64,000 nt of DNA, taken from contig OZ241875.1 in the NCBI GenBank assembly GCA_965203325.1, positions 864,001 to 928,000 of the forward strand, read 5' to 3'. The stretch's first letter is position 1, and each line of letters starts with the position of its first letter. This document shows, piece after piece, positions 1-64,000 of this stretch. The notes beneath the pieces were generated by a model. It worked only from the letters and a program-made list of their open reading frames with translations. It was not told the origin of the DNA and did not search any database. This stretch comes from a bacterium. GTDB lineage: Bacteria; UBA8248. The position numbers were made by a program, and so were the translations under genes.

Positions 1-2
1 TG

Positions 3-728
3 ACGGCGGATTGCGCCATCCTCGCCGAGCCGACCGGGCTCAAGGTCTCGAACGCGAACATGGGTGTCGTGTGGGCGAAGATCACAGCATCCGGCACCAT
101 CAGCCACAGCGTCTTCTCGAACCGCCCGGGGGTCGTGAACGCCGTGCGCGCAATCCACAGGATTCAAGCCGCTATCGAGCGCTGGATACCCGATTACGAG
201 GCGAGACACTCCTGCATGGGCGAACACCCCAACGTGACGATAGCCGCCGTCCGGGGCGGCTGGCCCTGGCGGCTTTCCAGAAACCCGGCCGAGGCGAGCC
301 TTTATCTCGACATCCGCACCGTGCCAGGCCAGAACACCGAGGACATCAAGCGCGAGTTGCGCGGCGTGCTCGATGAAGCGGCGGATGAAGCCGGGCGGAC
401 CTCGCTCACCTTCTACGTGAACGACCCGCCCACCCTTCTCGATGAGGACGCCCCGCTCGTGCAAGCTGCGCTTGCGGCGCACGAGGAAGTGACGGGCGAG
501 GCAACTGCTCCCGTCATCAGGCGGCCCGCGGCCGATTCCACGCATTTCAACCGCTACGGCATCCCGTGCGTCTGCTACGGCCCCGGCGGGCGGATGCACC
601 CAGGCGCCGCCGAAAAGGGACTGATGCACGCCGTGGGCGAGCACGTGCTCGTCGAGGACGCCGTGACGGCGGCGAAAGTCTACCTCGCCGCGGCGCTTGC
701 GATTTGCGGCGAGAAAGCTGGTTCATAG
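3..728 (+). CDS. M20/ArgE-DapE family metallo-deacylase (5' partial)
   Basis: Frame is open from the window edge (TADCAILAEPTG). C-terminal 'GIPCVCYGPG...MHAVGEHV' is typical of M20 peptidases. Confidence 0.8.
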   Translation, partial: TADCAILAEPTGLKVSNANMGVVWAKITASGTISHSVFSNRPGVVNAVRAIHRIQAAIERWIPDYEARHSCMGEHPNVTIAAVRGGWPWRLSRNPAEASLYLDIRTVPGQNTEDIKRELRGVLDEAADEAGRTSLTFYVNDPPTLLDEDAPLVQAALAAHEEVTGEATAPVIRRPAADSTHFNRYGIPCVCYGPGGRMHPGAAEKGLMHAVGEHVLVEDAVTAAKVYLAAALAICGEKAGS

Positions 729-874
729 GGGAGCTGTTGAAAAGCCTTGATATCGTGATTCAGCGTATGGAGCCGACCGGGGAGGGAGGGTTCACGGCAA
801 GGAGGGATGAGGGGTTCGGAGGGAATCATGCTTCACTCGCCCTCCCTTGGCTTGAAAACCAACCCCCCTTAACA

Positions 875-1146
875 GGGCCTGTTGAAAAAGTCCCGTGGAG
901 CGATTTTGGCTGGGCGTAAGTTTTTGAAGTTCACTCCCCCTTGAGGGGGAGTCGAAGAGCTAAGGGCGTAAGCCCGAAAGCGATTCGGTGGGGGGATGAT
1001 TCGGAATGGCGATAAAATGTATTTTACCCCCCACCGCATCAGCCTTCGCAAAAAACGCTCGGCTTCTTCGTCTGGCTTTCCCCTCGGGAAGCCAGACCCT
1101 CAAGGGGGGAGCGATTCCTCTCTTCTCGGGGTTTATCAACAGCCCC
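875..1146. mobile_element. MITE-like unit with IS1182-type ends enclosing a family-A palindromic element
   Basis: GGGCCTGTTGAAAAAG at 875 and GGTTTATCAACAGCCCC ending at 1146 match the termini of the IS at 24227-25748. No coding capacity. Confidence 0.6.
931..1114. repeat. Family-A structured palindromic repeat (copy 1)
   Basis: Arms TCACTCCCCCTTGAGGG...CCCTCAAGGGGGGAG with internal GGTGGGGGG/CCCCCCACC stem. Homologous to 24084-24226, 60122-60275 and 61792-61952. Confidence 0.85.
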
Positions 1147-1239
1147 CCGGGGACAAGGACAGTGAGGCATCACATTAAGGCGAAAAGAAACCTCTCATCC
1201 AACTAAACACCGGAAAAATAAACCGATAAGGATACACGC

Positions 1240-2415
1240 ATGGATTTCGAACTGAGTGAAGAGCAAAAAAGCCTGCAGCTTCTCGCGCGGGAATTCGCGA
1301 TGGAGGAGATGCTGCCAGAGGTGGCCGAACTCGAGAAACGCCCCGACGGGGAGGACAAGTTCCCCTACGACCTGGTGAAGCGCGGCGCCGCGCTCGGCTT
1401 CCACTCCCTGGGCGTGCCCGAGGCGCACGGGGGCGACGGGGCCAGCGTCCTCACCCAGTGCATCGTCGTGGAGGAACTCTCCGCCGGCTCGCCCGCCGTC
1501 TCCAAGGTGTACAGCCACAACTGGAAGGGGATCGCGGGCTTGATCGCCGTGGCGACGCCCGAACAACTCGCCCGCGTTATTCCCGCCTATCTCGAAGACC
1601 CGCTCTATTGCATCGGCATCGCCATCACGGAGCCCGATGCCGGCAGCGACAACGCGCTCCCCTTCGACGCGGACCCGGCGGCAGGCCCCGCCCTCAGCGC
1701 GGTGCGCGAGGGGGATCATTACGTCCTGAACGGCACGAAGCAGTTCATCGCCATGGGCGCGCAGGCGAAGTACGTCACCGCCTTCGCCCGGACGGACAGG
1801 AGCGTCCCGTGGACGAAGGGCACGACGGGGTTCATGATCTTCCCGCCGCACGATGGCTTCGAAGTCGGCAGGCTGCACGACAAGGTGGGGCTCAGGTGCT
1901 ATCCCCAGCACGACCTCATCTTCCGCGGCGTGCGGGTGCCGGTGGAAGACCGCCTGGGCGAGGAGGACAGGTTCCAGGAGGGCCGGAGGAGCGTGACCAA
2001 CGTCGGCACCGTGGAGGCGACGGCCACCTCTTTGGGCATCGCCCGGCGCGCGTACGACCTGGCGCTCTCCTATGCGCGCGAGCGTGTGCAGGGCGGTAAG
2101 CCCATCATCGAGCACGACTTGATCGGCGCGCTCCTGCTCGAGATGTTCACCCGCCTGGAAGCCGCGAGAACGCTGCTCTGGCGCGCCGCCTGGAGCATCG
2201 ACAACGGAGTCCACGATCAGAAACTCGCGCGGGCGACGAAGGTGCTCGCCGTCGAGACGCTGAACTATCTCGCGACGAAGGCGGTGGAAATCTGGGGCGG
2301 CATGGGCGTGATGAAGGACGCGCCCGTGGAGAAGGTCTACCGCGACGCGATCCAGCTTTACCACATGGGCAACACGAACCAGGTGAACGTCCTGAAGGCC
2401 CTGCCCCACCTGTGA
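1240..2415 (+). CDS. Acyl-CoA dehydrogenase family protein
   Basis: Motifs [48 protein letters not shown]. Confidence 0.93.
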
Positions 2416-2507
2416 AGATTCAGGGCATCGAATTGCCTCTTGTATTTCGCGCGGTTTTTGAGGATTCTATTCGTGTAGCGAACCGGAAAGCGAGAAGGAG
2501 ATTCGAC

Positions 2508-2906
2508 ATGATAGAGAAAACGGATGCGGAGTGGCGCGAGCAGTTGACGCCCGAGCAGTACCACGTCACCAGAAAGGCGGGCACCGAGCGCGCCTTCAGC
2601 GGGAAATACTGGGACTGCCACGATGACGGCATCTACGCGTGCGTTTGCTGCGGGACGGAGCTTTTCGACGCCAAAACCAAGTTCGATTCGGGCACGGGCT
2701 GGCCGAGCTTCTACCAGCCGCTCAGGCCCGAAAACGTGGGCGAGAAGGAGGACAACTCCTTCTGGATGCGCCGCGTGGAGGTGGTGTGCTCGAACTGCGA
2801 CGCGCACCTGGGCCACGTGTTCTCCGACGGCCCGCTGCCCACCGGCCTTCGCTACTGCATGAACTCGGCATCGCTGGACCTGAAGCCGAAAGACACTTCC
2901 GAATAG
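2508..2906 (+). CDS. msrB: Peptide-methionine (R)-S-oxide reductase
   Basis: [34 protein letters not shown] and two Zn CxxC motifs. AGGAG RBS precedes ATG 2508. Confidence 0.96.
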
Positions 2907-3011
2907 TTTTATACCGGCATAAAGGGATGAATTTATACGGAACCTGACGCCATTTGCGCGATAATAGATATAAAAGAGCGCCATTTTTCAGAATCACAGG
3001 AGACAGCACCC

Positions 3012-3455
3012 ATGAGCATTCAACGCTTTCATAACGTATCCCTGACGGTGAAGGACGCGGACGCATCTTCGAAATGGTACGCCGAGAATTTCGGCTTCGA
3101 GGTGGAATCGGATTCGGAGCGAACGCCGGATTTCTCGGCCCAGGTGACGGGCGTTCCGGGCGCGGTTCTCCGCGTGGTGCACATGGGCGGCCACGGGCTT
3201 CACTTGGAACTCATGGAGTACAAGGGCGCTGCCGGAGCGGCGGTGGACACCTCCCCCAACAACGCGGGCTGCCTGCAGATCGGCTTCGTGGTGGACGACG
3301 CCGAAGCCCTTTTTGAGAAACTCAAATCACAGGAAACCGCCATGTGTTCGCCGGAACCCGCCACGGTGCCGAGCGGCCCCATCCAGGGCTCAAAAATCTT
3401 CTTCTGCAAGGACCCCGACGGCGTGGTGCTCAAGTTCCTGTCGATCAAGAAGTAG
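3012..3455 (+). CDS. VOC/glyoxalase family protein
   Basis: FHNVSLTVKD...LELMEY...QIGFVVDD...KDPDG pattern. Confidence 0.85.
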   Translation: MSIQRFHNVSLTVKDADASSKWYAENFGFEVESDSERTPDFSAQVTGVPGAVLRVVHMGGHGLHLELMEYKGAAGAAVDTSPNNAGCLQIGFVVDDAEALFEKLKSQETAMCSPEPATVPSGPIQGSKIFFCKDPDGVVLKFLSIKK

Positions 3456-3497
3456 GGGTTTCATAAGGGACGTGAACCGGCCCTCCCTGTTTCTCTG

Positions 3498-3609
3498 GCA
3501 GGGGCGTCGGACGAGGGAAAGTTCGAATGTGTCCGCCCTTGGGATTTTCGGTTCTCTCTCGACCCCGCAGGGACGAAACTTCAAGAGCGGCTCGTGAGCC
3601 GCCCCTGCA
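3498..3609. repeat. GTAG/GCAG-type REP-like short palindromes
   Basis: GAGCGGCTCGTGAGCCGCCCCTGC (3586-3609) is a near reverse complement of GTAGGGGCGGCTCGCGAGCCGCCC at 22872. A degenerate partner lies at 3498-3540. Confidence 0.6.
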
Positions 3610-3633
3610 ACTTCCATCAAACCGAACAAGACC

Positions 3634-4040
3634 GCATTTCCCCGCATTTGCCGTACTCTCTGACATGGCGGATTCAGGTATCGTGCGCGCGGCGAAGAAA
3701 AGCGGCAATCGCCGCCCATGCGCCCTCATCAGGAAGGGGCGGGAATCGTTTCGGGGAGAGAAATCATGTTCGTGGATGCAAGGATGGTGATGGAAATGAA
3801 AATAATGATATTTTCGATAAATATGTGTAAATTCACGGGGTTTTTCGGTAAATTTCTGAAAAATAACGTCCAGATAAATGATTGTAATCAAAGGGGTTAT
3901 CATGTAAATCTTAGTGTCCTGCACTCAGATATGGCGGCAAAAAAAGTTTTTTGGTTCCCGCGCATTTGCCCGCAACTGCCCGCATTTCCTCTCGCGCCGC
4001 ATCACGCCAGCAAACCCTCCCTCCTCGGTCGGGTTTGACC
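3634..4040 (+). repeat. ~400-bp dispersed element with AT-rich core and CCCGCATTT repeats (copy 1)
   Basis: Aligns by eye with the reverse complement of 15236-15772 over 3634-3705 and 3780-4040. Confidence 0.9.
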
Positions 4041-4075
4041 CGCGCATTTGCCCGCAAGAGCCCGCATTTGCCTGG

Positions 4076-4546
4076 TCATTTCTTCGGCTTCATCCCGTGG
4101 CCCATATGCTTCTTTGCCTTGCCTTTGCCGCCATGGGACATGCCGGATTTGCTTCCGCCGTGGCCTTTCATCCCGCCGAAATGGAGTTTCTTGATCAGGC
4201 GGTCCCGGCCCGGCTTGGTGAAATCCAGCTTGAGCGCCCACTCTCCCGTCATTTCCAGGTGAACCCGCGCCCGGTAGGTTCCGGGGGTTCCGCCCGGTTC
4301 CGCGGGCACCGGACGCACGTTGTGGGTGCCGGGCATGGAGGGCATATCGGCGCCGACCGTGAACTCGGCGCCGGCGACCGGCATGCCGCTCTTCTTGCCC
4401 TTGAGGGAGATCATGCAGTCGTAGACCAGCTTTTTCTCCGCCGGCTTGCATTCCACCTCGGCCACCTTTCGCTCGCCTGCCGCCGGCATCGGCGACAGCA
4501 CCAATCCGCCAACAACGAAAACGATGAACAAACGGGTCTTCAACAT
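4076..4546 (-). CDS. Secreted YtkA/FixH-like Ig-fold protein with His/Met/Gly-rich tail
   Basis: Signal peptide, ADMPSM..H, GTYRA...LEMTGEW and tail HFGGMKGHGG...KHMGHGM. Confidence 0.7.
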   Translation of the reverse strand: MLKTRLFIVFVVGGLVLSPMPAAGERKVAEVECKPAEKKLVYDCMISLKGKKSGMPVAGAEFTVGADMPSMPGTHNVRPVPAEPGGTPGTYRARVHLEMTGEWALKLDFTKPGRDRLIKKLHFGGMKGHGGSKSGMSHGGKGKAKKHMGHGMKPKK

Positions 4547-5301
4547 GGCTGCGCTCCCTCCTTGTCCGGGTTGTGAGATTCAGGCGCGGGAATGCCCAGG
4601 TAATTCGACACGAGCCGCTCGTCCGACATCAGTTCCGCCGCAGACCCGTGGAGCGTAATCCGTCCGCTTTCGAGAACGTAAGCCCGGTCGGCGAGCGCCA
4701 TGGTCCGCCTGACGTTCTGTTCGACGAGGAGGATGGTGAGCCCCCCCTCGCGGAGCCGGGAGATCAGCCCGAAAACCTCCTCCGCCAACTTGGGTGACAA
4801 GCCGAGCGAGGGTTCGTCCAGCAGCAGCATCCGGGGACTGGACTCGAGCCCGCGAGCGAGCGCCAGCATCTGCGCTTCGCCGCCGCTCAGGCCGGCGGCC
4901 GGACTGTCCAGTTTGTCCGCGAGGGCGGGGAACATGCGCTGCAGGCTCGGGCGGTCGTGGCGCCGCAACACGAACCGGCCGCTCTGATGGGCGGCGGCCT
5001 GGAGGTTTTCCTCCACGCTCAAGGTCCCGAAGATCATGCGCCCTTCCGGAACCTGCACGATGCCGCGGGCGACGACGGCGTGCGACGGAAGGCCGCCAAT
5101 CGACTCTCCCTCGAAGAGGATATCGCCCTTCTCCGGCGGCACGATGCCCGAGATCGCATTGAGGATCGAAGTCTTGCCGGCGCCGTTCGCGCCGATGATG
5201 GAAACGATCTCTCCGGGCCGGACTTCCAATGACACCTCATCGACCGCGCGAATGCCGCCGTAGGAGACGCCCAGCCGGCGCACTTCAAGCATCGGGCGCA
5301 T
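4540..5301 (-). CDS. Branched-chain amino acid-type ABC ATPase (LivF-like, set 2)
   Basis: Walker A GANGAGKT, LSGGEAQML, LLLDEPSLGL. Confidence 0.92.
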   Translation of the reverse strand: MRPMLEVRRLGVSYGGIRAVDEVSLEVRPGEIVSIIGANGAGKTSILNAISGIVPPEKGDILFEGESIGGLPSHAVVARGIVQVPEGRMIFGTLSVEENLQAAAHQSGRFVLRRHDRPSLQRMFPALADKLDSPAAGLSGGEAQMLALARGLESSPRMLLLDEPSLGLSPKLAEEVFGLISRLREGGLTILLVEQNVRRTMALADRAYVLESGRITLHGSAAELMSDERLVSNYLGIPAPESHNPDKEGAQPC

Positions 5302-6043
5302 CGTCCCCGCCCAGATAGGCTTCACGGACGTTCGCATCGGCGAGCACCTCGCCCGGGAGGCCTTCCGCAATCTTGCGGCCGAAATCGAGCACGCAAAGAC
5401 GGGTGCACACGCCCGCGATGAGCGCCATCTTGTGCTCGATCACCACACAGGTGCGGTTCGGGGCGACGACCTCATGGATGAGCCGGGCCATGTCCGCGGT
5501 CTCGGCCGGAGTCATGCCGCCCGCCGGTTCGTCGAGGAACACCAGCGGCGGATCGGTCGTCAGCGCGCGGGCGACCTCCAGGCGCCTGCGCGCCGGCAAG
5601 GGGAGGTTTTTCGCCAGCACTTCACGATCTTTCAGAAGTCCAAACAGCTCCAGCATTTCATCGACTCTTCTGGTATCGCCGCATCTGAGCGCCGGCCGGC
5701 TTCGCAACAGGCCGAGCAGTCCACCGGAAACCCGGCTGTGCTGTGAGGCCCACACGTTCTGGAAGACGGTCATGGTCGGAAACAAGCGGATGTTCTGAAA
5801 AGTGCGCGCGATTCCCAGGCGTGCGATTTGGTGCCCTTTCCATCCGGTGATGTCCGCGTCCTGAAAGGAAATGCGCCCGCCGCTCGGCGGGTACACGCCG
5901 GTCACGGTGTTCAGAAGCGTCGTCTTGCCCGATCCGTTGGGCCCGATGAGGCCCAGAACCTCTCCGGCCGCGACCTCGAGGTCGATCCTGTCGAGCGCTG
6001 CCAAGGCGCCGAAGCGTTTTTCGACCTTCCTAAGCGCGAGCAT
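5285..6043 (-). CDS. ABC ATPase (LivG-like, set 2)
   Basis: GPNGSGKT, GIARTFQNIRLF, LDEPAGGM, EAYLG. Confidence 0.92.
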   Translation of the reverse strand: MLALRKVEKRFGALAALDRIDLEVAAGEVLGLIGPNGSGKTTLLNTVTGVYPPSGGRISFQDADITGWKGHQIARLGIARTFQNIRLFPTMTVFQNVWASQHSRVSGGLLGLLRSRPALRCGDTRRVDEMLELFGLLKDREVLAKNLPLPARRRLEVARALTTDPPLVFLDEPAGGMTPAETADMARLIHEVVAPNRTCVVIEHKMALIAGVCTRLCVLDFGRKIAEGLPGEVLADANVREAYLGGDDAPDA

Positions 6044-6938
6044 GATTCCGCCTCGAGAACACAGCCTTCAAGCGATGCACCCGCTCCTCGTCGAGGATGC
6101 CGCGCGGCATGAAAATCAACAGTATCGCCACCAGGCCGCCGAACACGATCATTCTATAGCCCTGGATGAAGCGAATCGCTTCCAGAAAACCGACATCGAT
6201 GGCGACGCCGATGAGCGGTCCGAATGCTGTGCCGAGGCCTCCGATCAGACCGTAAGCAAGGGCATGTACGCCCAACATGACGTTGAAGAACTGCGGCTCC
6301 ACGTAGGTGGTGAAGTGTGCGTAAAGAGCCCCGCCGACGCCCGCGATTACACCGGCCATGCCCACCGCCAGAATACGGTAGCGCACGGTGTTCAGGCCCT
6401 GCATCTCGGCCAGCAGATCATCCGAACCGAGCATTCTGAGAATCGAACCCAGCCGGGAGCGCTCGACCAGCAGCAAGCAGATCAACGTCAGCGCGAGCAG
6501 TCCGTAGATGAGGAGCATGAACTCGGTCAGGCTGATGTCGCGCTCAAACATCCAGCGGATGCCGTGGAATCCGTTTGCGCCCTCCGGACCCACCATCTCT
6601 CCATCGACCTCGACCTGAATTTCGACGATCAACAGGATCAGGCGCGCCATCTCCGCAAAAGCCAGAGTCGCGATCGAAAAGTAGAGACCGCTGAGCTGCA
6701 GCGTCAGAGCCCCCACGACCATCGCGATGATTCCGGCCGCGCACGCGCCGACGAGAATTCCCGCCCAGATCGGCATCTGGAACATAGCAGTCGCCGCACC
6801 GGCTGCGTACGCGCTCAGGCCGAAGTAGGCCTGCTGGCCGAAGGAGATCTCCCCTGTCAGCAACAGCAGGTAGGCCGACAACGCGATGAACGAGATCATG
6901 CCGATGTTCGACAGCACCGTGATGACGTAATTGTCCAT
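6030..6938 (-). CDS. ABC permease (LivM-like, set 2)
   Basis: GEISFGQQAYFG, GLYFSIATLAFAE, GGLGT. Confidence 0.9.
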   Translation of the reverse strand: MDNYVITVLSNIGMISFIALSAYLLLLTGEISFGQQAYFGLSAYAAGAATAMFQMPIWAGILVGACAAGIIAMVVGALTLQLSGLYFSIATLAFAEMARLILLIVEIQVEVDGEMVGPEGANGFHGIRWMFERDISLTEFMLLIYGLLALTLICLLLVERSRLGSILRMLGSDDLLAEMQGLNTVRYRILAVGMAGVIAGVGGALYAHFTTYVEPQFFNVMLGVHALAYGLIGGLGTAFGPLIGVAIDVGFLEAIRFIQGYRMIVFGGLVAILLIFMPRGILDEERVHRLKAVFSRRNHARA

Positions 6939-6941
6939 CCC

Positions 6942-7841
6942 TCAAACCCGCCGGAAGGCGAGAGCCTCGCGGCTCAGAATGCGTTGGCCCATGAGGCCTC
7001 CGGGCCGCAGCACCAGCATCCCGAACAGCAGCAGATATGCGCTGAGATCCTTGTATTCGTTACCCAGATACCAAAGAGCGTGGGCTTCGACGACGCCCAG
7101 CAGCAAGCCGCCCAGAATCGCGCCCGGCAGCGACCCCATGCCGCCCAGCATCATCGCAATGAGACCCTTGAAGGTGGCCCACAAGCCGAAGAAGGGGGTA
7201 ATCTGCGCATCCGTGGACAATATGGCGTAGCCCGCCACCCCGCCCATCAGGGACACCAGCGCGAATGCGCACAGCGTGACCCAAGCCGCATTGATGCCCA
7301 TATAGGCGGCGGCCAGGGAGTTTTCCGAGACCGCCCGCAACGCCAGTCCAAAACGGGTGCGATACAACAGGACGTGCAAAACGCCTACAATGATCATCGC
7401 CAGGACCAGCATCGAGGTCTGTTCCGCCCGAAACAGAAAGGGTCCGATTTCGAAGGAACCGGCTGCGAGCAAAGCGGGGAAGGCATAGGTGCGCTCGGGC
7501 AGCAGATGAATTGCGGCTTCCTCCAACTGCATCCAGATCACGAAGCTCGACACCATCGACGCGAGCACGGCGCTGCGCCGGATGGCGTGAAAGCATAAGC
7601 GTTCGACATAGATGCCAACGAGGACGGTGCTCGCCAGTGTCGTAAGAGCGACGATCCACACACTGACCTGATACTGCACGTGCAGCCACGTGCCGATGTA
7701 GGCGCCGAGCATGATGGTGGCGCCGAAGGAGAGATTGATCCGGCGCATCACGCCGAAGATGATCGTGAAACCAATCGCCAGAAGCGCGTAGGACGAACCG
7801 AACATCATGCCGTCGACCGTATTCTGGACAAAATCGATCAA
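6942..7841 (-). CDS. ABC permease (LivH-like, set 2)
   Basis: YALLAIGFTIIFGV, RTRFGLALRAVSEN, GGMGSLPG, RPGGLMG. Confidence 0.92.
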   Translation of the reverse strand: MIDFVQNTVDGMMFGSSYALLAIGFTIIFGVMRRINLSFGATIMLGAYIGTWLHVQYQVSVWIVALTTLASTVLVGIYVERLCFHAIRRSAVLASMVSSFVIWMQLEEAAIHLLPERTYAFPALLAAGSFEIGPFLFRAEQTSMLVLAMIIVGVLHVLLYRTRFGLALRAVSENSLAAAYMGINAAWVTLCAFALVSLMGGVAGYAILSTDAQITPFFGLWATFKGLIAMMLGGMGSLPGAILGGLLLGVVEAHALWYLGNEYKDLSAYLLLFGMLVLRPGGLMGQRILSREALAFRRV

Positions 7842-7868
7842 GACGCGCTCCCACGACTCCGGTATTCG

Positions 7869-8585
7869 TTAATCCTTCTGCGACCCGAGGTAGGCCCGGT
7901 GAATGACCTCGTCTTCCGCCAGCTCTCCGGGCGATCCCGAGAATGTGATTTCTCCGTTTTCGATGAGGTAGAACTTGTGGGCCACGGTCAGCGCCATGTG
8001 GGCGTTTTGCTCGACCAGGAAAATCGTGACGCCTTCCGCATTCAATTCGCGGATGATGTTAAAAATCTCCCTGACGATCAACGGCGCCAGCCCGATGGAT
8101 GGCTCGTCCATGAGCAGAATCTTGGGGCGATTCATCAGGCCCCTGGCAATGGCCAGCATCTGCTGCTCGCCTCCCGACAGGGTTCCCGCAAGCTGGCCCT
8201 TGCGTTCTTCCAGGCGAGGAAAACGCCGGTACATGTCCGCGACATCGGCCGCGACCTCCGCCTCGGAAGCCCGCCGGGAGTAGGCGCCGGCATGAAGGTT
8301 CTCCTCGACGTTCATGTAGGGAAAGACAAGACGGTTCTCGGGCACCAGAGCGAGGCCTCTCGAGACCACCTTGCTGGCCGGCAACCGCGTTATGTCGTCG
8401 CCGCTCAAAACAACGGAGCCGGATTCGGGGGAAAGGATGCCTGCAATGGTGAACATGGTCGTCGTTTTTCCTGCGCCGTTAGGACCGAGCAGACACGTGA
8501 TTTCGCCCTCGGCCGCATCCAGGCAGATGCCTCGCAGCGCCTGAACTTTTCCGTAGGAAGTGACGATATCCCGAACGCTCAACAT
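7869..8585 (-). CDS. ABC ATPase (LivF-like, set 1)
   Basis: GPNGAGKT, LSGGEQQMLAIAR, DEPSIGLAP. Confidence 0.93.
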   Translation of the reverse strand: MLSVRDIVTSYGKVQALRGICLDAAEGEITCLLGPNGAGKTTTMFTIAGILSPESGSVVLSGDDITRLPASKVVSRGLALVPENRLVFPYMNVEENLHAGAYSRRASEAEVAADVADMYRRFPRLEERKGQLAGTLSGGEQQMLAIARGLMNRPKILLMDEPSIGLAPLIVREIFNIIRELNAEGVTIFLVEQNAHMALTVAHKFYLIENGEITFSGSPGELAEDEVIHRAYLGSQKD

Positions 8586-8589
8586 GTTC

Positions 8590-9366
8590 TCAAGCGCCCG
8601 TGTCGAGAGAGGAGGCATCCGAGTCGGACGTCCCCAGATAGGCTTCCTGCACGGCCTTGTTCCGCTGAACGTCGCCTGGAGTCCCGGATGCGATCTTCTG
8701 CCCGAAATTCAGAACGGCGATTTGCTCCGCCACGCCCATTACGAGTTCCATTACGTGCTCGACGAGCAGGATCGTTACGCCGGAATCACGGATACGTCGA
8801 ATGCGCAGGCTCAGATCGTGGATTTCCTGGCGGTTCATGCCGGCTGCAGGTTCGTCCAGCAGCAACAACTTTGGACGGGCGGCGGCGGCGCGGGCGAACT
8901 CTAGTCGCCGTTGCTCCCCGAATGCGAGGTTGGAGGCGAGTTCATCGCTTTTGTGTTCCAAATCGGCGAGTTCGAGCAGGGTGGCGATCTCCCTCCGCGT
9001 CCGGCGGGTAGCGCCGAACCAGCGTGACAGAAAGCCTTGCGCGGCGATATCCTGGGGCGAGTTCTGCGCCACCCACAGGTTCTGCCATACGGTGAGATTC
9101 GGAAACAGGCGGATATTCTGGAACGTTCGGGCGATTCCCGCTCGCAGGCGTTGGTGCGGCGGCTTGCCGTTCATCAGTTCCTCGTGGAATCGAACCGTAC
9201 CGGCCGTTTCCTGATACACACCGCAGACCAGGTTGATAGTCGTGCTCTTGCCCGATCCGTTGGGGCCGATCAACCCGAAGATCTCACCCTCTTGAACAGT
9301 GATGTCCAGCTCATCGACGGCCTTGACCCCACCGAAGTGCTTCGACAGACCGCGCAGTTCAAGCAT
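8590..9366 (-). CDS. ABC ATPase (LivG-like, set 1)
   Basis: GPNGSGKST, GIARTFQNIRLF, LDEPAAGMN. Confidence 0.93.
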   Translation of the reverse strand: MLELRGLSKHFGGVKAVDELDITVQEGEIFGLIGPNGSGKSTTINLVCGVYQETAGTVRFHEELMNGKPPHQRLRAGIARTFQNIRLFPNLTVWQNLWVAQNSPQDIAAQGFLSRWFGATRRTRREIATLLELADLEHKSDELASNLAFGEQRRLEFARAAAARPKLLLLDEPAAGMNRQEIHDLSLRIRRIRDSGVTILLVEHVMELVMGVAEQIAVLNFGQKIASGTPGDVQRNKAVQEAYLGTSDSDASSLDTGA

Positions 9367-10273
9367 CGGACTTCTCCTGCGCGCCGAGACCGACTGCGCG
9401 TTTCAGGATCTGGGCGGTGCGCGCATCGAACAGGCCGGAAGGCTTCAGGTTCATCGCCATGATGATCAGCAACCCGAACACGATGTTGCGCCAATCTCCC
9501 AGAAACCGAAGCCCCTCCACGAGTACGCCCTGAATGAAGACGACCGCCACCAGGGTGCCGAACACGCTCGAGAGGCCGCCGAGGATCGGATAGGAGACCG
9601 CGAAGGTCGCGAGCAGCACGGTAAAGGTGAGGTGATCGACGTAGGTCGCCGTGTGCGCGTAGAGGGCTCCGCCGATGCCGGCGATGAAGCCGCCGGCGGT
9701 CATGGCCGTTACCTTTACCGCGGTGAGGTTGACGCCGACGCTTTGCGTCGCGAGTTCATCTTCGCCGACTGCCCGCAACACCGCCCCGGCGCGCGAACGA
9801 TCCATCCACCACAGCGCCGCCATGACCAGGATGACGAACGTCCAGACGAAGGCCGCGATCTCCCACGGCGACCATCCGTTCGCGACGAAATACCGGATCT
9901 CGCGGAAGCCGTTGGTGCTGTCCGGTCCGACTACGATGTCGCCGCGCGGCACGCGCCAGCTCAGGTTGAAGAAGAACAGACGAACGAACTCGCCGAACGC
10001 GATGGTCGCGACCACCAGCATCAGACCCTTTACCCTCAGGGCGGGAAAACCGACGATGAACGCGAAGAACGCGGCGATGACCGCGCCCGCGAGCAATGCC
10101 GGAAGAATCGGTACTTCGAAAATCACGGTGAGAATGCCTGCGGAGTAGGCTCCGATCGCAAAGAAGCCGGCCTGGCCCAATGAGAGCTGTCCGGTCAGCA
10201 TCAGGACATACGCGGACAAGCCGAGAAGAGTGTGAATCCCGATGAGTTGGGCGAGGCCGAGGTAGTACGACAT
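9359..10273 (-). CDS. ABC permease (LivM-like, set 1)
   Basis: GQLSLGQAGFFAIGAY, ATIAFGE, LRAVGEDE. Confidence 0.9.
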   Translation of the reverse strand: MSYYLGLAQLIGIHTLLGLSAYVLMLTGQLSLGQAGFFAIGAYSAGILTVIFEVPILPALLAGAVIAAFFAFIVGFPALRVKGLMLVVATIAFGEFVRLFFFNLSWRVPRGDIVVGPDSTNGFREIRYFVANGWSPWEIAAFVWTFVILVMAALWWMDRSRAGAVLRAVGEDELATQSVGVNLTAVKVTAMTAGGFIAGIGGALYAHTATYVDHLTFTVLLATFAVSYPILGGLSSVFGTLVAVVFIQGVLVEGLRFLGDWRNIVFGLLIIMAMNLKPSGLFDARTAQILKRAVGLGAQEKSDA

Positions 10274-10279
10274 CGGTGG

Positions 10280-11176
10280 CTAGTCCCGCTCCACAGCCGA
10301 TCCGAAGAGACCGTCGGGTCTGAAAACCAGGAAAACGAACAGCAGCAGAAGCACGTACATATCGCGTTCGTTGACGCCCCGGAAGTACAGGAACGCATTC
10401 TCCAGCCCGCCGACCAGCAACCCGGCCGCAATGGCTCCCGGGATCGATCCAAGGCCCCCGATAACCGCGACGATCAGGCCTTTGACCGTGAGCGGCACGG
10501 TGATCAGCGGCGACAGCACGCCGACAGCGGACGCCGTCATCGAACCGGCGATGCCGCCGAGCAAGCCCGCGAGCACGAAGGTGACGGCGTTGGTCCGATG
10601 GACGTCGATGCCGCAGAGCTGAGCCGCCACGTCCTGTTGGGACACCGCTCGCGTCGCCAGACCCAGCCGGGTTCGGTAGAGCACGTAGAGCAGTCCGATG
10701 GTGCTGAAGATATTCACCGCCAACACGAAAAGCAAATCGCCGCGCACCCCGTAAGGGCCCATTTCGAACATCACGTCGTCGAACAATGCCGGAAAAGTAA
10801 GCGGCGAACCATCGGTCGTATGCACGACGATCTCGTCGATGAAGAACAGCGCCCCGATGGAAGCCATCAAGGCGGCAAGGTGGTTATTAATGGGGATGAA
10901 CCTGAAGCAGGTGATATACACGGCACCGCCGATCAACCCCGATGCGAGCGCGGAGATCAGGAATACTACCGGGGCCGGGGCGTTGATGAAGGTGAACGCG
11001 GCCAGGCCGACGTACGCCCCGGCCAGAGCCGCCGCGGCGTAGGTCATGTTGAGTTTTCGCATGGCGCCGAAAATCAAGGAAAAGCCGATGCCGATCAGCG
11101 CATAGGTCGTGCCGAAGAACAGGCCGTCGCCGATGGTCTGGGTGATCTCTACGAACTCGAGCAAAAAATCACTCAT
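10280..11176 (-). CDS. ABC permease (LivH-like, set 1)
   Basis: YALIGIGFSLIFG, RTRLGLATRAVSQ, GGLGSIPG, RPDGLFG. Confidence 0.92.
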   Translation of the reverse strand: MSDFLLEFVEITQTIGDGLFFGTTYALIGIGFSLIFGAMRKLNMTYAAAALAGAYVGLAAFTFINAPAPVVFLISALASGLIGGAVYITCFRFIPINNHLAALMASIGALFFIDEIVVHTTDGSPLTFPALFDDVMFEMGPYGVRGDLLFVLAVNIFSTIGLLYVLYRTRLGLATRAVSQQDVAAQLCGIDVHRTNAVTFVLAGLLGGIAGSMTASAVGVLSPLITVPLTVKGLIVAVIGGLGSIPGAIAAGLLVGGLENAFLYFRGVNERDMYVLLLLFVFLVFRPDGLFGSAVERD

Positions 11177-11398
11177 GGTCTGATCTCATTTGTACCCTCA
11201 GCGACCAAGGACAATCAGCGTCGCGCGAGACTAATACCGGATACGTGATCGGACCTTCCTAGTCATGCTTTCTCGCACTTTCCTGGGAAAGACGCCAGTC
11301 CCGGCCCGGCGACATGGTGAACAGGAGTTCGAATAGATGCTGTTCACCATGTCGCCGCATCAAGGATCCACCAGTCGCGATCCTGGTCGGAGACTGCG

Positions 11399-12673
11399 TT
11401 AGCGTGGATCGTGGACGACTTTCCACGTACCCTTTTGGGCTTGCACGAAGACGTAGGGTTTGATGGATTCGCCCTCGTTCTGGACCCGACCGATCTCGCC
11501 CATCAGTCCATCGACCTTGACCAGGGCTTCGAGGCCGTCGCGGACCTTGCGTCTGTCGGCCTTCAGCGTCTCGGGCTTGGCCATGACGCCGGTCGCCTCG
11601 ACCACCTGCTTGATGATGTGCGCGTTCTCCCAGGCGGCCGCGCTGTGCAGATCGGCTGCTCCGCCGTTGGCGGCGGCGGCGGCGGCGACTTTGGCAGCGG
11701 CCTTCGTGATCGGAGCGAAGCCGGTCGGGATGTAGATGCCCTCCGCGGCGGCGGAGCAACCCTTGAGGGTTTCCGCGCTGGACGAACTGGTGAGTCCCAC
11801 GAGCACCTTCGGCCTGATTCGCTGGCGTCTCATTTCCTTGAGCATGCCGCAGGTGGTGAAGGGGTGCGAGGAGATGATCATCATGTCGGCGCCCGATCTC
11901 TTGAAGGCGCGGGCCTGGACCGAGAAGTTCGTATCGGCAAGCAGCCAGTTGGACGATTTCGAGACTTTGAGCACGTTCTTCATGCCCGCTATAATCTTGC
12001 CGGTCACCCCTTCGATGCCGCCGCCGACCCACTCGAAGCCGTATTTCCTGGCCTTTTGGACGATGACGGCGGCGAAGGTGATCCTGGAGTGGGCCTGGTC
12101 GGTCTCGGTTCCCCCGTAGATCGTCTTGACGTCGGGATACTTGGAGCGCAGCCATTTGAACAACGCGTCATACATGGTGATCTCGTTAGGCACGTTGCGG
12201 AACGTCCATTGGGACTTTTTGGCAAGGCCGGGACGAATCGCGGTGTCGGTGAGAATGGGAAACTGAAGCCCGCTGTCGGACTTGTCGTCCACCTTTTTCT
12301 GGAAGATACCGTACATGGCCGCCGCGGCGCCGGAGCACGTCGGACCGATGCCGGCCAAAGCTGCGGTTTGCGATTCGACCTTGCGCGCAATCGAGATGGC
12401 CTGATCGGCGTTGCAGGCGGAGTCATAATAAGTGAATTCCATCTTGGCCATGGTGCCGTCGCCCAGTTTCACGCCGCCCGAATCGTTGATGGCCTTTATC
12501 GCCCCTTTGAGCACGGCCTCGGAGTTGACGCCGAACGAACGCAACGGTCCGGATTTCGCGCCCCAAGCTGCGATCTTGACGGTGCGCTCGGCCGCGACCA
12601 CCGGATGCGCGAACATGAAGAATGATGCGACCATAACGAACATGGCCGCCGCCGTGAGTCTTGTGGTAGACAT
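11399..12673 (-). CDS. LivJ/LivK-like periplasmic substrate-binding protein
   Basis: Signal peptide after GGAGGA RBS, SGPLRSFG, IGPTCSG. Heads the ABC operon. Confidence 0.88.
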   Translation of the reverse strand: MSTTRLTAAAMFVMVASFFMFAHPVVAAERTVKIAAWGAKSGPLRSFGVNSEAVLKGAIKAINDSGGVKLGDGTMAKMEFTYYDSACNADQAISIARKVESQTAALAGIGPTCSGAAAAMYGIFQKKVDDKSDSGLQFPILTDTAIRPGLAKKSQWTFRNVPNEITMYDALFKWLRSKYPDVKTIYGGTETDQAHSRITFAAVIVQKARKYGFEWVGGGIEGVTGKIIAGMKNVLKVSKSSNWLLADTNFSVQARAFKRSGADMMIISSHPFTTCGMLKEMRRQRIRPKVLVGLTSSSSAETLKGCSAAAEGIYIPTGFAPITKAAAKVAAAAAANGGAADLHSAAAWENAHIIKQVVEATGVMAKPETLKADRRKVRDGLEALVKVDGLMGEIGRVQNEGESIKPYVFVQAQKGTWKVVHDPR

Positions 12674-13058
12674 TTCGGATCCTCCTGTTTGAATTCCGTC
12701 CTCGTGTTTGGATTCCTTCCTGGAGTTGATCGCTGCAAGTCCCGGGCTCGGCATGGAAGCGCCTCTTGTCGTCAGCGCTCGTGGCCGCCGAACCCCTCCA
12801 CACTCATATTTCATTATATAGTAATCCAACTACAATAAATATAAAGAATTTCATGTTAAATTCGTGTTTTCATCCCTCATGTATTGCGTTTTCACCTTGC
12901 ATTTCACTCATGGACTGAGGCTCGGAAACCGTGGGACGAACCGGGAAACCGCCTCCAACCGCCCTGAAGGAATATCAAGCCGTTGCGCGCCAAGACCGGA
13001 CTTTGGAGAACAATCCGACGCGGGGGCGCCGGAATGCGTGCGAGTCGGGGCCGATCGC

Positions 13059-13514
13059 CTAGGAGACGCTCATCTTCCGTCCACTCTCATACCACTCGGG
13101 TCCCGGCTGTTCGGGGGGATCGTCGTAGCGCTTGATCTCGAGCTCGACGTTGTCGGGATCGTAGAAATAGGTGGCGTAGCCCACGCCGTAGGCGCCGAGG
13201 TTCTTCTCCTCGCCCCGGTGAGGCTCCCGGCCGCTCGCGCGCAGGCGGTCGATCACCTCGTTGTATTCGGCGTCATCCATGCAAAACGCGAGATGATCCA
13301 TCCCCCCCTTCACCTCGACGTCGTCGGAGACGAAATCATCGGCGTGAAAGAGAACAAGAATGTCCTCCCCCACGCGGAAGACGACCTGGTCGATCTCGCC
13401 GCCGTGGATGAGGCGGCGGCCGACGGGCTTGAAGCCCATCACGTCGCGGTAGAACGCGATGGATTTCTCGAGATTCGTGACGCGCAGGGCGACGTGTTCG
13501 ATCATTCGTTTCAT
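13059..13514 (-). CDS. VOC/glyoxalase family protein
   Basis: IEHVALRVTNLEKSIAFY, MDHLAF, YFYDPDNVELE. Confidence 0.9.
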   Translation of the reverse strand: MKRMIEHVALRVTNLEKSIAFYRDVMGFKPVGRRLIHGGEIDQVVFRVGEDILVLFHADDFVSDDVEVKGGMDHLAFCMDDAEYNEVIDRLRASGREPHRGEEKNLGAYGVGYATYFYDPDNVELEIKRYDDPPEQPGPEWYESGRKMSVS

Positions 13515-13541
13515 GGCGGCCTCCTTTAGGGGAGGAGGGAA

Positions 13542-14063
13542 CTAGTCGTCGTAGGCCTTCACCGTGGGAACCGTGATGGGGGACTCGGGCTCGGTCCTGC
13601 CCTCGGCCACGGCGCGAATCGCGGAGATGATCTGGCGATAACCCGTGCAGCGGCAGAGGTTGCCGGTGAGCCAGTGCTGGATCTCCGCCTCGGTGGGGTC
13701 GGGGTTCTCCTCGAGCAGTTTCTTGGCCGAGACGATCATCCCCGGCGTGCAATAGCCGCACTGCGTGGCGCCGTATGAGGCGAAAGCGGCTTGTAAGGGA
13801 TGCAGGTCTTCGAGGCCGCCGAGGCCTTCAATCGTCTCGACGTTCGCGCCGTCGGCGCGCACCGCCAGGACGAGGCACGAACTGATGAGTTCACCGTCCA
13901 TGATGATCGAGCAGGAGCCGCACGCCCCCTGATCGCAGGCGCGCTTGGTGCCCATCATGCCCAAATCCTCGCGGATGAGATCCACCAGATAGCGGTTCAC
14001 GGGAACCATCGCCTCGACAGGCTCTCCGTTGAGAACGAAAGATATCATCCTTTTTTCAGACAT
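13542..14063 (-). CDS. (2Fe-2S)-binding small subunit, CoxS/xanthine dehydrogenase family
   Basis: GTKRACDQGACGSC, QCGYCTPG, GNLCRCTGY. Confidence 0.93.
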   Translation of the reverse strand: MSEKRMISFVLNGEPVEAMVPVNRYLVDLIREDLGMMGTKRACDQGACGSCSIIMDGELISSCLVLAVRADGANVETIEGLGGLEDLHPLQAAFASYGATQCGYCTPGMIVSAKKLLEENPDPTEAEIQHWLTGNLCRCTGYRQIISAIRAVAEGRTEPESPITVPTVKAYDD

Positions 14064-14147
14064 ATCGATCCCCCACATTTTGCGGCCATGCGCTGTCTTG
14101 AAGTGGCTCCACTATACCACGTTTCCGCCCGGCGTGCACGAAAACCC

Positions 14148-15161
14148 TCAGATTTTCCGGAGCGCCGGCATGAGTTCGTCCGAGATCATCCGCATGCTGT
14201 GAAGCGCCGTGGAAAGCGGCATCCCCGCCCAGTGGGTGCGGATGACGAGGTGGTTCATCCCCACTTCCTCCCAGAAGGGGCGAAGCTGCTCGTAGCACTC
14301 CTCGGGCGAGCCGAGGACGAAGCGGTCCTTGAGCAGATCGTCGAATTCCTGATCGAAGCTCTCATCCTCGGGCATGGCGTCGTCCTGTCCCCACTTGGCG
14401 TAATCCCGGTATTTGCCGAACAGATAGGGCCCCGCCATCTCGAGGGCGCTCTTCCTGTCGTGGCTGCAGAAAACCTCCTTGATACAGGGGAATTCCGCCG
14501 GAAACGGCTTGCCGCACCTGTCCAGCTCCGCGCGGTAGAGCGTCATCTGCCGCTTGATGGTCGCCGTGGTGGAGTGGGGGTTGATGAACCAGTTGTCGCC
14601 GATGCGGGCGGCGCGCTCGATGGCCTTGTCATTATTCGCCGCCACCCAGATCGGCGGGTAGGGCTTCTGCACGGGGCGGATGTTCATGCGCACGCCGTCG
14701 AGCTTGCAGACCTCATCCTCCCAGGTAACCTCCTCCTCCGTCCAGAGGCGCTTCACGAGTTCAAGACACTCCTCGAAGCGGCGCACGCGCTGTCCCTTGG
14801 GAACGCGGAAGGCGTCGAACTCCGCCTCGCGGTAGCCCAGGCCGATGCCGAACACGAAGTTCCCCCGGCAGAGGACGTCCATCGTCGCCACCGTCTCGGC
14901 CACGTAGACCGGGTTGTGCAGGTTGATGAGCAGGATGCCGAGCCCGAGCGTCATCTCGCCCGCCTCGGCCTGAAGCCGCGCGAGGAAGGGCACGATCTGG
15001 AGCTGCTTGTTGTTGCCCTCGTTCAGGTAGTGCTGCCCGGTGAAGAGCGAGTCCCAGCCCCTGTCGCGCGCGAGGCGCACCATGGCGTACTGCTCGTCCA
15101 GGGCGCTGACCATGTCGGTTTCGAGGTACTGCTGGTTGGTGATGAAGAGCCCTACTTTCAT
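14148..15161 (-). CDS. LLM-class flavin-dependent oxidoreductase
   Basis: NPVYVAETVATMD, GIGLGYREAEF, PVQKPYPPIWV, GSPEEC. Confidence 0.9.
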   Translation of the reverse strand: MKVGLFITNQQYLETDMVSALDEQYAMVRLARDRGWDSLFTGQHYLNEGNNKQLQIVPFLARLQAEAGEMTLGLGILLINLHNPVYVAETVATMDVLCRGNFVFGIGLGYREAEFDAFRVPKGQRVRRFEECLELVKRLWTEEEVTWEDEVCKLDGVRMNIRPVQKPYPPIWVAANNDKAIERAARIGDNWFINPHSTTATIKRQMTLYRAELDRCGKPFPAEFPCIKEVFCSHDRKSALEMAGPYLFGKYRDYAKWGQDDAMPEDESFDQEFDDLLKDRFVLGSPEECYEQLRPFWEEVGMNHLVIRTHWAGMPLSTALHSMRMISDELMPALRKI

Positions 15162-15235
15162 GTCGCGTTCCCTATGCTGAGGTGAATGGTTAGCGGCCAC
15201 CATACCCCAAGGCTCGGGACGCCGCCATGCTAGTT

Positions 15236-15772
15236 GGTCAAAGCCGGTTGATGAATGAGGGTTTGTGGGCGTAATGCGGCGCGGGAGGAAGTGCGGGCAG
15301 TTGCGGGCAAATGCGCGGGAACCAAAAAACTTTTTGGGCCGCCATATCTGAGTGTAAGACGCTAAGATTTATATGATAACCCTTTTTATTACAATCATTT
15401 ACATGGACATTATTTTTCAGGAATTTATCGAAAAACCCCGTGAATTTACACATATTTATCGAAAATATCATTATTTTCATATTCATCATCCATCCCCGTT
15501 CCATGAGTGCACATCCCCTGCGAGAAAAAGCCCCACTGATAAGGTCAAACGCGAGTGAAGAACGAGTGTCGAACACGACTGATGAAGGAGCGATCGAAGA
15601 CTGTTCGGATGGGTTCGCCGTCTTCATTCTCGCCTCAACGACCGATTCCATGCAAAAGCCTCCGCGCCTTTCGGTTCCATTCCAAATCATGCGGGAGAAA
15701 CCGTTTTCCCGCGTCGCGCGCACGATACCGGAATCCGCTGTTTCAGAGAGTACGGCAATTGCGGGGAAATGC
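15236..15772 (-). repeat. ~400-bp dispersed element (copy 2, inverted, with a longer non-matching middle segment)
   Basis: Reverse complement of 3634-4040; segment ~15500-15700 does not align with copy 1. Confidence 0.9.
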
Positions 15773-15900
15773 ATGCATAGAGCACCACCCAAATCGATGC
15801 ACACGCCGAAAATCCGAGTCTTGATACAATAGTTTTACTAAATTATAATGCCTATATAGCGACACAAGCATCACCACGAGGAAACTCTTAGGCTGGAGGC

Positions 15901-18900
15901 ATGCCTATGACTTTCGCGTGTTCACTTACTAGATACTTCTTCTTGGTTATAATCACCCTCACTTTCCTCGGCTGCAAAACAGAAGAAACCGTCTCGCTGC
16001 GCGAGGCGAAGACCATCACGACGGAATTCGTGGGAAAAACCTTCAAAGTCCCTCCCCGTTCGTCCGAAGACCTGATCGAATTGGCGGCAAGGTATGATCG
16101 ACCAGCCGCTGTTGCAGGGGATATTGCGAATTTACAACGAGAGGCGCAAGCCGAAGCGAGCGAAACAGTCAAGGCTGACCCAGCTCGCTATATCGCCCTC
16201 CTCAAAGACAGGATGATGAAGCGCTACGAAGTCGGTGATATCAGAGGCTCCGTCGAGGACGCACGTCTGGCGTACCGGATTTATATGCGGTCCGATCCGG
16301 ACATATACGCCGGTGAATTGCTGCGAAGAATCGCATGGCGTGAATTTACGGGCGGAGACTTCAGTGAAGCCCTCCGTATCGCCGAGATGGGGTTGGCGCG
16401 CGCCAACTTCAAAAGCCAACACACAAATCTAGCGCAACTGCTCCGCATGGCGGTGTGGCGCGGGGAGGTCGAAGAGGCAAAGCGATATTTACAAAATATC
16501 GAAATATTACGCTTTGATAAGAAATTTCACAGACGGGTATATGAAGGACGAGAAGCAGTCGCCCGGGCCGAAGGCCGCTGGGTTGATGCGGAACAAGCGG
16601 CGAGAAATTTGGAATCTCACTTACGCGATGTCTACTCCGGTTACTGGGTGCCCCGGAAAGTTACTGATGTCACAGTCTTGATTGCGAATTCTCTCATCGA
16701 GCAGGGCCGTCTCCAGGAAGCAGAGCTGCTTCTTCGTGAACGACTGCTCCACGAACTAAAGCGGTTCGGCTCGTCGCGCGAGACGATCATCGCGGGTCTT
16801 TATGAAAGATTGGGCCAGGTCTATCTCCGCGCCGGTCGATTCGAAGATGCACTGACGCTCGCCCGCCAGTCCTGCGCCATCAGCAACCGGTTGAAACTGG
16901 GTTGGGACGCATCGCCATTCAGGGCATCGGGCGGGCTTACAGGCTGTGTAAATCTGAAGGCGAAGTCACTATTGGTTTTGCGCCGCTTCAAAGCCACACG
17001 AGCGGCGTTTGATGAGATAAAAGCCGGGTTTGGGCGCGTTAACCTCGAAGGTTTCAACAGCTTTATTCGGGACGACCCCAATCGCCTCCTGACCCTGATT
17101 CTGACCGGACCCAAAGCTGATACCGGCACCATCGTCGATGAATTGCTTGCCCGCCTCACTAAAAGGCTAGGTCCGCAGCACTACCAGAGCGCCGAGGCGA
17201 AAGCACTCAAGGCTGCACTGCTTGCGCGCTCGGGCAAGCCTGCGGCTGCTCTGCCACTGTTCCGTAAGGCGTTCTCCGTCATGAGCAGAAACTCGCAACG
17301 CCCCGGTGGAGCCGACGCCGGTTTGGTGCGCCAACGCTTCACCTATTTTTCCGAAATCTATCTCAATGCGATTGCGGAGGTCCTCGCAGGCAAACAGACG
17401 CCCGCGCTCGTCGAAGAAGCGTTTCTTGTCGCCGCCGAGGCGCGCGCGCATCGTGTGAGCGCCGCCGTGTCTGCGAGCGTCTCGCGTAGCCGCATCGCCG
17501 ACCCCGAACTCGCCGAACTCGCCCGCCGGGAGCAAGACGCGCAACGTCAGGTTCGAGCACTTCGTGGATTGTTGGCGAACGCGACCCTACGCGGCGGCTC
17601 GGACGCCACACGCGAGCAACTCAGTACGCGGGTCAATGGCTTGCGGGCCGCCCGCGCCGCGATTGTCAAGGAACTCGAGCAACGCTTCCCGGCGTACGCG
17701 GAGATTATCAACCCGAAACCACCGAGCCGTTCCTCGATTCAGCACGCGCTCCGAGGCGGCGAAGCATTGGTGAGCTTCTACTTCACCGAAAAACGCGGTT
17801 TCACCTTCGTCGTGCCGAAGTCGGGTCCTATTACCTTGGTCGATAGCGGTGTCTCGCGGCGTGAAATCGCCAAGCGAATCGCGCCGTTGCGGGCCGCCCT
17901 GGACCCCGACGCGGCGACGGTGGGAGATATCCCGGCATTCGACGTGGAGGCCGCCTGGACGCTCTACCGGGATATTCTGCATCCGGCACGTAGCGCGCTC
18001 GATGGAGCGTCTCTCCTAGTGGTGGTAAACCACGCCGCGATGGGCCAGCTTCCCCTGGCGGTGCTGACGACCGAGCCTGCAAAGCTCGCCCGCAGCGATC
18101 TACTGTTCGCTGAGTACCGCGGCGCGCCGTGGCTGGTGCGGCGCTGGTCGAGCGCGGTCGTCGCTTCAGAAGCCGCCTTCGTGGCGGGCCGCTCCGTCCG
18201 GCCGCCGCCTTTGCAGCGTCACGAACTTGTAGCGTTTGGTGATCCGGTGTTCCGTAAAGGCCAGACAGCGAAGGTGGAAGTCGCTTCGGCTGCTCCGGTG
18301 CAGAGCCGGGGGCTGAGGCTGCGCAGGCGGAGCATACCCCGTACGCTGCGTTTACGGAGCGCGAACCTTTCCGATCTCTCGCCGCTGCCCGATACGCGTG
18401 AAGAAGTCGAGGCGATCGCCGTGGCGCTCAAGGCGAACCTGGGAGAAGACGTTTTCCTGGGGGCAGAGGCTTCGGAGAAACGGGTGAAGACGACAGACCT
18501 CTCAAACAGGCGTGTCGTCGTGTTCGCGACGCACGGTCTCGTTCCGGGCGACCTCGACGGCCTGAGCCAGCCGGCTCTGGCACTGGCAACGCCCGAGAGC
18601 GGAAGCGAGGACGGGCTGCTCACGCTCTCCGAGATCATGGGGCTTCGTTTGAACGCGGACTTGGTGGTACTCTCAGCGTGCAACACGGCGGCGGGTGACG
18701 GCGCGGGTGCGGAGGCGATATCGGGGCTGGCGCGCGGGTTTCTCTATGCGGGGGCGAGGGCCTTGCTCGTCAGCGGCTGGCCGGTGGAAACGACGAGCGC
18801 ACGGCTTCTCACGACGAAGCTGTTCGAGGGACAAAATAAGGAAAACACGGCGTGGCCGGAAGCGTTGCGCCACGCAAGCCTAGAGCTTGCGGACGATGGC

Positions 18901-18990
18901 ATTTACCGACTCCAGAACGGAAAGGCGGCCTTCTCCTATGCGCATCCCCTGTTCTGGGCCCCATTCTTCATCGTAGGGAGCAGCGGCTGA
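15901..18990 (+). CDS. TPR/helical-repeat + CHAT (caspase/HetF-like) protease, probable lipoprotein
   Basis: Lipobox-like TFLGC after a hydrophobic stretch. CHAT motifs LVAFGDP, LPDTREEV, VFATHG (His), LVVLSACNT (Cys), HPLFWAPF. Confidence 0.9.
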   Translation: MPMTFACSLTRYFFLVIITLTFLGCKTEETVSLREAKTITTEFVGKTFKVPPRSSEDLIELAARYDRPAAVAGDIANLQREAQAEASETVKADPARYIALLKDRMMKRYEVGDIRGSVEDARLAYRIYMRSDPDIYAGELLRRIAWREFTGGDFSEALRIAEMGLARANFKSQHTNLAQLLRMAVWRGEVEEAKRYLQNIEILRFDKKFHRRVYEGREAVARAEGRWVDAEQAARNLESHLRDVYSGYWVPRKVTDVTVLIANSLIEQGRLQEAELLLRERLLHELKRFGSSRETIIAGLYERLGQVYLRAGRFEDALTLARQSCAISNRLKLGWDASPFRASGGLTGCVNLKAKSLLVLRRFKATRAAFDEIKAGFGRVNLEGFNSFIRDDPNRLLTLILTGPKADTGTIVDELLARLTKRLGPQHYQSAEAKALKAALLARSGKPAAALPLFRKAFSVMSRNSQRPGGADAGLVRQRFTYFSEIYLNAIAEVLAGKQTPALVEEAFLVAAEARAHRVSAAVSASVSRSRIADPELAELARREQDAQRQVRALRGLLANATLRGGSDATREQLSTRVNGLRAARAAIVKELEQRFPAYAEIINPKPPSRSSIQHALRGGEALVSFYFTEKRGFTFVVPKSGPITLVDSGVSRREIAKRIAPLRAALDPDAATVGDIPAFDVEAAWTLYRDILHPARSALDGASLLVVVNHAAMGQLPLAVLTTEPAKLARSDLLFAEYRGAPWLVRRWSSAVVASEAAFVAGRSVRPPPLQRHELVAFGDPVFRKGQTAKVEVASAAPVQSRGLRLRRRSIPRTLRLRSANLSDLSPLPDTREEVEAIAVALKANLGEDVFLGAEASEKRVKTTDLSNRRVVVFATHGLVPGDLDGLSQPALALATPESGSEDGLLTLSEIMGLRLNADLVVLSACNTAAGDGAGAEAISGLARGFLYAGARALLVSGWPVETTSARLLTTKLFEGQNKENTAWPEALRHASLELADDGIYRLQNGKAAFSYAHPLFWAPFFIVGSSG

Positions 18991-19622
18991 TGAAAATACT
19001 CCTCCTCGTTATTTCGTTTTCACTAACGCTCCCCACCACCGCCGGTGAGGCGACGGAACCCGTGGCAATAGTCGAGGAAGCAAGCGCCGACGCGCCGGTG
19101 AGGATCTTCAGCTATCTCTCGCAAGGCCAGATCATCAATCTCGGTCCCAAAGCGGAATTGTTAATAGGATTTCTTCGGAGTTGTGTTCAAGAACGCGTCC
19201 GTGGCGGAGTCGTTAAGATTGGAGCGGACCGCAGCCACGTCACCAACGGCCAGCGCTCCGCAAAGCCCCTGGATTGCGGAGGTGCGGCGAAGTTGTCCCG
19301 CGCCGAGTCCGAGCGTGGCGCCGCCCTCGTAATGCGCAAACCTCCTGTGCCCGCACCGAAGATTAGGCTCACGTCGACAACTCCCCTCATTGCACCGAGA
19401 CACCCGGCCTCCTCTGTGCGTCTGACACGTCTCGACCGCAGGGAGACCGCCATGAAATTGGCGCTCCGAAGCGGGGTTGCCGACCTTGCCGCCATGGGCG
19501 TTACCCTGCGTCGTGGCGGAACCTATCGCGTCAAGGCAGGTGCGGCGTCAACCGTCGTCAAGATAGCGCCGGATGCCCAAGCCGGAGGCGGATCCATCCT
19601 GGTGCGTCTGCTTTCATTCTAA
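18990..19622 (+). CDS. Secreted hypothetical protein, translationally coupled to CHAT gene
   Basis: TGATG overlap at 18988-18992, signal peptide, two Cys, beta-rich sequence. Confidence 0.75.
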   Translation: MKILLLVISFSLTLPTTAGEATEPVAIVEEASADAPVRIFSYLSQGQIINLGPKAELLIGFLRSCVQERVRGGVVKIGADRSHVTNGQRSAKPLDCGGAAKLSRAESERGAALVMRKPPVPAPKIRLTSTTPLIAPRHPASSVRLTRLDRRETAMKLALRSGVADLAAMGVTLRRGGTYRVKAGAASTVVKIAPDAQAGGGSILVRLLSF

Positions 19623-19626
19623 GGCG

Positions 19627-21624
19627 ATGTTCTCGATTCGGCGCGATTTGCCGGCGCCTCTGATTGCGGCGGCAGTCGCCGCGTTATTCCTGTTCTCCGG
19701 GCCCGCCGACTGGCTACGCGGCCCATCGCTTGATGCGCTATTTTTCCTTCGCGCATCGCTCTTCGATACGCCCCGTTCTCACGAACCGCCAATTTCAATC
19801 GTCGCCCTCGACGAGGAAACCTACCGTCGTCCGCCATTTCGCGGCACGCCCAAGGCCCTGTGGACGCCAGAAATCGGCCAAGTCCTGAGCGCCGTTCTCG
19901 ACGGCGGCGCGTCGGTGGTCGGCTTCGACCTCATCATGGCGACCTCGGCGGAAACGCGCCTACCGGGGCACGACCACGCACTCTTGTTGGCCCTCAGGCG
20001 CGGCAGCAAGCAGGGCCGTATCGTACTCGCGCGCGTCCAGCATCAGACCAAGCCAATCAGCCCCTTTCCCGGCCTTGCCATCGCCGCAGGACGCGGGCGC
20101 AACATTCGTTTCGCCAATGTTTTTTTCGATCCAGATGGTGTGGTCCGTCGCGTGCCATCCTTGTTCCGTGTGGCTACACCGCAAGGCGAAGTTTTGGAAC
20201 CGAGCTTCCCACTCGAGATCGCCGCACGCTACCGGGGAGTGACGCCTGAGCAAATCGGAGAGAACCGTGCCGGCCTGGGGAGTAAACCGATGCGCGGAAC
20301 GGCGAAAACCCAAGGTTTGTCGCTCAACTTCCAGTCGGGCTCGACAGCTTATCCGACTTACTCTCTTGCGGATCTCTACGCCTGCGCCAAGGCGGGACAC
20401 ACCGAATTCTTCCGCAAGGCCTTTGCCGGTCAGGTCGTTCTGTTCGGAGCGGTTCTCGACGCCGAAGATCGCCTCCTTACTTCCAAACGCTTTATCACCG
20501 GGGCTGAGCGCGACCGACAGGCCCCACGCTGCGTATACCCGGTCATGGAGGGTCTTTATCATAAGGACGTTCCCAGGCAACTCATCCCGGGCGTGGTCGT
20601 GCAAGCGACGGCAATCGACAACTACGTGCGTAACGCCGGATTGGTTTCGCCGACATTGGTGCCGGAGGAAGCGATTATCATCCTCTTCTCCATCCTGTGC
20701 GCGTGGCTCTTTCAACGGGCGCCCCTTGGCTGGTCGGTGGCGGGTATTCTCATTTTCGGCGCCGCATGGACCATTGTGGCCGCATACACGCTCCGACAAG
20801 GCGTCGTCCTACCTGGCCTAACCCTTGTGGTGGCACTGATTGCCGCCGCGGTCGTCGCCGTGGCGTATCGATATCTCGTCACAGACAAGGACAAGCGCGC
20901 GGTTCGCCATTATTTTTCGATGTACCTCTCACCGACGATCGTCGACCGGCTTATGGCCACCGGCGCCGCCCCTTCCCTCGGAGGAGAAAACCGCGAGGTA
21001 ACGATTCTCATCAGCGATGCCGAAGACTACACGGCCCTGAGTGAGAACATGACGCCCGAGCGCGTCGTCGACCTCGTCAATCACTATTTCGAAGTGCTCG
21101 CAGGCGCAGTCGAACGGCATGGAGGCTTCGTCGACAAATTCATGGGGGACGGCATGCTCGCGGTTTTTGGCGCTCTTATCGATGAGCCTGACCACGCGGC
21201 CAACGCCGTCGCCGCCGCATTGGAACTCCAAGCCCTTACCATTGCTGATTCCAAACTCCTCCGCCCGGACGGCGGACCGCTCCGCACCCGCGTGGGGATT
21301 GCGACGGGGCCGGTGGTGGTCGGGAATATCGGTTCCCGCACACGTCTGAACTATACCGTCATCGGCGATACGGTGAATCTGGCGGCCCGACTCGAATCGG
21401 AAAACAAGGCGCAAGACACATCGATTCTGGTGGCGGAAGATACCGCGCGCGCCGCCGGGCTTGAGGGTTTCGATTTCGTAAGCCGCATTACTGTCCGGGG
21501 ACGAATCGCGGAAGTCGCCGCGTACACGCCAAAACGGCTACCGCCACAACCCGATTCTTCCGAAGTGGGCATACAAGAGAATTCGGCGGAGGCTAAAAGA
21601 GAGATATCACCGGAAAACCAATGA
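19627..21624 (+). CDS. CHASE2-domain class III adenylate/guanylate cyclase
   Basis: IVALDEET, DPDGVVRR and IPGVVVQA (CHASE2); three TM helices; ILISDAEDYT, DKFMGDG, YTVIGDTVNLAARLE. Confidence 0.92.
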   Translation: MFSIRRDLPAPLIAAAVAALFLFSGPADWLRGPSLDALFFLRASLFDTPRSHEPPISIVALDEETYRRPPFRGTPKALWTPEIGQVLSAVLDGGASVVGFDLIMATSAETRLPGHDHALLLALRRGSKQGRIVLARVQHQTKPISPFPGLAIAAGRGRNIRFANVFFDPDGVVRRVPSLFRVATPQGEVLEPSFPLEIAARYRGVTPEQIGENRAGLGSKPMRGTAKTQGLSLNFQSGSTAYPTYSLADLYACAKAGHTEFFRKAFAGQVVLFGAVLDAEDRLLTSKRFITGAERDRQAPRCVYPVMEGLYHKDVPRQLIPGVVVQATAIDNYVRNAGLVSPTLVPEEAIIILFSILCAWLFQRAPLGWSVAGILIFGAAWTIVAAYTLRQGVVLPGLTLVVALIAAAVVAVAYRYLVTDKDKRAVRHYFSMYLSPTIVDRLMATGAAPSLGGENREVTILISDAEDYTALSENMTPERVVDLVNHYFEVLAGAVERHGGFVDKFMGDGMLAVFGALIDEPDHAANAVAAALELQALTIADSKLLRPDGGPLRTRVGIATGPVVVGNIGSRTRLNYTVIGDTVNLAARLESENKAQDTSILVAEDTARAAGLEGFDFVSRITVRGRIAEVAAYTPKRLPPQPDSSEVGIQENSAEAKREISPENQ

Positions 21625-21711
21625 GCGCACAAGGATATTTGCAAATCGCAAAACCCCGCAATTGCTCGTACCTCGTTCGGAAAACCTTCCTTCCTCAGCC
21701 GGGTTTGCCCC

Positions 21712-22707
21712 TCACGCCCTTCCCCCGGCCTGCTCGAAGATATCGCGCAACTCGTCCGGGTCCTGCGTATGCGCCAGGGCCACCATGAGCAGGGTCCGGG
21801 CCTTGATGCCGCTGAGATACCCTGCGGATATCGCCCCGCGCTCGAGGAGGCTCAGGAAAGAGCCCTCGTGCGCCTTGGCGCGGTGCGGCGCGCCCGCGAA
21901 GATGCGCACCCCGACCACCACGGGGACCCCCGCGTCGAGCGCATCGCAAAGCGCATGGTAGAAGGGGACGTTCACGTTGCCCGCGCCGACGCCCTCCACC
22001 ACGATTCCGTCCACGCGCGCTTCGATGCACGCGCGCACGAGCAGGTCGTTCACCCCTTGCGTCACGGTCAGGAACTGCACGTTTTCCTTGAGGGCCGACA
22101 CCTCGAAGTGAAGCCGCCGCTCGGGGCGGTAGTGGAAGAAGGCGCCCTCATCCGAGACGACCCCTATCGGCCCGCCGTCTCTCGAGGCGAAGGCGTGGGG
22201 CCGCTGGCTGTGCACCTTGATGACGTCGCGCGCGGCGAATATCTCCCCGTCGAGCGCGACCATCACGCCCCGGCCCCGCGCCTCGGGCGCCCCGGCGATT
22301 TTCGCGGCGTAGAAGATGTTCCTGGGGCCGTCCGCGTCGCGGGCGACGGAATTTCGCATCGCACCCGTGATGACGACGGGCTTCTCCCCGCCCAGCGTCA
22401 AGTCCAGGAGATAGGCCGTCTCCTCCATGGTGGCCGTCCCGTGCGTGACGACCGCCCCCGCCGTCTCCTCATCCGCCAGAACCCCCCGCAGGCGGTCCCT
22501 GAGCGCAAATGCCGTCGCCGTCTCCATCACGTCGCTGGTGACGTTCGAGTGCTCGACGACGCTCACTTCGGCGATGCCGGCAAGTTCAGGCGCCGAAGCG
22601 ATGAGTTCCTCCGCACCCGCCGCCGGGACGTTCGCGCCGCCTCGCGTGTCGTATTTCGACGATATCGTCCCGCCAGTCGTTACGATAGCGATGGAGGGCT
22701 TCTTCAT
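21712..22707 (-). CDS. L-asparaginase family protein
   Basis: TTGGTI, HGTATMEETAY, KPVVITGAMR, DGPRN. Confidence 0.88.
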   Translation of the reverse strand: MKKPSIAIVTTGGTISSKYDTRGGANVPAAGAEELIASAPELAGIAEVSVVEHSNVTSDVMETATAFALRDRLRGVLADEETAGAVVTHGTATMEETAYLLDLTLGGEKPVVITGAMRNSVARDADGPRNIFYAAKIAGAPEARGRGVMVALDGEIFAARDVIKVHSQRPHAFASRDGGPIGVVSDEGAFFHYRPERRLHFEVSALKENVQFLTVTQGVNDLLVRACIEARVDGIVVEGVGAGNVNVPFYHALCDALDAGVPVVVGVRIFAGAPHRAKAHEGSFLSLLERGAISAGYLSGIKARTLLMVALAHTQDPDELRDIFEQAGGRA

Positions 22708-22820
22708 GGCGTCTCCTTGTCGGTGTTTGAGATTGGGTTCGTGTATGGCCGTGAGGGCGCATTGTGGCCGCAGGCTGAGGCGACTGCAAGGTCAGACGGA
22801 GCAGGCGCAAATTGATTCCC

Positions 22821-22895
22821 GTAGGGGCGGACCCGCATGTCCGCCCGTTGGCGCAAGAGGATAAAGATTCTGTAGGGGCGGCTCGCGAGCCGCCC
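22821..22895. repeat. Two GTAG-type REP palindromes
   Basis: GTAGGGGCGGACCCGCATGTCCGCCC (22821-22846) and GTAGGGGCGGCTCGCGAGCCGCCC (22872-22895). Confidence 0.8.
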
Positions 22896-22913
22896 GCGCC
22901 TCTTCGATATTGC

Positions 22914-23055
22914 CGTCATTCCGGCGAAAGCCGGAATCCATTTGTTTTGCCTTTGTTCTTCCTTTTTTGATTGGTTCGCGCCAATGACGGGGAGATGAAA
23001 AGCCGCGTATTGCCATTCTGCTTGAAAATGGATTCCGGCTTTCGCCGGAATGACG
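22914..23055. repeat. CGTC-type REP doublet (family C)
   Basis: Perfect 30-bp inverted repeat CGTCATTCCGGCGAAAGCCGGAATCCATTT...AAATGGATTCCGGCTTTCGCCGGAATGACG; each arm is itself a hairpin. Confidence 0.9.
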
Positions 23056-23131
23056 TTGGTGGTCAACTCCGAGCGAGGAGGGATTTTTCAACACCCCCTC
23101 GACGGAGAGCATCGCCTTTATCCCCCTGTTA

Positions 23132-23195
23132 AGGGGTTGTTGAAAAAGTCCCTGAAAGGAAAACCCCATAAAGGCAACCCCCCCTACCCCCCCCC
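23132..23195. repeat. Truncated family-B element with IS-like end
   Basis: GGGGTTGTTGAAAAAGTCCC...CCCATAAAGGCAACCCCCCCTACCCCCC, cut at the stop codon of the next gene. Confidence 0.7.
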
Positions 23196-23966
23196 TCACA
23201 CAAACCTTCTCACCCCCGGATACACCTCCTCCCTTCTCAGATCCGTCTCGTCGTGTCCGGCGAAGATGAGGTCGGGGGCGGAGGCCAGATCCTTCACGGT
23301 TTCCAGGGCGCGCAGGGCGTCGTCCACGTGGATGTGGATGCCCGGCGGTATCATGGATTCGAGGCTCCGGTAGAGATAGCACGCGTCCACGGCCAGCACC
23401 GCCCAGCCGCGCGCCGTGCGGAAGCGGATGATCTGGTGGCCCGGCGTGTGGCCGCCCGTCCAGTGGACGCGCACGCCGGCGGCGATCTCCGCCTCCCCGT
23501 CCACGAGTTTCATACGGCCGGCTTCAAGCAGCTTCTCCGCTTCTTCGAGGTCGCCCAGGAAATGGTTGATGAAGTGGTATTCCGCCGCGTCGCTCCTCCA
23601 GAAATCGAGTTCGCGCCTCTGGAGATAAAACTGCGCCCCGGTGAACAGCCTCGGCGACATGAAGTGGTCCCAGTGAAGATGACTCACGATGATCGTCTCG
23701 ACCTGGGAGGGCTTGAGATCGAAATTCTTCAGAAGCTCATGCTGCGGGCGGTAGTCGGCGTAATCGGGATTACGCGCCTTCTGGGACTCCTCGCTGAAGC
23801 CGGTGTCGACGACGACCGGCGCGCCATCGCCTTCGGGCATCAGCACCCAGAAGAAATAGGGGAGCGTGCGCGTCCTCCCCGATTCGCTCAAATAAAGAAG
23901 CCAGGAGGCGTCGCACGTGCGCGAGCCCTGGCACAGGGCGTAGAGGTTGTAAGTCGTCTCGCTCAA
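23196..23966 (-). CDS. Metallo-beta-lactamase fold hydrolase, N-acyl homoserine lactonase-like
   Basis: VVDTGF, SHLHWDH (HxHxDH), GGHTPGH, AGHD. Confidence 0.85.
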   Translation of the reverse strand: MSETTYNLYALCQGSRTCDASWLLYLSESGRTRTLPYFFWVLMPEGDGAPVVVDTGFSEESQKARNPDYADYRPQHELLKNFDLKPSQVETIIVSHLHWDHFMSPRLFTGAQFYLQRRELDFWRSDAAEYHFINHFLGDLEEAEKLLEAGRMKLVDGEAEIAAGVRVHWTGGHTPGHQIIRFRTARGWAVLAVDACYLYRSLESMIPPGIHIHVDDALRALETVKDLASAPDLIFAGHDETDLRREEVYPGVRRFV

Positions 23967-24083
23967 GATGGAAGCCTCCTTGTTGTCCCGCTCGGAAGGG
24001 AATTGTTGAAAAAGTCCGCATAGAGACCGCTCTTAATTTCACTCCTCCCTTGAGGATGAGGCGTAATCAACGAAAGAGGAATT

Positions 24084-24226
24084 TCACTCCCCCCTTGAGG
24101 GGGAGTCACAGAGGCCGAGCGGTTTATGCGAAGGCCGATGTGGTGGGGGGAGCTTCTATCCGTGGCATGTCCCCCCACCGAATCGCTTGCGGGCTTCGCC
24201 CTTAGCTCTTCGACTCCCCCTCAAGG
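24084..24226. repeat. Family-A palindromic repeat (copy 2), right arm split by the IS
   Basis: Right arm GACTCCCCCTCAAGG resumes as CAAGGGGGGAGT at 25749-25760. Confidence 0.85.
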
Positions 24227-25748
24227 GGGGCTGTTGAAAAACCCCGTTTTGAAGCGGGAGGTATGGCGTCTCACGCAGCGGCGGAGAGGAAGCCCGCGAG
24301 GTGCGTGAGGCCGCCAGGAACGCGCATTCGGCGTCTCAAGGCGGCGCAGGCCCTCCACAGAGCGAATAAACGCGCCGCAACAGCGGCGGCGAGCCGCTTG
24401 AGGTTCACCGCAGTCGCCGTCAGGTAGGCCTGGATCCTTATGTTCGCAAGACCCCGGCGCACCGCCCGCGCCAGGCCGTGCCAACTCTTCGCCTCGCCGT
24501 GATAGCCCTCCGAGCGACCCATGTGCCGGCGCCACAGCCGACCCTCCTCCTCCCCACGGCGCGTGTGGCGACGGCGCGCGCGTAACAGCGCCGGATACTC
24601 ATGCGGAACCAGCACCGTCCTGCTCGTGCGGGACTTCGACAGACAATCGGCCTTGAGCGCGCAGCCCGCGCAATCGCGCGTCCTCGATACATAGTAGCGA
24701 CCCCGCTCCGTCTCCTTCCGGGGGCGCAGCGTCTTGCCCCCCGGACACTTCACCACCTTGTGACGCTCATCGTAGCGGAACAGCTGCAACGGCACCCGGC
24801 TCTGGGAAGGCTCCTTCTTCGCCGGTATCACCGCGTCCACCCCCCGACGCTCCAATGCGCCGTACACCTTCGAGTACGCATAGCCCGAATCCGCCGTCAC
24901 CACCCCGGGCGCGCGCCCCGTGAGCTCGCAAACCGCATCCAACTGCGGCTCCATCATCTCCCGCTCGTTCAACGTCCCCTCCGTCACCGCAACGTCGAGG
25001 ACAACGCCCCGCTCATCGTCCACCACCGCGTGGTGCTTGTAGCTCGGCTCGAACCCCGCCCGAGCGCTCTTGCGCGCCAGGCGAGCGTCCGGGTCCGTTC
25101 GGCTCACAGACCCCGAACCCCCGCCCCGGCCTTTGCCCTTCTTCTCCGTCTCATCCTCCGAATCGTTCTCCCGCACCACCTTCTCCGCGTGGCGCTCCGC
25201 CAGACTCTCCCAGCTCACGTCCGCACGTATCAAAGAGGCGTCCATGTGAACCACCTCTCCCGTCGCCACCTTCGCCTCCACGCAAGCCTGAACCGTGCGG
25301 CGCAATACCTCCTTGAAGCGCTCCTCCCCCCAGCGCTGGCGAATCCGCGTCAGGCTCGAATGGTCCGGCAACTCCTCGTCCAGCCTGTACCCGATGAACC
25401 ACCGGATCGCCAGGTGCGCCTGCGCCTCGCGCAACAGACGCCGGTCGTGGGCGTAGCCCAGCAGCAGGCCCGCCAGCATCAACCGAACCACCACTTCGGG
25501 GTCCAGGCCCGGACGGCCATTGTCCGCGCAATAGCACTCCGCCACTTCCTCGCGAAGCCAGCTCAAATCCAGTACGCGGTCCACCTGCCGCAATATGTGA
25601 TCTTCGGGAATCAACTTCTCCAGCGGGCCGGCCACGAACAAGTCCATCTGCTCGCGCCTCTTGCGATCCAGCATCGAGGGAACTCCCATCTCGGGCGAGT
25701 CGGGATAACTCCATACGATCACAAAACCAAGGGTTTTTCAACAGGCCC
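24227..25748 (-). mobile_element. IS1182-family insertion sequence, copy 1 (1522 bp)
   Basis: Terminal IRs GGGGCTGTTGAAAAACCC / GGGTTTTTCAACAGGCCC. 5-bp direct repeat CAAGG at 24222-24226 and 25749-25753. Confidence 0.88.
24271..25674 (-). CDS. IS1182-family DDE transposase
   Basis: LIPEDHILR, GRPGLDP, LPDHSSL, MDASLIRA, TDPDA, ADSGY, CPGG...CAGCALKADC. Confidence 0.9.
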   Translation of the reverse strand: MLDRKRREQMDLFVAGPLEKLIPEDHILRQVDRVLDLSWLREEVAECYCADNGRPGLDPEVVVRLMLAGLLLGYAHDRRLLREAQAHLAIRWFIGYRLDEELPDHSSLTRIRQRWGEERFKEVLRRTVQACVEAKVATGEVVHMDASLIRADVSWESLAERHAEKVVRENDSEDETEKKGKGRGGGSGSVSRTDPDARLARKSARAGFEPSYKHHAVVDDERGVVLDVAVTEGTLNEREMMEPQLDAVCELTGRAPGVVTADSGYAYSKVYGALERRGVDAVIPAKKEPSQSRVPLQLFRYDERHKVVKCPGGKTLRPRKETERGRYYVSRTRDCAGCALKADCLSKSRTSRTVLVPHEYPALLRARRRHTRRGEEEGRLWRRHMGRSEGYHGEAKSWHGLARAVRRGLANIRIQAYLTATAVNLKRLAAAVAARLFALWRACAALRRRMRVPGGLTHLAGFLSAAA

Positions 25749-26070
25749 CAAGGGGGGAGTAGTTCTCCTTTTCTCGTCGGTCGCGTCGAGCCCTTATTCG
25801 TCCGGACTTTCTCAGCAACCCCCTCAAGGGGTCAATCTCGACTAAGGTGAGAGGGATTGTGAAATCTTCTACCCCTCCCCCCGATCACCTCCATACACCG
25901 AATCATGAAATATGAACTTATTCAACAACCCCAGAAGACTTAAGAAGCTCGGTGCATCACGATGCGGCGCTTCGTTGTCCGATGCAAGAGATTATGCCAT
26001 TATCACCGAAGCGCAAAACGCAAGGCATGGTATTCGGTCCACGGAAAACCACTCCCGAAGGGCGCTCGTT

Positions 26071-28416
26071 TTGGACAACACCTTCATCATCGTGTTCTTC
26101 CCGTTCGCAGCCGCCCTCATCATCCCCTGGTTCGCAGAACGTTTCAGAAAACACGCCGCGTGGTTCGCCATGGTTGCGCCGCTGGTGAGCACCTGGGCGC
26201 TCTATAACCTCTACGGCGAATGGGCGGCCGGCGGGCATCAGACTTTCACGCGCGCTATCGCCTGGGTCCCCGCCGCGAACGTCGAAATCTCCTTCATGGT
26301 CGACGGGTTGAGCCTCATGTGGGGCTTCCTCGTGGCGGGCATGGGCGCGCTCATCGTCCTCTACTCCCACTGGTATCTCCACGAGCACGAGGCGCTCGGC
26401 CGCTACTACGGCTTCCTCATCGCGTTCATGGGCTCGATGCTGGGCGTGGTGTTCTCCGATCACTTAATTTCCTTGTTCATTTTCTGGGAACTCACGAGCA
26501 TCACCTCGTTCTTCCTCATCGGCTTCTGGTCGGACAGGGACGCCTCGAACTACGGCGCCACCAAGGCCATCCTCATCACGGGCAGCGGCGGCCTCGCCAT
26601 GCTGGGGGGATTTCTGCTACTGGGCGACGTGGCGGGCGAGTGGCGGCTTTCGGAACTCGTGCTCATGCCGGACATTGCCAGCCAGGTATCGCTCGGCGTC
26701 TTCCTTTTGATCATCCTGGGCGCGGCCACCAAGAGCGCGCAGTGGCCCTTCCACATCTGGCTGCCGAACGCGATGGAAGCGCCCACACCCATCAGCGCGT
26801 TCCTGCACTCGGCCACCATGGTCAAGGCGGGCATCTACCTGCTCTCGCGTTTCTACCCAATCCTCGGGGCGCACCCCGCCTGGGGCTACGTGGTGACGGG
26901 CTTCGGCATGACGACAATGATAGCGGGGGGTTTGTTGTCGCTCAGGGCGTATGATCTCAAGGCGATACTGGCGTATGGCACCATCAGCCAGCTCGGCCTC
27001 ATCGTCACCTTCCTGGGCTACGGCGGGAAGGGGGCGATCATCGGCGCGACGCTCCACCTCTACAACCACGCGGCGGCCAAGGCGGCGATGTTCATGACGG
27101 TGGGCATCATCGACCACGAGGCGGGCACGCGCGACGTGCGGCTCTTGGGGAACTTAAGAAAGCTCATGCCGAAGACGCACGTCCTCGCCGTCATCGCGGC
27201 GCTGAGTCTCATCGGCATACCGCCCATGGGCGGGTTCATCACCAAGGAGATGCTCTATGAAGTCAGCCTCCACCCCGGCGGTCCCGGACACTGGAGCTGG
27301 TTCTGGCCGTATCTGACCGTATTCGCGGGCGTGTTCACGGCGCTTTATCACCTGCGGTTCCTGAGCGAGCCCTACTGGCAGGCAGCGGAAGGAGAAGCGC
27401 CCAGGCATCCCCACGACCCGCCGCTCGGTATGCTGGCCGCGCCCGCGATTCTGGTCGCACTCGCGCTCGCGTTCGGTCTCGCGCCGGGGCTTATCGAGAA
27501 CGCCATCGTCGCGCCCGCGGCTTCCGCCACCCTCGGCGGCGGGGCGAAGGTGGAACTCCACCTCGGCCTCTGGCACGGGGTGAACGTGCCCTTGATCATG
27601 TCGGTCATCACGATGGCGCTGGGGCTGGCGCTCTACTTCGGCTTCGCGCACGTGAAGACAGCCCTCGACGCAGTCGCCCGCGTCTGGGGGAACGCCCCCG
27701 CGCCCGACAAAATCTATGACAGCTTCGTGAACTGGCTGAGAAACGGCACGTGGGAAATCCTCATGCTCATCCAGGACGGAAACCTGAGACACTACATGCG
27801 CTGGATGTTCGTCCTGCCGACCGCCTGCGTCCTCTACCTCGTCTGGCGGATGGACTGGGGCGCGAACGTCTTCCCCAAAGGGTTCGCGGGCGCATCGTTT
27901 CTGCTCGTCGTTATCGCGCTCATGATCGCGGGCGCAGCCCTCGCCACGGCGCTGTTCAAGCGCAGAATCGCGGCCATCCTCGCCCTCGGCACGATGGGCT
28001 ACGGCATCGCGGGGCTGTTCCTGCTCCTGAAGGCGCCCGATCTGGCCCTCACCCAGATCATGGTGGAATCCGCTTCGGTCGTGCTCTTCCTGCTGGTGTT
28101 CTACTACCTGCCGGAGCTCAAGCCCGTCCCGCGCTCGGCGGCGAAGAAGATGCGCGACTGGGGCATCGCAATCGGTCTCGGCGTCTGCACGACGCTCGTC
28201 ATGGCCGCCGCCATGAACACGCACAAGTTCCGCACGATAGCGGACTACTTCATGCGCACGAGCAAGCCCGTGGCGGGCTTCAAGAACGTGGTGAACGCCA
28301 TCATCGTCGATTACCGAGGCTACGACACCTTAGGGGAGATCACCGTGCTGGTCATCGCCGGCATCGCGATTTACGCCCTCATGCGGCTGGTGGGAGAGAT
28401 GAAATGCGATCACTGA
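26071..28416 (+). CDS. mrpA: Na+/H+ antiporter subunit A
   Basis: [64 protein letters not shown] start at 26071 is inferred. Confidence 0.93.
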
Positions 28417-28829
28417 TCCTGCGGACAATAGCGCCCGCCGTGCTGCACCTGACGCTGCTCTTCTCCATGTTCCTGCTCATCTACGGCCACAACCAGCCGG
28501 GCGGCGGGTTCATCGCGGGGCTGATGACGTCGGTGGGCATCGTGCTCCAGTGGGTGGCGGTGGACGCGGAAGAAGGCCGGCGGCGGTTCAACTGGCCGTA
28601 TGAGGGAATCTTCCTGGCGGGGCTGGCGCTCTCCACACTCACGGGGGTGTGGGGCTATATAAAAGGCGCGTATCTCAAGAGCTCGATCTACCGCTTCGAA
28701 CTGCCCTTCATCGGCGACGTGGAACTGTTCACCGCGTTCCTGTTCGACGTAGGGGTGTACGGCGTGGTGGTCGGGGTGGTGATGTGCATCTTCACCAACC
28801 TGTGCGAGGAGGAGGCGAAGGATTCGTGA
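28404..28829 (+). CDS. mrpB: Na+/H+ antiporter subunit B
   Basis: [28 protein letters not shown]. Confidence 0.92.
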
Positions 28830-28937
28830 GGGGCGTAATCATTCCCCTTTTGAGGGGGTTGTTGAAAAAGGCATCATTGGTCGCAATGACGGCCAAAACC
28901 CGAACCCGGGCGGAGGCGCAGGCTGTCGCCTTGAAAA

Positions 28938-29053
28938 GCAACCCCCCCTACCCCCCCTTGTCAGGGGGGCAAGAAAAAGCAAAGCCCCCTCGGCCCGGCG
29001 GGGGCGCATCGCCTTTTTATACCCCCCTGACAAGGGGGGGTAGGGGGGGTTGC
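28938..29053. repeat. Family-B palindromic doublet (subtype B2) inside the mrp operon
   Basis: Arms CAACCCCCCCTACCCCCCCTTGTCAGGGGGG / CCCCCCTGACAAGGGGGGGTAGGGGGGGTTG. IS-like end at 28855. Confidence 0.88.
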
Positions 29054-29233
29054 CTTTATCCCTTGACAAGGGGGAGTGAATGGCAATCTCAATGAGGGAG
29101 AAATTTTTCCCTTCCTTGGGTAGTAACGACCCACAGGAAGGAAGTGGTTTTGGAAAGGGAATCATGAATTTAACAAGAAACCGTCAACTCGAGCACATGA
29201 TTCCCGACGCAAAAGCGCGCAGGAGACGATAAC

Positions 29234-29584
29234 GTGGTCTGGATACTGGCGATGATCATCGGCGTGCTGGTGACGGTGGCTTCCTACCTCATCATGCAGC
29301 GCAGGATCATTCAGGTCGTGCTCGGCATGGCGGTGCTCAGCCACGCCGCGAACCTGATGATCGTCGCCTCGGGCTGGGTGGGGGACGGCAAGGCGCCCAT
29401 CGTCCCCAAAACGGGCGGCCCGCTGGATCCGTTCGCCTACGTCGACCCCCTGCCCCAGGCCATGGTGCTGACCGCCATCGTCATCAGCCTGGCCGTGACG
29501 GCGTTCCTGCTCGTGCTCGCGTTCTTCACCTATAAAAAGTTCGGCACCGACGACATCGACGAGATCAGGAGGCTCAAGGGATGA
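29234..29584 (+). CDS. mrpC: Na+/H+ antiporter subunit C
   Basis: HAANL, DPLPQAMVLTAIVI. AGGAG RBS. Confidence 0.94.
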   Translation: MVWILAMIIGVLVTVASYLIMQRRIIQVVLGMAVLSHAANLMIVASGWVGDGKAPIVPKTGGPLDPFAYVDPLPQAMVLTAIVISLAVTAFLLVLAFFTYKKFGTDDIDEIRRLKG

Positions 29585-31056
29585 ACGCCTTCTTCCCGAC
29601 CTTCGTCGTCTTGCCGCTGGCGGTGGGCACGTTCCTGTTCCTGGTGCGCAAGAACCGCGCGCTGCAGGAGTCGGTGAGCCTGCTCGCGCTGCTGGCGAAC
29701 CTGATATTCGCAGGCGCGCTCCTGCATGCGACGGCGGACGGGACGATTTTCGTCCACCGGATGGGGCTGTGGCCTTTCCCCTACGCCATCGTCCTGGCGG
29801 CGGACAGGCTCGCCGCCACGCTCTTGTGCCTCTCCGCCTCCATCGTGGGGGCGTGCGCCGTCTTCGCGAGGAGCTATCTGTCGGATGAGCAGCGCAAGGA
29901 GGCTTTCCACCCCCTGCTGCACTTCCTGCTCATGGGGATGCAGGGCTGCTTCATCACGGGCGACCTGTTCAACCTGTTCGTCTTCTTCGAAGTCATGCTC
30001 ATGTCCACCTACGCGCTTCTGGGCTTTTACTACAACCTCGACCAGCTAGAGATGGCCTTCAAGTACACCTGCCTGAACCTGATCGCCTCGGCGCTTTTCC
30101 TGCTCGGCGTCTCGCTGCTCTACGCCCAGGTGGGCACGGTGAACATGGCCGACCTGGCCGTAAAGATAAAACTCCTGGGGCCGACGCCCCTGATGGTGGT
30201 GACGGCGCTCGTCTTCGTGTTCGTCTTCAGCGTGAAGGCGGCGATCTTCCCCATGCACCTGTGGCTGCCGTCTGCGCACTCGATATCGCCCACCCCCATC
30301 AGCGCCATCCTCGCGGGCGTGCTCGTCAAGGTGGGCATCTACTCCATCATCCGCTGCGCCACGCTCATCTTCCCGGCGGCGTTTTTGATACTGCAACCCG
30401 GGCTGATCCTCCTGTGCCTCCTGACCATCGCCATGGGCGCGCTCGGCACCCTGCCCCAGACGAGCATCAAGCGCATCCTGGCCTACAGCACCATCAACCA
30501 ACTGGGCTACATCGCCTTCGGCGTCGCCCTGCTCTCCCAGGCCGGACTCGCCGCGGCGGTCTTCTACATCGTCGGCCACGCCTATCTCAAGAGCGCGATG
30601 CTGCTCGGCGCGGGGCTCAACCAGAAGCTCACCGGCACGGTCGATCTCGACGAGATGGGCGGCATGATGGGCAAGGCGCCCTTCGCGAGCCTGCTCATGC
30701 TGGTGGGGTTCTTATCCTTGGCGGGCTTTCCGCCGTTCACCGGCTTTTTCGCCAAGCTCTTCGTGCTCCAGGCGGGATTCTCGCAGGGCGCGGTGCTCGC
30801 GACGGGGATCGCCCTGGGATTCGGCGTGATATCGCTTTATTATAATTTCACGACGTACCAGCGCTACGCCTGGGGGACGGGCGGCGGCGAGGTCGGGGCG
30901 GCGGGCGCAGGGATATACGGCTCGGTCGCCTTCCTCTCGGCCTTCGCGGTCATCTTCGGCGTCGGCGCCTACTGGCTTTTCGAGTGGGCGCAGCTCGTGG
31001 CCGCCCAGATCACGAACCCGGAACTCTACATCGCCGCCATGCGGGATTTGGGATAG
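29581..31056 (+). CDS. mrpD: Na+/H+ antiporter subunit D
   Basis: TGDLFNLFVFFEVML, VKAAIFPMHLWLP, VKVGIY. Confidence 0.94.
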   Translation: MNAFFPTFVVLPLAVGTFLFLVRKNRALQESVSLLALLANLIFAGALLHATADGTIFVHRMGLWPFPYAIVLAADRLAATLLCLSASIVGACAVFARSYLSDEQRKEAFHPLLHFLLMGMQGCFITGDLFNLFVFFEVMLMSTYALLGFYYNLDQLEMAFKYTCLNLIASALFLLGVSLLYAQVGTVNMADLAVKIKLLGPTPLMVVTALVFVFVFSVKAAIFPMHLWLPSAHSISPTPISAILAGVLVKVGIYSIIRCATLIFPAAFLILQPGLILLCLLTIAMGALGTLPQTSIKRILAYSTINQLGYIAFGVALLSQAGLAAAVFYIVGHAYLKSAMLLGAGLNQKLTGTVDLDEMGGMMGKAPFASLLMLVGFLSLAGFPPFTGFFAKLFVLQAGFSQGAVLATGIALGFGVISLYYNFTTYQRYAWGTGGGEVGAAGAGIYGSVAFLSAFAVIFGVGAYWLFEWAQLVAAQITNPELYIAAMRDLG

Positions 31057-31066
31057 GAGACGCCTG

Positions 31067-31540
31067 ATGCCGCTCGCCACGCTCGCATTCACCATCGCCA
31101 CCATCTGGATATTCCTGCACGGGAGCGCGACGCCGGGGCATTTCTTCGTCGGGCTGATCATGGCGATCTTCATCATCCGGTTCTTAAAGAAATCCTACTA
31201 CCAGGACAGGACGTTTTTCCGCATCGGCAGCTATTTCAGATACTTGCGGAGCTTCACCTGGGAGCTTCTCATCGCGAACGTCCAGGTGCTGAAGATCGTG
31301 CTCTCGCCCAAATTATCCATTCGTCCGGGCATCATCCCCTACAAGACGGTCTGCAAGACGCCGCTGGGCGTGACGATGCTGGCGAACTCCATCACGCTCA
31401 CGCCCGGCACGCTGAGCATCGACGTGTCAGACGACGATGAGACGATATTCGTCCACACGCTGGACATCGACCACCCCGACGAGGTGGCCGAGGGCATCCG
31501 GGAGGGGCTGGAAGAACCCATCGTGGGAGCCGTGGAATGA
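31067..31540 (+). CDS. mrpE: Na+/H+ antiporter subunit E
   Basis: LANSITLTPGTL, FVHTLD. Confidence 0.93.
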   Translation: MPLATLAFTIATIWIFLHGSATPGHFFVGLIMAIFIIRFLKKSYYQDRTFFRIGSYFRYLRSFTWELLIANVQVLKIVLSPKLSIRPGIIPYKTVCKTPLGVTMLANSITLTPGTLSIDVSDDDETIFVHTLDIDHPDEVAEGIREGLEEPIVGAVE

Positions 31541-31806
31541 TAGCGCTCGCCGTCCAGATAAGCCTCGTGATGATGGGCGCCTCGGTGCTCTTGGCGTTCA
31601 TCCGGCTCGCCAAGGGGCCCACGACGTCGGACCGCGTGGTGGCGGCGGACACCCTCGCCACGAACGTGCTCGGCGTCATCGCGCTGTTCGCCATCCAGAC
31701 GCACAACAAGCTGTTCATCATCGCCGTGCTCGCCCTGGCGATATTGAGCTTCGTGGGCACGACGGTGTATGCGAAGTTCCTCGAGAGGGGGAAGATCATT
31801 GAGTGA
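31537..31806 (+). CDS. mrpF: Na+/H+ antiporter subunit F
   Basis: RLAKGPTTSDRVVAAD, SFVGT. Confidence 0.93.
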   Translation: MIALAVQISLVMMGASVLLAFIRLAKGPTTSDRVVAADTLATNVLGVIALFAIQTHNKLFIIAVLALAILSFVGTTVYAKFLERGKIIE

Positions 31807-32170
31807 CGCACTCGCCGCCGTCCTGCTGCTGGGAGGCTCGTTCTTCATGCTGGTCGCCAGCATCGGCCTCATCCGCCTGCCCGACGTCTACTGCCGCATG
31901 CACGCGGCCACCAAGGCGACGACCTTCGGCATGGGCGGCATACTGCTGGGCGCGAGCTTGATCTTCCAGAGCGCCGCCGTCACGACGCAGGCGCTTCTGG
32001 CCATTTTCTTCCTCTTCCTGACCGCGCCCGTCGCCGCGCACCTGATCTCGCGGGCGGCGTATAAGCGCGGGCCCGACCTCTGCGACGAGACGACGCACGA
32101 TGAATACGGAAAATACCTGGAGGGGCGAAAGGCGGAGGAAGAATCCCCGCAACGGTATGGAGACGCGTAG
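31799..32170 (+). CDS. mrpG: Na+/H+ antiporter subunit G
   Basis: RLPDVYCRMHAATKA, LTAPVAAH. TTG start overlaps mrpF. Confidence 0.92.
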   Translation: MSDALAAVLLLGGSFFMLVASIGLIRLPDVYCRMHAATKATTFGMGGILLGASLIFQSAAVTTQALLAIFFLFLTAPVAAHLISRAAYKRGPDLCDETTHDEYGKYLEGRKAEEESPQRYGDA

Positions 32171-32226
32171 CGAAACACCGCCGGGGCCGGTCGTCGGGAA
32201 ACTAAACGCCGGACAAGCCTGCCTTG

Positions 32227-32478
32227 GGGGTTGTTGAACAGACCCCTGCGCACCCCCTCGAATGAAGGCCGTAGGGGTCAGACATATATGTCTGACCCCG
32301 TGGCCGCCCTTGTCATCGGCTCGAAAACCAACCCCCCCTACCCCCCCTTGTCAGGGGGGTAAAAAAAGGCGGCGCCCACCGCCGATAGAGGGGCTTTTGT
32401 TTTTTCTTGCCCCCCTGACAAGGGGGGGTAGGGGGGGTTGCCTTTATCCCCTGAAAAGGGGCCCTTTTCAACATCCCC
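32227..32478. mobile_element. MITE-like unit: IS-like ends enclosing a GTAG REP (32271-32299) and a family-B2 doublet (32329-32440)
   Basis: GGGGTTGTTGAAC...CTTTTCAACATCCCC ends; GTAGGGGTCAGACATATATGTCTGACCCC. Confidence 0.65.
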
Positions 32479-32606
32479 CCGGATGCGAATCCGGACCGAC
32501 GCGATATGAAAGCGGAACACATCCCCGTCATTGCGCATTTGCGCCATCGCGCCTAAAATCATGCGCGTTCTTGCCGCCGGTACCCATTCATACAGAGGAA
32601 TTACTC

Positions 32607-33206
32607 ATGAACAGATTCGCGAAGTATGCAGCAGCGCTCATCGCGGCGGCATGGCTGACAGCACCCGCCCTCGCCCAAGCCGCCGACTGGAGGATCGACC
32701 CCACCCACACGACGGTCTCCTTCAAGGTACGCCACCTGGGCGTCACATGGGTGCAGGGGGAATTCCAGAGAGTGTCGGGAAAGGTCCGTTTTGACCGGAA
32801 GAACCCCGGCGCCGCGGCTGCGGACATCGTCATCGACGCCGACTCGATCAACACGCGCAACGCGCGGCGCGACAACCATCTGCGGAACGACGACTTCCTG
32901 CTCGTCGAGAAACACCCCACCATCACGTTCAAGTCCAAATCCGTGAAAAATGCGGGACCGGAGGGCCTTGAACTCGTCGGCGACCTGACCATCCGGGGCG
33001 TCACGAAAGAGGTGGTCCTCAAGGTGGCCGACATCAGCGGGGAGGTCACCACGGGGCGCGGGACCGTCAAGATGGGCGCGAGCGCCACCACGCGGATCAA
33101 CCGCAAGGATTTCGGGGTGAAGTACAACCGCCTGATCGAGACGGGCGGGCTCGTCGTGGGCAACGAGGTGCGCATCGCCATCGACGTGGAGTTGAACAAG
33201 TCATAG
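32607..33206 (+). CDS. YceI family periplasmic lipid/polyisoprenoid-binding protein
   Basis: Signal peptide, WRIDPTHTTVSF, RDNHLR, GDLTIRGVTK, INRKDFG. Confidence 0.93.
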   Translation: MNRFAKYAAALIAAAWLTAPALAQAADWRIDPTHTTVSFKVRHLGVTWVQGEFQRVSGKVRFDRKNPGAAAADIVIDADSINTRNARRDNHLRNDDFLLVEKHPTITFKSKSVKNAGPEGLELVGDLTIRGVTKEVVLKVADISGEVTTGRGTVKMGASATTRINRKDFGVKYNRLIETGGLVVGNEVRIAIDVELNKS

Positions 33207-33317
33207 CGCGGGCAGGCTCCGCAGTGAAGGGATAAAAGTCTCAGGCGGAGCCCCCGAAAGCGCGCACTCATTCTGCGCCTGCGGCATAGGTTTCGCCGCT
33301 TGTTTTGGCGCTGTTTG

Positions 33318-33326
33318 TGGTATACT
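33318..33326 (+). promoter_or_regulatory. Possible extended -10 sigma70 promoter element
   Basis: TGGTATACT about 90 bp upstream of the ABC operon. Confidence 0.35.
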
Positions 33327-33414
33327 CGCGACTCCGAATTATGTCGGATTCACTGTGAAAACTGAAGACGCTTGACACACAAGCCCCCTTTGGGAAAACG
33401 AGGAGGATAATCCT

Positions 33415-34764
33415 ATGACCATGAAGAGAACGACTCTCTGGGCCATCGCGTTCGGCTTCGCGCTGGCCGTCCTGGCGGCGCCCCTCGGCGCGGTCGCGCT
33501 CGAGAAGAAACTCGTCATCGTGACGTCCTATCCGCCGGATACGACGACCACCGTCAAGAAGGCCTTCGAGAAGAAACACCCCGGCGTCAAGGTCGAGATG
33601 CTCAAGAAAAAGACCACCGCCGGCATCAAGTACTTACAAGAGACGGCTTCGAACAACCGCTCCGACATGTTCTGGGCATCCGCGCCCGACGCCTTCGAGG
33701 TCCTCAAGGGCGACAACCTCCTGCAGAAATACACGGTCAAGGTGAAGGGCATCCCCGAGAAGGTGGGCGCCTTCCCGATCAACGACCCCGAGGGCTACTA
33801 CAAGGGGTTCGCGGCGTCGGGCTACGGCATCATGTGGAACACCCGCTACTTGAAGGCCAAGAAGCTGCCGGAACCCAAGACCTGGGCCGATCTGGCGAAT
33901 CCCGTCTATCACGGCCACGTCGGCATGAGCGCGCCTTCGCGCTCGGGCACCACCCACCTGACCGTCGAGACGCTCCTGCAGGGCAAGGGCTGGGAGAAGG
34001 GCTGGGCGGAGTGGAAGGCCATCGCCGGCAACTTCAAGACCGTCACCGAGCGCAGCTTCGGCGTGCCCGACGGCGTCAACTCCGGCCAGTTCGGCCTCGG
34101 CATTGTGATCGACTTCTTTGGCCTCTCATCCGAGGCTTCGGGCTTCCCGGTGAAATTCATCTACCCGCCGGTGACGACGCTGGTGCCCGCGAACATCGCC
34201 ATCGTCAAGAACGCGCCGCATCCCAAGGCCGCGGCTGCGTTCATCGAGTTCCTGCTCACGCCCGCGGGACAGGAAGTGCTGCTCGACAAGAAAATCAGGC
34301 GGCTGCCCGTGAACCCGGCGACATACGCCAAAGCGCCCAAAGACTTCCCGAACCCGTTCAAGGACAAGTCCATCGGCGCCGCGGTCAAGTTCGACCTGCA
34401 GCTCTCCAAAAACCGCTACAACGTCATCAACTCGCTCTTCGACGTGATGGTCACCTACCGCTTGAGCGATCTGCGCGCGGCGACCAAGGCCATCCAGGCC
34501 GCAGAGGCGCAGATGGGCGGCAAGAAAAACATGGCGGCGAAGAAGCTGATCGACGAGGCCAAGGCGCTCGTCGCCAAGGTGCCGATCACCGCGGCCCAGG
34601 CGAGCAAGAAGGAATTCAACGCGATTTTCAAGAAGAAGCGCAAGAAGGCGACCACGAAGGTGACGGGACGCCAGGCGGAGATCGAACGCGAATGGGACGC
34701 GCAGGTCAAGGCCAACTACGCCAAGGCCAGGGCGCTGGCCGAGAAGGCGGCGTCCATGCTCTAG
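33415..34764 (+). CDS. ABC substrate-binding protein, Fe3+/AfuA-like family
   Basis: Signal peptide, PKTWADLANP, PSRSGT, APHPKAAAAFIEFLL. Confidence 0.85.
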   Translation: MTMKRTTLWAIAFGFALAVLAAPLGAVALEKKLVIVTSYPPDTTTTVKKAFEKKHPGVKVEMLKKKTTAGIKYLQETASNNRSDMFWASAPDAFEVLKGDNLLQKYTVKVKGIPEKVGAFPINDPEGYYKGFAASGYGIMWNTRYLKAKKLPEPKTWADLANPVYHGHVGMSAPSRSGTTHLTVETLLQGKGWEKGWAEWKAIAGNFKTVTERSFGVPDGVNSGQFGLGIVIDFFGLSSEASGFPVKFIYPPVTTLVPANIAIVKNAPHPKAAAAFIEFLLTPAGQEVLLDKKIRRLPVNPATYAKAPKDFPNPFKDKSIGAAVKFDLQLSKNRYNVINSLFDVMVTYRLSDLRAATKAIQAAEAQMGGKKNMAAKKLIDEAKALVAKVPITAAQASKKEFNAIFKKKRKKATTKVTGRQAEIEREWDAQVKANYAKARALAEKAASML

Positions 34765-34794
34765 CCCTGAAGCCTGCGCGGAGAAGGGGAAAGA

Positions 34795-36510
34795 ATGTCT
34801 CTGGAAGCGATGGCGCGCGGCCAGTGGGGGCCGGCGGCGGTGGGCCTCATCGTCGGCCTGTTCCTGCTCGCCTTCCTGGTTGTGCCCGTCGTGAACGTGA
34901 TCTACGTCGCCTTCCAGGACCCGAATACGGGCGCGCTGACGCTTATCAACTTCGTCGACTTCTTCCGCAACAGCCTGTTCCAGGAATCCGCCATCAATTC
35001 GATCTACGTCGCCTTGATGGCGGTGGTGCTGGCGTCGATTTTTGCACTCCCGCTCTCCTATTTCACGACGCGCTTTAATTTCGGCGGGGCCATCCTCATC
35101 CAGACCCTGGGCGTGCTCCCGCTCATCATGCCGCCCTTCGTCGGCGCGGTGGCGATGCTCCTGCTGCTCGGCGAGAACGGCTCGGTGAACCTGCTGCTGG
35201 ATGAGTGGTTCGGCTTCACGATTCCCTTCATGGAAGGGCTGAACGGCGTCATCCTGGTGGAGAGCATCCACTATTTCCCGTTCATCCTCATGAACCTCTC
35301 GGCCTCGCTCAACAGCATCGACCGGTCGATGGAGGAATCCGCCCAGAACCTGGGCGCGAGCGGAGTTCGCCTGTTCCGGCGCATCGTGTTCCCGCTGGCG
35401 ATGCCCGGCTACGTCGCGGGCGCATCCCTGGTGTTCCTGAAAGTCTTTGACGACATCGGCACGCCGCTGCTGCTCAACATCAACAACATGCTGGCGCCCC
35501 AGGCCTACCTGCGAATCGCCTCCATCGGCATCTCGGACCCGATGGGCTACGTGATTTCGGTCATCCTCGTCATTTTCTCCCTGCTCGCGCTGTGGATCTC
35601 GTTCCTGGCGCTTCGGGGCAAGGACTACGCCACCGTCCAGAAAGGCGGCGGCGGGCTGATGAAGCGCGACCTGCGGCCCTGGGAGAAGGCGGGCTGCTAC
35701 GGGGTCGTCGTCTTCATCCTGCTTCTGGTGCTCTCACCGCACTTCGGCCTCGCCATCCTCTCGCTCGGCACGGTCTGGTCGTTCAGCGTGCTGCCCGACG
35801 CCTACACGTTCTCGCACTACATGCGCGTGGTCTCGGAATCATCCGAGTTCATCACGAACACGCTGCTCTACGCCGGCCTCGCCGCGGGCATCGACGTGGT
35901 GTTCGGCACGGCCATCGCCTACATCGTCCTGCGCACGAATCTGGCCGGCCGCAAATGGCTGGACTACGCCGCGATGGGGGCGGTGGCGATCCCCGGCGTC
36001 GTGCTCGGCATCGGCTATCTGCGCACCTTCTACGCGTTCAACGTGCCGATCATCGACAAGCCGCTGGCCTCGTGGTGGGTCATCATCGTCGTCGCCCTCG
36101 CCATCAGGCGCCTGCCCTACGCGCTGCGCGCCTGCGTCGCGGCGCTGCAGCAGTTGAGCGTCATGCTCGAAGAGGCCGCCGAGAACCTGGGGGCGACCAA
36201 GGGGCGCACCATCTACCGGGTCGTCGTGCCGCTCATGTCGGGCGGCATCGTCGCGGGTTTCGTCACCAGCTTCGCCACCGCGGCGGTCGAGCTTTCGACG
36301 ACCATCATGCTGGTCTCGCAGGAATCGGACGCGCCGCTCGCCTTTGGTATTTACGAGTTCATGCAGTCGGCGGCGGGACGCGGCCCGGGCGCCGCGCTCG
36401 GCATCATCGCCGTGCTCATCGTCGGAATCGCGACCTACGTCTCGCACCGCATCATCCAGCGCAAGGAAACGCAGCAAACGCCGGACATGGCCATCGTAGC
36501 GGGAGTGTGA
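34795..36510 (+). CDS. ABC permease, FbpB/AfuB-like (fused double TMD)
   Basis: Two EAA loops (MEESAQNLGA, LEEAAENLGA). Confidence 0.9.
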   Translation: MSLEAMARGQWGPAAVGLIVGLFLLAFLVVPVVNVIYVAFQDPNTGALTLINFVDFFRNSLFQESAINSIYVALMAVVLASIFALPLSYFTTRFNFGGAILIQTLGVLPLIMPPFVGAVAMLLLLGENGSVNLLLDEWFGFTIPFMEGLNGVILVESIHYFPFILMNLSASLNSIDRSMEESAQNLGASGVRLFRRIVFPLAMPGYVAGASLVFLKVFDDIGTPLLLNINNMLAPQAYLRIASIGISDPMGYVISVILVIFSLLALWISFLALRGKDYATVQKGGGGLMKRDLRPWEKAGCYGVVVFILLLVLSPHFGLAILSLGTVWSFSVLPDAYTFSHYMRVVSESSEFITNTLLYAGLAAGIDVVFGTAIAYIVLRTNLAGRKWLDYAAMGAVAIPGVVLGIGYLRTFYAFNVPIIDKPLASWWVIIVVALAIRRLPYALRACVAALQQLSVMLEEAAENLGATKGRTIYRVVVPLMSGGIVAGFVTSFATAAVELSTTIMLVSQESDAPLAFGIYEFMQSAAGRGPGAALGIIAVLIVGIATYVSHRIIQRKETQQTPDMAIVAGV

Positions 36511-36513
36511 CCC

Positions 36514-37596
36514 ATGACATCAAATCACGCAGCCGGCGTCGTCATCGAGCAGCTGAGCCTCGCCTACGATACGACCGACGTACTGAGAGACGTGAACCTG
36601 CGCATCGAACCGGGCGAGTTGTTCACCTTCCTCGGTCCCTCGGGATCGGGCAAGTCGACCCTGCTGCGCGCGGTCGCGGGCTTCGGCCCGACGCCGCGCG
36701 GACGCATCCTCATCGGCGAGGACGACGTGACGAGGCTGCCCCCCTGGCGGCGCAACGTCGGCATGGTGTTTCAGTCCTACGCGCTCTGGCCGCACATGAC
36801 GGTGCGCAGAAACGTCGCTTTCGGTCTCGAGGAGCGCAGGACGCCCTCCGCCGAGATACCGAAGCGCGTCGACGCCGCACTGGACATGGTCGGTCTTCTG
36901 GAGCTTAGCGAAAGGCGACCGTCTCAGCTATCCGGCGGACAGCAGCAGCGCGTCGCCCTGGCCCGCACCATCGTCGTCGAACCCCGCGTGCTCCTGCTCG
37001 ACGAGCCGCTCTCGAACCTCGACGCCAACCTGCGCGTGCAGATGCGCCGCGAGATCCTGGATTTGCAGCGCGAACTCGCGCTCACCACCATCTTCGTCAC
37101 CCACGACCAGGAAGAGGCCAACACCATCTCGGACCGCATCGCCGTGCTCGACGAAGGCGTCCTCCAGCAGGTGGGAATGCCCATGGAGCTCTACGACGAG
37201 CCGGTGAACCGCTTCGTCGCCCACTTCCTGGGCACGGCGAACCTCATGGAAGGGCGCGTCGAGGCGGGGGCCGATGGGGCGCGCTTCGCCGCGTCGAACG
37301 GCATCGTCTTCCCGCTGGCGGGTGATTCCCACCCGGCGGGCGAGGAGCGGACCGCCGTGTTCCGGCCCCAGGACGTGGCCATCGCCGCATCCGGCGAAAC
37401 GGTGCCCGGAATCGTCCTGACCGGCCGGGTGCAGCACCGCGAGTTCCTCGGCAACCTGCTGCGCTACAGCGTCGCTATCGGCGATGACATCCTGCTGGTG
37501 GACGACACCCACCACCCCGGCCGCCGCGCCTTCGCCGTGGGTGATGAGGTCGCCGTGGGCCTCCGCGGCGAGCAGGTTCGCATCCTGGGACGTTGA
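36514..37596 (+). CDS. ABC ATPase, FbpC/PotA-like with TOBE domain
   Basis: GPSGSGKST, LSGGQQQRVALAR, LLDEPLSNLD. Confidence 0.92.
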   Translation: MTSNHAAGVVIEQLSLAYDTTDVLRDVNLRIEPGELFTFLGPSGSGKSTLLRAVAGFGPTPRGRILIGEDDVTRLPPWRRNVGMVFQSYALWPHMTVRRNVAFGLEERRTPSAEIPKRVDAALDMVGLLELSERRPSQLSGGQQQRVALARTIVVEPRVLLLDEPLSNLDANLRVQMRREILDLQRELALTTIFVTHDQEEANTISDRIAVLDEGVLQQVGMPMELYDEPVNRFVAHFLGTANLMEGRVEAGADGARFAASNGIVFPLAGDSHPAGEERTAVFRPQDVAIAASGETVPGIVLTGRVQHREFLGNLLRYSVAIGDDILLVDDTHHPGRRAFAVGDEVAVGLRGEQVRILGR

Positions 37597-37734
37597 GAGG
37601 AGCGTTCTCCCGCAGGTCCTGACAAATCCAAACAGACAAAATTCAGTCTCCGCTAGAAGGGATTGTTGAAAAAGTCCCCCTGAGGAGGGAGGGAATCCCA
37701 ATCATCGAATTGTTCACCGCAAACCATCGCGCCC

Positions 37735-37809
37735 GCGGCGAACAAGACCTGCCCCGTCTGGCCAGGCGCGCCGCTCCAGACGCGCCTGGACGCCATCAGC
37801 CATATATGA
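37735..37809 (+). pseudogene. arsC: Internally deleted remnant of an LMWP-type arsenate reductase
   Basis: Reads AANKTCPVWPGAP-LQTRLDAISHI*: the ArsC 'CPVWPG' motif joined to an ArsC-like C-terminus, 12 bp before the aquaporin. Confidence 0.6.
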
Positions 37810-37821
37810 GGAGGTGAACCG

Positions 37822-38481
37822 ATGGGCCGCAAACTCCTTGCCGAAGCAGTCGGAACCGCGTTTCTGCTCGCCGCCATCGCAGGCTCGGGCATCATGGGCG
37901 ACGCCCTCTCAAACGGGCAGGCGGGCGCCGCGCTCCTGCCGCACTCACTGGCGATAGGCGCGATCCTCTTCGTCATGATCACCCTGCTCGGGCCGGTCTC
38001 GGGCGCGCACTTCAACCCCGCGGTCACCATGGTCTTCGCCTTGAACGGGGATATGGAACAGCGCGAGGCCGCGCCCTACGTCGCCACGCAATTCCTCGCG
38101 GGCATCCTGGGCGTGCTCGCCGCGCACCTGATGTTCGACCTGGACATCGTCCAGGTATCGGCGAAACAGCGGGCGGGCATCGGCCAGTGGTCGGCGGAAG
38201 TAATCGCAACGGCGGGGCTGATATTCGTCATCATGGGCGGGCTGCGCACGAACGCGGCCCTCATCCCCGCGATGGTCGGGCTCTACATCATGGCGGCCCT
38301 ATGGTTCACGGCCTCGACCAGCTTCGCCAACCCGGCGGTCACCATCGCACGGGTCTATACCAACACGTTCTCGGGCATTCAGCCGTTCGACGCGCTGCCC
38401 TTCGTCATCGCCCAGTTCATAGGCGCGTTCTGCGGCTGGCGGCTGGCGTGTGCCGTCTGGCCCGGAGGGGATGACAACTGA
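37822..38481 (+). CDS. MIP family channel (AqpS-like, ars-associated aquaglyceroporin)
   Basis: SGAHFNPAVT and WFTASTSFANPAVT NPA boxes; GGAGG RBS. Confidence 0.88.
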   Translation: MGRKLLAEAVGTAFLLAAIAGSGIMGDALSNGQAGAALLPHSLAIGAILFVMITLLGPVSGAHFNPAVTMVFALNGDMEQREAAPYVATQFLAGILGVLAAHLMFDLDIVQVSAKQRAGIGQWSAEVIATAGLIFVIMGGLRTNAALIPAMVGLYIMAALWFTASTSFANPAVTIARVYTNTFSGIQPFDALPFVIAQFIGAFCGWRLACAVWPGGDDN

Positions 38482-38499
38482 TACGCGGGCGTGCCTTAC

Positions 38500-38711
38500 G
38501 GGGTTGTTGAAAACGCCCCTGAGAGGGTAATGGCAACCCCCTTGAAAGGGAAATTCCATAACGTCAACCCCCCCCTACCCCCCCTTGTCAGGGGTCAAAC
38601 GCGAGTGATGAACGAGCGTTTGCATAAACCATTGACGAGAAGCACATCGTCTTGCAAAACCTCCCTCTTCGGTCGGTTTTGACCCCTGACAAGGGGGGGT
38701 AGGGGGGGTTG
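38500..38711. repeat. Family-B1 element: IS-like end + flank + palindromic doublet (38565-38711)
   Basis: Near-identical to 39815-40081 and 54846-55109, but the spacer is inverted relative to the flank. Confidence 0.88.
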
Positions 38712-38916
38712 CTTTCAAAGAGGGGATCGGGGATTCGCGCGAAAGCGGCCTTCCCGCTGAAGGTAATGTCTCCCGACGAGGGCTTCTCTACAGCCTCCCA
38801 AGCGCCCCCTCCCCTGAATCACACCTGAAAGTGCAAACAGGCTTGCCATTCCCGCGCCGATGGTGGATTCTCCCCCGAAATCTGAAACGGCCTCATCGAA
38901 TCTGGAGTCCATACGA

Positions 38917-39789
38917 ATGTCGGAACCGAATAGCGTTTTCATCGAAAGAGACGGCGTGCGGCTGCACGCCCTGGATCACGGGAGCGCGGGCGAGGACAAA
39001 CCCGTCCTCCTGATGCTGCACGGCGCGGCAGCCCATGCGCGCTGGTGGGATCACATCGCCCCCCATTACTCGGACTTGCTCCGGACCGTGGCGCCGGATC
39101 ACCGCGGCCACGGGGACACCGGATGGCAGGATGAATACATATTCGAGGACCTGCTGCGCGACGTGGCCGCCTGGGTGGAATGGGCCAAGGCGGAGAGCGG
39201 GCGAAAACCCTGGATGCTGGCCCACTCGATGGGCGGCGTCATCGCGCTGAACCTCTTCGCGCTCGAGCCGCCCGATATCGAAGGCTTGATCGTCGTGGAT
39301 TCCCCGCTTAAGACGACGGACGCGATCCTCGCCGAGGTGCGCGCCTTCGGGAACCGCCCCGCCAGACCCTGGGCGTCGAGAGAGCTTTTCGTCGAGAAAT
39401 TCAGGCTCCTGCCCGCATCGGACAAGGTGAACCCAGAGACCATCGCCCACATCGCGCGCCACGCCGTGCGGCAAAACGGCGACGGCACCTGGACGGTGAA
39501 GGCGGACAGGCGCTTTCACGCGGCCCGCCCCGAGACGGATCAGCGCGCCGGCTGGCAACGCGTCGAGACCCCCGCCCTGCTCGTGGCGGGGGAACTGTCG
39601 GATCGCCTCAAATCAGACTCTCTCGAATGGGTGCGCGAGAAAGTCCCCCACGTGGAGACCGCCGTCATCCCGGGCGCGCACCACCACGTCTTCATGGACG
39701 AACCCGACGAATTTATCCGCGTGACGCGCGCGTTTCTGGAGAGGAAGCTCGCCGCTGCGAGTGAGCAGGGCGCATCTCGGACGGTCTGA
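38917..39789 (+). CDS. Alpha/beta hydrolase
   Basis: LHG, DHRGHGD, AHSMGG nucleophile elbow, AHHHVFMD. Confidence 0.9.
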   Translation: MSEPNSVFIERDGVRLHALDHGSAGEDKPVLLMLHGAAAHARWWDHIAPHYSDLLRTVAPDHRGHGDTGWQDEYIFEDLLRDVAAWVEWAKAESGRKPWMLAHSMGGVIALNLFALEPPDIEGLIVVDSPLKTTDAILAEVRAFGNRPARPWASRELFVEKFRLLPASDKVNPETIAHIARHAVRQNGDGTWTVKADRRFHAARPETDQRAGWQRVETPALLVAGELSDRLKSDSLEWVREKVPHVETAVIPGAHHHVFMDEPDEFIRVTRAFLERKLAAASEQGASRTV

Positions 39790-39814
39790 TGACTCCCTGA
39801 GATGCCCTTCTTGA

Positions 39815-40081
39815 GGGGTTTTTGAAAAACCCCTTACAAGGTAATGGCAACTCCCTTGAAAGGGAAATCCCATAAAGGCAACCCCCCTACCCCCCTTGTC
39901 AGGGGTCAAAACCGACCGAAGAGGGAGGTTTTGCAAGACGATGTGTTTCTCGTCAATGGTTCATGCAAACGCTCGCTCATCACTCGCGTTTGACCCCTGA
40001 CAAGGGGGGTAGGGGGGGTTGATTTTTCATTCGAGAGGGCTTCTCCTCTACCCCTGAAATGTGGTCTTTTCCAACAACCCC
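39815..40081. mobile_element. Family-B1 MITE-like element with both IS-like ends
   Basis: GGGGTTTTTGAAAAACCC...CTTTTCCAACAACCCC enclosing the doublet at 39879-40021. Confidence 0.7.
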
Positions 40082-40096
40082 CTGCGAAACGCCTCC

Positions 40097-41776
40097 CTAC
40101 TCCGTCACAGCCAAGGGCGCCATGGCTTCGATGTCGCTCACGCAGTCGATGACGACGGGCCTGTTCGCGCTGAAGGCCCGGTCGAGCGCGCTCTTGAGCT
40201 CACCCGGCTTCTCCACCCGGATGCCCAGCGCGCCCATGGATTCGGCGATCTCGGCGAAATTCACCTCGTTCAGCATCCAGAGCTCATAGGCCTGCTTGGT
40301 CTGCTCGCCGCCGTAGGCGCGGTCGAAGCCGCGCTTCGACTGGTTGCCCGAGGCGTTGTTGTTCACCAGCGTCACGGCGTTTATCTTCCAGCGCACGGCG
40401 GTCTCTATCTCCGAAAGATGGTACCAGAAGCCCGAATCGCCGTTGAAGGTGAGCACCGGCCGCTCGGGAACGGCGCACTTGGCCCCCAGGCCCGCCGAGA
40501 AGGCCCAACCCAAGTGGCCCGCGCTGCGCATGTAGCTCTGGTCGGGGTGCGAGAGGTCGTACATGCCGCCCATCCACATGCCCGAGTGGCCCGTATCGGC
40601 CAGCACGACGCAATCGGACGGCAGCGAGTCCGTCAACTCCTGGCAGATGCGCTCGGGGCGCATGGGCGCAGCGTCCGATTCGAGATACCCGGTGAACTCA
40701 TCGCGCCAGCCTTGCACGAAGCCCTGCGCGCGCTCCACCCAGCCCGCGCGCGAGGCGGCGGAATCCCCGCTCGCCGCGTCGATCATCTTCTGGAGGCTCA
40801 CTTTCGCGTCGCCCAGGACGGCGGCTTGAAGTGGGTAGTTCCGCGCAAGCGCTTCGGGTTCGATGTCGAGTTGAATCGCGGGCGTACCGATGGGCGGTAC
40901 GGCCCAGAAGTGGGTCGTCATGCCGCCCGTCTCGGTGCCGACGAAGAAAACGAGGTCGGCCGCGTTCACGACCCGGTTCGCGCTCTTTCTCGAATAGGTG
41001 CCCACCACGCCGACCGAGAGCGGGTGGTTGCCGGGGATGTTGTCCTTGCCGTTCAGAGAGGTCGCCACCGGGATGTTCAGCTTCTCGGCCAGGGCGATGA
41101 GTTCCTTCGAAGCGCTCGATGAGCGAACCCCGCCGCCCGAGACGATGACGGGCCGCTCCGCCTTCTCCAGCAGTTCGACCGCTTTTTTCACCCGCGCCAT
41201 TTCCGGTTCTGGCCGGTAGGGGGGAAGCTCCTTGAAGTCCTCTTCGATGATCACCTCCATCTCGGCCTCTTCGATGTCGAGCTGGCCCTCGTTGCCCGCG
41301 AACTGGAGGTGAACCGGCCCTGGACAGCCCGACATGGCGACGCGGAAGGCCTGGCGCAGCATGTCCGGGAAGCGCGAGGCGTCGTCCACCGTGGCGTTGA
41401 ACTTGGTCACGGGTTCAAAGGCGGGAACGTCGTCCACCTCCTGGTAGACCTTGCGGAACTTGGTCTCGGGTACGCGCCCGCCCGTGAAGGCGAGGACGGG
41501 GGCTTTCGCCAGATAGGCGTCTCTCAAGCCCGCCGCCAGGTTAAGCGCGCCGATGACCTGCGCCATGCAGACGCCCGGCTTCTTGCCCGCGCGGGCGTAG
41601 CCGTCCGCCATGTAGGCGGCGGATTTCTCGCCGTGCGTCTGGATGCGGGCGATGTTCGTGCGCTCTTCCATCTCGGCCATCGAGCGCCTGAGCACGGCGG
41701 GAACCAGAAAAGTGTGCGTAACGCCATAGCCCTTGAGCATCTCGGCCATGACCTGGGCGCCTGTCATTTTCGGCAT
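40097..41776 (-). CDS. Thiamine diphosphate-dependent enzyme (acetolactate synthase-like)
   Basis: HGEKSAAYMADGYAR, GPVHL, GDSG...NNN ThDP motif. Confidence 0.9.
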   Translation of the reverse strand: MPKMTGAQVMAEMLKGYGVTHTFLVPAVLRRSMAEMEERTNIARIQTHGEKSAAYMADGYARAGKKPGVCMAQVIGALNLAAGLRDAYLAKAPVLAFTGGRVPETKFRKVYQEVDDVPAFEPVTKFNATVDDASRFPDMLRQAFRVAMSGCPGPVHLQFAGNEGQLDIEEAEMEVIIEEDFKELPPYRPEPEMARVKKAVELLEKAERPVIVSGGGVRSSSASKELIALAEKLNIPVATSLNGKDNIPGNHPLSVGVVGTYSRKSANRVVNAADLVFFVGTETGGMTTHFWAVPPIGTPAIQLDIEPEALARNYPLQAAVLGDAKVSLQKMIDAASGDSAASRAGWVERAQGFVQGWRDEFTGYLESDAAPMRPERICQELTDSLPSDCVVLADTGHSGMWMGGMYDLSHPDQSYMRSAGHLGWAFSAGLGAKCAVPERPVLTFNGDSGFWYHLSEIETAVRWKINAVTLVNNNASGNQSKRGFDRAYGGEQTKQAYELWMLNEVNFAEIAESMGALGIRVEKPGELKSALDRAFSANRPVVIDCVSDIEAMAPLAVTE

Positions 41777-41892
41777 TTGCAATTTCTCCTTGTCTTTACA
41801 CAAAATTTTCTTGGGACGATGAAATACGAAACCACCAGTTTCGGATTTTTCTGGGAATACCGGATAGAATTATCAGCTAAGGGCGAGAAAAG

Positions 41893-42795
41893 CTAGCCAC
41901 ACAAGGCATCGCGCACGGCGGCGGGAATCTCGCGCATGTCCTCCACCACGGCGGCGCCCGCCTCTTTCAGCAGCGCCTTTTTCCGCGCGGGGGAACCCTC
42001 GCCGCGCTCGATGATGGCCGCCGCGTGGCCGAAGCTCACGCCCTGCGGGGCGGACTCGTTCACCATCCCGGCGATGAAGGCGACCACCGGCTTGGTGAAG
42101 CCGCCATCATTCATGAGGCGCGCCGCGTCTTCTTCGGCGCACGAGCCGGGTTCTCCGAACAGGACGACGCACTCGGTATCCGGATCGTCTTGGAATATGG
42201 GCATGAGTTCAGAAAACGGCGCGCCCACCATGGCGTCCCCGCCGACGCTCACGTAGGTGCTCTGGCCGACCCCCTCGCGCGTCAGGAGCCAGCAGGTCTC
42301 GCTCCCCATCCCCCCGCTCCTGCTCAGCACGCCCACCGGCCCGCGCCGGAACAGGAGGTTCGTGACGGGCAAGTCCCCGCCCGTCCCGCCCATCTTGGCG
42401 CGTCCGGGGCTGATGATTCCTTGGCTGTTGGGGCCCACGAGCCGTACCTCCGCGCGCCGGGCATGGGCGATCATCCGCGCCACGTCGTGCTGCGGCACCC
42501 CTTCCGCGCATACGAGGATCATGCCGACGCCCGCGTCCGCCGCCTCGATGGCCGATTCCGCCGCAGCGGCGGCCGGCACGAACAGGACGGCGGCGTCCGC
42601 CGGGTGCTCCTGGAGGGCCGAGGCGAACGAGTCGTAGACGGGAACGCCGTCGCAATCCTCGCCCGCGCGTCCGGGCACGACGCCGGCCACGACATTCGTG
42701 CCGTACGCCCGCATGAAGCCCGTGTGGGCGCGCGCCTGCCAGCCGGTGATGCCGGCCACGACGACGCGCGTGGTCTCATCGACGAGGATGCTCAC
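41893..42795 (-). CDS. CoA-ligase (ADP-forming) alpha subunit, SucD-like
   Basis: RLVGPNSQG, SRSGG, SVGGD, phospho-His motif FGHAAA. Confidence 0.88.
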   Translation of the reverse strand: MSILVDETTRVVVAGITGWQARAHTGFMRAYGTNVVAGVVPGRAGEDCDGVPVYDSFASALQEHPADAAVLFVPAAAAAESAIEAADAGVGMILVCAEGVPQHDVARMIAHARRAEVRLVGPNSQGIISPGRAKMGGTGGDLPVTNLLFRRGPVGVLSRSGGMGSETCWLLTREGVGQSTYVSVGGDAMVGAPFSELMPIFQDDPDTECVVLFGEPGSCAEEDAARLMNDGGFTKPVVAFIAGMVNESAPQGVSFGHAAAIIERGEGSPARKKALLKEAGAAVVEDMREIPAAVRDALCG

Positions 42796-44039
42796 CGCGC
42801 ACCTCCCGCGCTCATCCACGACTCGCCGCGCTTCACGGCTTCCACCTGGGCGACGATGCGCTCGGCGGCCTCTTCGAGCGTCACCTCATCCCCAAGATAC
42901 TGAAGGCCCGGACAGCCCGCGGCGATCTCCCGCGCCTCCTCCCCGCCCGCGCCCGCGAAGCGCACGATGAAGGGGAATTCCGCGAGGTCGACCCCCGTTT
43001 CCTCTACCGCGCGGGCGATGGCGCTGACTTTCAGCTGGACGCGTGAGAAACTCGTGATGTTGCTGCCCGCGAGCGCACCCTTCACGTTCGGCATCCGGAG
43101 GATTTCTTTGGTGATCTCGTAATACTTCTCCTCAAGCGGCCCCGGCGTGATGTCGAACGCCGTGGCAGGCCTGCCGCCCAGGCGCGCCATCGTGTCGAGC
43201 AGATACAGGCCGCCCCCGCCCCCGCTCCACATGAGGGCGATCTCCCCGTCTTCTATCTCCGTGAAGCGCGCCGTGTTGAACGGAGGAATCCCCGCGTCTA
43301 TCTCCGCGACCCGCGCCTCGGCGGGCGTGGGCGGGCGCCAGCCGCCGCCTGAGTCCTCATCCAGCAACGCTTCCAGTTCGGGGTGGCGGAACAGGGCGTC
43401 CGCGTCCAGATCGAGTACGCACGCGGCGGCGATAACCTCATCCTTATCGGTCAGGACAAGCGGGTTGACCTCCAGAAGCCGCGCATCGGTGCGCCGGAAG
43501 AGCGCGTAGCAGGCCTCAATGGCCATCGCCGCGCGGTAGAGGCCCTCCCCGTGCACGCCCATCGCGCGCAGGAACGAGATGCACCGCTCCTCGCTCAGGC
43601 CATCCAAAATATCCACCTCGAGCCGCTTGAGGGCTTCGGGGTTTTCCTCCAGGAGCGCCTCGATCTCCACACCGCCTTCGGTGCTGAACATGACGAGCGG
43701 TCCGCGCGATGCGCTGTCGAAGGCGACCGAGAGATACCACTCCTGCGCTATCGAGACTTTCTCCTCCACCAGCAGGCGTTTGACGGGAAAATGGTGCACG
43801 ACGCGCCCCAGGAGTTTCCGGGCCGCTTCTTCCGCCTCACCGGGCGTATCGGCAGGTAGAATCGCCCCCGCCTTGCCGCGTTTTCCGGCGGGCACTAGGG
43901 CCTTCACCATCACGGAGCAGCCGACCCCGCGCGCAGCTTCCGCCGCTTCTTCCGGCGTCGTAACGGAGCGGCCACGGGGGACGCGCACGCCCGCGTCGGC
44001 AAGGAGCGCTTTGGCCCTGTCCTCGAACACGCGGGGCAT
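42792..44039 (-). CDS. CoA-ligase (ADP-forming) beta subunit, SucC-like ATP-grasp
   Basis: EDRAKALL, VKA...GKRGKAG, STEGGVEIE, LEVNPL, DADALFRH. Confidence 0.88.
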   Translation of the reverse strand: MPRVFEDRAKALLADAGVRVPRGRSVTTPEEAAEAARGVGCSVMVKALVPAGKRGKAGAILPADTPGEAEEAARKLLGRVVHHFPVKRLLVEEKVSIAQEWYLSVAFDSASRGPLVMFSTEGGVEIEALLEENPEALKRLEVDILDGLSEERCISFLRAMGVHGEGLYRAAMAIEACYALFRRTDARLLEVNPLVLTDKDEVIAAACVLDLDADALFRHPELEALLDEDSGGGWRPPTPAEARVAEIDAGIPPFNTARFTEIEDGEIALMWSGGGGGLYLLDTMARLGGRPATAFDITPGPLEEKYYEITKEILRMPNVKGALAGSNITSFSRVQLKVSAIARAVEETGVDLAEFPFIVRFAGAGGEEAREIAAGCPGLQYLGDEVTLEEAAERIVAQVEAVKRGESWMSAGGAR

Positions 44040-44070
44040 GGCTATCTCACCGGAACCGGAAGTAGTGTGT

Positions 44071-44865
44071 TTACAGGATGGCCACGGGGCGGACGGGCGA
44101 GCCCGTGCCGCCGCGCACCTTGAGCGGCAGACAGACGAAGAGAAATTCATGCGCGCGGGCTTGGCTCAACTCCTCTAGCACGGCGACTTCGAGCAGATGG
44201 ATGCCGCTGTCGACCAGCATGTGGCAGTGCACCGGCAGGGAGGGAGCGGGCAGCACCTCGACGGCGAAGTTATCGCTCCCCGCCATGAAGATTCCCTGGT
44301 CGGAGAGCCATTTGGCGGCTTCGAGGTCGATTCCGGGCACGCCGCCTTTTTGGTGATAGTAGTTCCGGCCCGGCCAGTGTCGCATGTGGCCCGTGCGTAC
44401 GAGGACGACGTCGCCCTCTTCTATCCTGACGCCCTGGGCTGCGGCCGCGGCTCCCAGTTCTTCTTTCGTTATAGGCCGCCCCGCCTCCAAAACGTCTTTT
44501 TTGAGGTATGCCGCCACGTCGATCATCACGCCGCGCCGCACCACGGGCGCCACGCTCTCGACCCCGTGGGCTTTCAAGCCTTCGGTCTTGCTCTGATGCC
44601 CGGCGGCGTCCAGCCCGCCGTGGAGCTTCATGTCCCGCGCGACGTGGCCCAGGGCGTCGATGTGCGTGCCCGTGTGGCCGGTGCAGAAGAACGTATCCAC
44701 CGCCGAGCACGCCCCGCCCGCGTACATGAAGTCGCCGTGTTCCCTGATCATCGAATACCCGAACGGGCCGTGCAGCGGCACGTGGGGCATTCCGGGGAAA
44801 AGCTCTACCCCTAAATCGAACACTCTGCTGCCGCGCGCGATGGCGCGCAGGTCTTCCATGTTCAT
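44071..44865 (-). CDS. Cyclase family (kynurenine formamidase-like) metal hydrolase
   Basis: HTGTHIDALGH, GDVVLVRTG, GGTGSPVRPVA. Confidence 0.9.
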   Translation of the reverse strand: MNMEDLRAIARGSRVFDLGVELFPGMPHVPLHGPFGYSMIREHGDFMYAGGACSAVDTFFCTGHTGTHIDALGHVARDMKLHGGLDAAGHQSKTEGLKAHGVESVAPVVRRGVMIDVAAYLKKDVLEAGRPITKEELGAAAAAQGVRIEEGDVVLVRTGHMRHWPGRNYYHQKGGVPGIDLEAAKWLSDQGIFMAGSDNFAVEVLPAPSLPVHCHMLVDSGIHLLEVAVLEELSQARAHEFLFVCLPLKVRGGTGSPVRPVAIL

Positions 44866-44959
44866 GATTCCCCCATTGAAAATTTCAGGAATTGTATCAA
44901 AGACATACCTCTACGCTTTATTCCTTGCCCGAAACGAGTGTTCACAACTCCGGCTCGGG

Positions 44960-45607
44960 TTAGTCTTCTTCAATCACGCTGTCGCTGATCCCATATACTT
45001 CTGCGTAAATGTCCGAGAGGTTTCTGCCTTCGAAAGTCCAATGCCCACAGGGCGGAGCCGAGTAAGCCAGGTTCAAGGCTACCCTCGTTGCAGCCGTCAG
45101 AGACATTTCCTCGCCGCGAAACGACACCTTTTTCTCTCCAATCACGACCGCTTTCTCGTGTGCGCCTTTCGTGGACACAAGCTCCGAACCATCCGGAACT
45201 CCCATCTCTGTGAAATTGAAATTCGGTTTACGGTTGCGTCTTTGGAATTTCCTCGCATCCTCTTTCTCTTCGGAAGACAAATCTTTACCCATGTCACGCC
45301 CAATCTCCGGCGTAACGTCTCGGGCGTCCGGCCAGATTTTGAGCAGAGCCTCCACCTGAGAACTTTTTACCGAGAAGAACTCTCTCGAACGATTCTCTCT
45401 TTGCGGCTCGAATGCGGCATGGAGGGCTTTCTCCAGTTCATCCCCATTATTCTCGACCTCGACCGCGATGGCGCAATTAAACGCAAAGGGAACGCCCGTC
45501 GTATACAGCTCTTTCATTCTCGCCCGGAGGTTATCCCGCTTCGTCTTGCCGATCTTGACGAGACCGGGCATCGCCGGGTTGGTCAGGACATATACGATGA
45601 CGGACAT
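44960..45607 (-). CDS. GIY-YIG nuclease family protein (T5orf172-like)
   Basis: IVYVLTNPAMPGLVKIGKT, TGVPFAF, LEKALH, REFF; C-terminal 'FNFTEMG...HWTFEG' domain. Confidence 0.85.
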   Translation of the reverse strand: MSVIVYVLTNPAMPGLVKIGKTKRDNLRARMKELYTTGVPFAFNCAIAVEVENNGDELEKALHAAFEPQRENRSREFFSVKSSQVEALLKIWPDARDVTPEIGRDMGKDLSSEEKEDARKFQRRNRKPNFNFTEMGVPDGSELVSTKGAHEKAVVIGEKKVSFRGEEMSLTAATRVALNLAYSAPPCGHWTFEGRNLSDIYAEVYGISDSVIEED

Positions 45608-45869
45608 GATTTTTCCTTACTTAGCAACTTCTTTTTAGCTGCCACAAATCAGACACCTTGCCATACATACTTAAAGCGAAAAGAGCGTTTTCGTATCTGA
45701 GACCACTATCGACGAAGCGCCGCAGGAAGGTCTATTAACTTCTTCATTCCCTGACCGATAGCTCCGGATCGCGTTTGGGCTACTATAGCTTTGCGTCTCC
45801 CCATCGGGCAAGGTAAACAGGGATGGAGATGGAAACGCGGCTTATCGAACCTCCCCGGAGCAGGAACGC

Positions 45870-46292
45870 ATGAATCTGGCGGCGTATATTCACCCGGCTT
45901 TTCAGATAATCACCCTTTCGCTGGGCCTGGTCACGCTGGCGAACGGCCTGCGCGTGAGGCGCTCGCGCAAGGGGGGCGCCGGCCCCGAGACGGCGCGGAT
46001 CGCCCGACTGCACATGCGGCTCGGTCGGTGGTTTATTACTCTTTTCTCAGTGGGTTACGCACTCGGATTGGGGGGTATGCGCTTCGCCCTGGAAGGCCCC
46101 CTCTACGAGACGGCGCACAGCTATTTCGCCACCCTGACGCTCGTCCTGTTCTGGACGACGGCCTGGCTGGGCCGGAAGCTGAGGAAAAATCCGGGTAAAG
46201 ATGATCTAAGGCAGATTCATTCCTATTGCGGGTTTCTCGCCGTCTTCATCGCCCTGTTCGTCGCCGTTCTGGGGATGCGGCTGCTTCCCTAG
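45870..46292 (+). CDS. Four-TM membrane protein with conserved His residues (DUF4079/cytochrome b561-like)
   Basis: Four hydrophobic helices with His in IHP, LHM, AHS and IHS. Confidence 0.55.
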   Translation: MNLAAYIHPAFQIITLSLGLVTLANGLRVRRSRKGGAGPETARIARLHMRLGRWFITLFSVGYALGLGGMRFALEGPLYETAHSYFATLTLVLFWTTAWLGRKLRKNPGKDDLRQIHSYCGFLAVFIALFVAVLGMRLLP

Positions 46293-46317
46293 CGTCTCCC
46301 GTGCGTATCATGACCGG

Positions 46318-47076
46318 TTACCAGCTAAACCTGTAGATGATCGCCAGGCGCGCGACACCGAGTTCTGCGTCGATATCGTAGGGACACGGTCGCCGGGGCA
46401 TTTCCGGCCCACAGCGGTTATCGCCCGAGCGATTGACGTAATGGGTGCTCCGCCCGAAATCCATATAAGAGCCTTCGAGCCGCAGCGTCCAGGATTCGTC
46501 CAAGGGGACTTCCAGACCCAAGCCGAGCGTCCAGCCGAACCCGGTCGATACGTCGCGAAATGAATCGTCAGGGTCCATCCGAGGCGGCGTGTCCACGCCG
46601 GAATCGATGTCAGTCACCGAGTTCTCGAACCGAGCGGCCGCAACCCCGCCGGATACGAACACCGTCACTGGGCCGATGGACCGCTCAACCCCAACACGCG
46701 CTGCGGCGACCCATCGAAATTCCGATACCACCGTCTCGTCCAGACCTTCCGGATCGAGTCTGTTCGACCTCGCCGATATATCCCCGAACATTGCGTCGAG
46801 TTCGAGTCTGAGCGGTACGCCACCAATCCGTAGCCTTTTCCCCGCCAGCGCGCCGGCGAGATAGCCCGAATCCTCATAACCGAGAACCGCTCCGGTATTG
46901 CCCCAGTTCGCGAAACCATCGACATCAGTGATTTTGTTCTTCGCTCGACCGAAGCCTGTTTGCGCGCCCACGTAGGTCACGCCCCACTCGAACCCCGCAT
47001 CATCCCCCCAGCGTTTGCCGGAGTGGCGAGCATCAGCGTCAACAAAGCGGAAAACACCACGACAGACTGACGCCAT
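46318..47076 (-). CDS. Outer-membrane beta-barrel protein (Omp25/RopB-like)
   Basis: YVGAQTG, GWTLGLGLE, LRLEGSYMDFG and C-terminal IYRFSW. Start and signal peptide are uncertain. Confidence 0.65.
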   Translation of the reverse strand: MASVCRGVFRFVDADARHSGKRWGDDAGFEWGVTYVGAQTGFGRAKNKITDVDGFANWGNTGAVLGYEDSGYLAGALAGKRLRIGGVPLRLELDAMFGDISARSNRLDPEGLDETVVSEFRWVAAARVGVERSIGPVTVFVSGGVAAARFENSVTDIDSGVDTPPRMDPDDSFRDVSTGFGWTLGLGLEVPLDESWTLRLEGSYMDFGRSTHYVNRSGDNRCGPEMPRRPCPYDIDAELGVARLAIIYRFSW

Positions 47077-47306
47077 ATGAAATATCGCCTTGAACTTGTA
47101 TGAAACATTTTCATCCTTTTTTCTGTGTATTGTGGGCGTGCGCCATCATACCCACTTTCTCTCCAATCAAAAAACGTTGCTGCTCCCCTGATCTCTTCGA
47201 TTCTGATAGAATCGGACCGATGCCGCCGCTCTACGAGGCAGAATCCATGACGGTATTCCCCTTGATGTTGTCGCGCCGAATCCATCCCCCCAGGGGAGAA
47301 AGAACC

Positions 47307-48236
47307 ATGCTGAGAAAATCGAGGCTCGTCCTTCTCGGCGCCCTCCTTGTCGTCTCGATATGGGCCGCCCTTCCGGCTCTGGCGGCGAACGCACCCAAGA
47401 ACCCGTGCGCCGGAAACCCTTGCGCCGCCCAAAATCCCTGCGCGGCGAAGAACGCCTGCGCCAGGACGGAGAAAAACCCGCGCATCGTCAAACCGTCCAC
47501 CTCCCCTGCGGGCGGCGGGGCCCGGGCGGCTAGCAAAAAGCCGACCGTCACGCATCCGCCCTCTCTCTCCACCCCGAAGCGCGACGCCAGCGTGAAGGAC
47601 GCCGTCGCCCGGGGCAGGAAAATCTTCCGCAGCACCGGCTGCGTCAGCTGCCACCCCAGGGGCCGCACCATCCGGGGCACCGTCGTGGACGTCACGGGCG
47701 CGAGGCATCCGGTTCCCGTCCCGACCCTCATCGGAGCGTCGGAGCACTTCCCGCGCCTGAGTCCGGCGGGACATGTGGTGAGCGTCGGGCAGTTCAACGA
47801 CTGGTGCGCCAGGACGTTCATCGGAAACCCGCCCATGAACCCCTATTCGCAGGAATACAAGGACCTGGAAGCCTACGTGGCCTCCCTCTCGCCCGCGCGG
47901 TATGCGCGCATGCTCGAGTGGGAAGCGAAGCGCAAGGCGTTCATGAAGACGGTGCAACCCGCGGCCGGTGGCGCAAACCCCGGCGGAACCAACGCCGCCG
48001 CACCGAAGAATCCCGGCGGGGATGCGTCCATTGCGAGAAACCCAGGTGAACCTGCGAATCCGTGTGCGCCGAACAACCCCGGCGCACCAGCGAATCCATG
48101 CGCCGCCACGAACCCGTGCGCACCCCAAAGCCCAGGCGCGTCCAGTAATCCGTGCGCTGCACAAAACCCTTGCGCTCCCCAAAACCCGTGTGCCGCCAAG
48201 AATCCGTGCGCCAAAAATCCTTGCGCGAAGAAATAA
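47307..48236 (+). CDS. Secreted monoheme cytochrome c (SoxA-like C-terminal part) with NPC(A) repeats
   Basis: Signal peptide, CVSCH, FNDWC...DLEAYV. 3 NPC + 1 NAC at the N-terminus and 8 NPC at the C-terminus. Confidence 0.8.
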   Translation: MLRKSRLVLLGALLVVSIWAALPALAANAPKNPCAGNPCAAQNPCAAKNACARTEKNPRIVKPSTSPAGGGARAASKKPTVTHPPSLSTPKRDASVKDAVARGRKIFRSTGCVSCHPRGRTIRGTVVDVTGARHPVPVPTLIGASEHFPRLSPAGHVVSVGQFNDWCARTFIGNPPMNPYSQEYKDLEAYVASLSPARYARMLEWEAKRKAFMKTVQPAAGGANPGGTNAAAPKNPGGDASIARNPGEPANPCAPNNPGAPANPCAATNPCAPQSPGASSNPCAAQNPCAPQNPCAAKNPCAKNPCAKK

Positions 48237-48336
48237 TGGTGGCTTGACCGGCATCATCGGGTGAGCAACCGGCGCGCCCGCGCTTGAGACTCAGCCTCCA
48301 ACCCGTATCGACGAGACCGCTGGAAGAGGACAGGAA

Positions 48337-49137
48337 ATGAAGTTTTTGAGGAAAAAGGGGGTGTGGGTCGCCCTGGCTTGCTCGCTGAGCCTCACCGCGC
48401 CCGCCGCCTCTCTTGCGGCCAGGAGAATCCCCCCGAATCCCGAAACGGCGAAGCAAAACGGCGGGGATTACTGGCGGGGCAAGAAAATTTACGGGGAAAT
48501 CTGCTTCTCCTGCCACGGGGTCAAGGGCGACGGCAAGGGGCCGATCTGGCGGACGGTGAGGCCGAGGCCCCAGGTGTTCATCAGCCCCTACATGAAGCGC
48601 ATGACGGACGACTACATGTTCGCCGTCGTGAAGTTCGGCAAGATGAACGTGCTCAAAAACCAGACAAAGGGCCACAAGGTGAAGAACGGCGTCCCCACCG
48701 CCATGCCCTCCTTCGGCGAATCGCTGGACGACGCGCAGATCCGAAAACTCATCAGGTGGGTGCGCGGCTTCAGCAAAGGGGAGCAGCCGAAAGACGAGGT
48801 GAGCCGGGAAATCTTCACCGACGCCTGCTCCCAGTGCCACGGCGAAAAAGGCCTCGGAAACGGTGCCCGCCCCGTGGAGGATCAGGACCCCGGAAAGCCG
48901 TTCATCAGCCACATCCAGCCGCCGCCGATGAACTATCACCTGCGAGAGCAGATGGCGCGCTTCAATGACGGGTTTCTCTTCTGGCTCATCAAGCTCGGAC
49001 GCATCGACGCCAGCGAGATAAAGAAGTTCAATTTCATGCAGTCCTACGGCCACCTGCTGAAAGACGAGGATATCTGGTCGGTCGTCCGCTACGTCCGGGA
49101 AGCGTTCATCAACGGAAAACCGCGAAAGAACAAATAG
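48337..49137 (+). CDS. Diheme cytochrome c
   Basis: Signal peptide; CFSCH...AMPSF and CSQCH...FMQSY; internal duplication. Confidence 0.88.
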   Translation: MKFLRKKGVWVALACSLSLTAPAASLAARRIPPNPETAKQNGGDYWRGKKIYGEICFSCHGVKGDGKGPIWRTVRPRPQVFISPYMKRMTDDYMFAVVKFGKMNVLKNQTKGHKVKNGVPTAMPSFGESLDDAQIRKLIRWVRGFSKGEQPKDEVSREIFTDACSQCHGEKGLGNGARPVEDQDPGKPFISHIQPPPMNYHLREQMARFNDGFLFWLIKLGRIDASEIKKFNFMQSYGHLLKDEDIWSVVRYVREAFINGKPRKNK

Positions 49138-49191
49138 GCGGGGCATAAAGGGGCTCTTTCGAATACCGCCGCCGCCGAGGAGTGATGAACG

Positions 49192-49620
49192 ATGCGCTTG
49201 TGGAGCCTTCATCCCAAATATCTCGATGCCAGGGGCCTCGTCGCCCTCTGGCGAGAAGCCCTGCTCGCCCAGTCGCTTCTGGCGGATGAGACGAAGGGCT
49301 ACCGCAATCATCCCCAACTTGAGCGGTTCCGCGCAGGCGCCAGACCCGCCGCCCTCATCGCCGAATATCTGAGAGCCGTGCGCGCGGAATCGCTTGCGCG
49401 TGGCTACCGGTTCGATAAAGGCAAGATAGGCCGCCTTCGAACTTCGAAACGACTGGACGTTACGAGCGGCCAGCTCGAATTCGAGTGGCGTCACCTGATG
49501 AAAAAGCTGGAAACCCGCGCGCCCGAACTACACGAAACATACCTGGTGGAGGCCTCGCCCGAACCCCATCCCCTTTTCCGCGTCACGCCCGGCGGAATCG
49601 CCGGTTGGGAGCGAGCGTAA
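49192..49620 (+). CDS. Pyrimidine dimer DNA glycosylase/endonuclease V family protein
   Basis: MRLWSLHPKYLD..GLVALWREALLAQ, GYRNHPQLERF. Confidence 0.85.
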   Translation: MRLWSLHPKYLDARGLVALWREALLAQSLLADETKGYRNHPQLERFRAGARPAALIAEYLRAVRAESLARGYRFDKGKIGRLRTSKRLDVTSGQLEFEWRHLMKKLETRAPELHETYLVEASPEPHPLFRVTPGGIAGWERA

Positions 49621-49703
49621 GGCTTCGTTTCAAGACAAGACGCGCCGCGCGGTTTGTGAGAAAATGCGCGCGTCGCCCGAAATCTCCGTTTCCTGGGAGT
49701 TTC

Positions 49704-50018
49704 ATGATGCGTTTCGACCCTGAGGCATCGCGCGAGGAAATCACCTCTTTTTGCGAACGCTGGCAGGTTACGCAGCTCGACGTCTTCGGCTCGGCGTTGC
49801 GCGAGGACTTCGGCCCCGATAGCGACATCGACTTCCTCGTCAGCTTCGAGGAAAGCGCGCGCCATACCCTCTTCGACATGGTTCGCATGGAAGGGGAATT
49901 GAAGGGGATTTTCGGGCGCGATGTGGACCTCGTCGAGCGCGCGGGGGTCGAACAAAGCCGTAACCATATTCGCCGCGAAGCCATCCTCCAGTCCACCGAG
50001 ACGATTTATGCGGCGTGA
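49704..50018 (+). CDS. Minimal nucleotidyltransferase (MNT) antitoxin
   Basis: FGSALREDFGPDSDIDFLV (GSx10DxD), GRDVDLV. Confidence 0.9.
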   Translation: MMRFDPEASREEITSFCERWQVTQLDVFGSALREDFGPDSDIDFLVSFEESARHTLFDMVRMEGELKGIFGRDVDLVERAGVEQSRNHIRREAILQSTETIYAA

Positions 50019-50346
50019 AGAAGCCTGGCTGATCGACATGCTGCAGGCGGCGCGCGAAGCGGCGGCGTTCGTCGACGGTTTGAGCTTCGCGGAGTTCAAG
50101 CAAAACCGCATGGCGCAACTCGCCATCCTGAAAGCCATAGAAATCGTCGGAGAAGCCGCCTCCCATGTCGGCCCTGACGCCAAAGAGGCGCATCCTGAAA
50201 TCCCATGGCCCGAAATCATTGGTATGCGAAACCGCCTTGTGCATGGATATTTCAACGTCAACCTGATGCGCGTCTGGGAAACCGTCCAGCAGGACATCCC
50301 CCAACTCATTTCCCGACTCGAACGGCTCGCGCCGCCGGGGTCTTAG
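50008..50346 (+). CDS. HEPN (DUF86) RNase toxin
   Basis: EIVGEAA, IPW, MRNRLVHGY (RxxxxH). Overlaps the MNT gene. Confidence 0.9.
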   Translation: MRREEAWLIDMLQAAREAAAFVDGLSFAEFKQNRMAQLAILKAIEIVGEAASHVGPDAKEAHPEIPWPEIIGMRNRLVHGYFNVNLMRVWETVQQDIPQLISRLERLAPPGS

Positions 50347-51179
50347 TCTATCGCTCCCCCATCCCCCGCCCAGACCTTGACGAGGGTGTGAAACTCCCCG
50401 TTTTCCCCGAACCGGTCGATTTGCTCGGGCAGGCCCGTCATCATCGCGCGGTCGAAGCGTTGCCCGACTTGTACGACGCCGCGCGCCTCCTCCGTCACCG
50501 CTGAGACCTCGCATACCGCGCCGCTCGCTTCCAAGTCGTCCATCAGCGCTTCATACGGCGCGCCCCAAAGCGGGAAGTGGAGCGATGCGCCAAGATCGGC
50601 GGCCAATTCACGAAACGCCTCGACGCGCCAATCGCGTATGTGTTCGAGATGCAGGTCGCCGAAAACGAAACGGGATATCTGCGGAATCACCCGGGCCGCC
50701 TCGGCGATGCGCTCCTCATACACTTCTCCCGGATGGAGGGGTACGCCCAGCAGCGGGACGCCCAGGTATTCCGCCTGTCGCGCCACCAGTTCGATATCGA
50801 GTTCCTGATGCGCGATTTTCCGGCTTGCCGCGTCGAAGGTGGTGAGCAGAACGATTGACCTTTCGTCCTCGCGCCGCAAGGCCCGCCAGGTGAGATAGCT
50901 GTCCTTGCCCCCGCTCCAGAAGAGCACGTCGGCGGGTCCGGTGGGAGGCGGAACGCCGGTCATCCAGGTGGGCCGGCGGGCGAGGCGGGGGCGTTCTTCC
51001 ACAGGCACCGCCTCATGCGCGTAGGGGCAGTGGCGGCAGCCGCTGCCGCAGCAACTCCCGCGCCGCCTGAGCCCGATCTCGGTGAAGACGCGCCACCCCG
51101 TCTCGGGATCGACGTAGTATTCCTCACCATTACGGCACGCGCGCTCATGGAGAGTCGCCCAATTGTTCTCGTTCATCAC
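50343..51179 (-). CDS. DUF5522 Cys-rich domain fused to a Dph6-like PP-loop ATPase
   Basis: YVDPETG...RGSCCGSGCRHCPY, then WSGGKDS, FGDLHLE, GENGEFHT. Confidence 0.8.
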   Translation of the reverse strand: MMNENNWATLHERACRNGEEYYVDPETGWRVFTEIGLRRRGSCCGSGCRHCPYAHEAVPVEERPRLARRPTWMTGVPPPTGPADVLFWSGGKDSYLTWRALRREDERSIVLLTTFDAASRKIAHQELDIELVARQAEYLGVPLLGVPLHPGEVYEERIAEAARVIPQISRFVFGDLHLEHIRDWRVEAFRELAADLGASLHFPLWGAPYEALMDDLEASGAVCEVSAVTEEARGVVQVGQRFDRAMMTGLPEQIDRFGENGEFHTLVKVWAGDGGAID

Positions 51180-51194
51180 TCGTTCCGGTGGGTA

Positions 51195-52139
51195 TCAGGC
51201 CGCGCCTGCGCCCAGACGCTCCCAGCCCGCGCCCTCGTGGCCGAAGGCGAAGGCGTCGGGATGGAGAATCTCCGCGAGAATCTCGGCGGATTCGACCAGC
51301 CTGGGTCCGGGGCGGTTGAAGAACTGGTTCCCGTCCGTGACGAACACTTCTCTCCTTCGGGCGGCTTCGAGGCGCGCCCACTCCGGCCTTTCTGTGAGTG
51401 CCGCCAACTCGCGTCGCGAGCGCGCGATGTCGAAACCGCACGGCATGAGCACGACAGCCTCAGGCCTGGCCTCCTCCAGCGCCGTCCATTCGAGCCACGC
51501 GGAGTGTTCGCCGGCGACGCCCAGGACGTCCTCCCCGCCCGCGATCTCCACGAGTTCGGGCACCCAGTTGCCCGCCGCCATGAGCGGATCGTACCACTCG
51601 ATGCAGGCGACACGCGGCCTTTTGCCCATCTCCCGCGCGCGCCCGGCGATGGCGTCCAGCCGCTCATGCAATTCCGCCAACAGCGCGTCGCCGCGTTCGC
51701 GGACTCCCAATGCCGCCGCCACCGAGGCGACGTCGCGCCAGACGTCTTCGAGCGCATTTGGCTCGAGCGAGAGAACGTCGGGCTCCGAGCGCACCAGTTC
51801 GCGCACGGCCGCTTCGACATCCTTGAGGCTCACGGCGCAGAGTTCGCATTGGGACTGCGTGACCACCAGATCCGGCGCGAGTTCGTCGAGCAGGGCGGTG
51901 TCGACGCTGTAGACCGAGACGGCGTCCTGCAGCACCGCCTTCACGCGCTCGTCAATTTCCTTGCTCGTGCCGTTCGGGTCGAATTTGGGCGCGGTGCAGG
52001 GGGGAAGCGCCGTGATTCCGGCGGGGTAGTCGCACTCGTGCGAGCGGCCCACGAGGCGATCGCCGCATCCCAGGGCGTGGATGATCTCCGTGCTGCTCGG
52101 CAGGAGCGATACGACGCGGTTCAAGAACCCGCCCTCCAC
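51195..52139 (-). CDS. BtuF/cobalamin-binding-like helical backbone receptor
   Basis: RVVSLLPSSTEI, VGRSHECDYP, QCELCAV, GNWVPE, MPCGF, FNRPGPRL. No signal peptide evident. Confidence 0.8.
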   Translation of the reverse strand: MEGGFLNRVVSLLPSSTEIIHALGCGDRLVGRSHECDYPAGITALPPCTAPKFDPNGTSKEIDERVKAVLQDAVSVYSVDTALLDELAPDLVVTQSQCELCAVSLKDVEAAVRELVRSEPDVLSLEPNALEDVWRDVASVAAALGVRERGDALLAELHERLDAIAGRAREMGKRPRVACIEWYDPLMAAGNWVPELVEIAGGEDVLGVAGEHSAWLEWTALEEARPEAVVLMPCGFDIARSRRELAALTERPEWARLEAARRREVFVTDGNQFFNRPGPRLVESAEILAEILHPDAFAFGHEGAGWERLGAGAA

Positions 52140-52278
52140 TTATGATGAAGTTCAACTTTGCGAATGCTAGCACACCATAAGCGCTCATGCCGTCGCTCGT
52201 TCTTCGTCACTTCGCCATAAATGCAAAAGGAGAAGCGAAGAATCAAGATTTTCCAGAGCATTCAGAAATGAATCCGCT

Positions 52279-52698
52279 TCAAGATTTCATCCCGTCGCTC
52301 AAGCGCCTCTCCACTTCCCGCGCCGCCCGCACCAACGCGGCGATGAGTTCCTCGCCCACATCCAAGGCGCCCTCATACTCGGCGAGGTTGCGCTTGCGGT
52401 GGGCTTCGTCCAGCACGCGCCACTGCGCCTGCGGCAAATCGACGGTGTGCTGGAGGCATTGAAAAACCAGATAGCGCGAATCGGAGCGATAGCCTCGCAG
52501 GCGCAAAGCGGCGAGCGCCAGCGCATGGGCGGCGTTGTAGGCCAGATCGAAACGGCTCTCCAGGCTTAAGTTTTCGCGCTCGGCGTCGTTCAGACGGCGA
52601 ACGCCCGAGCGGACGAGACCCTCGATTTCCTCATCGGCAGCCGGCTCGCTCTTGAGTCGGCCGATGCGCACCAGGTTATCGAGTTGCGGATGCGTCAT
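52279..52698 (-). CDS. HEPN-like protein paired with a nucleotidyltransferase
   Basis: RFDLAYNAAH, GYRS, HRKRNLAEYEG. Overlaps the upstream NTase gene. Confidence 0.7.
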   Translation of the reverse strand: MTHPQLDNLVRIGRLKSEPAADEEIEGLVRSGVRRLNDAERENLSLESRFDLAYNAAHALALAALRLRGYRSDSRYLVFQCLQHTVDLPQAQWRVLDEAHRKRNLAEYEGALDVGEELIAALVRAAREVERRLSDGMKS

Positions 52699-53338
52699 CT
52701 TCGCTCCCGATGAGGATGATATGCTCACCGGCGAGCACGTTCTTCAGAAAAGGGTTCCCGGCGGCTCTGCGTTCTTCGAACTCACGGGACGTGTAAAGCG
52801 TGGGGCTGATCCGGCGGGCGAGGCCGGTCTCCACCGGCGAGAGCGCCTCGTAGAGCTCTTCCAGCATCACGCCGTCGGCGACGACGAGCAGGTCGACGTC
52901 GCTACCCGCCGTTTCCGTCCCCTGTACGACCGACCCGTACACCAGGGCGAGCTCGATGCGGTCGGCGAGCGGCTCCAACACCCGCCGGACAGGTTCCGCC
53001 AAGGCGAGCGTCTTGCGCACGATGCCGCTCATCTCCTCGAACACCGGACAATCCGGATTGGCCTGGTAATGCTTCTGCCTGCCGATAGAAGTGACGCTCA
53101 CCAGACCGCTGGATGCGAAGCGCTTCAGTTCACGCTGCACGGCGCCGGAGCCGGACCCCGTCAAGCGAATCAACTCACTCGCGAAAAAACTCCGTCCGGG
53201 CTGTCCGAAAAGCAGCGCCAGGAGCCGCTGCTGCGTGGTGGTGAACAGCGCATCCGCGAGACCTGTGGATGCGGCGTCAGGCCCGGACGTCTTGCGGCGA
53301 GTCATGCGTGAAAGATGTGGCGAAGCCAAATTACCCAT
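52676..53338 (-). CDS. wHTH + nucleotidyltransferase (MNT) protein
   Basis: LADALF...GAVQREL...HYQAN (HTH) and YGS...SDVDLLVV. Start codon uncertain. Confidence 0.82.
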   Translation of the reverse strand: MGNLASPHLSRMTRRKTSGPDAASTGLADALFTTTQQRLLALLFGQPGRSFFASELIRLTGSGSGAVQRELKRFASSGLVSVTSIGRQKHYQANPDCPVFEEMSGIVRKTLALAEPVRRVLEPLADRIELALVYGSVVQGTETAGSDVDLLVVADGVMLEELYEALSPVETGLARRISPTLYTSREFEERRAAGNPFLKNVLAGEHIILIGSEDDASATR

Positions 53339-53372
53339 AATGGGTATTATAATGCCTGATATGGGCATTATA
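53331..53372. promoter_or_regulatory. Tandem palindromic operator pair at the start of the wHTH-MNT gene
   Basis: TACCCATAATGGGTA and TATAATGCCTGATATGGGCATTATA are adjacent inverted repeats with related half-sites. Confidence 0.6.
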
Positions 53373-53427
53373 CAAGCGGGGATTCAACTTCTTTCACTAT
53401 TCGTCCGGGTCCACATTCTCTTTCCGC

Positions 53428-53814
53428 TCACGCCGCCTCGATGTCGGTATGAGCGAAGTCCTCGCCCTTGAACAGCAGCGGCTCGTCCATCAGGTCGGCG
53501 AGCGCGTAGGCGAAGCAATCTCCGAAATTCAGCGATGCCGGATGATTCCCCTTGCCGAAGCGCCGCCAGGCGCGCCGGGCCGCTTCCAAATGCTCCAGAC
53601 CAACGGGCACCAATTCGATTCCGGCGTCTCTCAGGAACAAATCGAGTTCGCCTCCCGCCGCCGCGCCGCCTCGACTTTCCAATACGATGGAAGTCTCCAG
53701 CACGTTGGCGACCGACATCCGGGGGTGCGCGGCCGAGGCGATGGCCTTCTCGTAGCGTTCCGCGTCCTGCTCACGGTAGAGAACGGCGAGGAGCGCCGAA
53801 CTGTCGACAATCAC
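53428..53814 (-). CDS. vapC: VapC PIN-domain toxin
   Basis: VIVDSSALLA, FGKGNHPASLNFGDCFAYA, LLFKGEDF. Confidence 0.93.
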   Translation of the reverse strand: MIVDSSALLAVLYREQDAERYEKAIASAAHPRMSVANVLETSIVLESRGGAAAGGELDLFLRDAGIELVPVGLEHLEAARRAWRRFGKGNHPASLNFGDCFAYALADLMDEPLLFKGEDFAHTDIEAA

Positions 53815-54068
53815 CTGGGCAATCCCCGCTCGTCGTAGAGCATGTCCCCATGTTCTACGGCGGGCGGCCCCGGACCCAGGAGCTTCGCACAACGCTCCGC
53901 GATGGCGCGCAGTTTTTGAGCGCGAACGTCTGCGTCGCGCAGCCTTTTCTCGCGCTCGAGACGTTCTTGCAGGGCAACCGTAATCGCGCCGGTCATCGTC
54001 TCGCCGGTCAGTCGGGCCAAATCAGCAGCGAGCTTACAGGTTTCCTCATTTTTAATATTGAGACCCAT
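53811..54068 (-). CDS. vapB: VapB antitoxin
   Basis: LNIKNEET...TGETMTGAI...LYDERGLP; GTGA overlap with vapC. Confidence 0.9.
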   Translation of the reverse strand: MGLNIKNEETCKLAADLARLTGETMTGAITVALQERLEREKRLRDADVRAQKLRAIAERCAKLLGPGPPAVEHGDMLYDERGLPR

Positions 54069-54276
54069 TGCCGACTCCAAGGGTAGAAAAAATATTTCCT
54101 TTCTACCCTACATCAAATTGTGGGCATACGCAACGACATGGCGAGGGAGAGGAATAGCGCAAGGCTGGAGAACTGCGCACGGCGACCCGTCCCTCCCCTT
54201 GCCGGGCCGCCCGCCCCCTGCTAGCATCCGGGGAAATCCACTCATCACTTTTTCACGCTTCAGGAGGACGTGCGCA

Positions 54277-54801
54277 ATGGCGGAATTCACCGTAGCCAAG
54301 TTCAAGGACGTTTCCGAGGGTCTGCAGGAGGGCCAGTTCGCCATAGGCGAGAGGACGAAAGCGAGCGGTCTGGCGGCTTTGGACCCCATCTATCGAGATT
54401 TGCTGGACAAGCCGATCACGGTCACGCTGGGCCTCATCGGCCCCGACGGGCGGGTGAACATGACGCCCATGTGGTTCGACTACGAGGGCGACACCATTCT
54501 GGTGAACACCGCCTCGCACCGGCCCAAGTGCGGATGGATTCGGAACAACCCGCAGCTCACGATCCTCCTCGTGAACCCCGAAAACCCCTACCACTGGATG
54601 AGCATCAAGTGCACGGTGGTGAACGAGATACACGAAGACGGGCCGGGCGGCGAGCGGGCGACCGAGCAGCTCGACCGCATCTGGACGAAATACACGGGCG
54701 CGGACCCGCCCTATGCGCTCAGAGACCCCGCGATCGACGAGAAGCGCGTGCTCTTCGAGTGCCGCGTAGACAGGGTGGCCACGTTCGGAAAGCCAGCGTA
54801 G
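54277..54801 (+). CDS. Pyridoxamine 5'-phosphate oxidase-like (PPOX class) split-barrel protein
   Basis: PDGRVNMTPMWF, VNTA, NPENPY; GGAGGA RBS. Confidence 0.75.
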   Translation: MAEFTVAKFKDVSEGLQEGQFAIGERTKASGLAALDPIYRDLLDKPITVTLGLIGPDGRVNMTPMWFDYEGDTILVNTASHRPKCGWIRNNPQLTILLVNPENPYHWMSIKCTVVNEIHEDGPGGERATEQLDRIWTKYTGADPPYALRDPAIDEKRVLFECRVDRVATFGKPA

Positions 54802-54845
54802 GGGGCCGGGTTCGCAGGTCGGACATATATGTCCGCCACACATAC

Positions 54846-55109
54846 GGGGTTGTTGAAAAAGCCTTTATCAAGGGAGCGAACGCTCCCTCCGTGGTCGCGT
54901 TCAACCCCCTAATTCCACTTGTCAGGGGTCAAACGCGAGTGATGAGCGAGCGTTTGCATGAACCATTGACGAGAAACACATCGTCTTGCAAAACCTCCCT
55001 CTTCGGTCGGTTTTGACCCCTGACAAGGGGGGGTAGGGGGGGTTGCCTTTATGGGGTTTCCCTTTTAGAGGGTTGCCATTCCCCTCTCAGGGGGTTTTTC
55101 AACAGCCCC
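54846..55109. mobile_element. Family-B1 MITE-like element with both IS-like ends
   Basis: GGGGTTGTTGAAAAAGCC...GGGGTTTTTCAACAGCCCC enclosing the doublet at 54902-55045. A REP-like hairpin precedes it at ~54814-54837. Confidence 0.72.
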
Positions 55110-55149
55110 TCATCGGTCGGCAGCCCCTCCTTCCTCAGTCGGGGCTGAC

Positions 55150-56280
55150 CTACCACACGCAACCGCGCGCGGCGACGGGGATCACGGCTTCGAGGACGCC
55201 TTCTTCCATGCCGCCGCGAACGCCGTGGTAGACGTCGTAGAGGTTGATGGTCGGGTCGCAGTGGCTTGGCTGGAACAGTAGCGTCTCGCCGATCTCGGGG
55301 CGCCTCGAAGCCGGGGACAACTCCAGCACGCCGTGTTCATCCGATGCCCGCGCGTGCACGGCGCCCTCGAGTTCCATGCAGGGCGCCAGCCCGCTGTCCG
55401 AGGAAAGCGCCTTGTGGCCGGCGTCCATCACCACGTGGCCGGGACCGGTCGCGCTCACCACGGTCGTCAGCACGAAAAGACTCGGCTGGAAGTCGTCATA
55501 GATTTCGGAATTCTCGCCGCCGATGCTGCCGTAGTGCGAATCCATGAAGAGATAACTGCCCGCCTGAAGCTCGTTCAACACGCCCGATTCCGCATCCCAG
55601 CGCCATGAACCCGTGCCGCCGCCGCTCCTGATTTCCAGCGGAAGCCCGGCGGCCTCGAACGCGTCCACCGTCTCGCGCATCCTGGCAATTGCCTCGGCGT
55701 AGACCTCGCGCCGCTCGGCGAAACCATCCACGTGCTGGGCCTTGCCGTGGTAGGCCTGAATCCCCTTGAGTTCAAGCCCTTTCGCCGCTTCCACGCGCCG
55801 GGCCAAATCCGCCGCCGCCTCTCCGGGAGCGACACCGCAGCGGCCCTGGCCCACGTCCACGTCGACGAGCACGCCGATTTCCGCTCCCGCCGCCGTCACG
55901 GCTTCTGAGAGCATCGCCACCCCCTGGGGGTGGTCCACCACCACCATCAGGTCCGTATGGCGCGCGAGCGCGGCCAGACGCCTGAGCTTCGAGACGGCCG
56001 TGACCTCGCTGCTCACGAGCACGTTCCCGACCCCGCCCGCCACCATCACCTCGGCCTCGCTCACCTTCTGGCAGCAAACCCCCACCGCGCCGAGCGCCAT
56101 CTGCTTTCTCGCGAGCCAGGGGCTCTTGTGCGTCTTGGCGTGGGCGCGGAGCCTGACGCCCGTCCCCGCGAGGCGCTTCGCCATCAGGGCGAGGTTCTCC
56201 TCCATGACGTCGAGGTCGACTATCAGGGCGGGCGTTTCGATTTCACGCACCGGCGTTCCGATGCTCTGGGTGGGGGGCAT
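55150..56280 (-). CDS. DSD1/D-threonine aldolase family PLP enzyme
   Basis: TPAL, LRAHAKTHK, CCQKVSEAE, GGGTG, ELQAGSY, SDEHG, HCDPT. Confidence 0.9.
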   Translation of the reverse strand: MPPTQSIGTPVREIETPALIVDLDVMEENLALMAKRLAGTGVRLRAHAKTHKSPWLARKQMALGAVGVCCQKVSEAEVMVAGGVGNVLVSSEVTAVSKLRRLAALARHTDLMVVVDHPQGVAMLSEAVTAAGAEIGVLVDVDVGQGRCGVAPGEAAADLARRVEAAKGLELKGIQAYHGKAQHVDGFAERREVYAEAIARMRETVDAFEAAGLPLEIRSGGGTGSWRWDAESGVLNELQAGSYLFMDSHYGSIGGENSEIYDDFQPSLFVLTTVVSATGPGHVVMDAGHKALSSDSGLAPCMELEGAVHARASDEHGVLELSPASRRPEIGETLLFQPSHCDPTINLYDVYHGVRGGMEEGVLEAVIPVAARGCVW

Positions 56281-56452
56281 GGGAAATCCTTTTCAGGGAG
56301 AAATCGTTATTCTTCCTCATGAGAACATTTATTGGAGAATATCACCTGAATCGCGCGTCGGGAACCGGCTTGCCCGCCGCCCCCTCATGGCGCATGATGG
56401 ATTTTCATGATTTCAGATGATTTTTCGACTCGCAGCCGGAGGGTTTTTCTAC

Positions 56453-57343
56453 ATGCGCACCAAGGCGGACGATCTCCTCGAAGGCGCCATCGACGTTCAC
56501 GCCCATATCTTCCCCCAGGTATTCGTGGAAGAACCCGGGCGCGTGCTGGACCACGAATGGGCCGAACTCGCGCGCGACGTCGGCATGCGCGGCTTCGTGA
56601 TGAAGAGCCACCTGTGGCCCACCATCGCCCAGGCCAGGATTCTGAACGAGGTCTATCCGGGCGTCACCGCCTTCGGGGCCATCACGCTGAACGCCAACGT
56701 GGGCGGGCTTTCGCCCTTCGCGGCGGAAAGCGCGGCGCGCCTCGGCGTGAAGGTCATCTGGATGCCCACCTACTCCGCGGCGAACGACATCGAGGTGGGG
56801 GCCTACAGCAAGCGCATCGCTGAGGCTTATCAACAGCCCCCGCCCGCGCAGGGCCTGACCGTGCTGGACGCAGACGGCGCGATACGCCCCGAGGCGGACA
56901 CCATACTCGAAATCGCCCGCGACGCGGACGTGGCCGTGGCCACCGGCCATTTGTCGGCGGAGGAAGGCGTCGCCCTGGCGAGGCGCGCGAAGGAGATCGG
57001 GGTGAAAAAATTCATCTTCACCCACCCGATCATCTTCATCATCGACGCGAGCGAGGGGCAACTGCGCGAGGTGGCGGATTTGGGCTACATCGTTGAATTC
57101 ACCTGGATATCGGCCTTCCCCATGTGGCGCGACCTGGACCCCGTGAAAGTGGCCGAAACCGCGCGCGCCCTCGGCCCCGAGCGATGCGTGATGAGCACCG
57201 ACGCGCAACTCGACCTCAATCCCCCGCCGACGGAAATGCTGCGCATGTTCATCGCCACGATGCTGCGCCTGGGCTTCGAGGACGAGGAGATTCGCTGGAT
57301 GGTGCAGCGAAACCCCGCCCGCCTGATGGGCCTCGAAGAATAG
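56453..57343 (+). CDS. Amidohydrolase-like TIM-barrel protein (DUF6282-like)
   Basis: AIDVHAH, KSH, WMPT, ATGH, THP, STD. Confidence 0.75.
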   Translation: MRTKADDLLEGAIDVHAHIFPQVFVEEPGRVLDHEWAELARDVGMRGFVMKSHLWPTIAQARILNEVYPGVTAFGAITLNANVGGLSPFAAESAARLGVKVIWMPTYSAANDIEVGAYSKRIAEAYQQPPPAQGLTVLDADGAIRPEADTILEIARDADVAVATGHLSAEEGVALARRAKEIGVKKFIFTHPIIFIIDASEGQLREVADLGYIVEFTWISAFPMWRDLDPVKVAETARALGPERCVMSTDAQLDLNPPPTEMLRMFIATMLRLGFEDEEIRWMVQRNPARLMGLEE

Positions 57344-57518
57344 AAAGCACTCACGTATAACACCGCAACAGATGATGCGTGAGGCAGTGCTGCCTTTCTG
57401 CTTCCAACCCTTCATTTTTTCTTGACTCCCCTGCGAAATTCCTTACAGAATCTTCACGTAGCGACGCCGCCTTCGTTGATAACATTTCAACAGGCACTTG
57501 AGGCGGAGAAACAATTCC

Positions 57519-58229
57519 ATGAACCAAGAAGATTCCATTCTCATCGTCGAGGATGAGAAGAACATCGCAACGCTCATCGACAAGTCTTTACGCCAGGAAG
57601 GTTTCCACACCATCATTGCTCATGACGGGGAGCGGGCCCTGCAACTGGCGCGCGAGTGGACGCCCGTTTTCGTCGTGCTCGATCTGATGCTCCCGAAAAT
57701 GAGCGGGTGGGAGGTGTGCAGGCGGCTCCGGGAGGAGTCCGAAGTTCCCATCCTGATGCTCACGGCCAAGGAGGGAGAGATCGACAGGCTTTTCGGCTTC
57801 TCGCTGGGCGCTGATGATTACGTCGTCAAGCCCTTCAGCCCGAGAGAACTCATCGAGCGCGTCAAGGCCATCCTCAGACGCACCAAAAACGCGCCCATGC
57901 TCCGGAAGACGAAACTCTCTTTCGGCAACCTTATTCTCGAACCCGAAAAACACAAACTCACCCGAAACGGCAAACCCATAGCGCTCACCCCCTCGGAATA
58001 CAAGCTGCTCCTGACGCTCATGAGCGCACCCGGGCGCGTTTTTTCCCGCCACGAACTACTCACCAGGCTCTACCATACTTCGGACGCCGTGGTCGCCAGA
58101 GTAGTGGACGTCCACATCGGAAAACTCCGTCGAAAAATCGAGGGCGACCCCACCAATCCCCGACTTATCCTCACCGTGCGCGGCGTGGGATATCGTTTTG
58201 CAGAAACGGAAGAACAAGGAGGTCATTAG
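57519..58229 (+). CDS. OmpR-family response regulator
   Basis: ILIVEDE, LDLMLP, GADDYVVKPFSPREL, TVRGVGY. Confidence 0.95.
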   Translation: MNQEDSILIVEDEKNIATLIDKSLRQEGFHTIIAHDGERALQLAREWTPVFVVLDLMLPKMSGWEVCRRLREESEVPILMLTAKEGEIDRLFGFSLGADDYVVKPFSPRELIERVKAILRRTKNAPMLRKTKLSFGNLILEPEKHKLTRNGKPIALTPSEYKLLLTLMSAPGRVFSRHELLTRLYHTSDAVVARVVDVHIGKLRRKIEGDPTNPRLILTVRGVGYRFAETEEQGGH

Positions 58230-58230
58230 C

Positions 58231-59301
58231 ATGAAGAGTCGCCTGCTCTGGAAACTCCTGGCCATCAACCTTCCGGTCATCGTGCTGGTCACTTTGGTTG
58301 TCTGGCTGTCGATCGATTTCCTCGCCGCCGATTACTTCGCCGCCCTGATGCACAAATACAACATCTCGCCAACGGAAACGCACCGGATGTTCCTGGACGC
58401 CGTGCATCGTCACATCATCAACGCGAGCATACTTGCCATGATCATGACCGTCGCCTTGAGTTTCTTCCTCACCCGAAGGGTGTTGCGCCCGTTGTACGCG
58501 ATGGCGGAAGTATCCCGGAAAGTATCGCTGGGCGATTTCACCGCGCGCGCGGATATTACATCGAAAGACGAGATCGGTGAGTGCGGGAAGATGTTCAACC
58601 ATATGGCCGATAACCTGGAGAAAATCGAGAACTTGAGAAGGACCATGCTGGTGGATATCGCCCATGAGTTGAGAACCCCGCTCACTACGGTGCGAGGCTA
58701 CCTCGAAGGTCTGATCGAAGGCGTCATCCCGCCCGCCAAAGAAACGTTCTCCATGTTGAAGGAGGAAATCGTGCGCCTCGTGCGCCTGGTCCAGGACTTT
58801 CAACAACTCACCCGGGCCGAGGCCGCAAAGGTCTACTTGAGACGAGAAGAAATTCATTTGCCCCATCTGATCGAGCGCGTCATCGAACTCTATCGGTACG
58901 ATTTCGAATCCAAAAATATCGGTGTGAACGTGGACTTCGGCGGTGACGTCCCCCTCGTTCAGGCGGACAAGGACAAAATTGTTCAGGCCATTGGAAACAT
59001 CGTTCAGAACGCATGGCGGTACACGCCCGAGGGAGGTGCGTTCCGCGTCCGCGCGGATGCGGCCAGGGAAAAAGATATGGTAAGTTTCATTTTTTCAAAT
59101 ACCTGCGAGGAATTCCCGGAGGAAGACGTCGGCCTCATCTTCGAGAGGTTCTACCGCGCGGACAAATCGCGTTCACGCGAAAGCGGGGGTGCGGGCATCG
59201 GGCTGGCGATAGCGAAAGCTCTCGTCGAGGCGCATGGCGGCGAAGTGGGCGCATCGTATGACGAAGGCGTCATCCACATCTGGTTCAGCCTCCCCGCCTG
59301 A
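58231..59301 (+). CDS. HAMP-domain sensor histidine kinase (BaeS-like)
   Basis: Two TM helices, HAMP, AHELRTPL, FERFYRADKSR, GAGIGLAI. Confidence 0.94.
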   Translation: MKSRLLWKLLAINLPVIVLVTLVVWLSIDFLAADYFAALMHKYNISPTETHRMFLDAVHRHIINASILAMIMTVALSFFLTRRVLRPLYAMAEVSRKVSLGDFTARADITSKDEIGECGKMFNHMADNLEKIENLRRTMLVDIAHELRTPLTTVRGYLEGLIEGVIPPAKETFSMLKEEIVRLVRLVQDFQQLTRAEAAKVYLRREEIHLPHLIERVIELYRYDFESKNIGVNVDFGGDVPLVQADKDKIVQAIGNIVQNAWRYTPEGGAFRVRADAAREKDMVSFIFSNTCEEFPEEDVGLIFERFYRADKSRSRESGGAGIGLAIAKALVEAHGGEVGASYDEGVIHIWFSLPA

Positions 59302-59491
59302 TCATTCGGCTGACGATGGATTTGGCGTTTTTTCATCCACGAGCCAAGTTTTTTTGGTATTCTTTTCAAAGCGAATCCGCGTCCTGGAATGCGCCGAACA
59401 TCCGAAAGAACCGTCGGCTCGCTGGATGAATCCCGACGATCCATCTAAAGCCGCAAGAGCCGAGAACACACACCCGAAAAGGAACCAGGCC

Positions 59492-59956
59492 ATGCAAAAC
59501 CTCTACAAAACGCTCATGATTCTCCTCGCGGCATCTTTGCTGCCTCTCGCATCGACTGGCGTGTACGCCGCCGGGCCGAGCGTCATCACCCTCACCCAGA
59601 CGGGATGCCAGTTCACCGAACCCGAGGGGGAGGACCACGGCTTCAAGACCACGGGGGCGGCCGATTGCAAGGCCATCAACTCGAAAAGCGGGAAAAAGCG
59701 CCTCGCCGGCTCCAAAACCATCACGCTGAAGCCCGGCAAATACATTTTCCGGGTGACGAACAAGAACGTGCCCTATCCGCTCGGGTTTTATCTGCGCGGC
59801 GCAGGGGTCGGACGCCTTACGCTGCCGAAAGTCTCGGGGGGCGGCCTCACGAATGGGAAATCGAGGGACTACCACATCACGCTCAAAGAGGGCGACTATC
59901 ACTATTCCTGCCCCCTGAACCCGACGCCCGACTACAGGCTGAAGGTGACGAACTAG
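59492..59956 (+). CDS. Secreted cupredoxin-like fold protein
   Basis: Signal peptide, LKPGKYIFRVTN, GDYHYSCPLNPTP. Confidence 0.6.
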   Translation: MQNLYKTLMILLAASLLPLASTGVYAAGPSVITLTQTGCQFTEPEGEDHGFKTTGAADCKAINSKSGKKRLAGSKTITLKPGKYIFRVTNKNVPYPLGFYLRGAGVGRLTLPKVSGGGLTNGKSRDYHITLKEGDYHYSCPLNPTPDYRLKVTN

Positions 59957-60121
59957 ACTTTCGCGCCAGCGAGAGAGCAGGCCGCGCGCGTCCTCTCGCG
60001 CGTCTATCGCGCTCGTCTCATCAACGAGCGCGTTTTGCGGAAGTCGCCACGTGTGGGGCCTGTTGGAAAAGCCGGTGTGCGGCCCCTACGAAGTCGCTTT
60101 ACACAAATGAGAACACCAAAA

Positions 60122-60275
60122 TCACTCCCCCCTTGAGGGGGAGTCGAAGAGCTAAGGGCGAATGCCCGCAAGCGATTCGGTGGGGGGTATAATCCGGAAT
60201 GGCGATAAAATGCATTTTACCCCCCACCGCATCAGCCTTCGCACAAACCGCTCGGCTTCTGCGACTCCCCCTCAA
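60122..60275. repeat. Family-A palindromic repeat (copy 3), truncated by the IS
   Basis: Close homolog of 931-1114; ends at GACTCCCCCTCAA. Confidence 0.85.
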
Positions 60276-61791
60276 GGGGCTGTTGAAAAACCCCGTTTTG
60301 AAGCGGGAGGTATGGCGTCTCACGCGGCTTGGGAGAGGGAGCCCAATCGGCGCGTGAGGCCGCGGGGAACGCGCATTCGGCGTCTCAAGGCGGCGCAGGC
60401 TCTCCACAGAGCGAACAAACGCGCCGCAACAGCGGCGGCGAGCCGCTTGAGGTTCACCGCAGCCGCCGTCAGGTAGGCCTGGATCCTTATGTTCGCAAGA
60501 CCCCGGCGCACCGCCCGCGCCAGGCCGTGCCAACTCTTCGCCTCGCCGTGATAGCCTTCGGAGCGACCCATGTGCCGGCGCCACAGCCGACCCTCCTCCT
60601 CCCCACGGCGCGCGTGGCGGCGGCGCGCGCGCAACAGCGCCGGATACTCATGCGGAACCAGCACCGTCCGGCTCGTGCGGGACTTCGACAGACAATCGGC
60701 CCTGAGCGCGCAACCCGCGCAATCGCGCGTCCTCGATACATAGTAGCGACCCCACTCCGTCTCCTTCCGGGGGCGCAGCGTCTGGCCCCCCGGACACTTC
60801 ACCACCTTGTGACGCTCATCGTAGCGGAACAGCTGCAACGGCACCCGGCTCTGGGAAGGTTCTTTCTTCGCCGGTATCACCGCGTCCACCCCCCGACGCT
60901 CCAATGCGCCGTACACCTTCGAGTACGCATAGCCCGAATCCGCCGTCACCACCCCGGGCGCGCGCCCCGTGAGTTCGCAAACCGCATCCAACTGCGGCTC
61001 CATCATCTCCCGCTCGTTCAACGTCCCCTCCGTCACCGCAACGTCGAGGACAACGCCCCGCTCATCGTCCACCACCGCGTGATGCTTGTAGCTCGGCTCG
61101 AACCCCGCCCGAGCGCTCTTGCGCGCCAGGCGAGCGTCGGGGTCCGTTCGGCTCACAGGACCCGAACCCCCGCCGCCGCCCTTCTTCCCGCCCTCATCCT
61201 CCGAGTCGTTCTCCCGCACCACCTTCTCCGCGTGGCGCGCCGCCAGACTCTCCCAGCTCACGTCCGCCCGGATCAACGAAGCGTCCATGTGCACCACCTC
61301 TCCCGTCGCCACCTTCGCCTCCACGCAAGCCTGAACCGTGCGGCGCAATATCTCCTTGAACCGCGCCTCCCCCCAGCGCTGACGGATACGCGTCAGGCTC
61401 GAATGGTCCGGCAACTCCTCGTCCAGCCTGTACCCGATGAACCACCGGATCGCCAGGTGCGCCTGCGCCTCGCGCAACAGACGCCGGTCGTGGGCGTAGC
61501 CCAGCAGCAGGCCCGCCAGCATCAACCGAACCACCACCTCGGGGTCCAGGCCCGGACGGCCATTGTCCGCGCAATAGCACTCCGCCACCTCCTCGCGCAG
61601 CCAGCTCAAATCCAGTACGCGGTCCACCTGCCGCAATATGTGATCTTCGGGAATCAACTTCTCCAGCGGGCCGGCCACGAACAAGTCCATCTGCTCGCGC
61701 CTCTTGCGGTCCAACATCGAGGGAACTCCCATCTCGGGCGAGGGGGGATACATCCATACGATCACAAAACCAGGGGTTTTTCAACAGGCCC
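60276..61791 (-). mobile_element. IS1182-family insertion sequence, copy 2 (1516 bp)
   Basis: Same IRs as copy 1. Flanks CTCAA / TTGAG are inverted rather than direct repeats. Confidence 0.88.
60320..61717 (-). CDS. IS1182-family DDE transposase
   Basis: Highly similar but not identical to 24271-25674 (2-aa indel in the Gly-rich linker, different C-terminal tail). Confidence 0.9.
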   Translation of the reverse strand: MLDRKRREQMDLFVAGPLEKLIPEDHILRQVDRVLDLSWLREEVAECYCADNGRPGLDPEVVVRLMLAGLLLGYAHDRRLLREAQAHLAIRWFIGYRLDEELPDHSSLTRIRQRWGEARFKEILRRTVQACVEAKVATGEVVHMDASLIRADVSWESLAARHAEKVVRENDSEDEGGKKGGGGGSGPVSRTDPDARLARKSARAGFEPSYKHHAVVDDERGVVLDVAVTEGTLNEREMMEPQLDAVCELTGRAPGVVTADSGYAYSKVYGALERRGVDAVIPAKKEPSQSRVPLQLFRYDERHKVVKCPGGQTLRPRKETEWGRYYVSRTRDCAGCALRADCLSKSRTSRTVLVPHEYPALLRARRRHARRGEEEGRLWRRHMGRSEGYHGEAKSWHGLARAVRRGLANIRIQAYLTAAAVNLKRLAAAVAARLFALWRACAALRRRMRVPRGLTRRLGSLSQAA

Positions 61792-61952
61792 TTGAGGGTC
61801 GAGCTTCCCGAGGGGAAAGCTCGACGATGAGGTGAGGGTGAAAACCCGAAACCGAATCGGTGGGGGGAGATTTACTCTGTGGCATGTCCCCCCACCAACT
61901 CGCCTGCGGGCTTCGCCCTTGCCTCGTTGACTCCCCCTCAAGGGGGGAGTGA
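61792..61952. repeat. Family-A palindromic repeat (copy 4)
   Basis: Starts TTGAGG at the IS end and finishes GACTCCCCCTCAAGGGGGGAGTGA. Confidence 0.82.
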
Positions 61953-62160
61953 AGTCTCCTCCCTGCTCGGTCGGTTACATAACCCGAATTACAGAATCAG
62001 GTTTTTCAACAACCCCGCCTGGAGGAACGTCCTGCATCCCGGCCCGTGCGATGAATGAAAAATACCGGACGCGCTGGAGACGCACGCCCGCCTTGTCTTA
62101 TAATCATTTCATAAAATCTCGTTTACGTGGAATATGATCGGGAACCATATACCCACCCAC

Positions 62161-63090
62161 ATGAAGTCGTATGGAGAAACTTTCTTGAACCTCGAAAATT
62201 CTCCCACCGTCTGCGTTCTGGGATTCGGCATGGCGGGCAGGCCCATCGCCCGGGGACTGGCGGAGGCCGGGGCGTCGGGGGTGCACGTCTGGAAAAGACC
62301 GCCCTGGCGGCCCGAACACATCGACGCCTCCGATCACCCGGCGATACTCATCACGCAGTCCATGGAAGAGGCGCTCGAAGGCGCGGATTTCGTGCTCTCG
62401 CTCGTCACGCCGGAAAGCGCGCTGGAGGCGGCGCGCAGCGCCTCCCCCTTCATTCGGGACGCCGTATACCTGGATTTGAACACCACGACGCCCGAGGCGA
62501 AGAAAGAAATCGGCCGCGTCATCGAGGCCGGCGGAGGCAGTCCGGTCGACGGGGCGATTTGCGACCCCGCGGAAGTATACGGGCACGAAGTCGTCACCCT
62601 GATCTCGGGTCCCGAAGCCAGGCGCCTGAGCGAGGCCATGGCGCGCTACGGGATGCAGCTTCAGGTGCTGAGCGATCGCGTGGGAGACGCCTCCGCCCTC
62701 AAGGTCGTGCGCAGCGTGTTCACCAAGGGGCTGATGATGACTTTCCTCGAATCCATCGAGGCGGCGAGGCGCTGCGGGCTGGTGGAGGAACTCCTCGAAT
62801 CCATCGCCGGCACCGTGGAGGGCCTTCCGCTCAGGGACCTGGCCCTGAGCCTCGCGGGCACGAGCCTCATCGTCGCCGAAAGGCGCGCACAGGAGATGGA
62901 AGACGTCGTCTCGACGCTCGAATCGCTGGGCGTGGACTCGCACATCAGCGCCGCCTCGCTCGAAAAATTCCGCTGGCTCCAGGGGTTCGATTTCCACGAA
63001 GAACTCGGCGGCGTACCGCCGGAATCGGTCGAAGCCATGCTCCGCGCACTCGCGAAAATTTTCGACGCCTCCCCGAAATCGACAGGTTGA
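62161..63090 (+). CDS. NAD(P)-dependent oxidoreductase, 6-phosphogluconate/3-hydroxyisobutyrate dehydrogenase-like (DUF1932-type C-terminus)
   Basis: VLGFGMAG, YLDLNT, VGDASALKVVRSVFTKG, RRAQEM. Start uncertain. Confidence 0.8.
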   Translation: MKSYGETFLNLENSPTVCVLGFGMAGRPIARGLAEAGASGVHVWKRPPWRPEHIDASDHPAILITQSMEEALEGADFVLSLVTPESALEAARSASPFIRDAVYLDLNTTTPEAKKEIGRVIEAGGGSPVDGAICDPAEVYGHEVVTLISGPEARRLSEAMARYGMQLQVLSDRVGDASALKVVRSVFTKGLMMTFLESIEAARRCGLVEELLESIAGTVEGLPLRDLALSLAGTSLIVAERRAQEMEDVVSTLESLGVDSHISAASLEKFRWLQGFDFHEELGGVPPESVEAMLRALAKIFDASPKSTG

Positions 63091-63288
63091 AAAAACCCGC
63101 CTTCAGGTAAAAAGAATCTTGATTTTGTGCTTCTATACCCTTGATTTTCGGGAGCGGCATCTGCTAGCATCGCTCTGCGCTTGGGGGTATCCAGGCTGAC
63201 ATAATTCTCAGAAAAATGAATCGCCAGGGAGCCCGTTCCCTCGGGATTCGAATCGCAAGAATAATCATTTTTCGAGGAGGGATTATCC

Positions 63289-63600
63289 ATGACATTTGTA
63301 ATCGGGGAAAAATGCCTGGGCGAGCGCTATGCGACGTGCGTGAGCGTCTGTCCCGTAGATTGTATGCACCCCGGTGAATACAAAGGGGAGCCCTTCCTGA
63401 TCATCGACCCCGAGGAGTGCATCGACTGCGGCGTCTGCCAGCCGGAATGCCCCATTGACGCCATTCTGGAGAGCGAAGACGACGACCCCGTATGGGCGGA
63501 AATCAACGCGGAACTCACCGAGGAATTCAAGAACAACGAGCCGGTCGAGCCGCGCCCGGCGAACGACCCGCCGCGCAGGTCGGACAACGTGCTGCGCTAG
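63289..63600 (+). CDS. 7Fe/8Fe ferredoxin, FdxA-like
   Basis: C...CVSVCPVDC and IDPEECIDCGVCQPECP. Confidence 0.92.
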   Translation: MTFVIGEKCLGERYATCVSVCPVDCMHPGEYKGEPFLIIDPEECIDCGVCQPECPIDAILESEDDDPVWAEINAELTEEFKNNEPVEPRPANDPPRRSDNVLR

Positions 63601-63620
63601 CTCCATCCTGCTGATTCAAA

Positions 63621-63653
63621 CACCGCGGTCATCGGGCCGCGGTGTTTTTTATT
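63621..63653 (+). terminator. Rho-independent terminator
   Basis: CACCGCGGTC-ATCG-GGCCGCGGTG hairpin followed by TTTTTTATTT. Confidence 0.8.
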
Positions 63654-63713
63654 TACGCCGAAGCGCGTTTTCATTCTTCCCGCCGCATGAAAACGCGGAT
63701 TTCCGAGGGAACC

Positions 63714-64000
63714 ATGGTTTTACGTCCACCCGCAAAAGACGGCCCGCTCATCGCGGTCGCCGGAACGCGCTTCGGGCCCCCCACGGTCGAGGAGGAAATA
63801 CTCTCGCCTCTGGGTTCCCGCCTGCGTCTGGGCATGGGAGCGGACGCTGAATCCCTGGTTGAACTCTGCGCGGAGGCGGAAGGCGTCATCATCGGCTCGA
63901 TTCCCGCCTTCACCGCAGAGGTCATCGCTCGGCTAAAGCATTGTAAAATTCTCGCGCGCGGCGGCGTGGGCGTGGACAACGTCGACCTCGAAGCCGCAAG
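63714..64000 (+). CDS. D-isomer 2-hydroxyacid dehydrogenase family (3' partial)
   Basis: Translated by hand: ...FTAEVIARLKHCKILARGGVGVDNVDLEAA, running off the window edge. Confidence 0.82.
   Translation, partial: MVLRPPAKDGPLIAVAGTRFGPPTVEEEILSPLGSRLRLGMGADAESLVELCAEAEGVIIGSIPAFTAEVIARLKHCKILARGGVGVDNVDLEAA

Follow-up and report, generated by a model that had tools for sequence, protein, structure and literature searches.

Insertion sequence copies and end motifs in the window

The window (the whole 64-kb stretch of DNA that was analysed) contains two complete copies of an insertion sequence (IS) and, in its intergenic DNA, numerous short motifs that match the ends of this IS. Pairs of such ends which face inward and enclose palindromic DNA are called shells here, and the enclosed palindromic DNA is called cargo. 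The following features were assigned, with the cargo families A and B being treated further below.

731-1145: nested locus; outer end 731 (plus strand), family-A element with its own left end at 876, shared right end 1133-1145
23085-23146: two outward-facing ends, 23085-23097 (minus strand) and 23134-23146 (plus strand)
24000-25931: composite shell; end 24000 (plus strand), family-A cargo split by the IS, degenerate inward end 25806-25824, further inward end 25919-25931
24228-25747, minus strand: complete IS copy 1 inside a family-A palindrome; transposase ORF 24271-25722, minus strand
28856-29215, plus strand: single end motif followed by family-B cargo
32228-32477: family-B shell of 250 bp with two palindromes of the CCCCCC-TTGWCA-GGGGGG type
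37660-37672, plus strand: unpaired end motif
38501-38513, plus strand: unpaired end motif followed by family-B palindromes
39816-40080: family-B shell of 265 bp
54847-55108: family-B shell of 262 bp
56827-56839, minus strand: motif match with one mismatch within long ORFs, probably outside the system
60057-62015: shell in which the IS separates two inner elements of family A
60277-61790, minus strand: complete IS copy 2; transposase ORF 60320-61765; 95.8% identity to copy 1

The IS has a length of 1,520 bp (BLAST, ends ±1), exhibits the terminal sequence GGGSCTGTTGAAAAACCC at both sides and contains a single transposase ORF of 483 aa between its terminal inverted repeats. The transposase passes the NCBIfam model NF033551 (IS1182 equivalog) with 349.4 bits at a cut-off of 270 and matches the Pfam domains DUF772, DDE_Tnp_1 and DDE_Tnp_1_6, with DDE catalysis being predicted from these domains. 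Members of the IS1182 family range from 1.3 to 1.95 kb (ISfinder), and the element falls inside this range. The genome includes 16 copies, six of which are at least 99.9% identical to each other.

The end motif GGVYTGTTGAAAA, searched with at most one mismatch, yielded 23 matches in the window, compared to a mean of 0.41 and a largest value of 3 in 100 shuffles. The original prediction of a recurrent IS end motif is hence confirmed, and 18 of the 23 matches are located within 1-5 bases of the predicted positions (731, 876/1145, 23085-23097 on the minus strand, 23134 on the plus strand, 24000, 25919-25931 on the minus strand, 28856, 32228/32477, 37660, 38501, 39816/40080, 54847/55108 and 60057/62015). 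Four further matches are the termini of the two complete IS copies (24228, 25735-25747, 60277 and 61778-61790), which both lie within the cargo of a shell, as had been proposed. The match at 56827-56839 is probably a chance match and not part of the system, as it is located inside long ORFs and the motif is absent at this position in three of three relatives. The degenerate end at 25806-25824, which had been placed at about 25822, contains two mismatches according to a by-eye reading.

Across the whole genome 427 matches were found, of which 32 are IS ends and 395 are not. Six inward-facing pairs and one outward-facing pair (23097 minus/23134 plus) are present in the window. Among the 395 non-IS ends, neighbours at a distance of up to 1000 bp form 91 inward pairs versus 6 outward pairs. 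The 91 inward pairs span 80-656 bp, mostly 160-330 bp. Like-oriented neighbouring ends within 400 bp occur 30 times, as opposed to 3 outward-facing ones. The shell-end consensus is GGGG(T/C)TGTTGAAAAA(G/C)(C/T)CC and the IS end is GGG(G/C)CTGTTGAAAAACCCC; the terminal 14-15 bp, GGGN-YTGTTGAAAAA, are common to both, and the shells are thus, as predicted, bounded by ends of the IS type.

Target of the insertion sequence

All 16 IS copies of this genome are located in the loop of a palindrome with a C-run and a G-run as arms, and nearly all of these targets can be assigned to one of two classes by sequence, CCCCCC-TTGA-GGGGG or CCCCCC-TTGWCA-GGGGGG. Matching direct repeats were read by eye at 14 of the 16 copies, and a C-run plus loop lies directly outside 28 of the 32 IS ends. 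A clean empty site is provided by one copy in this genome (G000), in which the sequence reads CCCCCCCTTGAC-[IS]-CTTGACAGGGGGG, as compared to an intact palindrome in the same shell of the four sister species G012, G016, G011 and G010. For the relatives, 55 loci were fetched and both ends were found for 46 IS copies. Palindrome halves stand on both sides of 35 of them, on one side of 8 and on neither side of 3, and a perfect 5-bp repeat is present at 34 of the 46. A reading of the duplication as 6 bp (CTTGAG) was superseded, since the non-palindromic targets of three copies (L032, L041 and L055) fit a duplication of 5 bp and 4-nt GGGN ends better; at palindromic sites the length is ambiguous by one base. 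Taken together, this active IS1182-family IS inserts in the loop of C-run/loop/G-run palindromes, whereby 5 bp of the loop are duplicated. The idea that the palindromes enclosed by the shells are the target of the IS is therefore upheld by all 16 copies in this genome and by 43 of 46 in the relatives, where one or both flanks are a palindrome half.

The IS copy at 60277-61790 is flanked by CTCAAG on the left and CTTGAG on the right. As these flanks derive from two different palindromes, this copy looks like a recombinant. At its position, G016 has an intact palindrome.

Four read runs were also considered; they gave short contigs that are broken at repeats, none of which bridges the IS at 24228-25747. 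At the loose ends of the read-derived contigs, IS ends are found beside palindrome halves in other contexts.

Shells as MITE-like elements

Target duplications and empty sites were looked for in the shells as well. A match of at least four of five flanking bases is exhibited by 26 of the 91 inward pairs, with shuffled partners giving a mean of 8.5 and a maximum of 16, and a perfect match by 7 of the 91 versus 0.95 with shuffled partners; 65 of the 91 show no clear duplication. A clean empty shell site with the duplication GTAGG emerged from the comparison of G010 with G012. In the window, the outer ends of the nested locus 731-1145 are bordered by the 6-bp direct repeat CATAGG/CATCGG, and G014 contains no element at this position. 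The shells also share the target preference of the IS in a weaker form: a C-run plus loop is directly outside 83 of 395 shell ends versus 155 of 5000 control sites, with 79% of the shell ends not being beside a C-run. Their small size, the IS-type terminal inverted repeats, the duplications of 5 bp and the one clean empty site make the shells MITE-like, and about 90 complete and some 200 partial ones are present in this genome. They have transposed in the past and were presumably moved in trans by this IS1182 transposase. Most of them are old, since an end occupies the same position in sister species.

As to a possible origin of the shells from the IS through internal deletion, 10 of 395 shell arms carry, at the matching position, the subterminal motif of the transposase-proximal IS end, compared to 2.5 expected. 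Similarity of arms to the IS beyond the terminal 18 nt exceeds the best shuffle in only 4-6 of 395 arms and is not significant overall. A general likeness of shell arms to subterminal IS DNA was rejected, with only a small subset sharing a motif. In the window, the arms of the outer end at 731 and of the inward end at 25919-25931 resemble the transposase-proximal IS end.

It is conceivable that the end motif has nothing to do with transposition and serves the host as a regulatory or structural site, which the IS shares by coincidence, and the retention of ends at orthologous positions in several species would fit such a role. This reading was nevertheless rejected as exceedingly improbable in view of the excess of 5-bp duplications, the clean empty site, the strict inward pairing and the identity of the motif to the IS termini. 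Furthermore, the motif was not found in any of the six genomes of the genus without the transposase. The same result speaks against the motif being a mere part of the REP consensus.

Cargo families

Clustering of the shells by their cargo, genome-wide, resulted in 34 shells of family B, 19 of family A and 10 of family C. The membership of families A (876-1145, 24000-25931 and 60057-62015) and B (32228-32477, 39816-40080 and 54847-55108) in the window is the same as originally grouped. Within families, identity amounts to 77-82% for the ends and 75-78% for the inner modules, and to 41-61% for the arms joining them. End-to-end alignment, covering at least 90% of the length, was obtained for only seven shell pairs, and the two members of the best one, family-A shells at different loci, are 94.9% identical over 255 bp. 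The target palindromes also occur on their own, with 111 of 307 having no end motif within 350 bp.

The family-A palindrome flanks a gene for a DUF559 endonuclease on both sides in six of six close orthologues, one of which is from another family. Families A and B have no GTAG head and lack the features of REP/REPIN-RAYT systems, which were found for family C and the GTAG-REPs only. Family C consists of GTAG-REPs (GTAGGG...CCCTAC), of which the genome contains 61. Palindromes related to these stand on either side of two RAYT-like ORFs, whose Y1_Tnp matches are weak (27.7 and 24.1 bits at a cut-off of 23). The DUF559 and RAYT-like genes are candidates for the cargo families' own mobilisers. A search of the whole window against Rfam at gathering thresholds gave no match, which indicates that no described RNA family accounts for the inner elements.

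Comparison with related genomes

The end motif is present in exactly those 16 of 22 genomes of the genus that have any transposase match (33-457 copies each). The six genomes without the transposase contain no end motif, and at most one copy of the palindrome each. This co-occurrence of IS, ends and palindromes in the same 16 genomes may reflect a single clade. G032, which belongs to another family, contains 42 copies of the family-A palindrome together with its DUF559 gene, and only two end motifs.

Shell ends are found at orthologous positions in four sister species, and the class of the cargo differs at seven of seven window loci. At the site orthologous to 60057-62015, for example, G012 harbours family B, G016 both A and B, and G010 a different hairpin family, and the site of the family-B shell 39816-40080 is occupied by family-A cargo in G016. 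The motif with cargo at 28856-29215 is present in G016 and not at this position in G012 and G010, and the unpaired motif at 37660-37672 sits on the border of a block with a different arrangement in relatives. At 23085-23146 the remains of a single family-B inner element adjoin the two outward-facing ends, one palindrome remnant at each, an arrangement that is kept in G012. In 27 site-by-genome comparisons the mean identity fell from 92% in the flanks to 79% in the 16-nt ends and 66% over the 40 nt that follow, with the end being conserved and the arm unrelated in seven of the 27. As the identity of orthologous ends (79%) is no higher than that of paralogous ends (77-82%), retention of the ends and replacement of the whole element are indistinguishable on this basis. 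A rare end variant, TTGGAAAAG, was dropped as proof of end orthology; the left end of 7 of the 91 inward pairs has it. Turnover is not universal, as one locus (L001) has kept the same family-B cargo across all five species.

According to the original prediction, shell and palindromic cargo form one non-autonomous unit, which is mobilised by the IS in trans and thereby seeds new landing pads. This idea is right in so far as the cargo palindromes are the target and nesting is real. A modest enrichment of the IS in shell-borne palindromes leans in its favour too: strict shells contain 8 of the 16 IS copies as compared to 81 of the 307 palindromes (p = 0.037 in a binomial test, in which the copies are not independent). 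The 94.9% identical family-A shells at different loci imply that a shell unit moved at least once, and the shared distribution of IS, ends and palindromes in the genus agrees with such a unit. The part that lacks support in its original form is the cargo as a travelling passenger, against which stand the different content of orthologous shells at all seven window loci, the poorly conserved arms, the few end-to-end pairs, the palindromes far from any end motif, the near lack of end motifs beside the palindromes and DUF559 gene of G032, and the candidate mobilisers of the cargo itself. As a whole, the landing-pad unit thus appears unlikely.

Proposed turnover of nested elements

The best explanation, to which we assign a probability of roughly 0.6, is that three independent repeat systems are stacked in the intergenic DNA of the uncultured host and that nesting plus deletion turns the cargo over. 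The three systems would be the IS1182-family IS, the MITE-like shells and the palindromic cargo families, the latter comprising family A, whose palindrome also flanks the DUF559 gene, family B, family C (the GTAG-REPs) and an additional family of hairpins. As its content differs between species at orthologous shell positions, the cargo is no fixed passenger. In a first step, palindromes of the cargo would attract new IS or MITE insertions, which leads to nesting. In a second step, the older element would be removed by deletion between like-oriented ends, which nesting creates. Such a deletion would keep the position of the slot and replace its content. This scheme predicts nesting intermediates in which two ends of like orientation precede one of the opposite orientation, and such arrangements are present in the window (731/876/1145 and 24000/25824/25931) and also in G012 and G010. 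In the first of these, what follows the outer end at 731 is half of a family-B element, namely its left part as far as the first palindrome.

Exchange of cargo between shells by ectopic homologous recombination or gene conversion, without new transposition, would produce the same pattern as nesting plus deletion; the ends, which are common to all shells, and the arms would provide the homology. Orthologous shells indeed often diverge immediately inside the 15-nt end (e.g., at 60057 and 62015 between G000 and G012). Imperfect homology of 15-18 bp is, however, short for RecA-dependent conversion, and simple conversion does not predict an additional end in nested intermediates, which makes this explanation rather improbable. 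Alternatively, the transposase might swap a resident inverted-repeat structure for the incoming element, so that the whole shell is replaced, as proposed for IS1272, for which replacement of inverted repeats at the target, with no duplication, has been reported (PMC5678879 and PMC4923244). The end identities given above are compatible with such a swap of whole elements. Yet, the IS described here retains its target and duplicates 5 bp, which is not the mode of IS1272, and shells of 160-330 bp are far above the targets of 21-85 bp reported for IS1272. This mechanism is considered very unlikely as an explanation for the exchange.

Nesting followed by deletion may be accompanied by a second feedback, in which the element ends (GGGN...NCCC) would complete anew the C and G arms that an insertion has split, one target-like palindrome thus becoming two with each insertion. 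Palindromes rebuilt at such junctions are seen in the sequence: 23 palindromes with arms of at least five C and five G are completed by an element end. Their use as IS target is partly shown by two IS copies (L013 and L029) located within junction palindromes that are made with element ends. It is a tentative and somewhat doubtful extension that the element renews its own target and that palindromic loci are self-perpetuating sinks in which nested elements are replaced in place, possibly by an IS1272-like hairpin replacement driven by the transposase. Target renewal together with replacement in place would explain why the position of the slots is fixed across species and their content changes.

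Relation to known systems

Each component of the locus is of a known kind, and it is their nesting that is unusual. A non-exhaustive keyword search of the literature for IS1182 MITEs or for nested bacterial MITEs with REP cargo gave nothing relevant. The many copies of the IS represent a natural data set on hairpin recognition by an IS1182-family transposase. The slots, which are retained across species with an exchange of their repeat content, bear on the interplay of REP-like elements, MITEs and IS as well as on keeping mobile DNA off genes. If true, target renewal would be a simple means for a transposon to keep safe landing sites with the host being unharmed.

Among REP-targeting insertion sequences, IS1397/ISKpn1 and ISPpu9/ISPpu10 are described (PMC1525189 and PMC12288879). 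Like these, the present IS has its copies in repeated extragenic palindromes of its genome. IS1397/ISKpn1 and ISPpu9/ISPpu10 belong to the IS3 and IS110 families, unlike the IS1182 element described here, and no large same-ended MITE family is known around the palindromes that they target. Bacterial MITEs such as RUP, Correia/NEMIS and Nezha are small and non-coding, have inverted repeats matching an IS and target duplications, and occur in many copies (PMC3733652). The shells share all these properties. They are, however, not homogeneous: ends and inner modules are conserved separately and the arms are not, and the interior varies by species at the same site. Resemblance to REP/REPIN-RAYT systems and BIMEs lies in the GC-rich palindromes, often in inverted doublets, the intergenic mosaics and the presumed mover gene flanked by them. 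The differences are the missing GTAG head of families A and B, the DUF559 gene in place of a RAYT gene in family A, and the mosaics being bounded by IS-type ends.

[quoted passage not shown] For IS1272 these parts describe that the stem is cut and the hairpin deleted or replaced, with no duplication and no primary-sequence preference. The element of this study shares with IS1272 the transposase family and the insertion into inverted-repeat or stem-loop DNA. While hairpin targeting is reported for IS1272, with its mechanism being a proposed model, the mode observed here differs: insertion takes place in the loop, the arms are kept, 5 bp are duplicated, and there is a strong sequence preference, with two classes of target sequences.

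The end motif and its pairing

The end motif GGVYTGTTGAAAA (at most one mismatch) has 23 matches in the window, as compared with 0.41 expected and no more than three in any shuffle. Four of these are the ends of two complete copies of the IS1182-family element (IS), and 18 lie within a few bases of the end sites of the original prediction, whose site near 25822 is a copy with two mismatches that was read directly in the sequence. One match (56827-56839) is probably due to chance, as it lies inside long ORFs and three of three relatives lack the motif there. The surrounding genome (G000; 4.39 Mb, single contig, 60.4% G+C) holds 300 occurrences of the 9-mer core, with about 10 expected, and 427 matches to the 13-mer at up to one mismatch, including 32 IS ends. 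Among the 395 non-IS matches, neighbours up to 1000 bp apart face inward in 91 cases and outward in six. The predicted pairing of inward-facing ends is therefore real.

The IS and its target

The IS is 1,520 bp long and present in 16 copies by BLAST, four of them 100% identical (query included), two 99.93% and the rest 91.5-96.5%. Its protein of 483 aa scores 349 bits with the NCBI equivalog model for IS1182, above the cut-off of 270, and contains the expected Pfam domains. The sequencing runs with the window or parts of it (X1-X20) are mainly sponge and marine metagenomes; in the run contigs examined, the IS part was covered 10-100 times as deeply as the flanks, as expected because the IS is multi-copy.

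All 16 copies are centred in palindromes built as C-run/loop/G-run, of which there are two types, ACTCCCCCC-TTGA-GGGGGAGT and CCCCCC-TTGWCA-GGGGGG. By our reading of the flanks, matching direct repeats surround 14 of the 16; two copies look recombinant because their flanks derive from different palindromes. One shell (an element bounded by inward-facing end motifs) of cargo family B supplies a clean empty site: this genome has CCCCCCCTTGAC-[IS]-CTTGACAGGGGGG, and in the relatives G012, G016, G011 and G010 the palindrome of the same shell is intact and free of the IS. From other genomes 55 related IS loci were fetched, and both IS ends were found in 46. Palindrome halves flank 35 of these on both sides, eight on one side and three on neither, and a perfect 5-bp repeat occurs at 34. 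The three insertions outside palindromes are consistent with a duplication of 5 bp and 4-nt GGGN/NCCC termini. These junctions show that the IS inserts into the loop and duplicates 5 bp. That palindromes are its target, as had been proposed, holds for every copy in this genome and for 43 of 46 elsewhere, counting those with a palindrome half on at least one side.

Shells as MITE-like elements

The 91 shells measure 80-656 bp once IS copies are removed; seven of them hold eight IS copies in total. They fall into clusters of 34 (family B), 19 (A), 10 (C), three and two members, with 23 singletons, and the three family-A and three family-B shells of the window all cluster as originally assigned. 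The shell end consensus is GGGG(T/C)TGTTGAAAAA(G/C)(C/T)CC, that of the IS end GGG(G/C)CTGTTGAAAAACCCC. Flanking 5-bp repeats matching in at least four positions occur at 26 of 91 shells (shuffled partners: mean 8.5, maximum 16), perfect ones at seven (shuffled: 0.95). A clean empty site is provided by G010, which has CCCC-GTAGG-[305-bp shell]-GTAGG-GACAG, and G012, which has CCCCGCAGGGACAG. Such flanks show that shells have transposed in the past. A C-run plus loop lies directly outside 83 of 395 shell ends, 155 of 5000 control sites and 28 of 32 IS ends; therefore, shells have the insertion preference of the IS in a weaker form. Ten arms carry the transposase-proximal subterminal IS motif (GTGAT..CGTATGGAG) at the matching position (2.5 expected), and a general likeness of the 395 arms to IS subterminal DNA was not detectable overall.

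The end motif and the transposase go together in the 22 genomes of the genus: 16 have a transposase match of any kind, and it is these same 16 that carry the motif (33-457 copies), which is lacking in the other six. As these 16 genomes are kin, a single clade may account for the co-occurrence. Only transposase fragments were found in seven of the 16 (G002, G003, G004, G005, G011, G016, G021). Shells appear to outlast the IS, since two of these seven are assemblies of just 3 and 8 contigs.

Shell content across species

Syntenic regions of 64-74 kb from G016, G012, G010 and G014 (85-97% identical in aligned blocks) were compared, the comparison covering a single syntenic block (64 kb) and one additional locus. 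The end motif is usually present at the same junctions in relatives, and most shells are old. At each of the seven shell loci of the window, one or more relatives have a different interior class; the slot at 60057-62015, for example, holds A+IS+A in this genome, A+B in G016, B in G012 and another hairpin family in G010. At locus L001, family B is kept in all five species. Over 27 site-by-genome comparisons, mean identity is 92% in the flanks, 79% in the 16-nt end and 66% in the next 40 nt. Arms are orthologous (at least 80%) in eight comparisons, and in seven the end is conserved and the arm unrelated, a pattern in which retained ends are indistinguishable from whole-element replacement because paralogous shell ends are 77-82% identical anyway. 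Within families, ends are 77-82%, inner modules 75-78% and arms only 41-61% identical, and only seven shell pairs can be aligned across 90% or more of each member (best 94.9%).

Cargo thus compared is evidently not fixed in shells. The original prediction had shells ferrying landing pads for the IS as passengers; the differing slots, divergent arms and scarcity of end-to-end pairs argue against this part, while nesting and the targeting of palindromes stand.

A reverse nesting order was observed in G016 (syntenic 3302-3572, corresponding to window 2470-2478), and probably in G014, where a GTAG-type REP encloses a shell in its loop; this REP-plus-shell is wholly absent from G000, G012 and G010. 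In this genome, two end motifs in the same orientation (37660 and 38501) border a block at 37766-38513 that holds a MIP/aquaporin-family gene (37822-38481; Pfam MIP, 82.6 bits). In G016 and G010 this block lies on the opposite side of a neighbouring 4.3-kb block, i.e., the two blocks are transposed, and in G012 it is not contiguous with its window neighbours. About 6 kb (15500-21700), encoding a 1,029-aa TPR-CHAT protein and a 683-aa CHASE2-adenylate/guanylate cyclase protein, are absent from this position in G016.

Cargo palindromes and associated genes

In family B the cargo is a pair of CCCCCC-TTGWCA-GGGGGG palindromes, one inverted relative to the other; in family A it consists of two ACTCCCCCCTTGAGGGGGAGT palindromes plus GGTGGGGGG/CCCCCCACC, and in family C of two GTAG-headed REPs. 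The genome contains 381 C5+/G5+ palindromes, as compared with 38 for the reversed control. Strict shells enclose 81 of the 307 palindromes of the two IS-target types; another 115 have a single inward end no more than 350 bp away, and for the remaining 111 no end is that close. The family-A core occurs in 17-193 copies in the 16 motif-bearing genomes of the genus, once in G015 and not in the remaining five; G032, from another family, has 42 cores and only two end motifs.

DUF559 and RAYT-like genes, all outside the window
G000:C1:3268723-3269103 (L091/L094): DUF559 endonuclease gene, 127 aa; sole strong DUF559 match, 134 bits
G000:C1:1659143-1659652 (L068): RAYT-like ORF, 169 aa; weak Y1_Tnp match, 27.7 bits; TAG next, in frame
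G000:C1:1662402-1662944 (L069): RAYT-like ORF, 180 aa; weak Y1_Tnp match, 24.1 bits

The DUF559 gene is embedded in family-A palindrome arrays (18 copies within 1.5 kb either side). The palindrome lies on both sides of this gene and of all five close orthologues (66-80% identity; G010, G002, G022, G016, G032), and is lacking in the flanks of two distant homologues. A close orthologue is found in only six of the 17 family-A-bearing genomes of the genus, G000 counted. Both RAYT-like ORFs are flanked by GTAGGG...CCCTAC palindromes, of which the genome has 61, including 31 identical copies of one 28-mer.

A 26-nt hairpin (TCTGGCTTTCCCCTCGGGAAGCCAGA and variants; window 1071-1096 and 61797-61826, and the flanks of loci L025, L030, L031 and L050) lies within one arm of several copies of the family-A palindrome, relatives included. 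By its position it is evidently a further, smaller layer of nesting.

Proposed mechanism

The arrangement of the elements makes their nesting evident. Because element ends read GGGN...NCCC, both junctions of an insertion, as far as the sequences tell, rebuild C-run/loop/G-run palindromes. The genome has 23 junction palindromes completed by an element end, and two IS copies in relatives (L013, L029) each sit in one. Fresh insertions into cargo palindromes would give like-oriented end pairs, and deletion between such ends would remove the older element. The intermediates predicted by this scheme are present at window positions 731/876/1145 and 24000/25824/25931 and also in G012 and G010; genome-wide, neighbours up to 400 bp apart are like-oriented in 30 cases versus three outward-facing. 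The cargo turnover seen between species may also proceed by gene conversion between shells, or by a replacement reaction like that of IS1272.

Comparison with known systems

MITEs (PMC3733652) and REP/RAYT systems are well established, and REP-targeting ISs of other families have been described (PMC1525189; PMC12288879). Hairpin targeting has been published for IS1272 of the IS1182 family, in which the stem is reportedly cut and the hairpin deleted or replaced, with no duplication and no sequence preference (PMC4923244; PMC5678879). A non-exhaustive keyword search of the literature turned up no account of REP-like cargo enclosed by IS1182-ended shells, or of this kind of cargo turnover. The inverted repeat around IS1182 relatives from another family of the class (L070-L072 in G032 and G030; 64-65% protein identity; ends GGGGCTGTTGAAAAAGCC) is a different and longer one (CCCAACAGCTT.CCGATCATGG...); either it is another palindromic target, or the true ends of these relatives are further out. 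Unlike IS1272, which cuts the stem and makes no duplication, the IS described here inserts into the loop with a 5-bp duplication. Each component of the system is of a known kind; new are the loop-insertion mode, the renewal of targets at junctions and the persistent slots with changing content.
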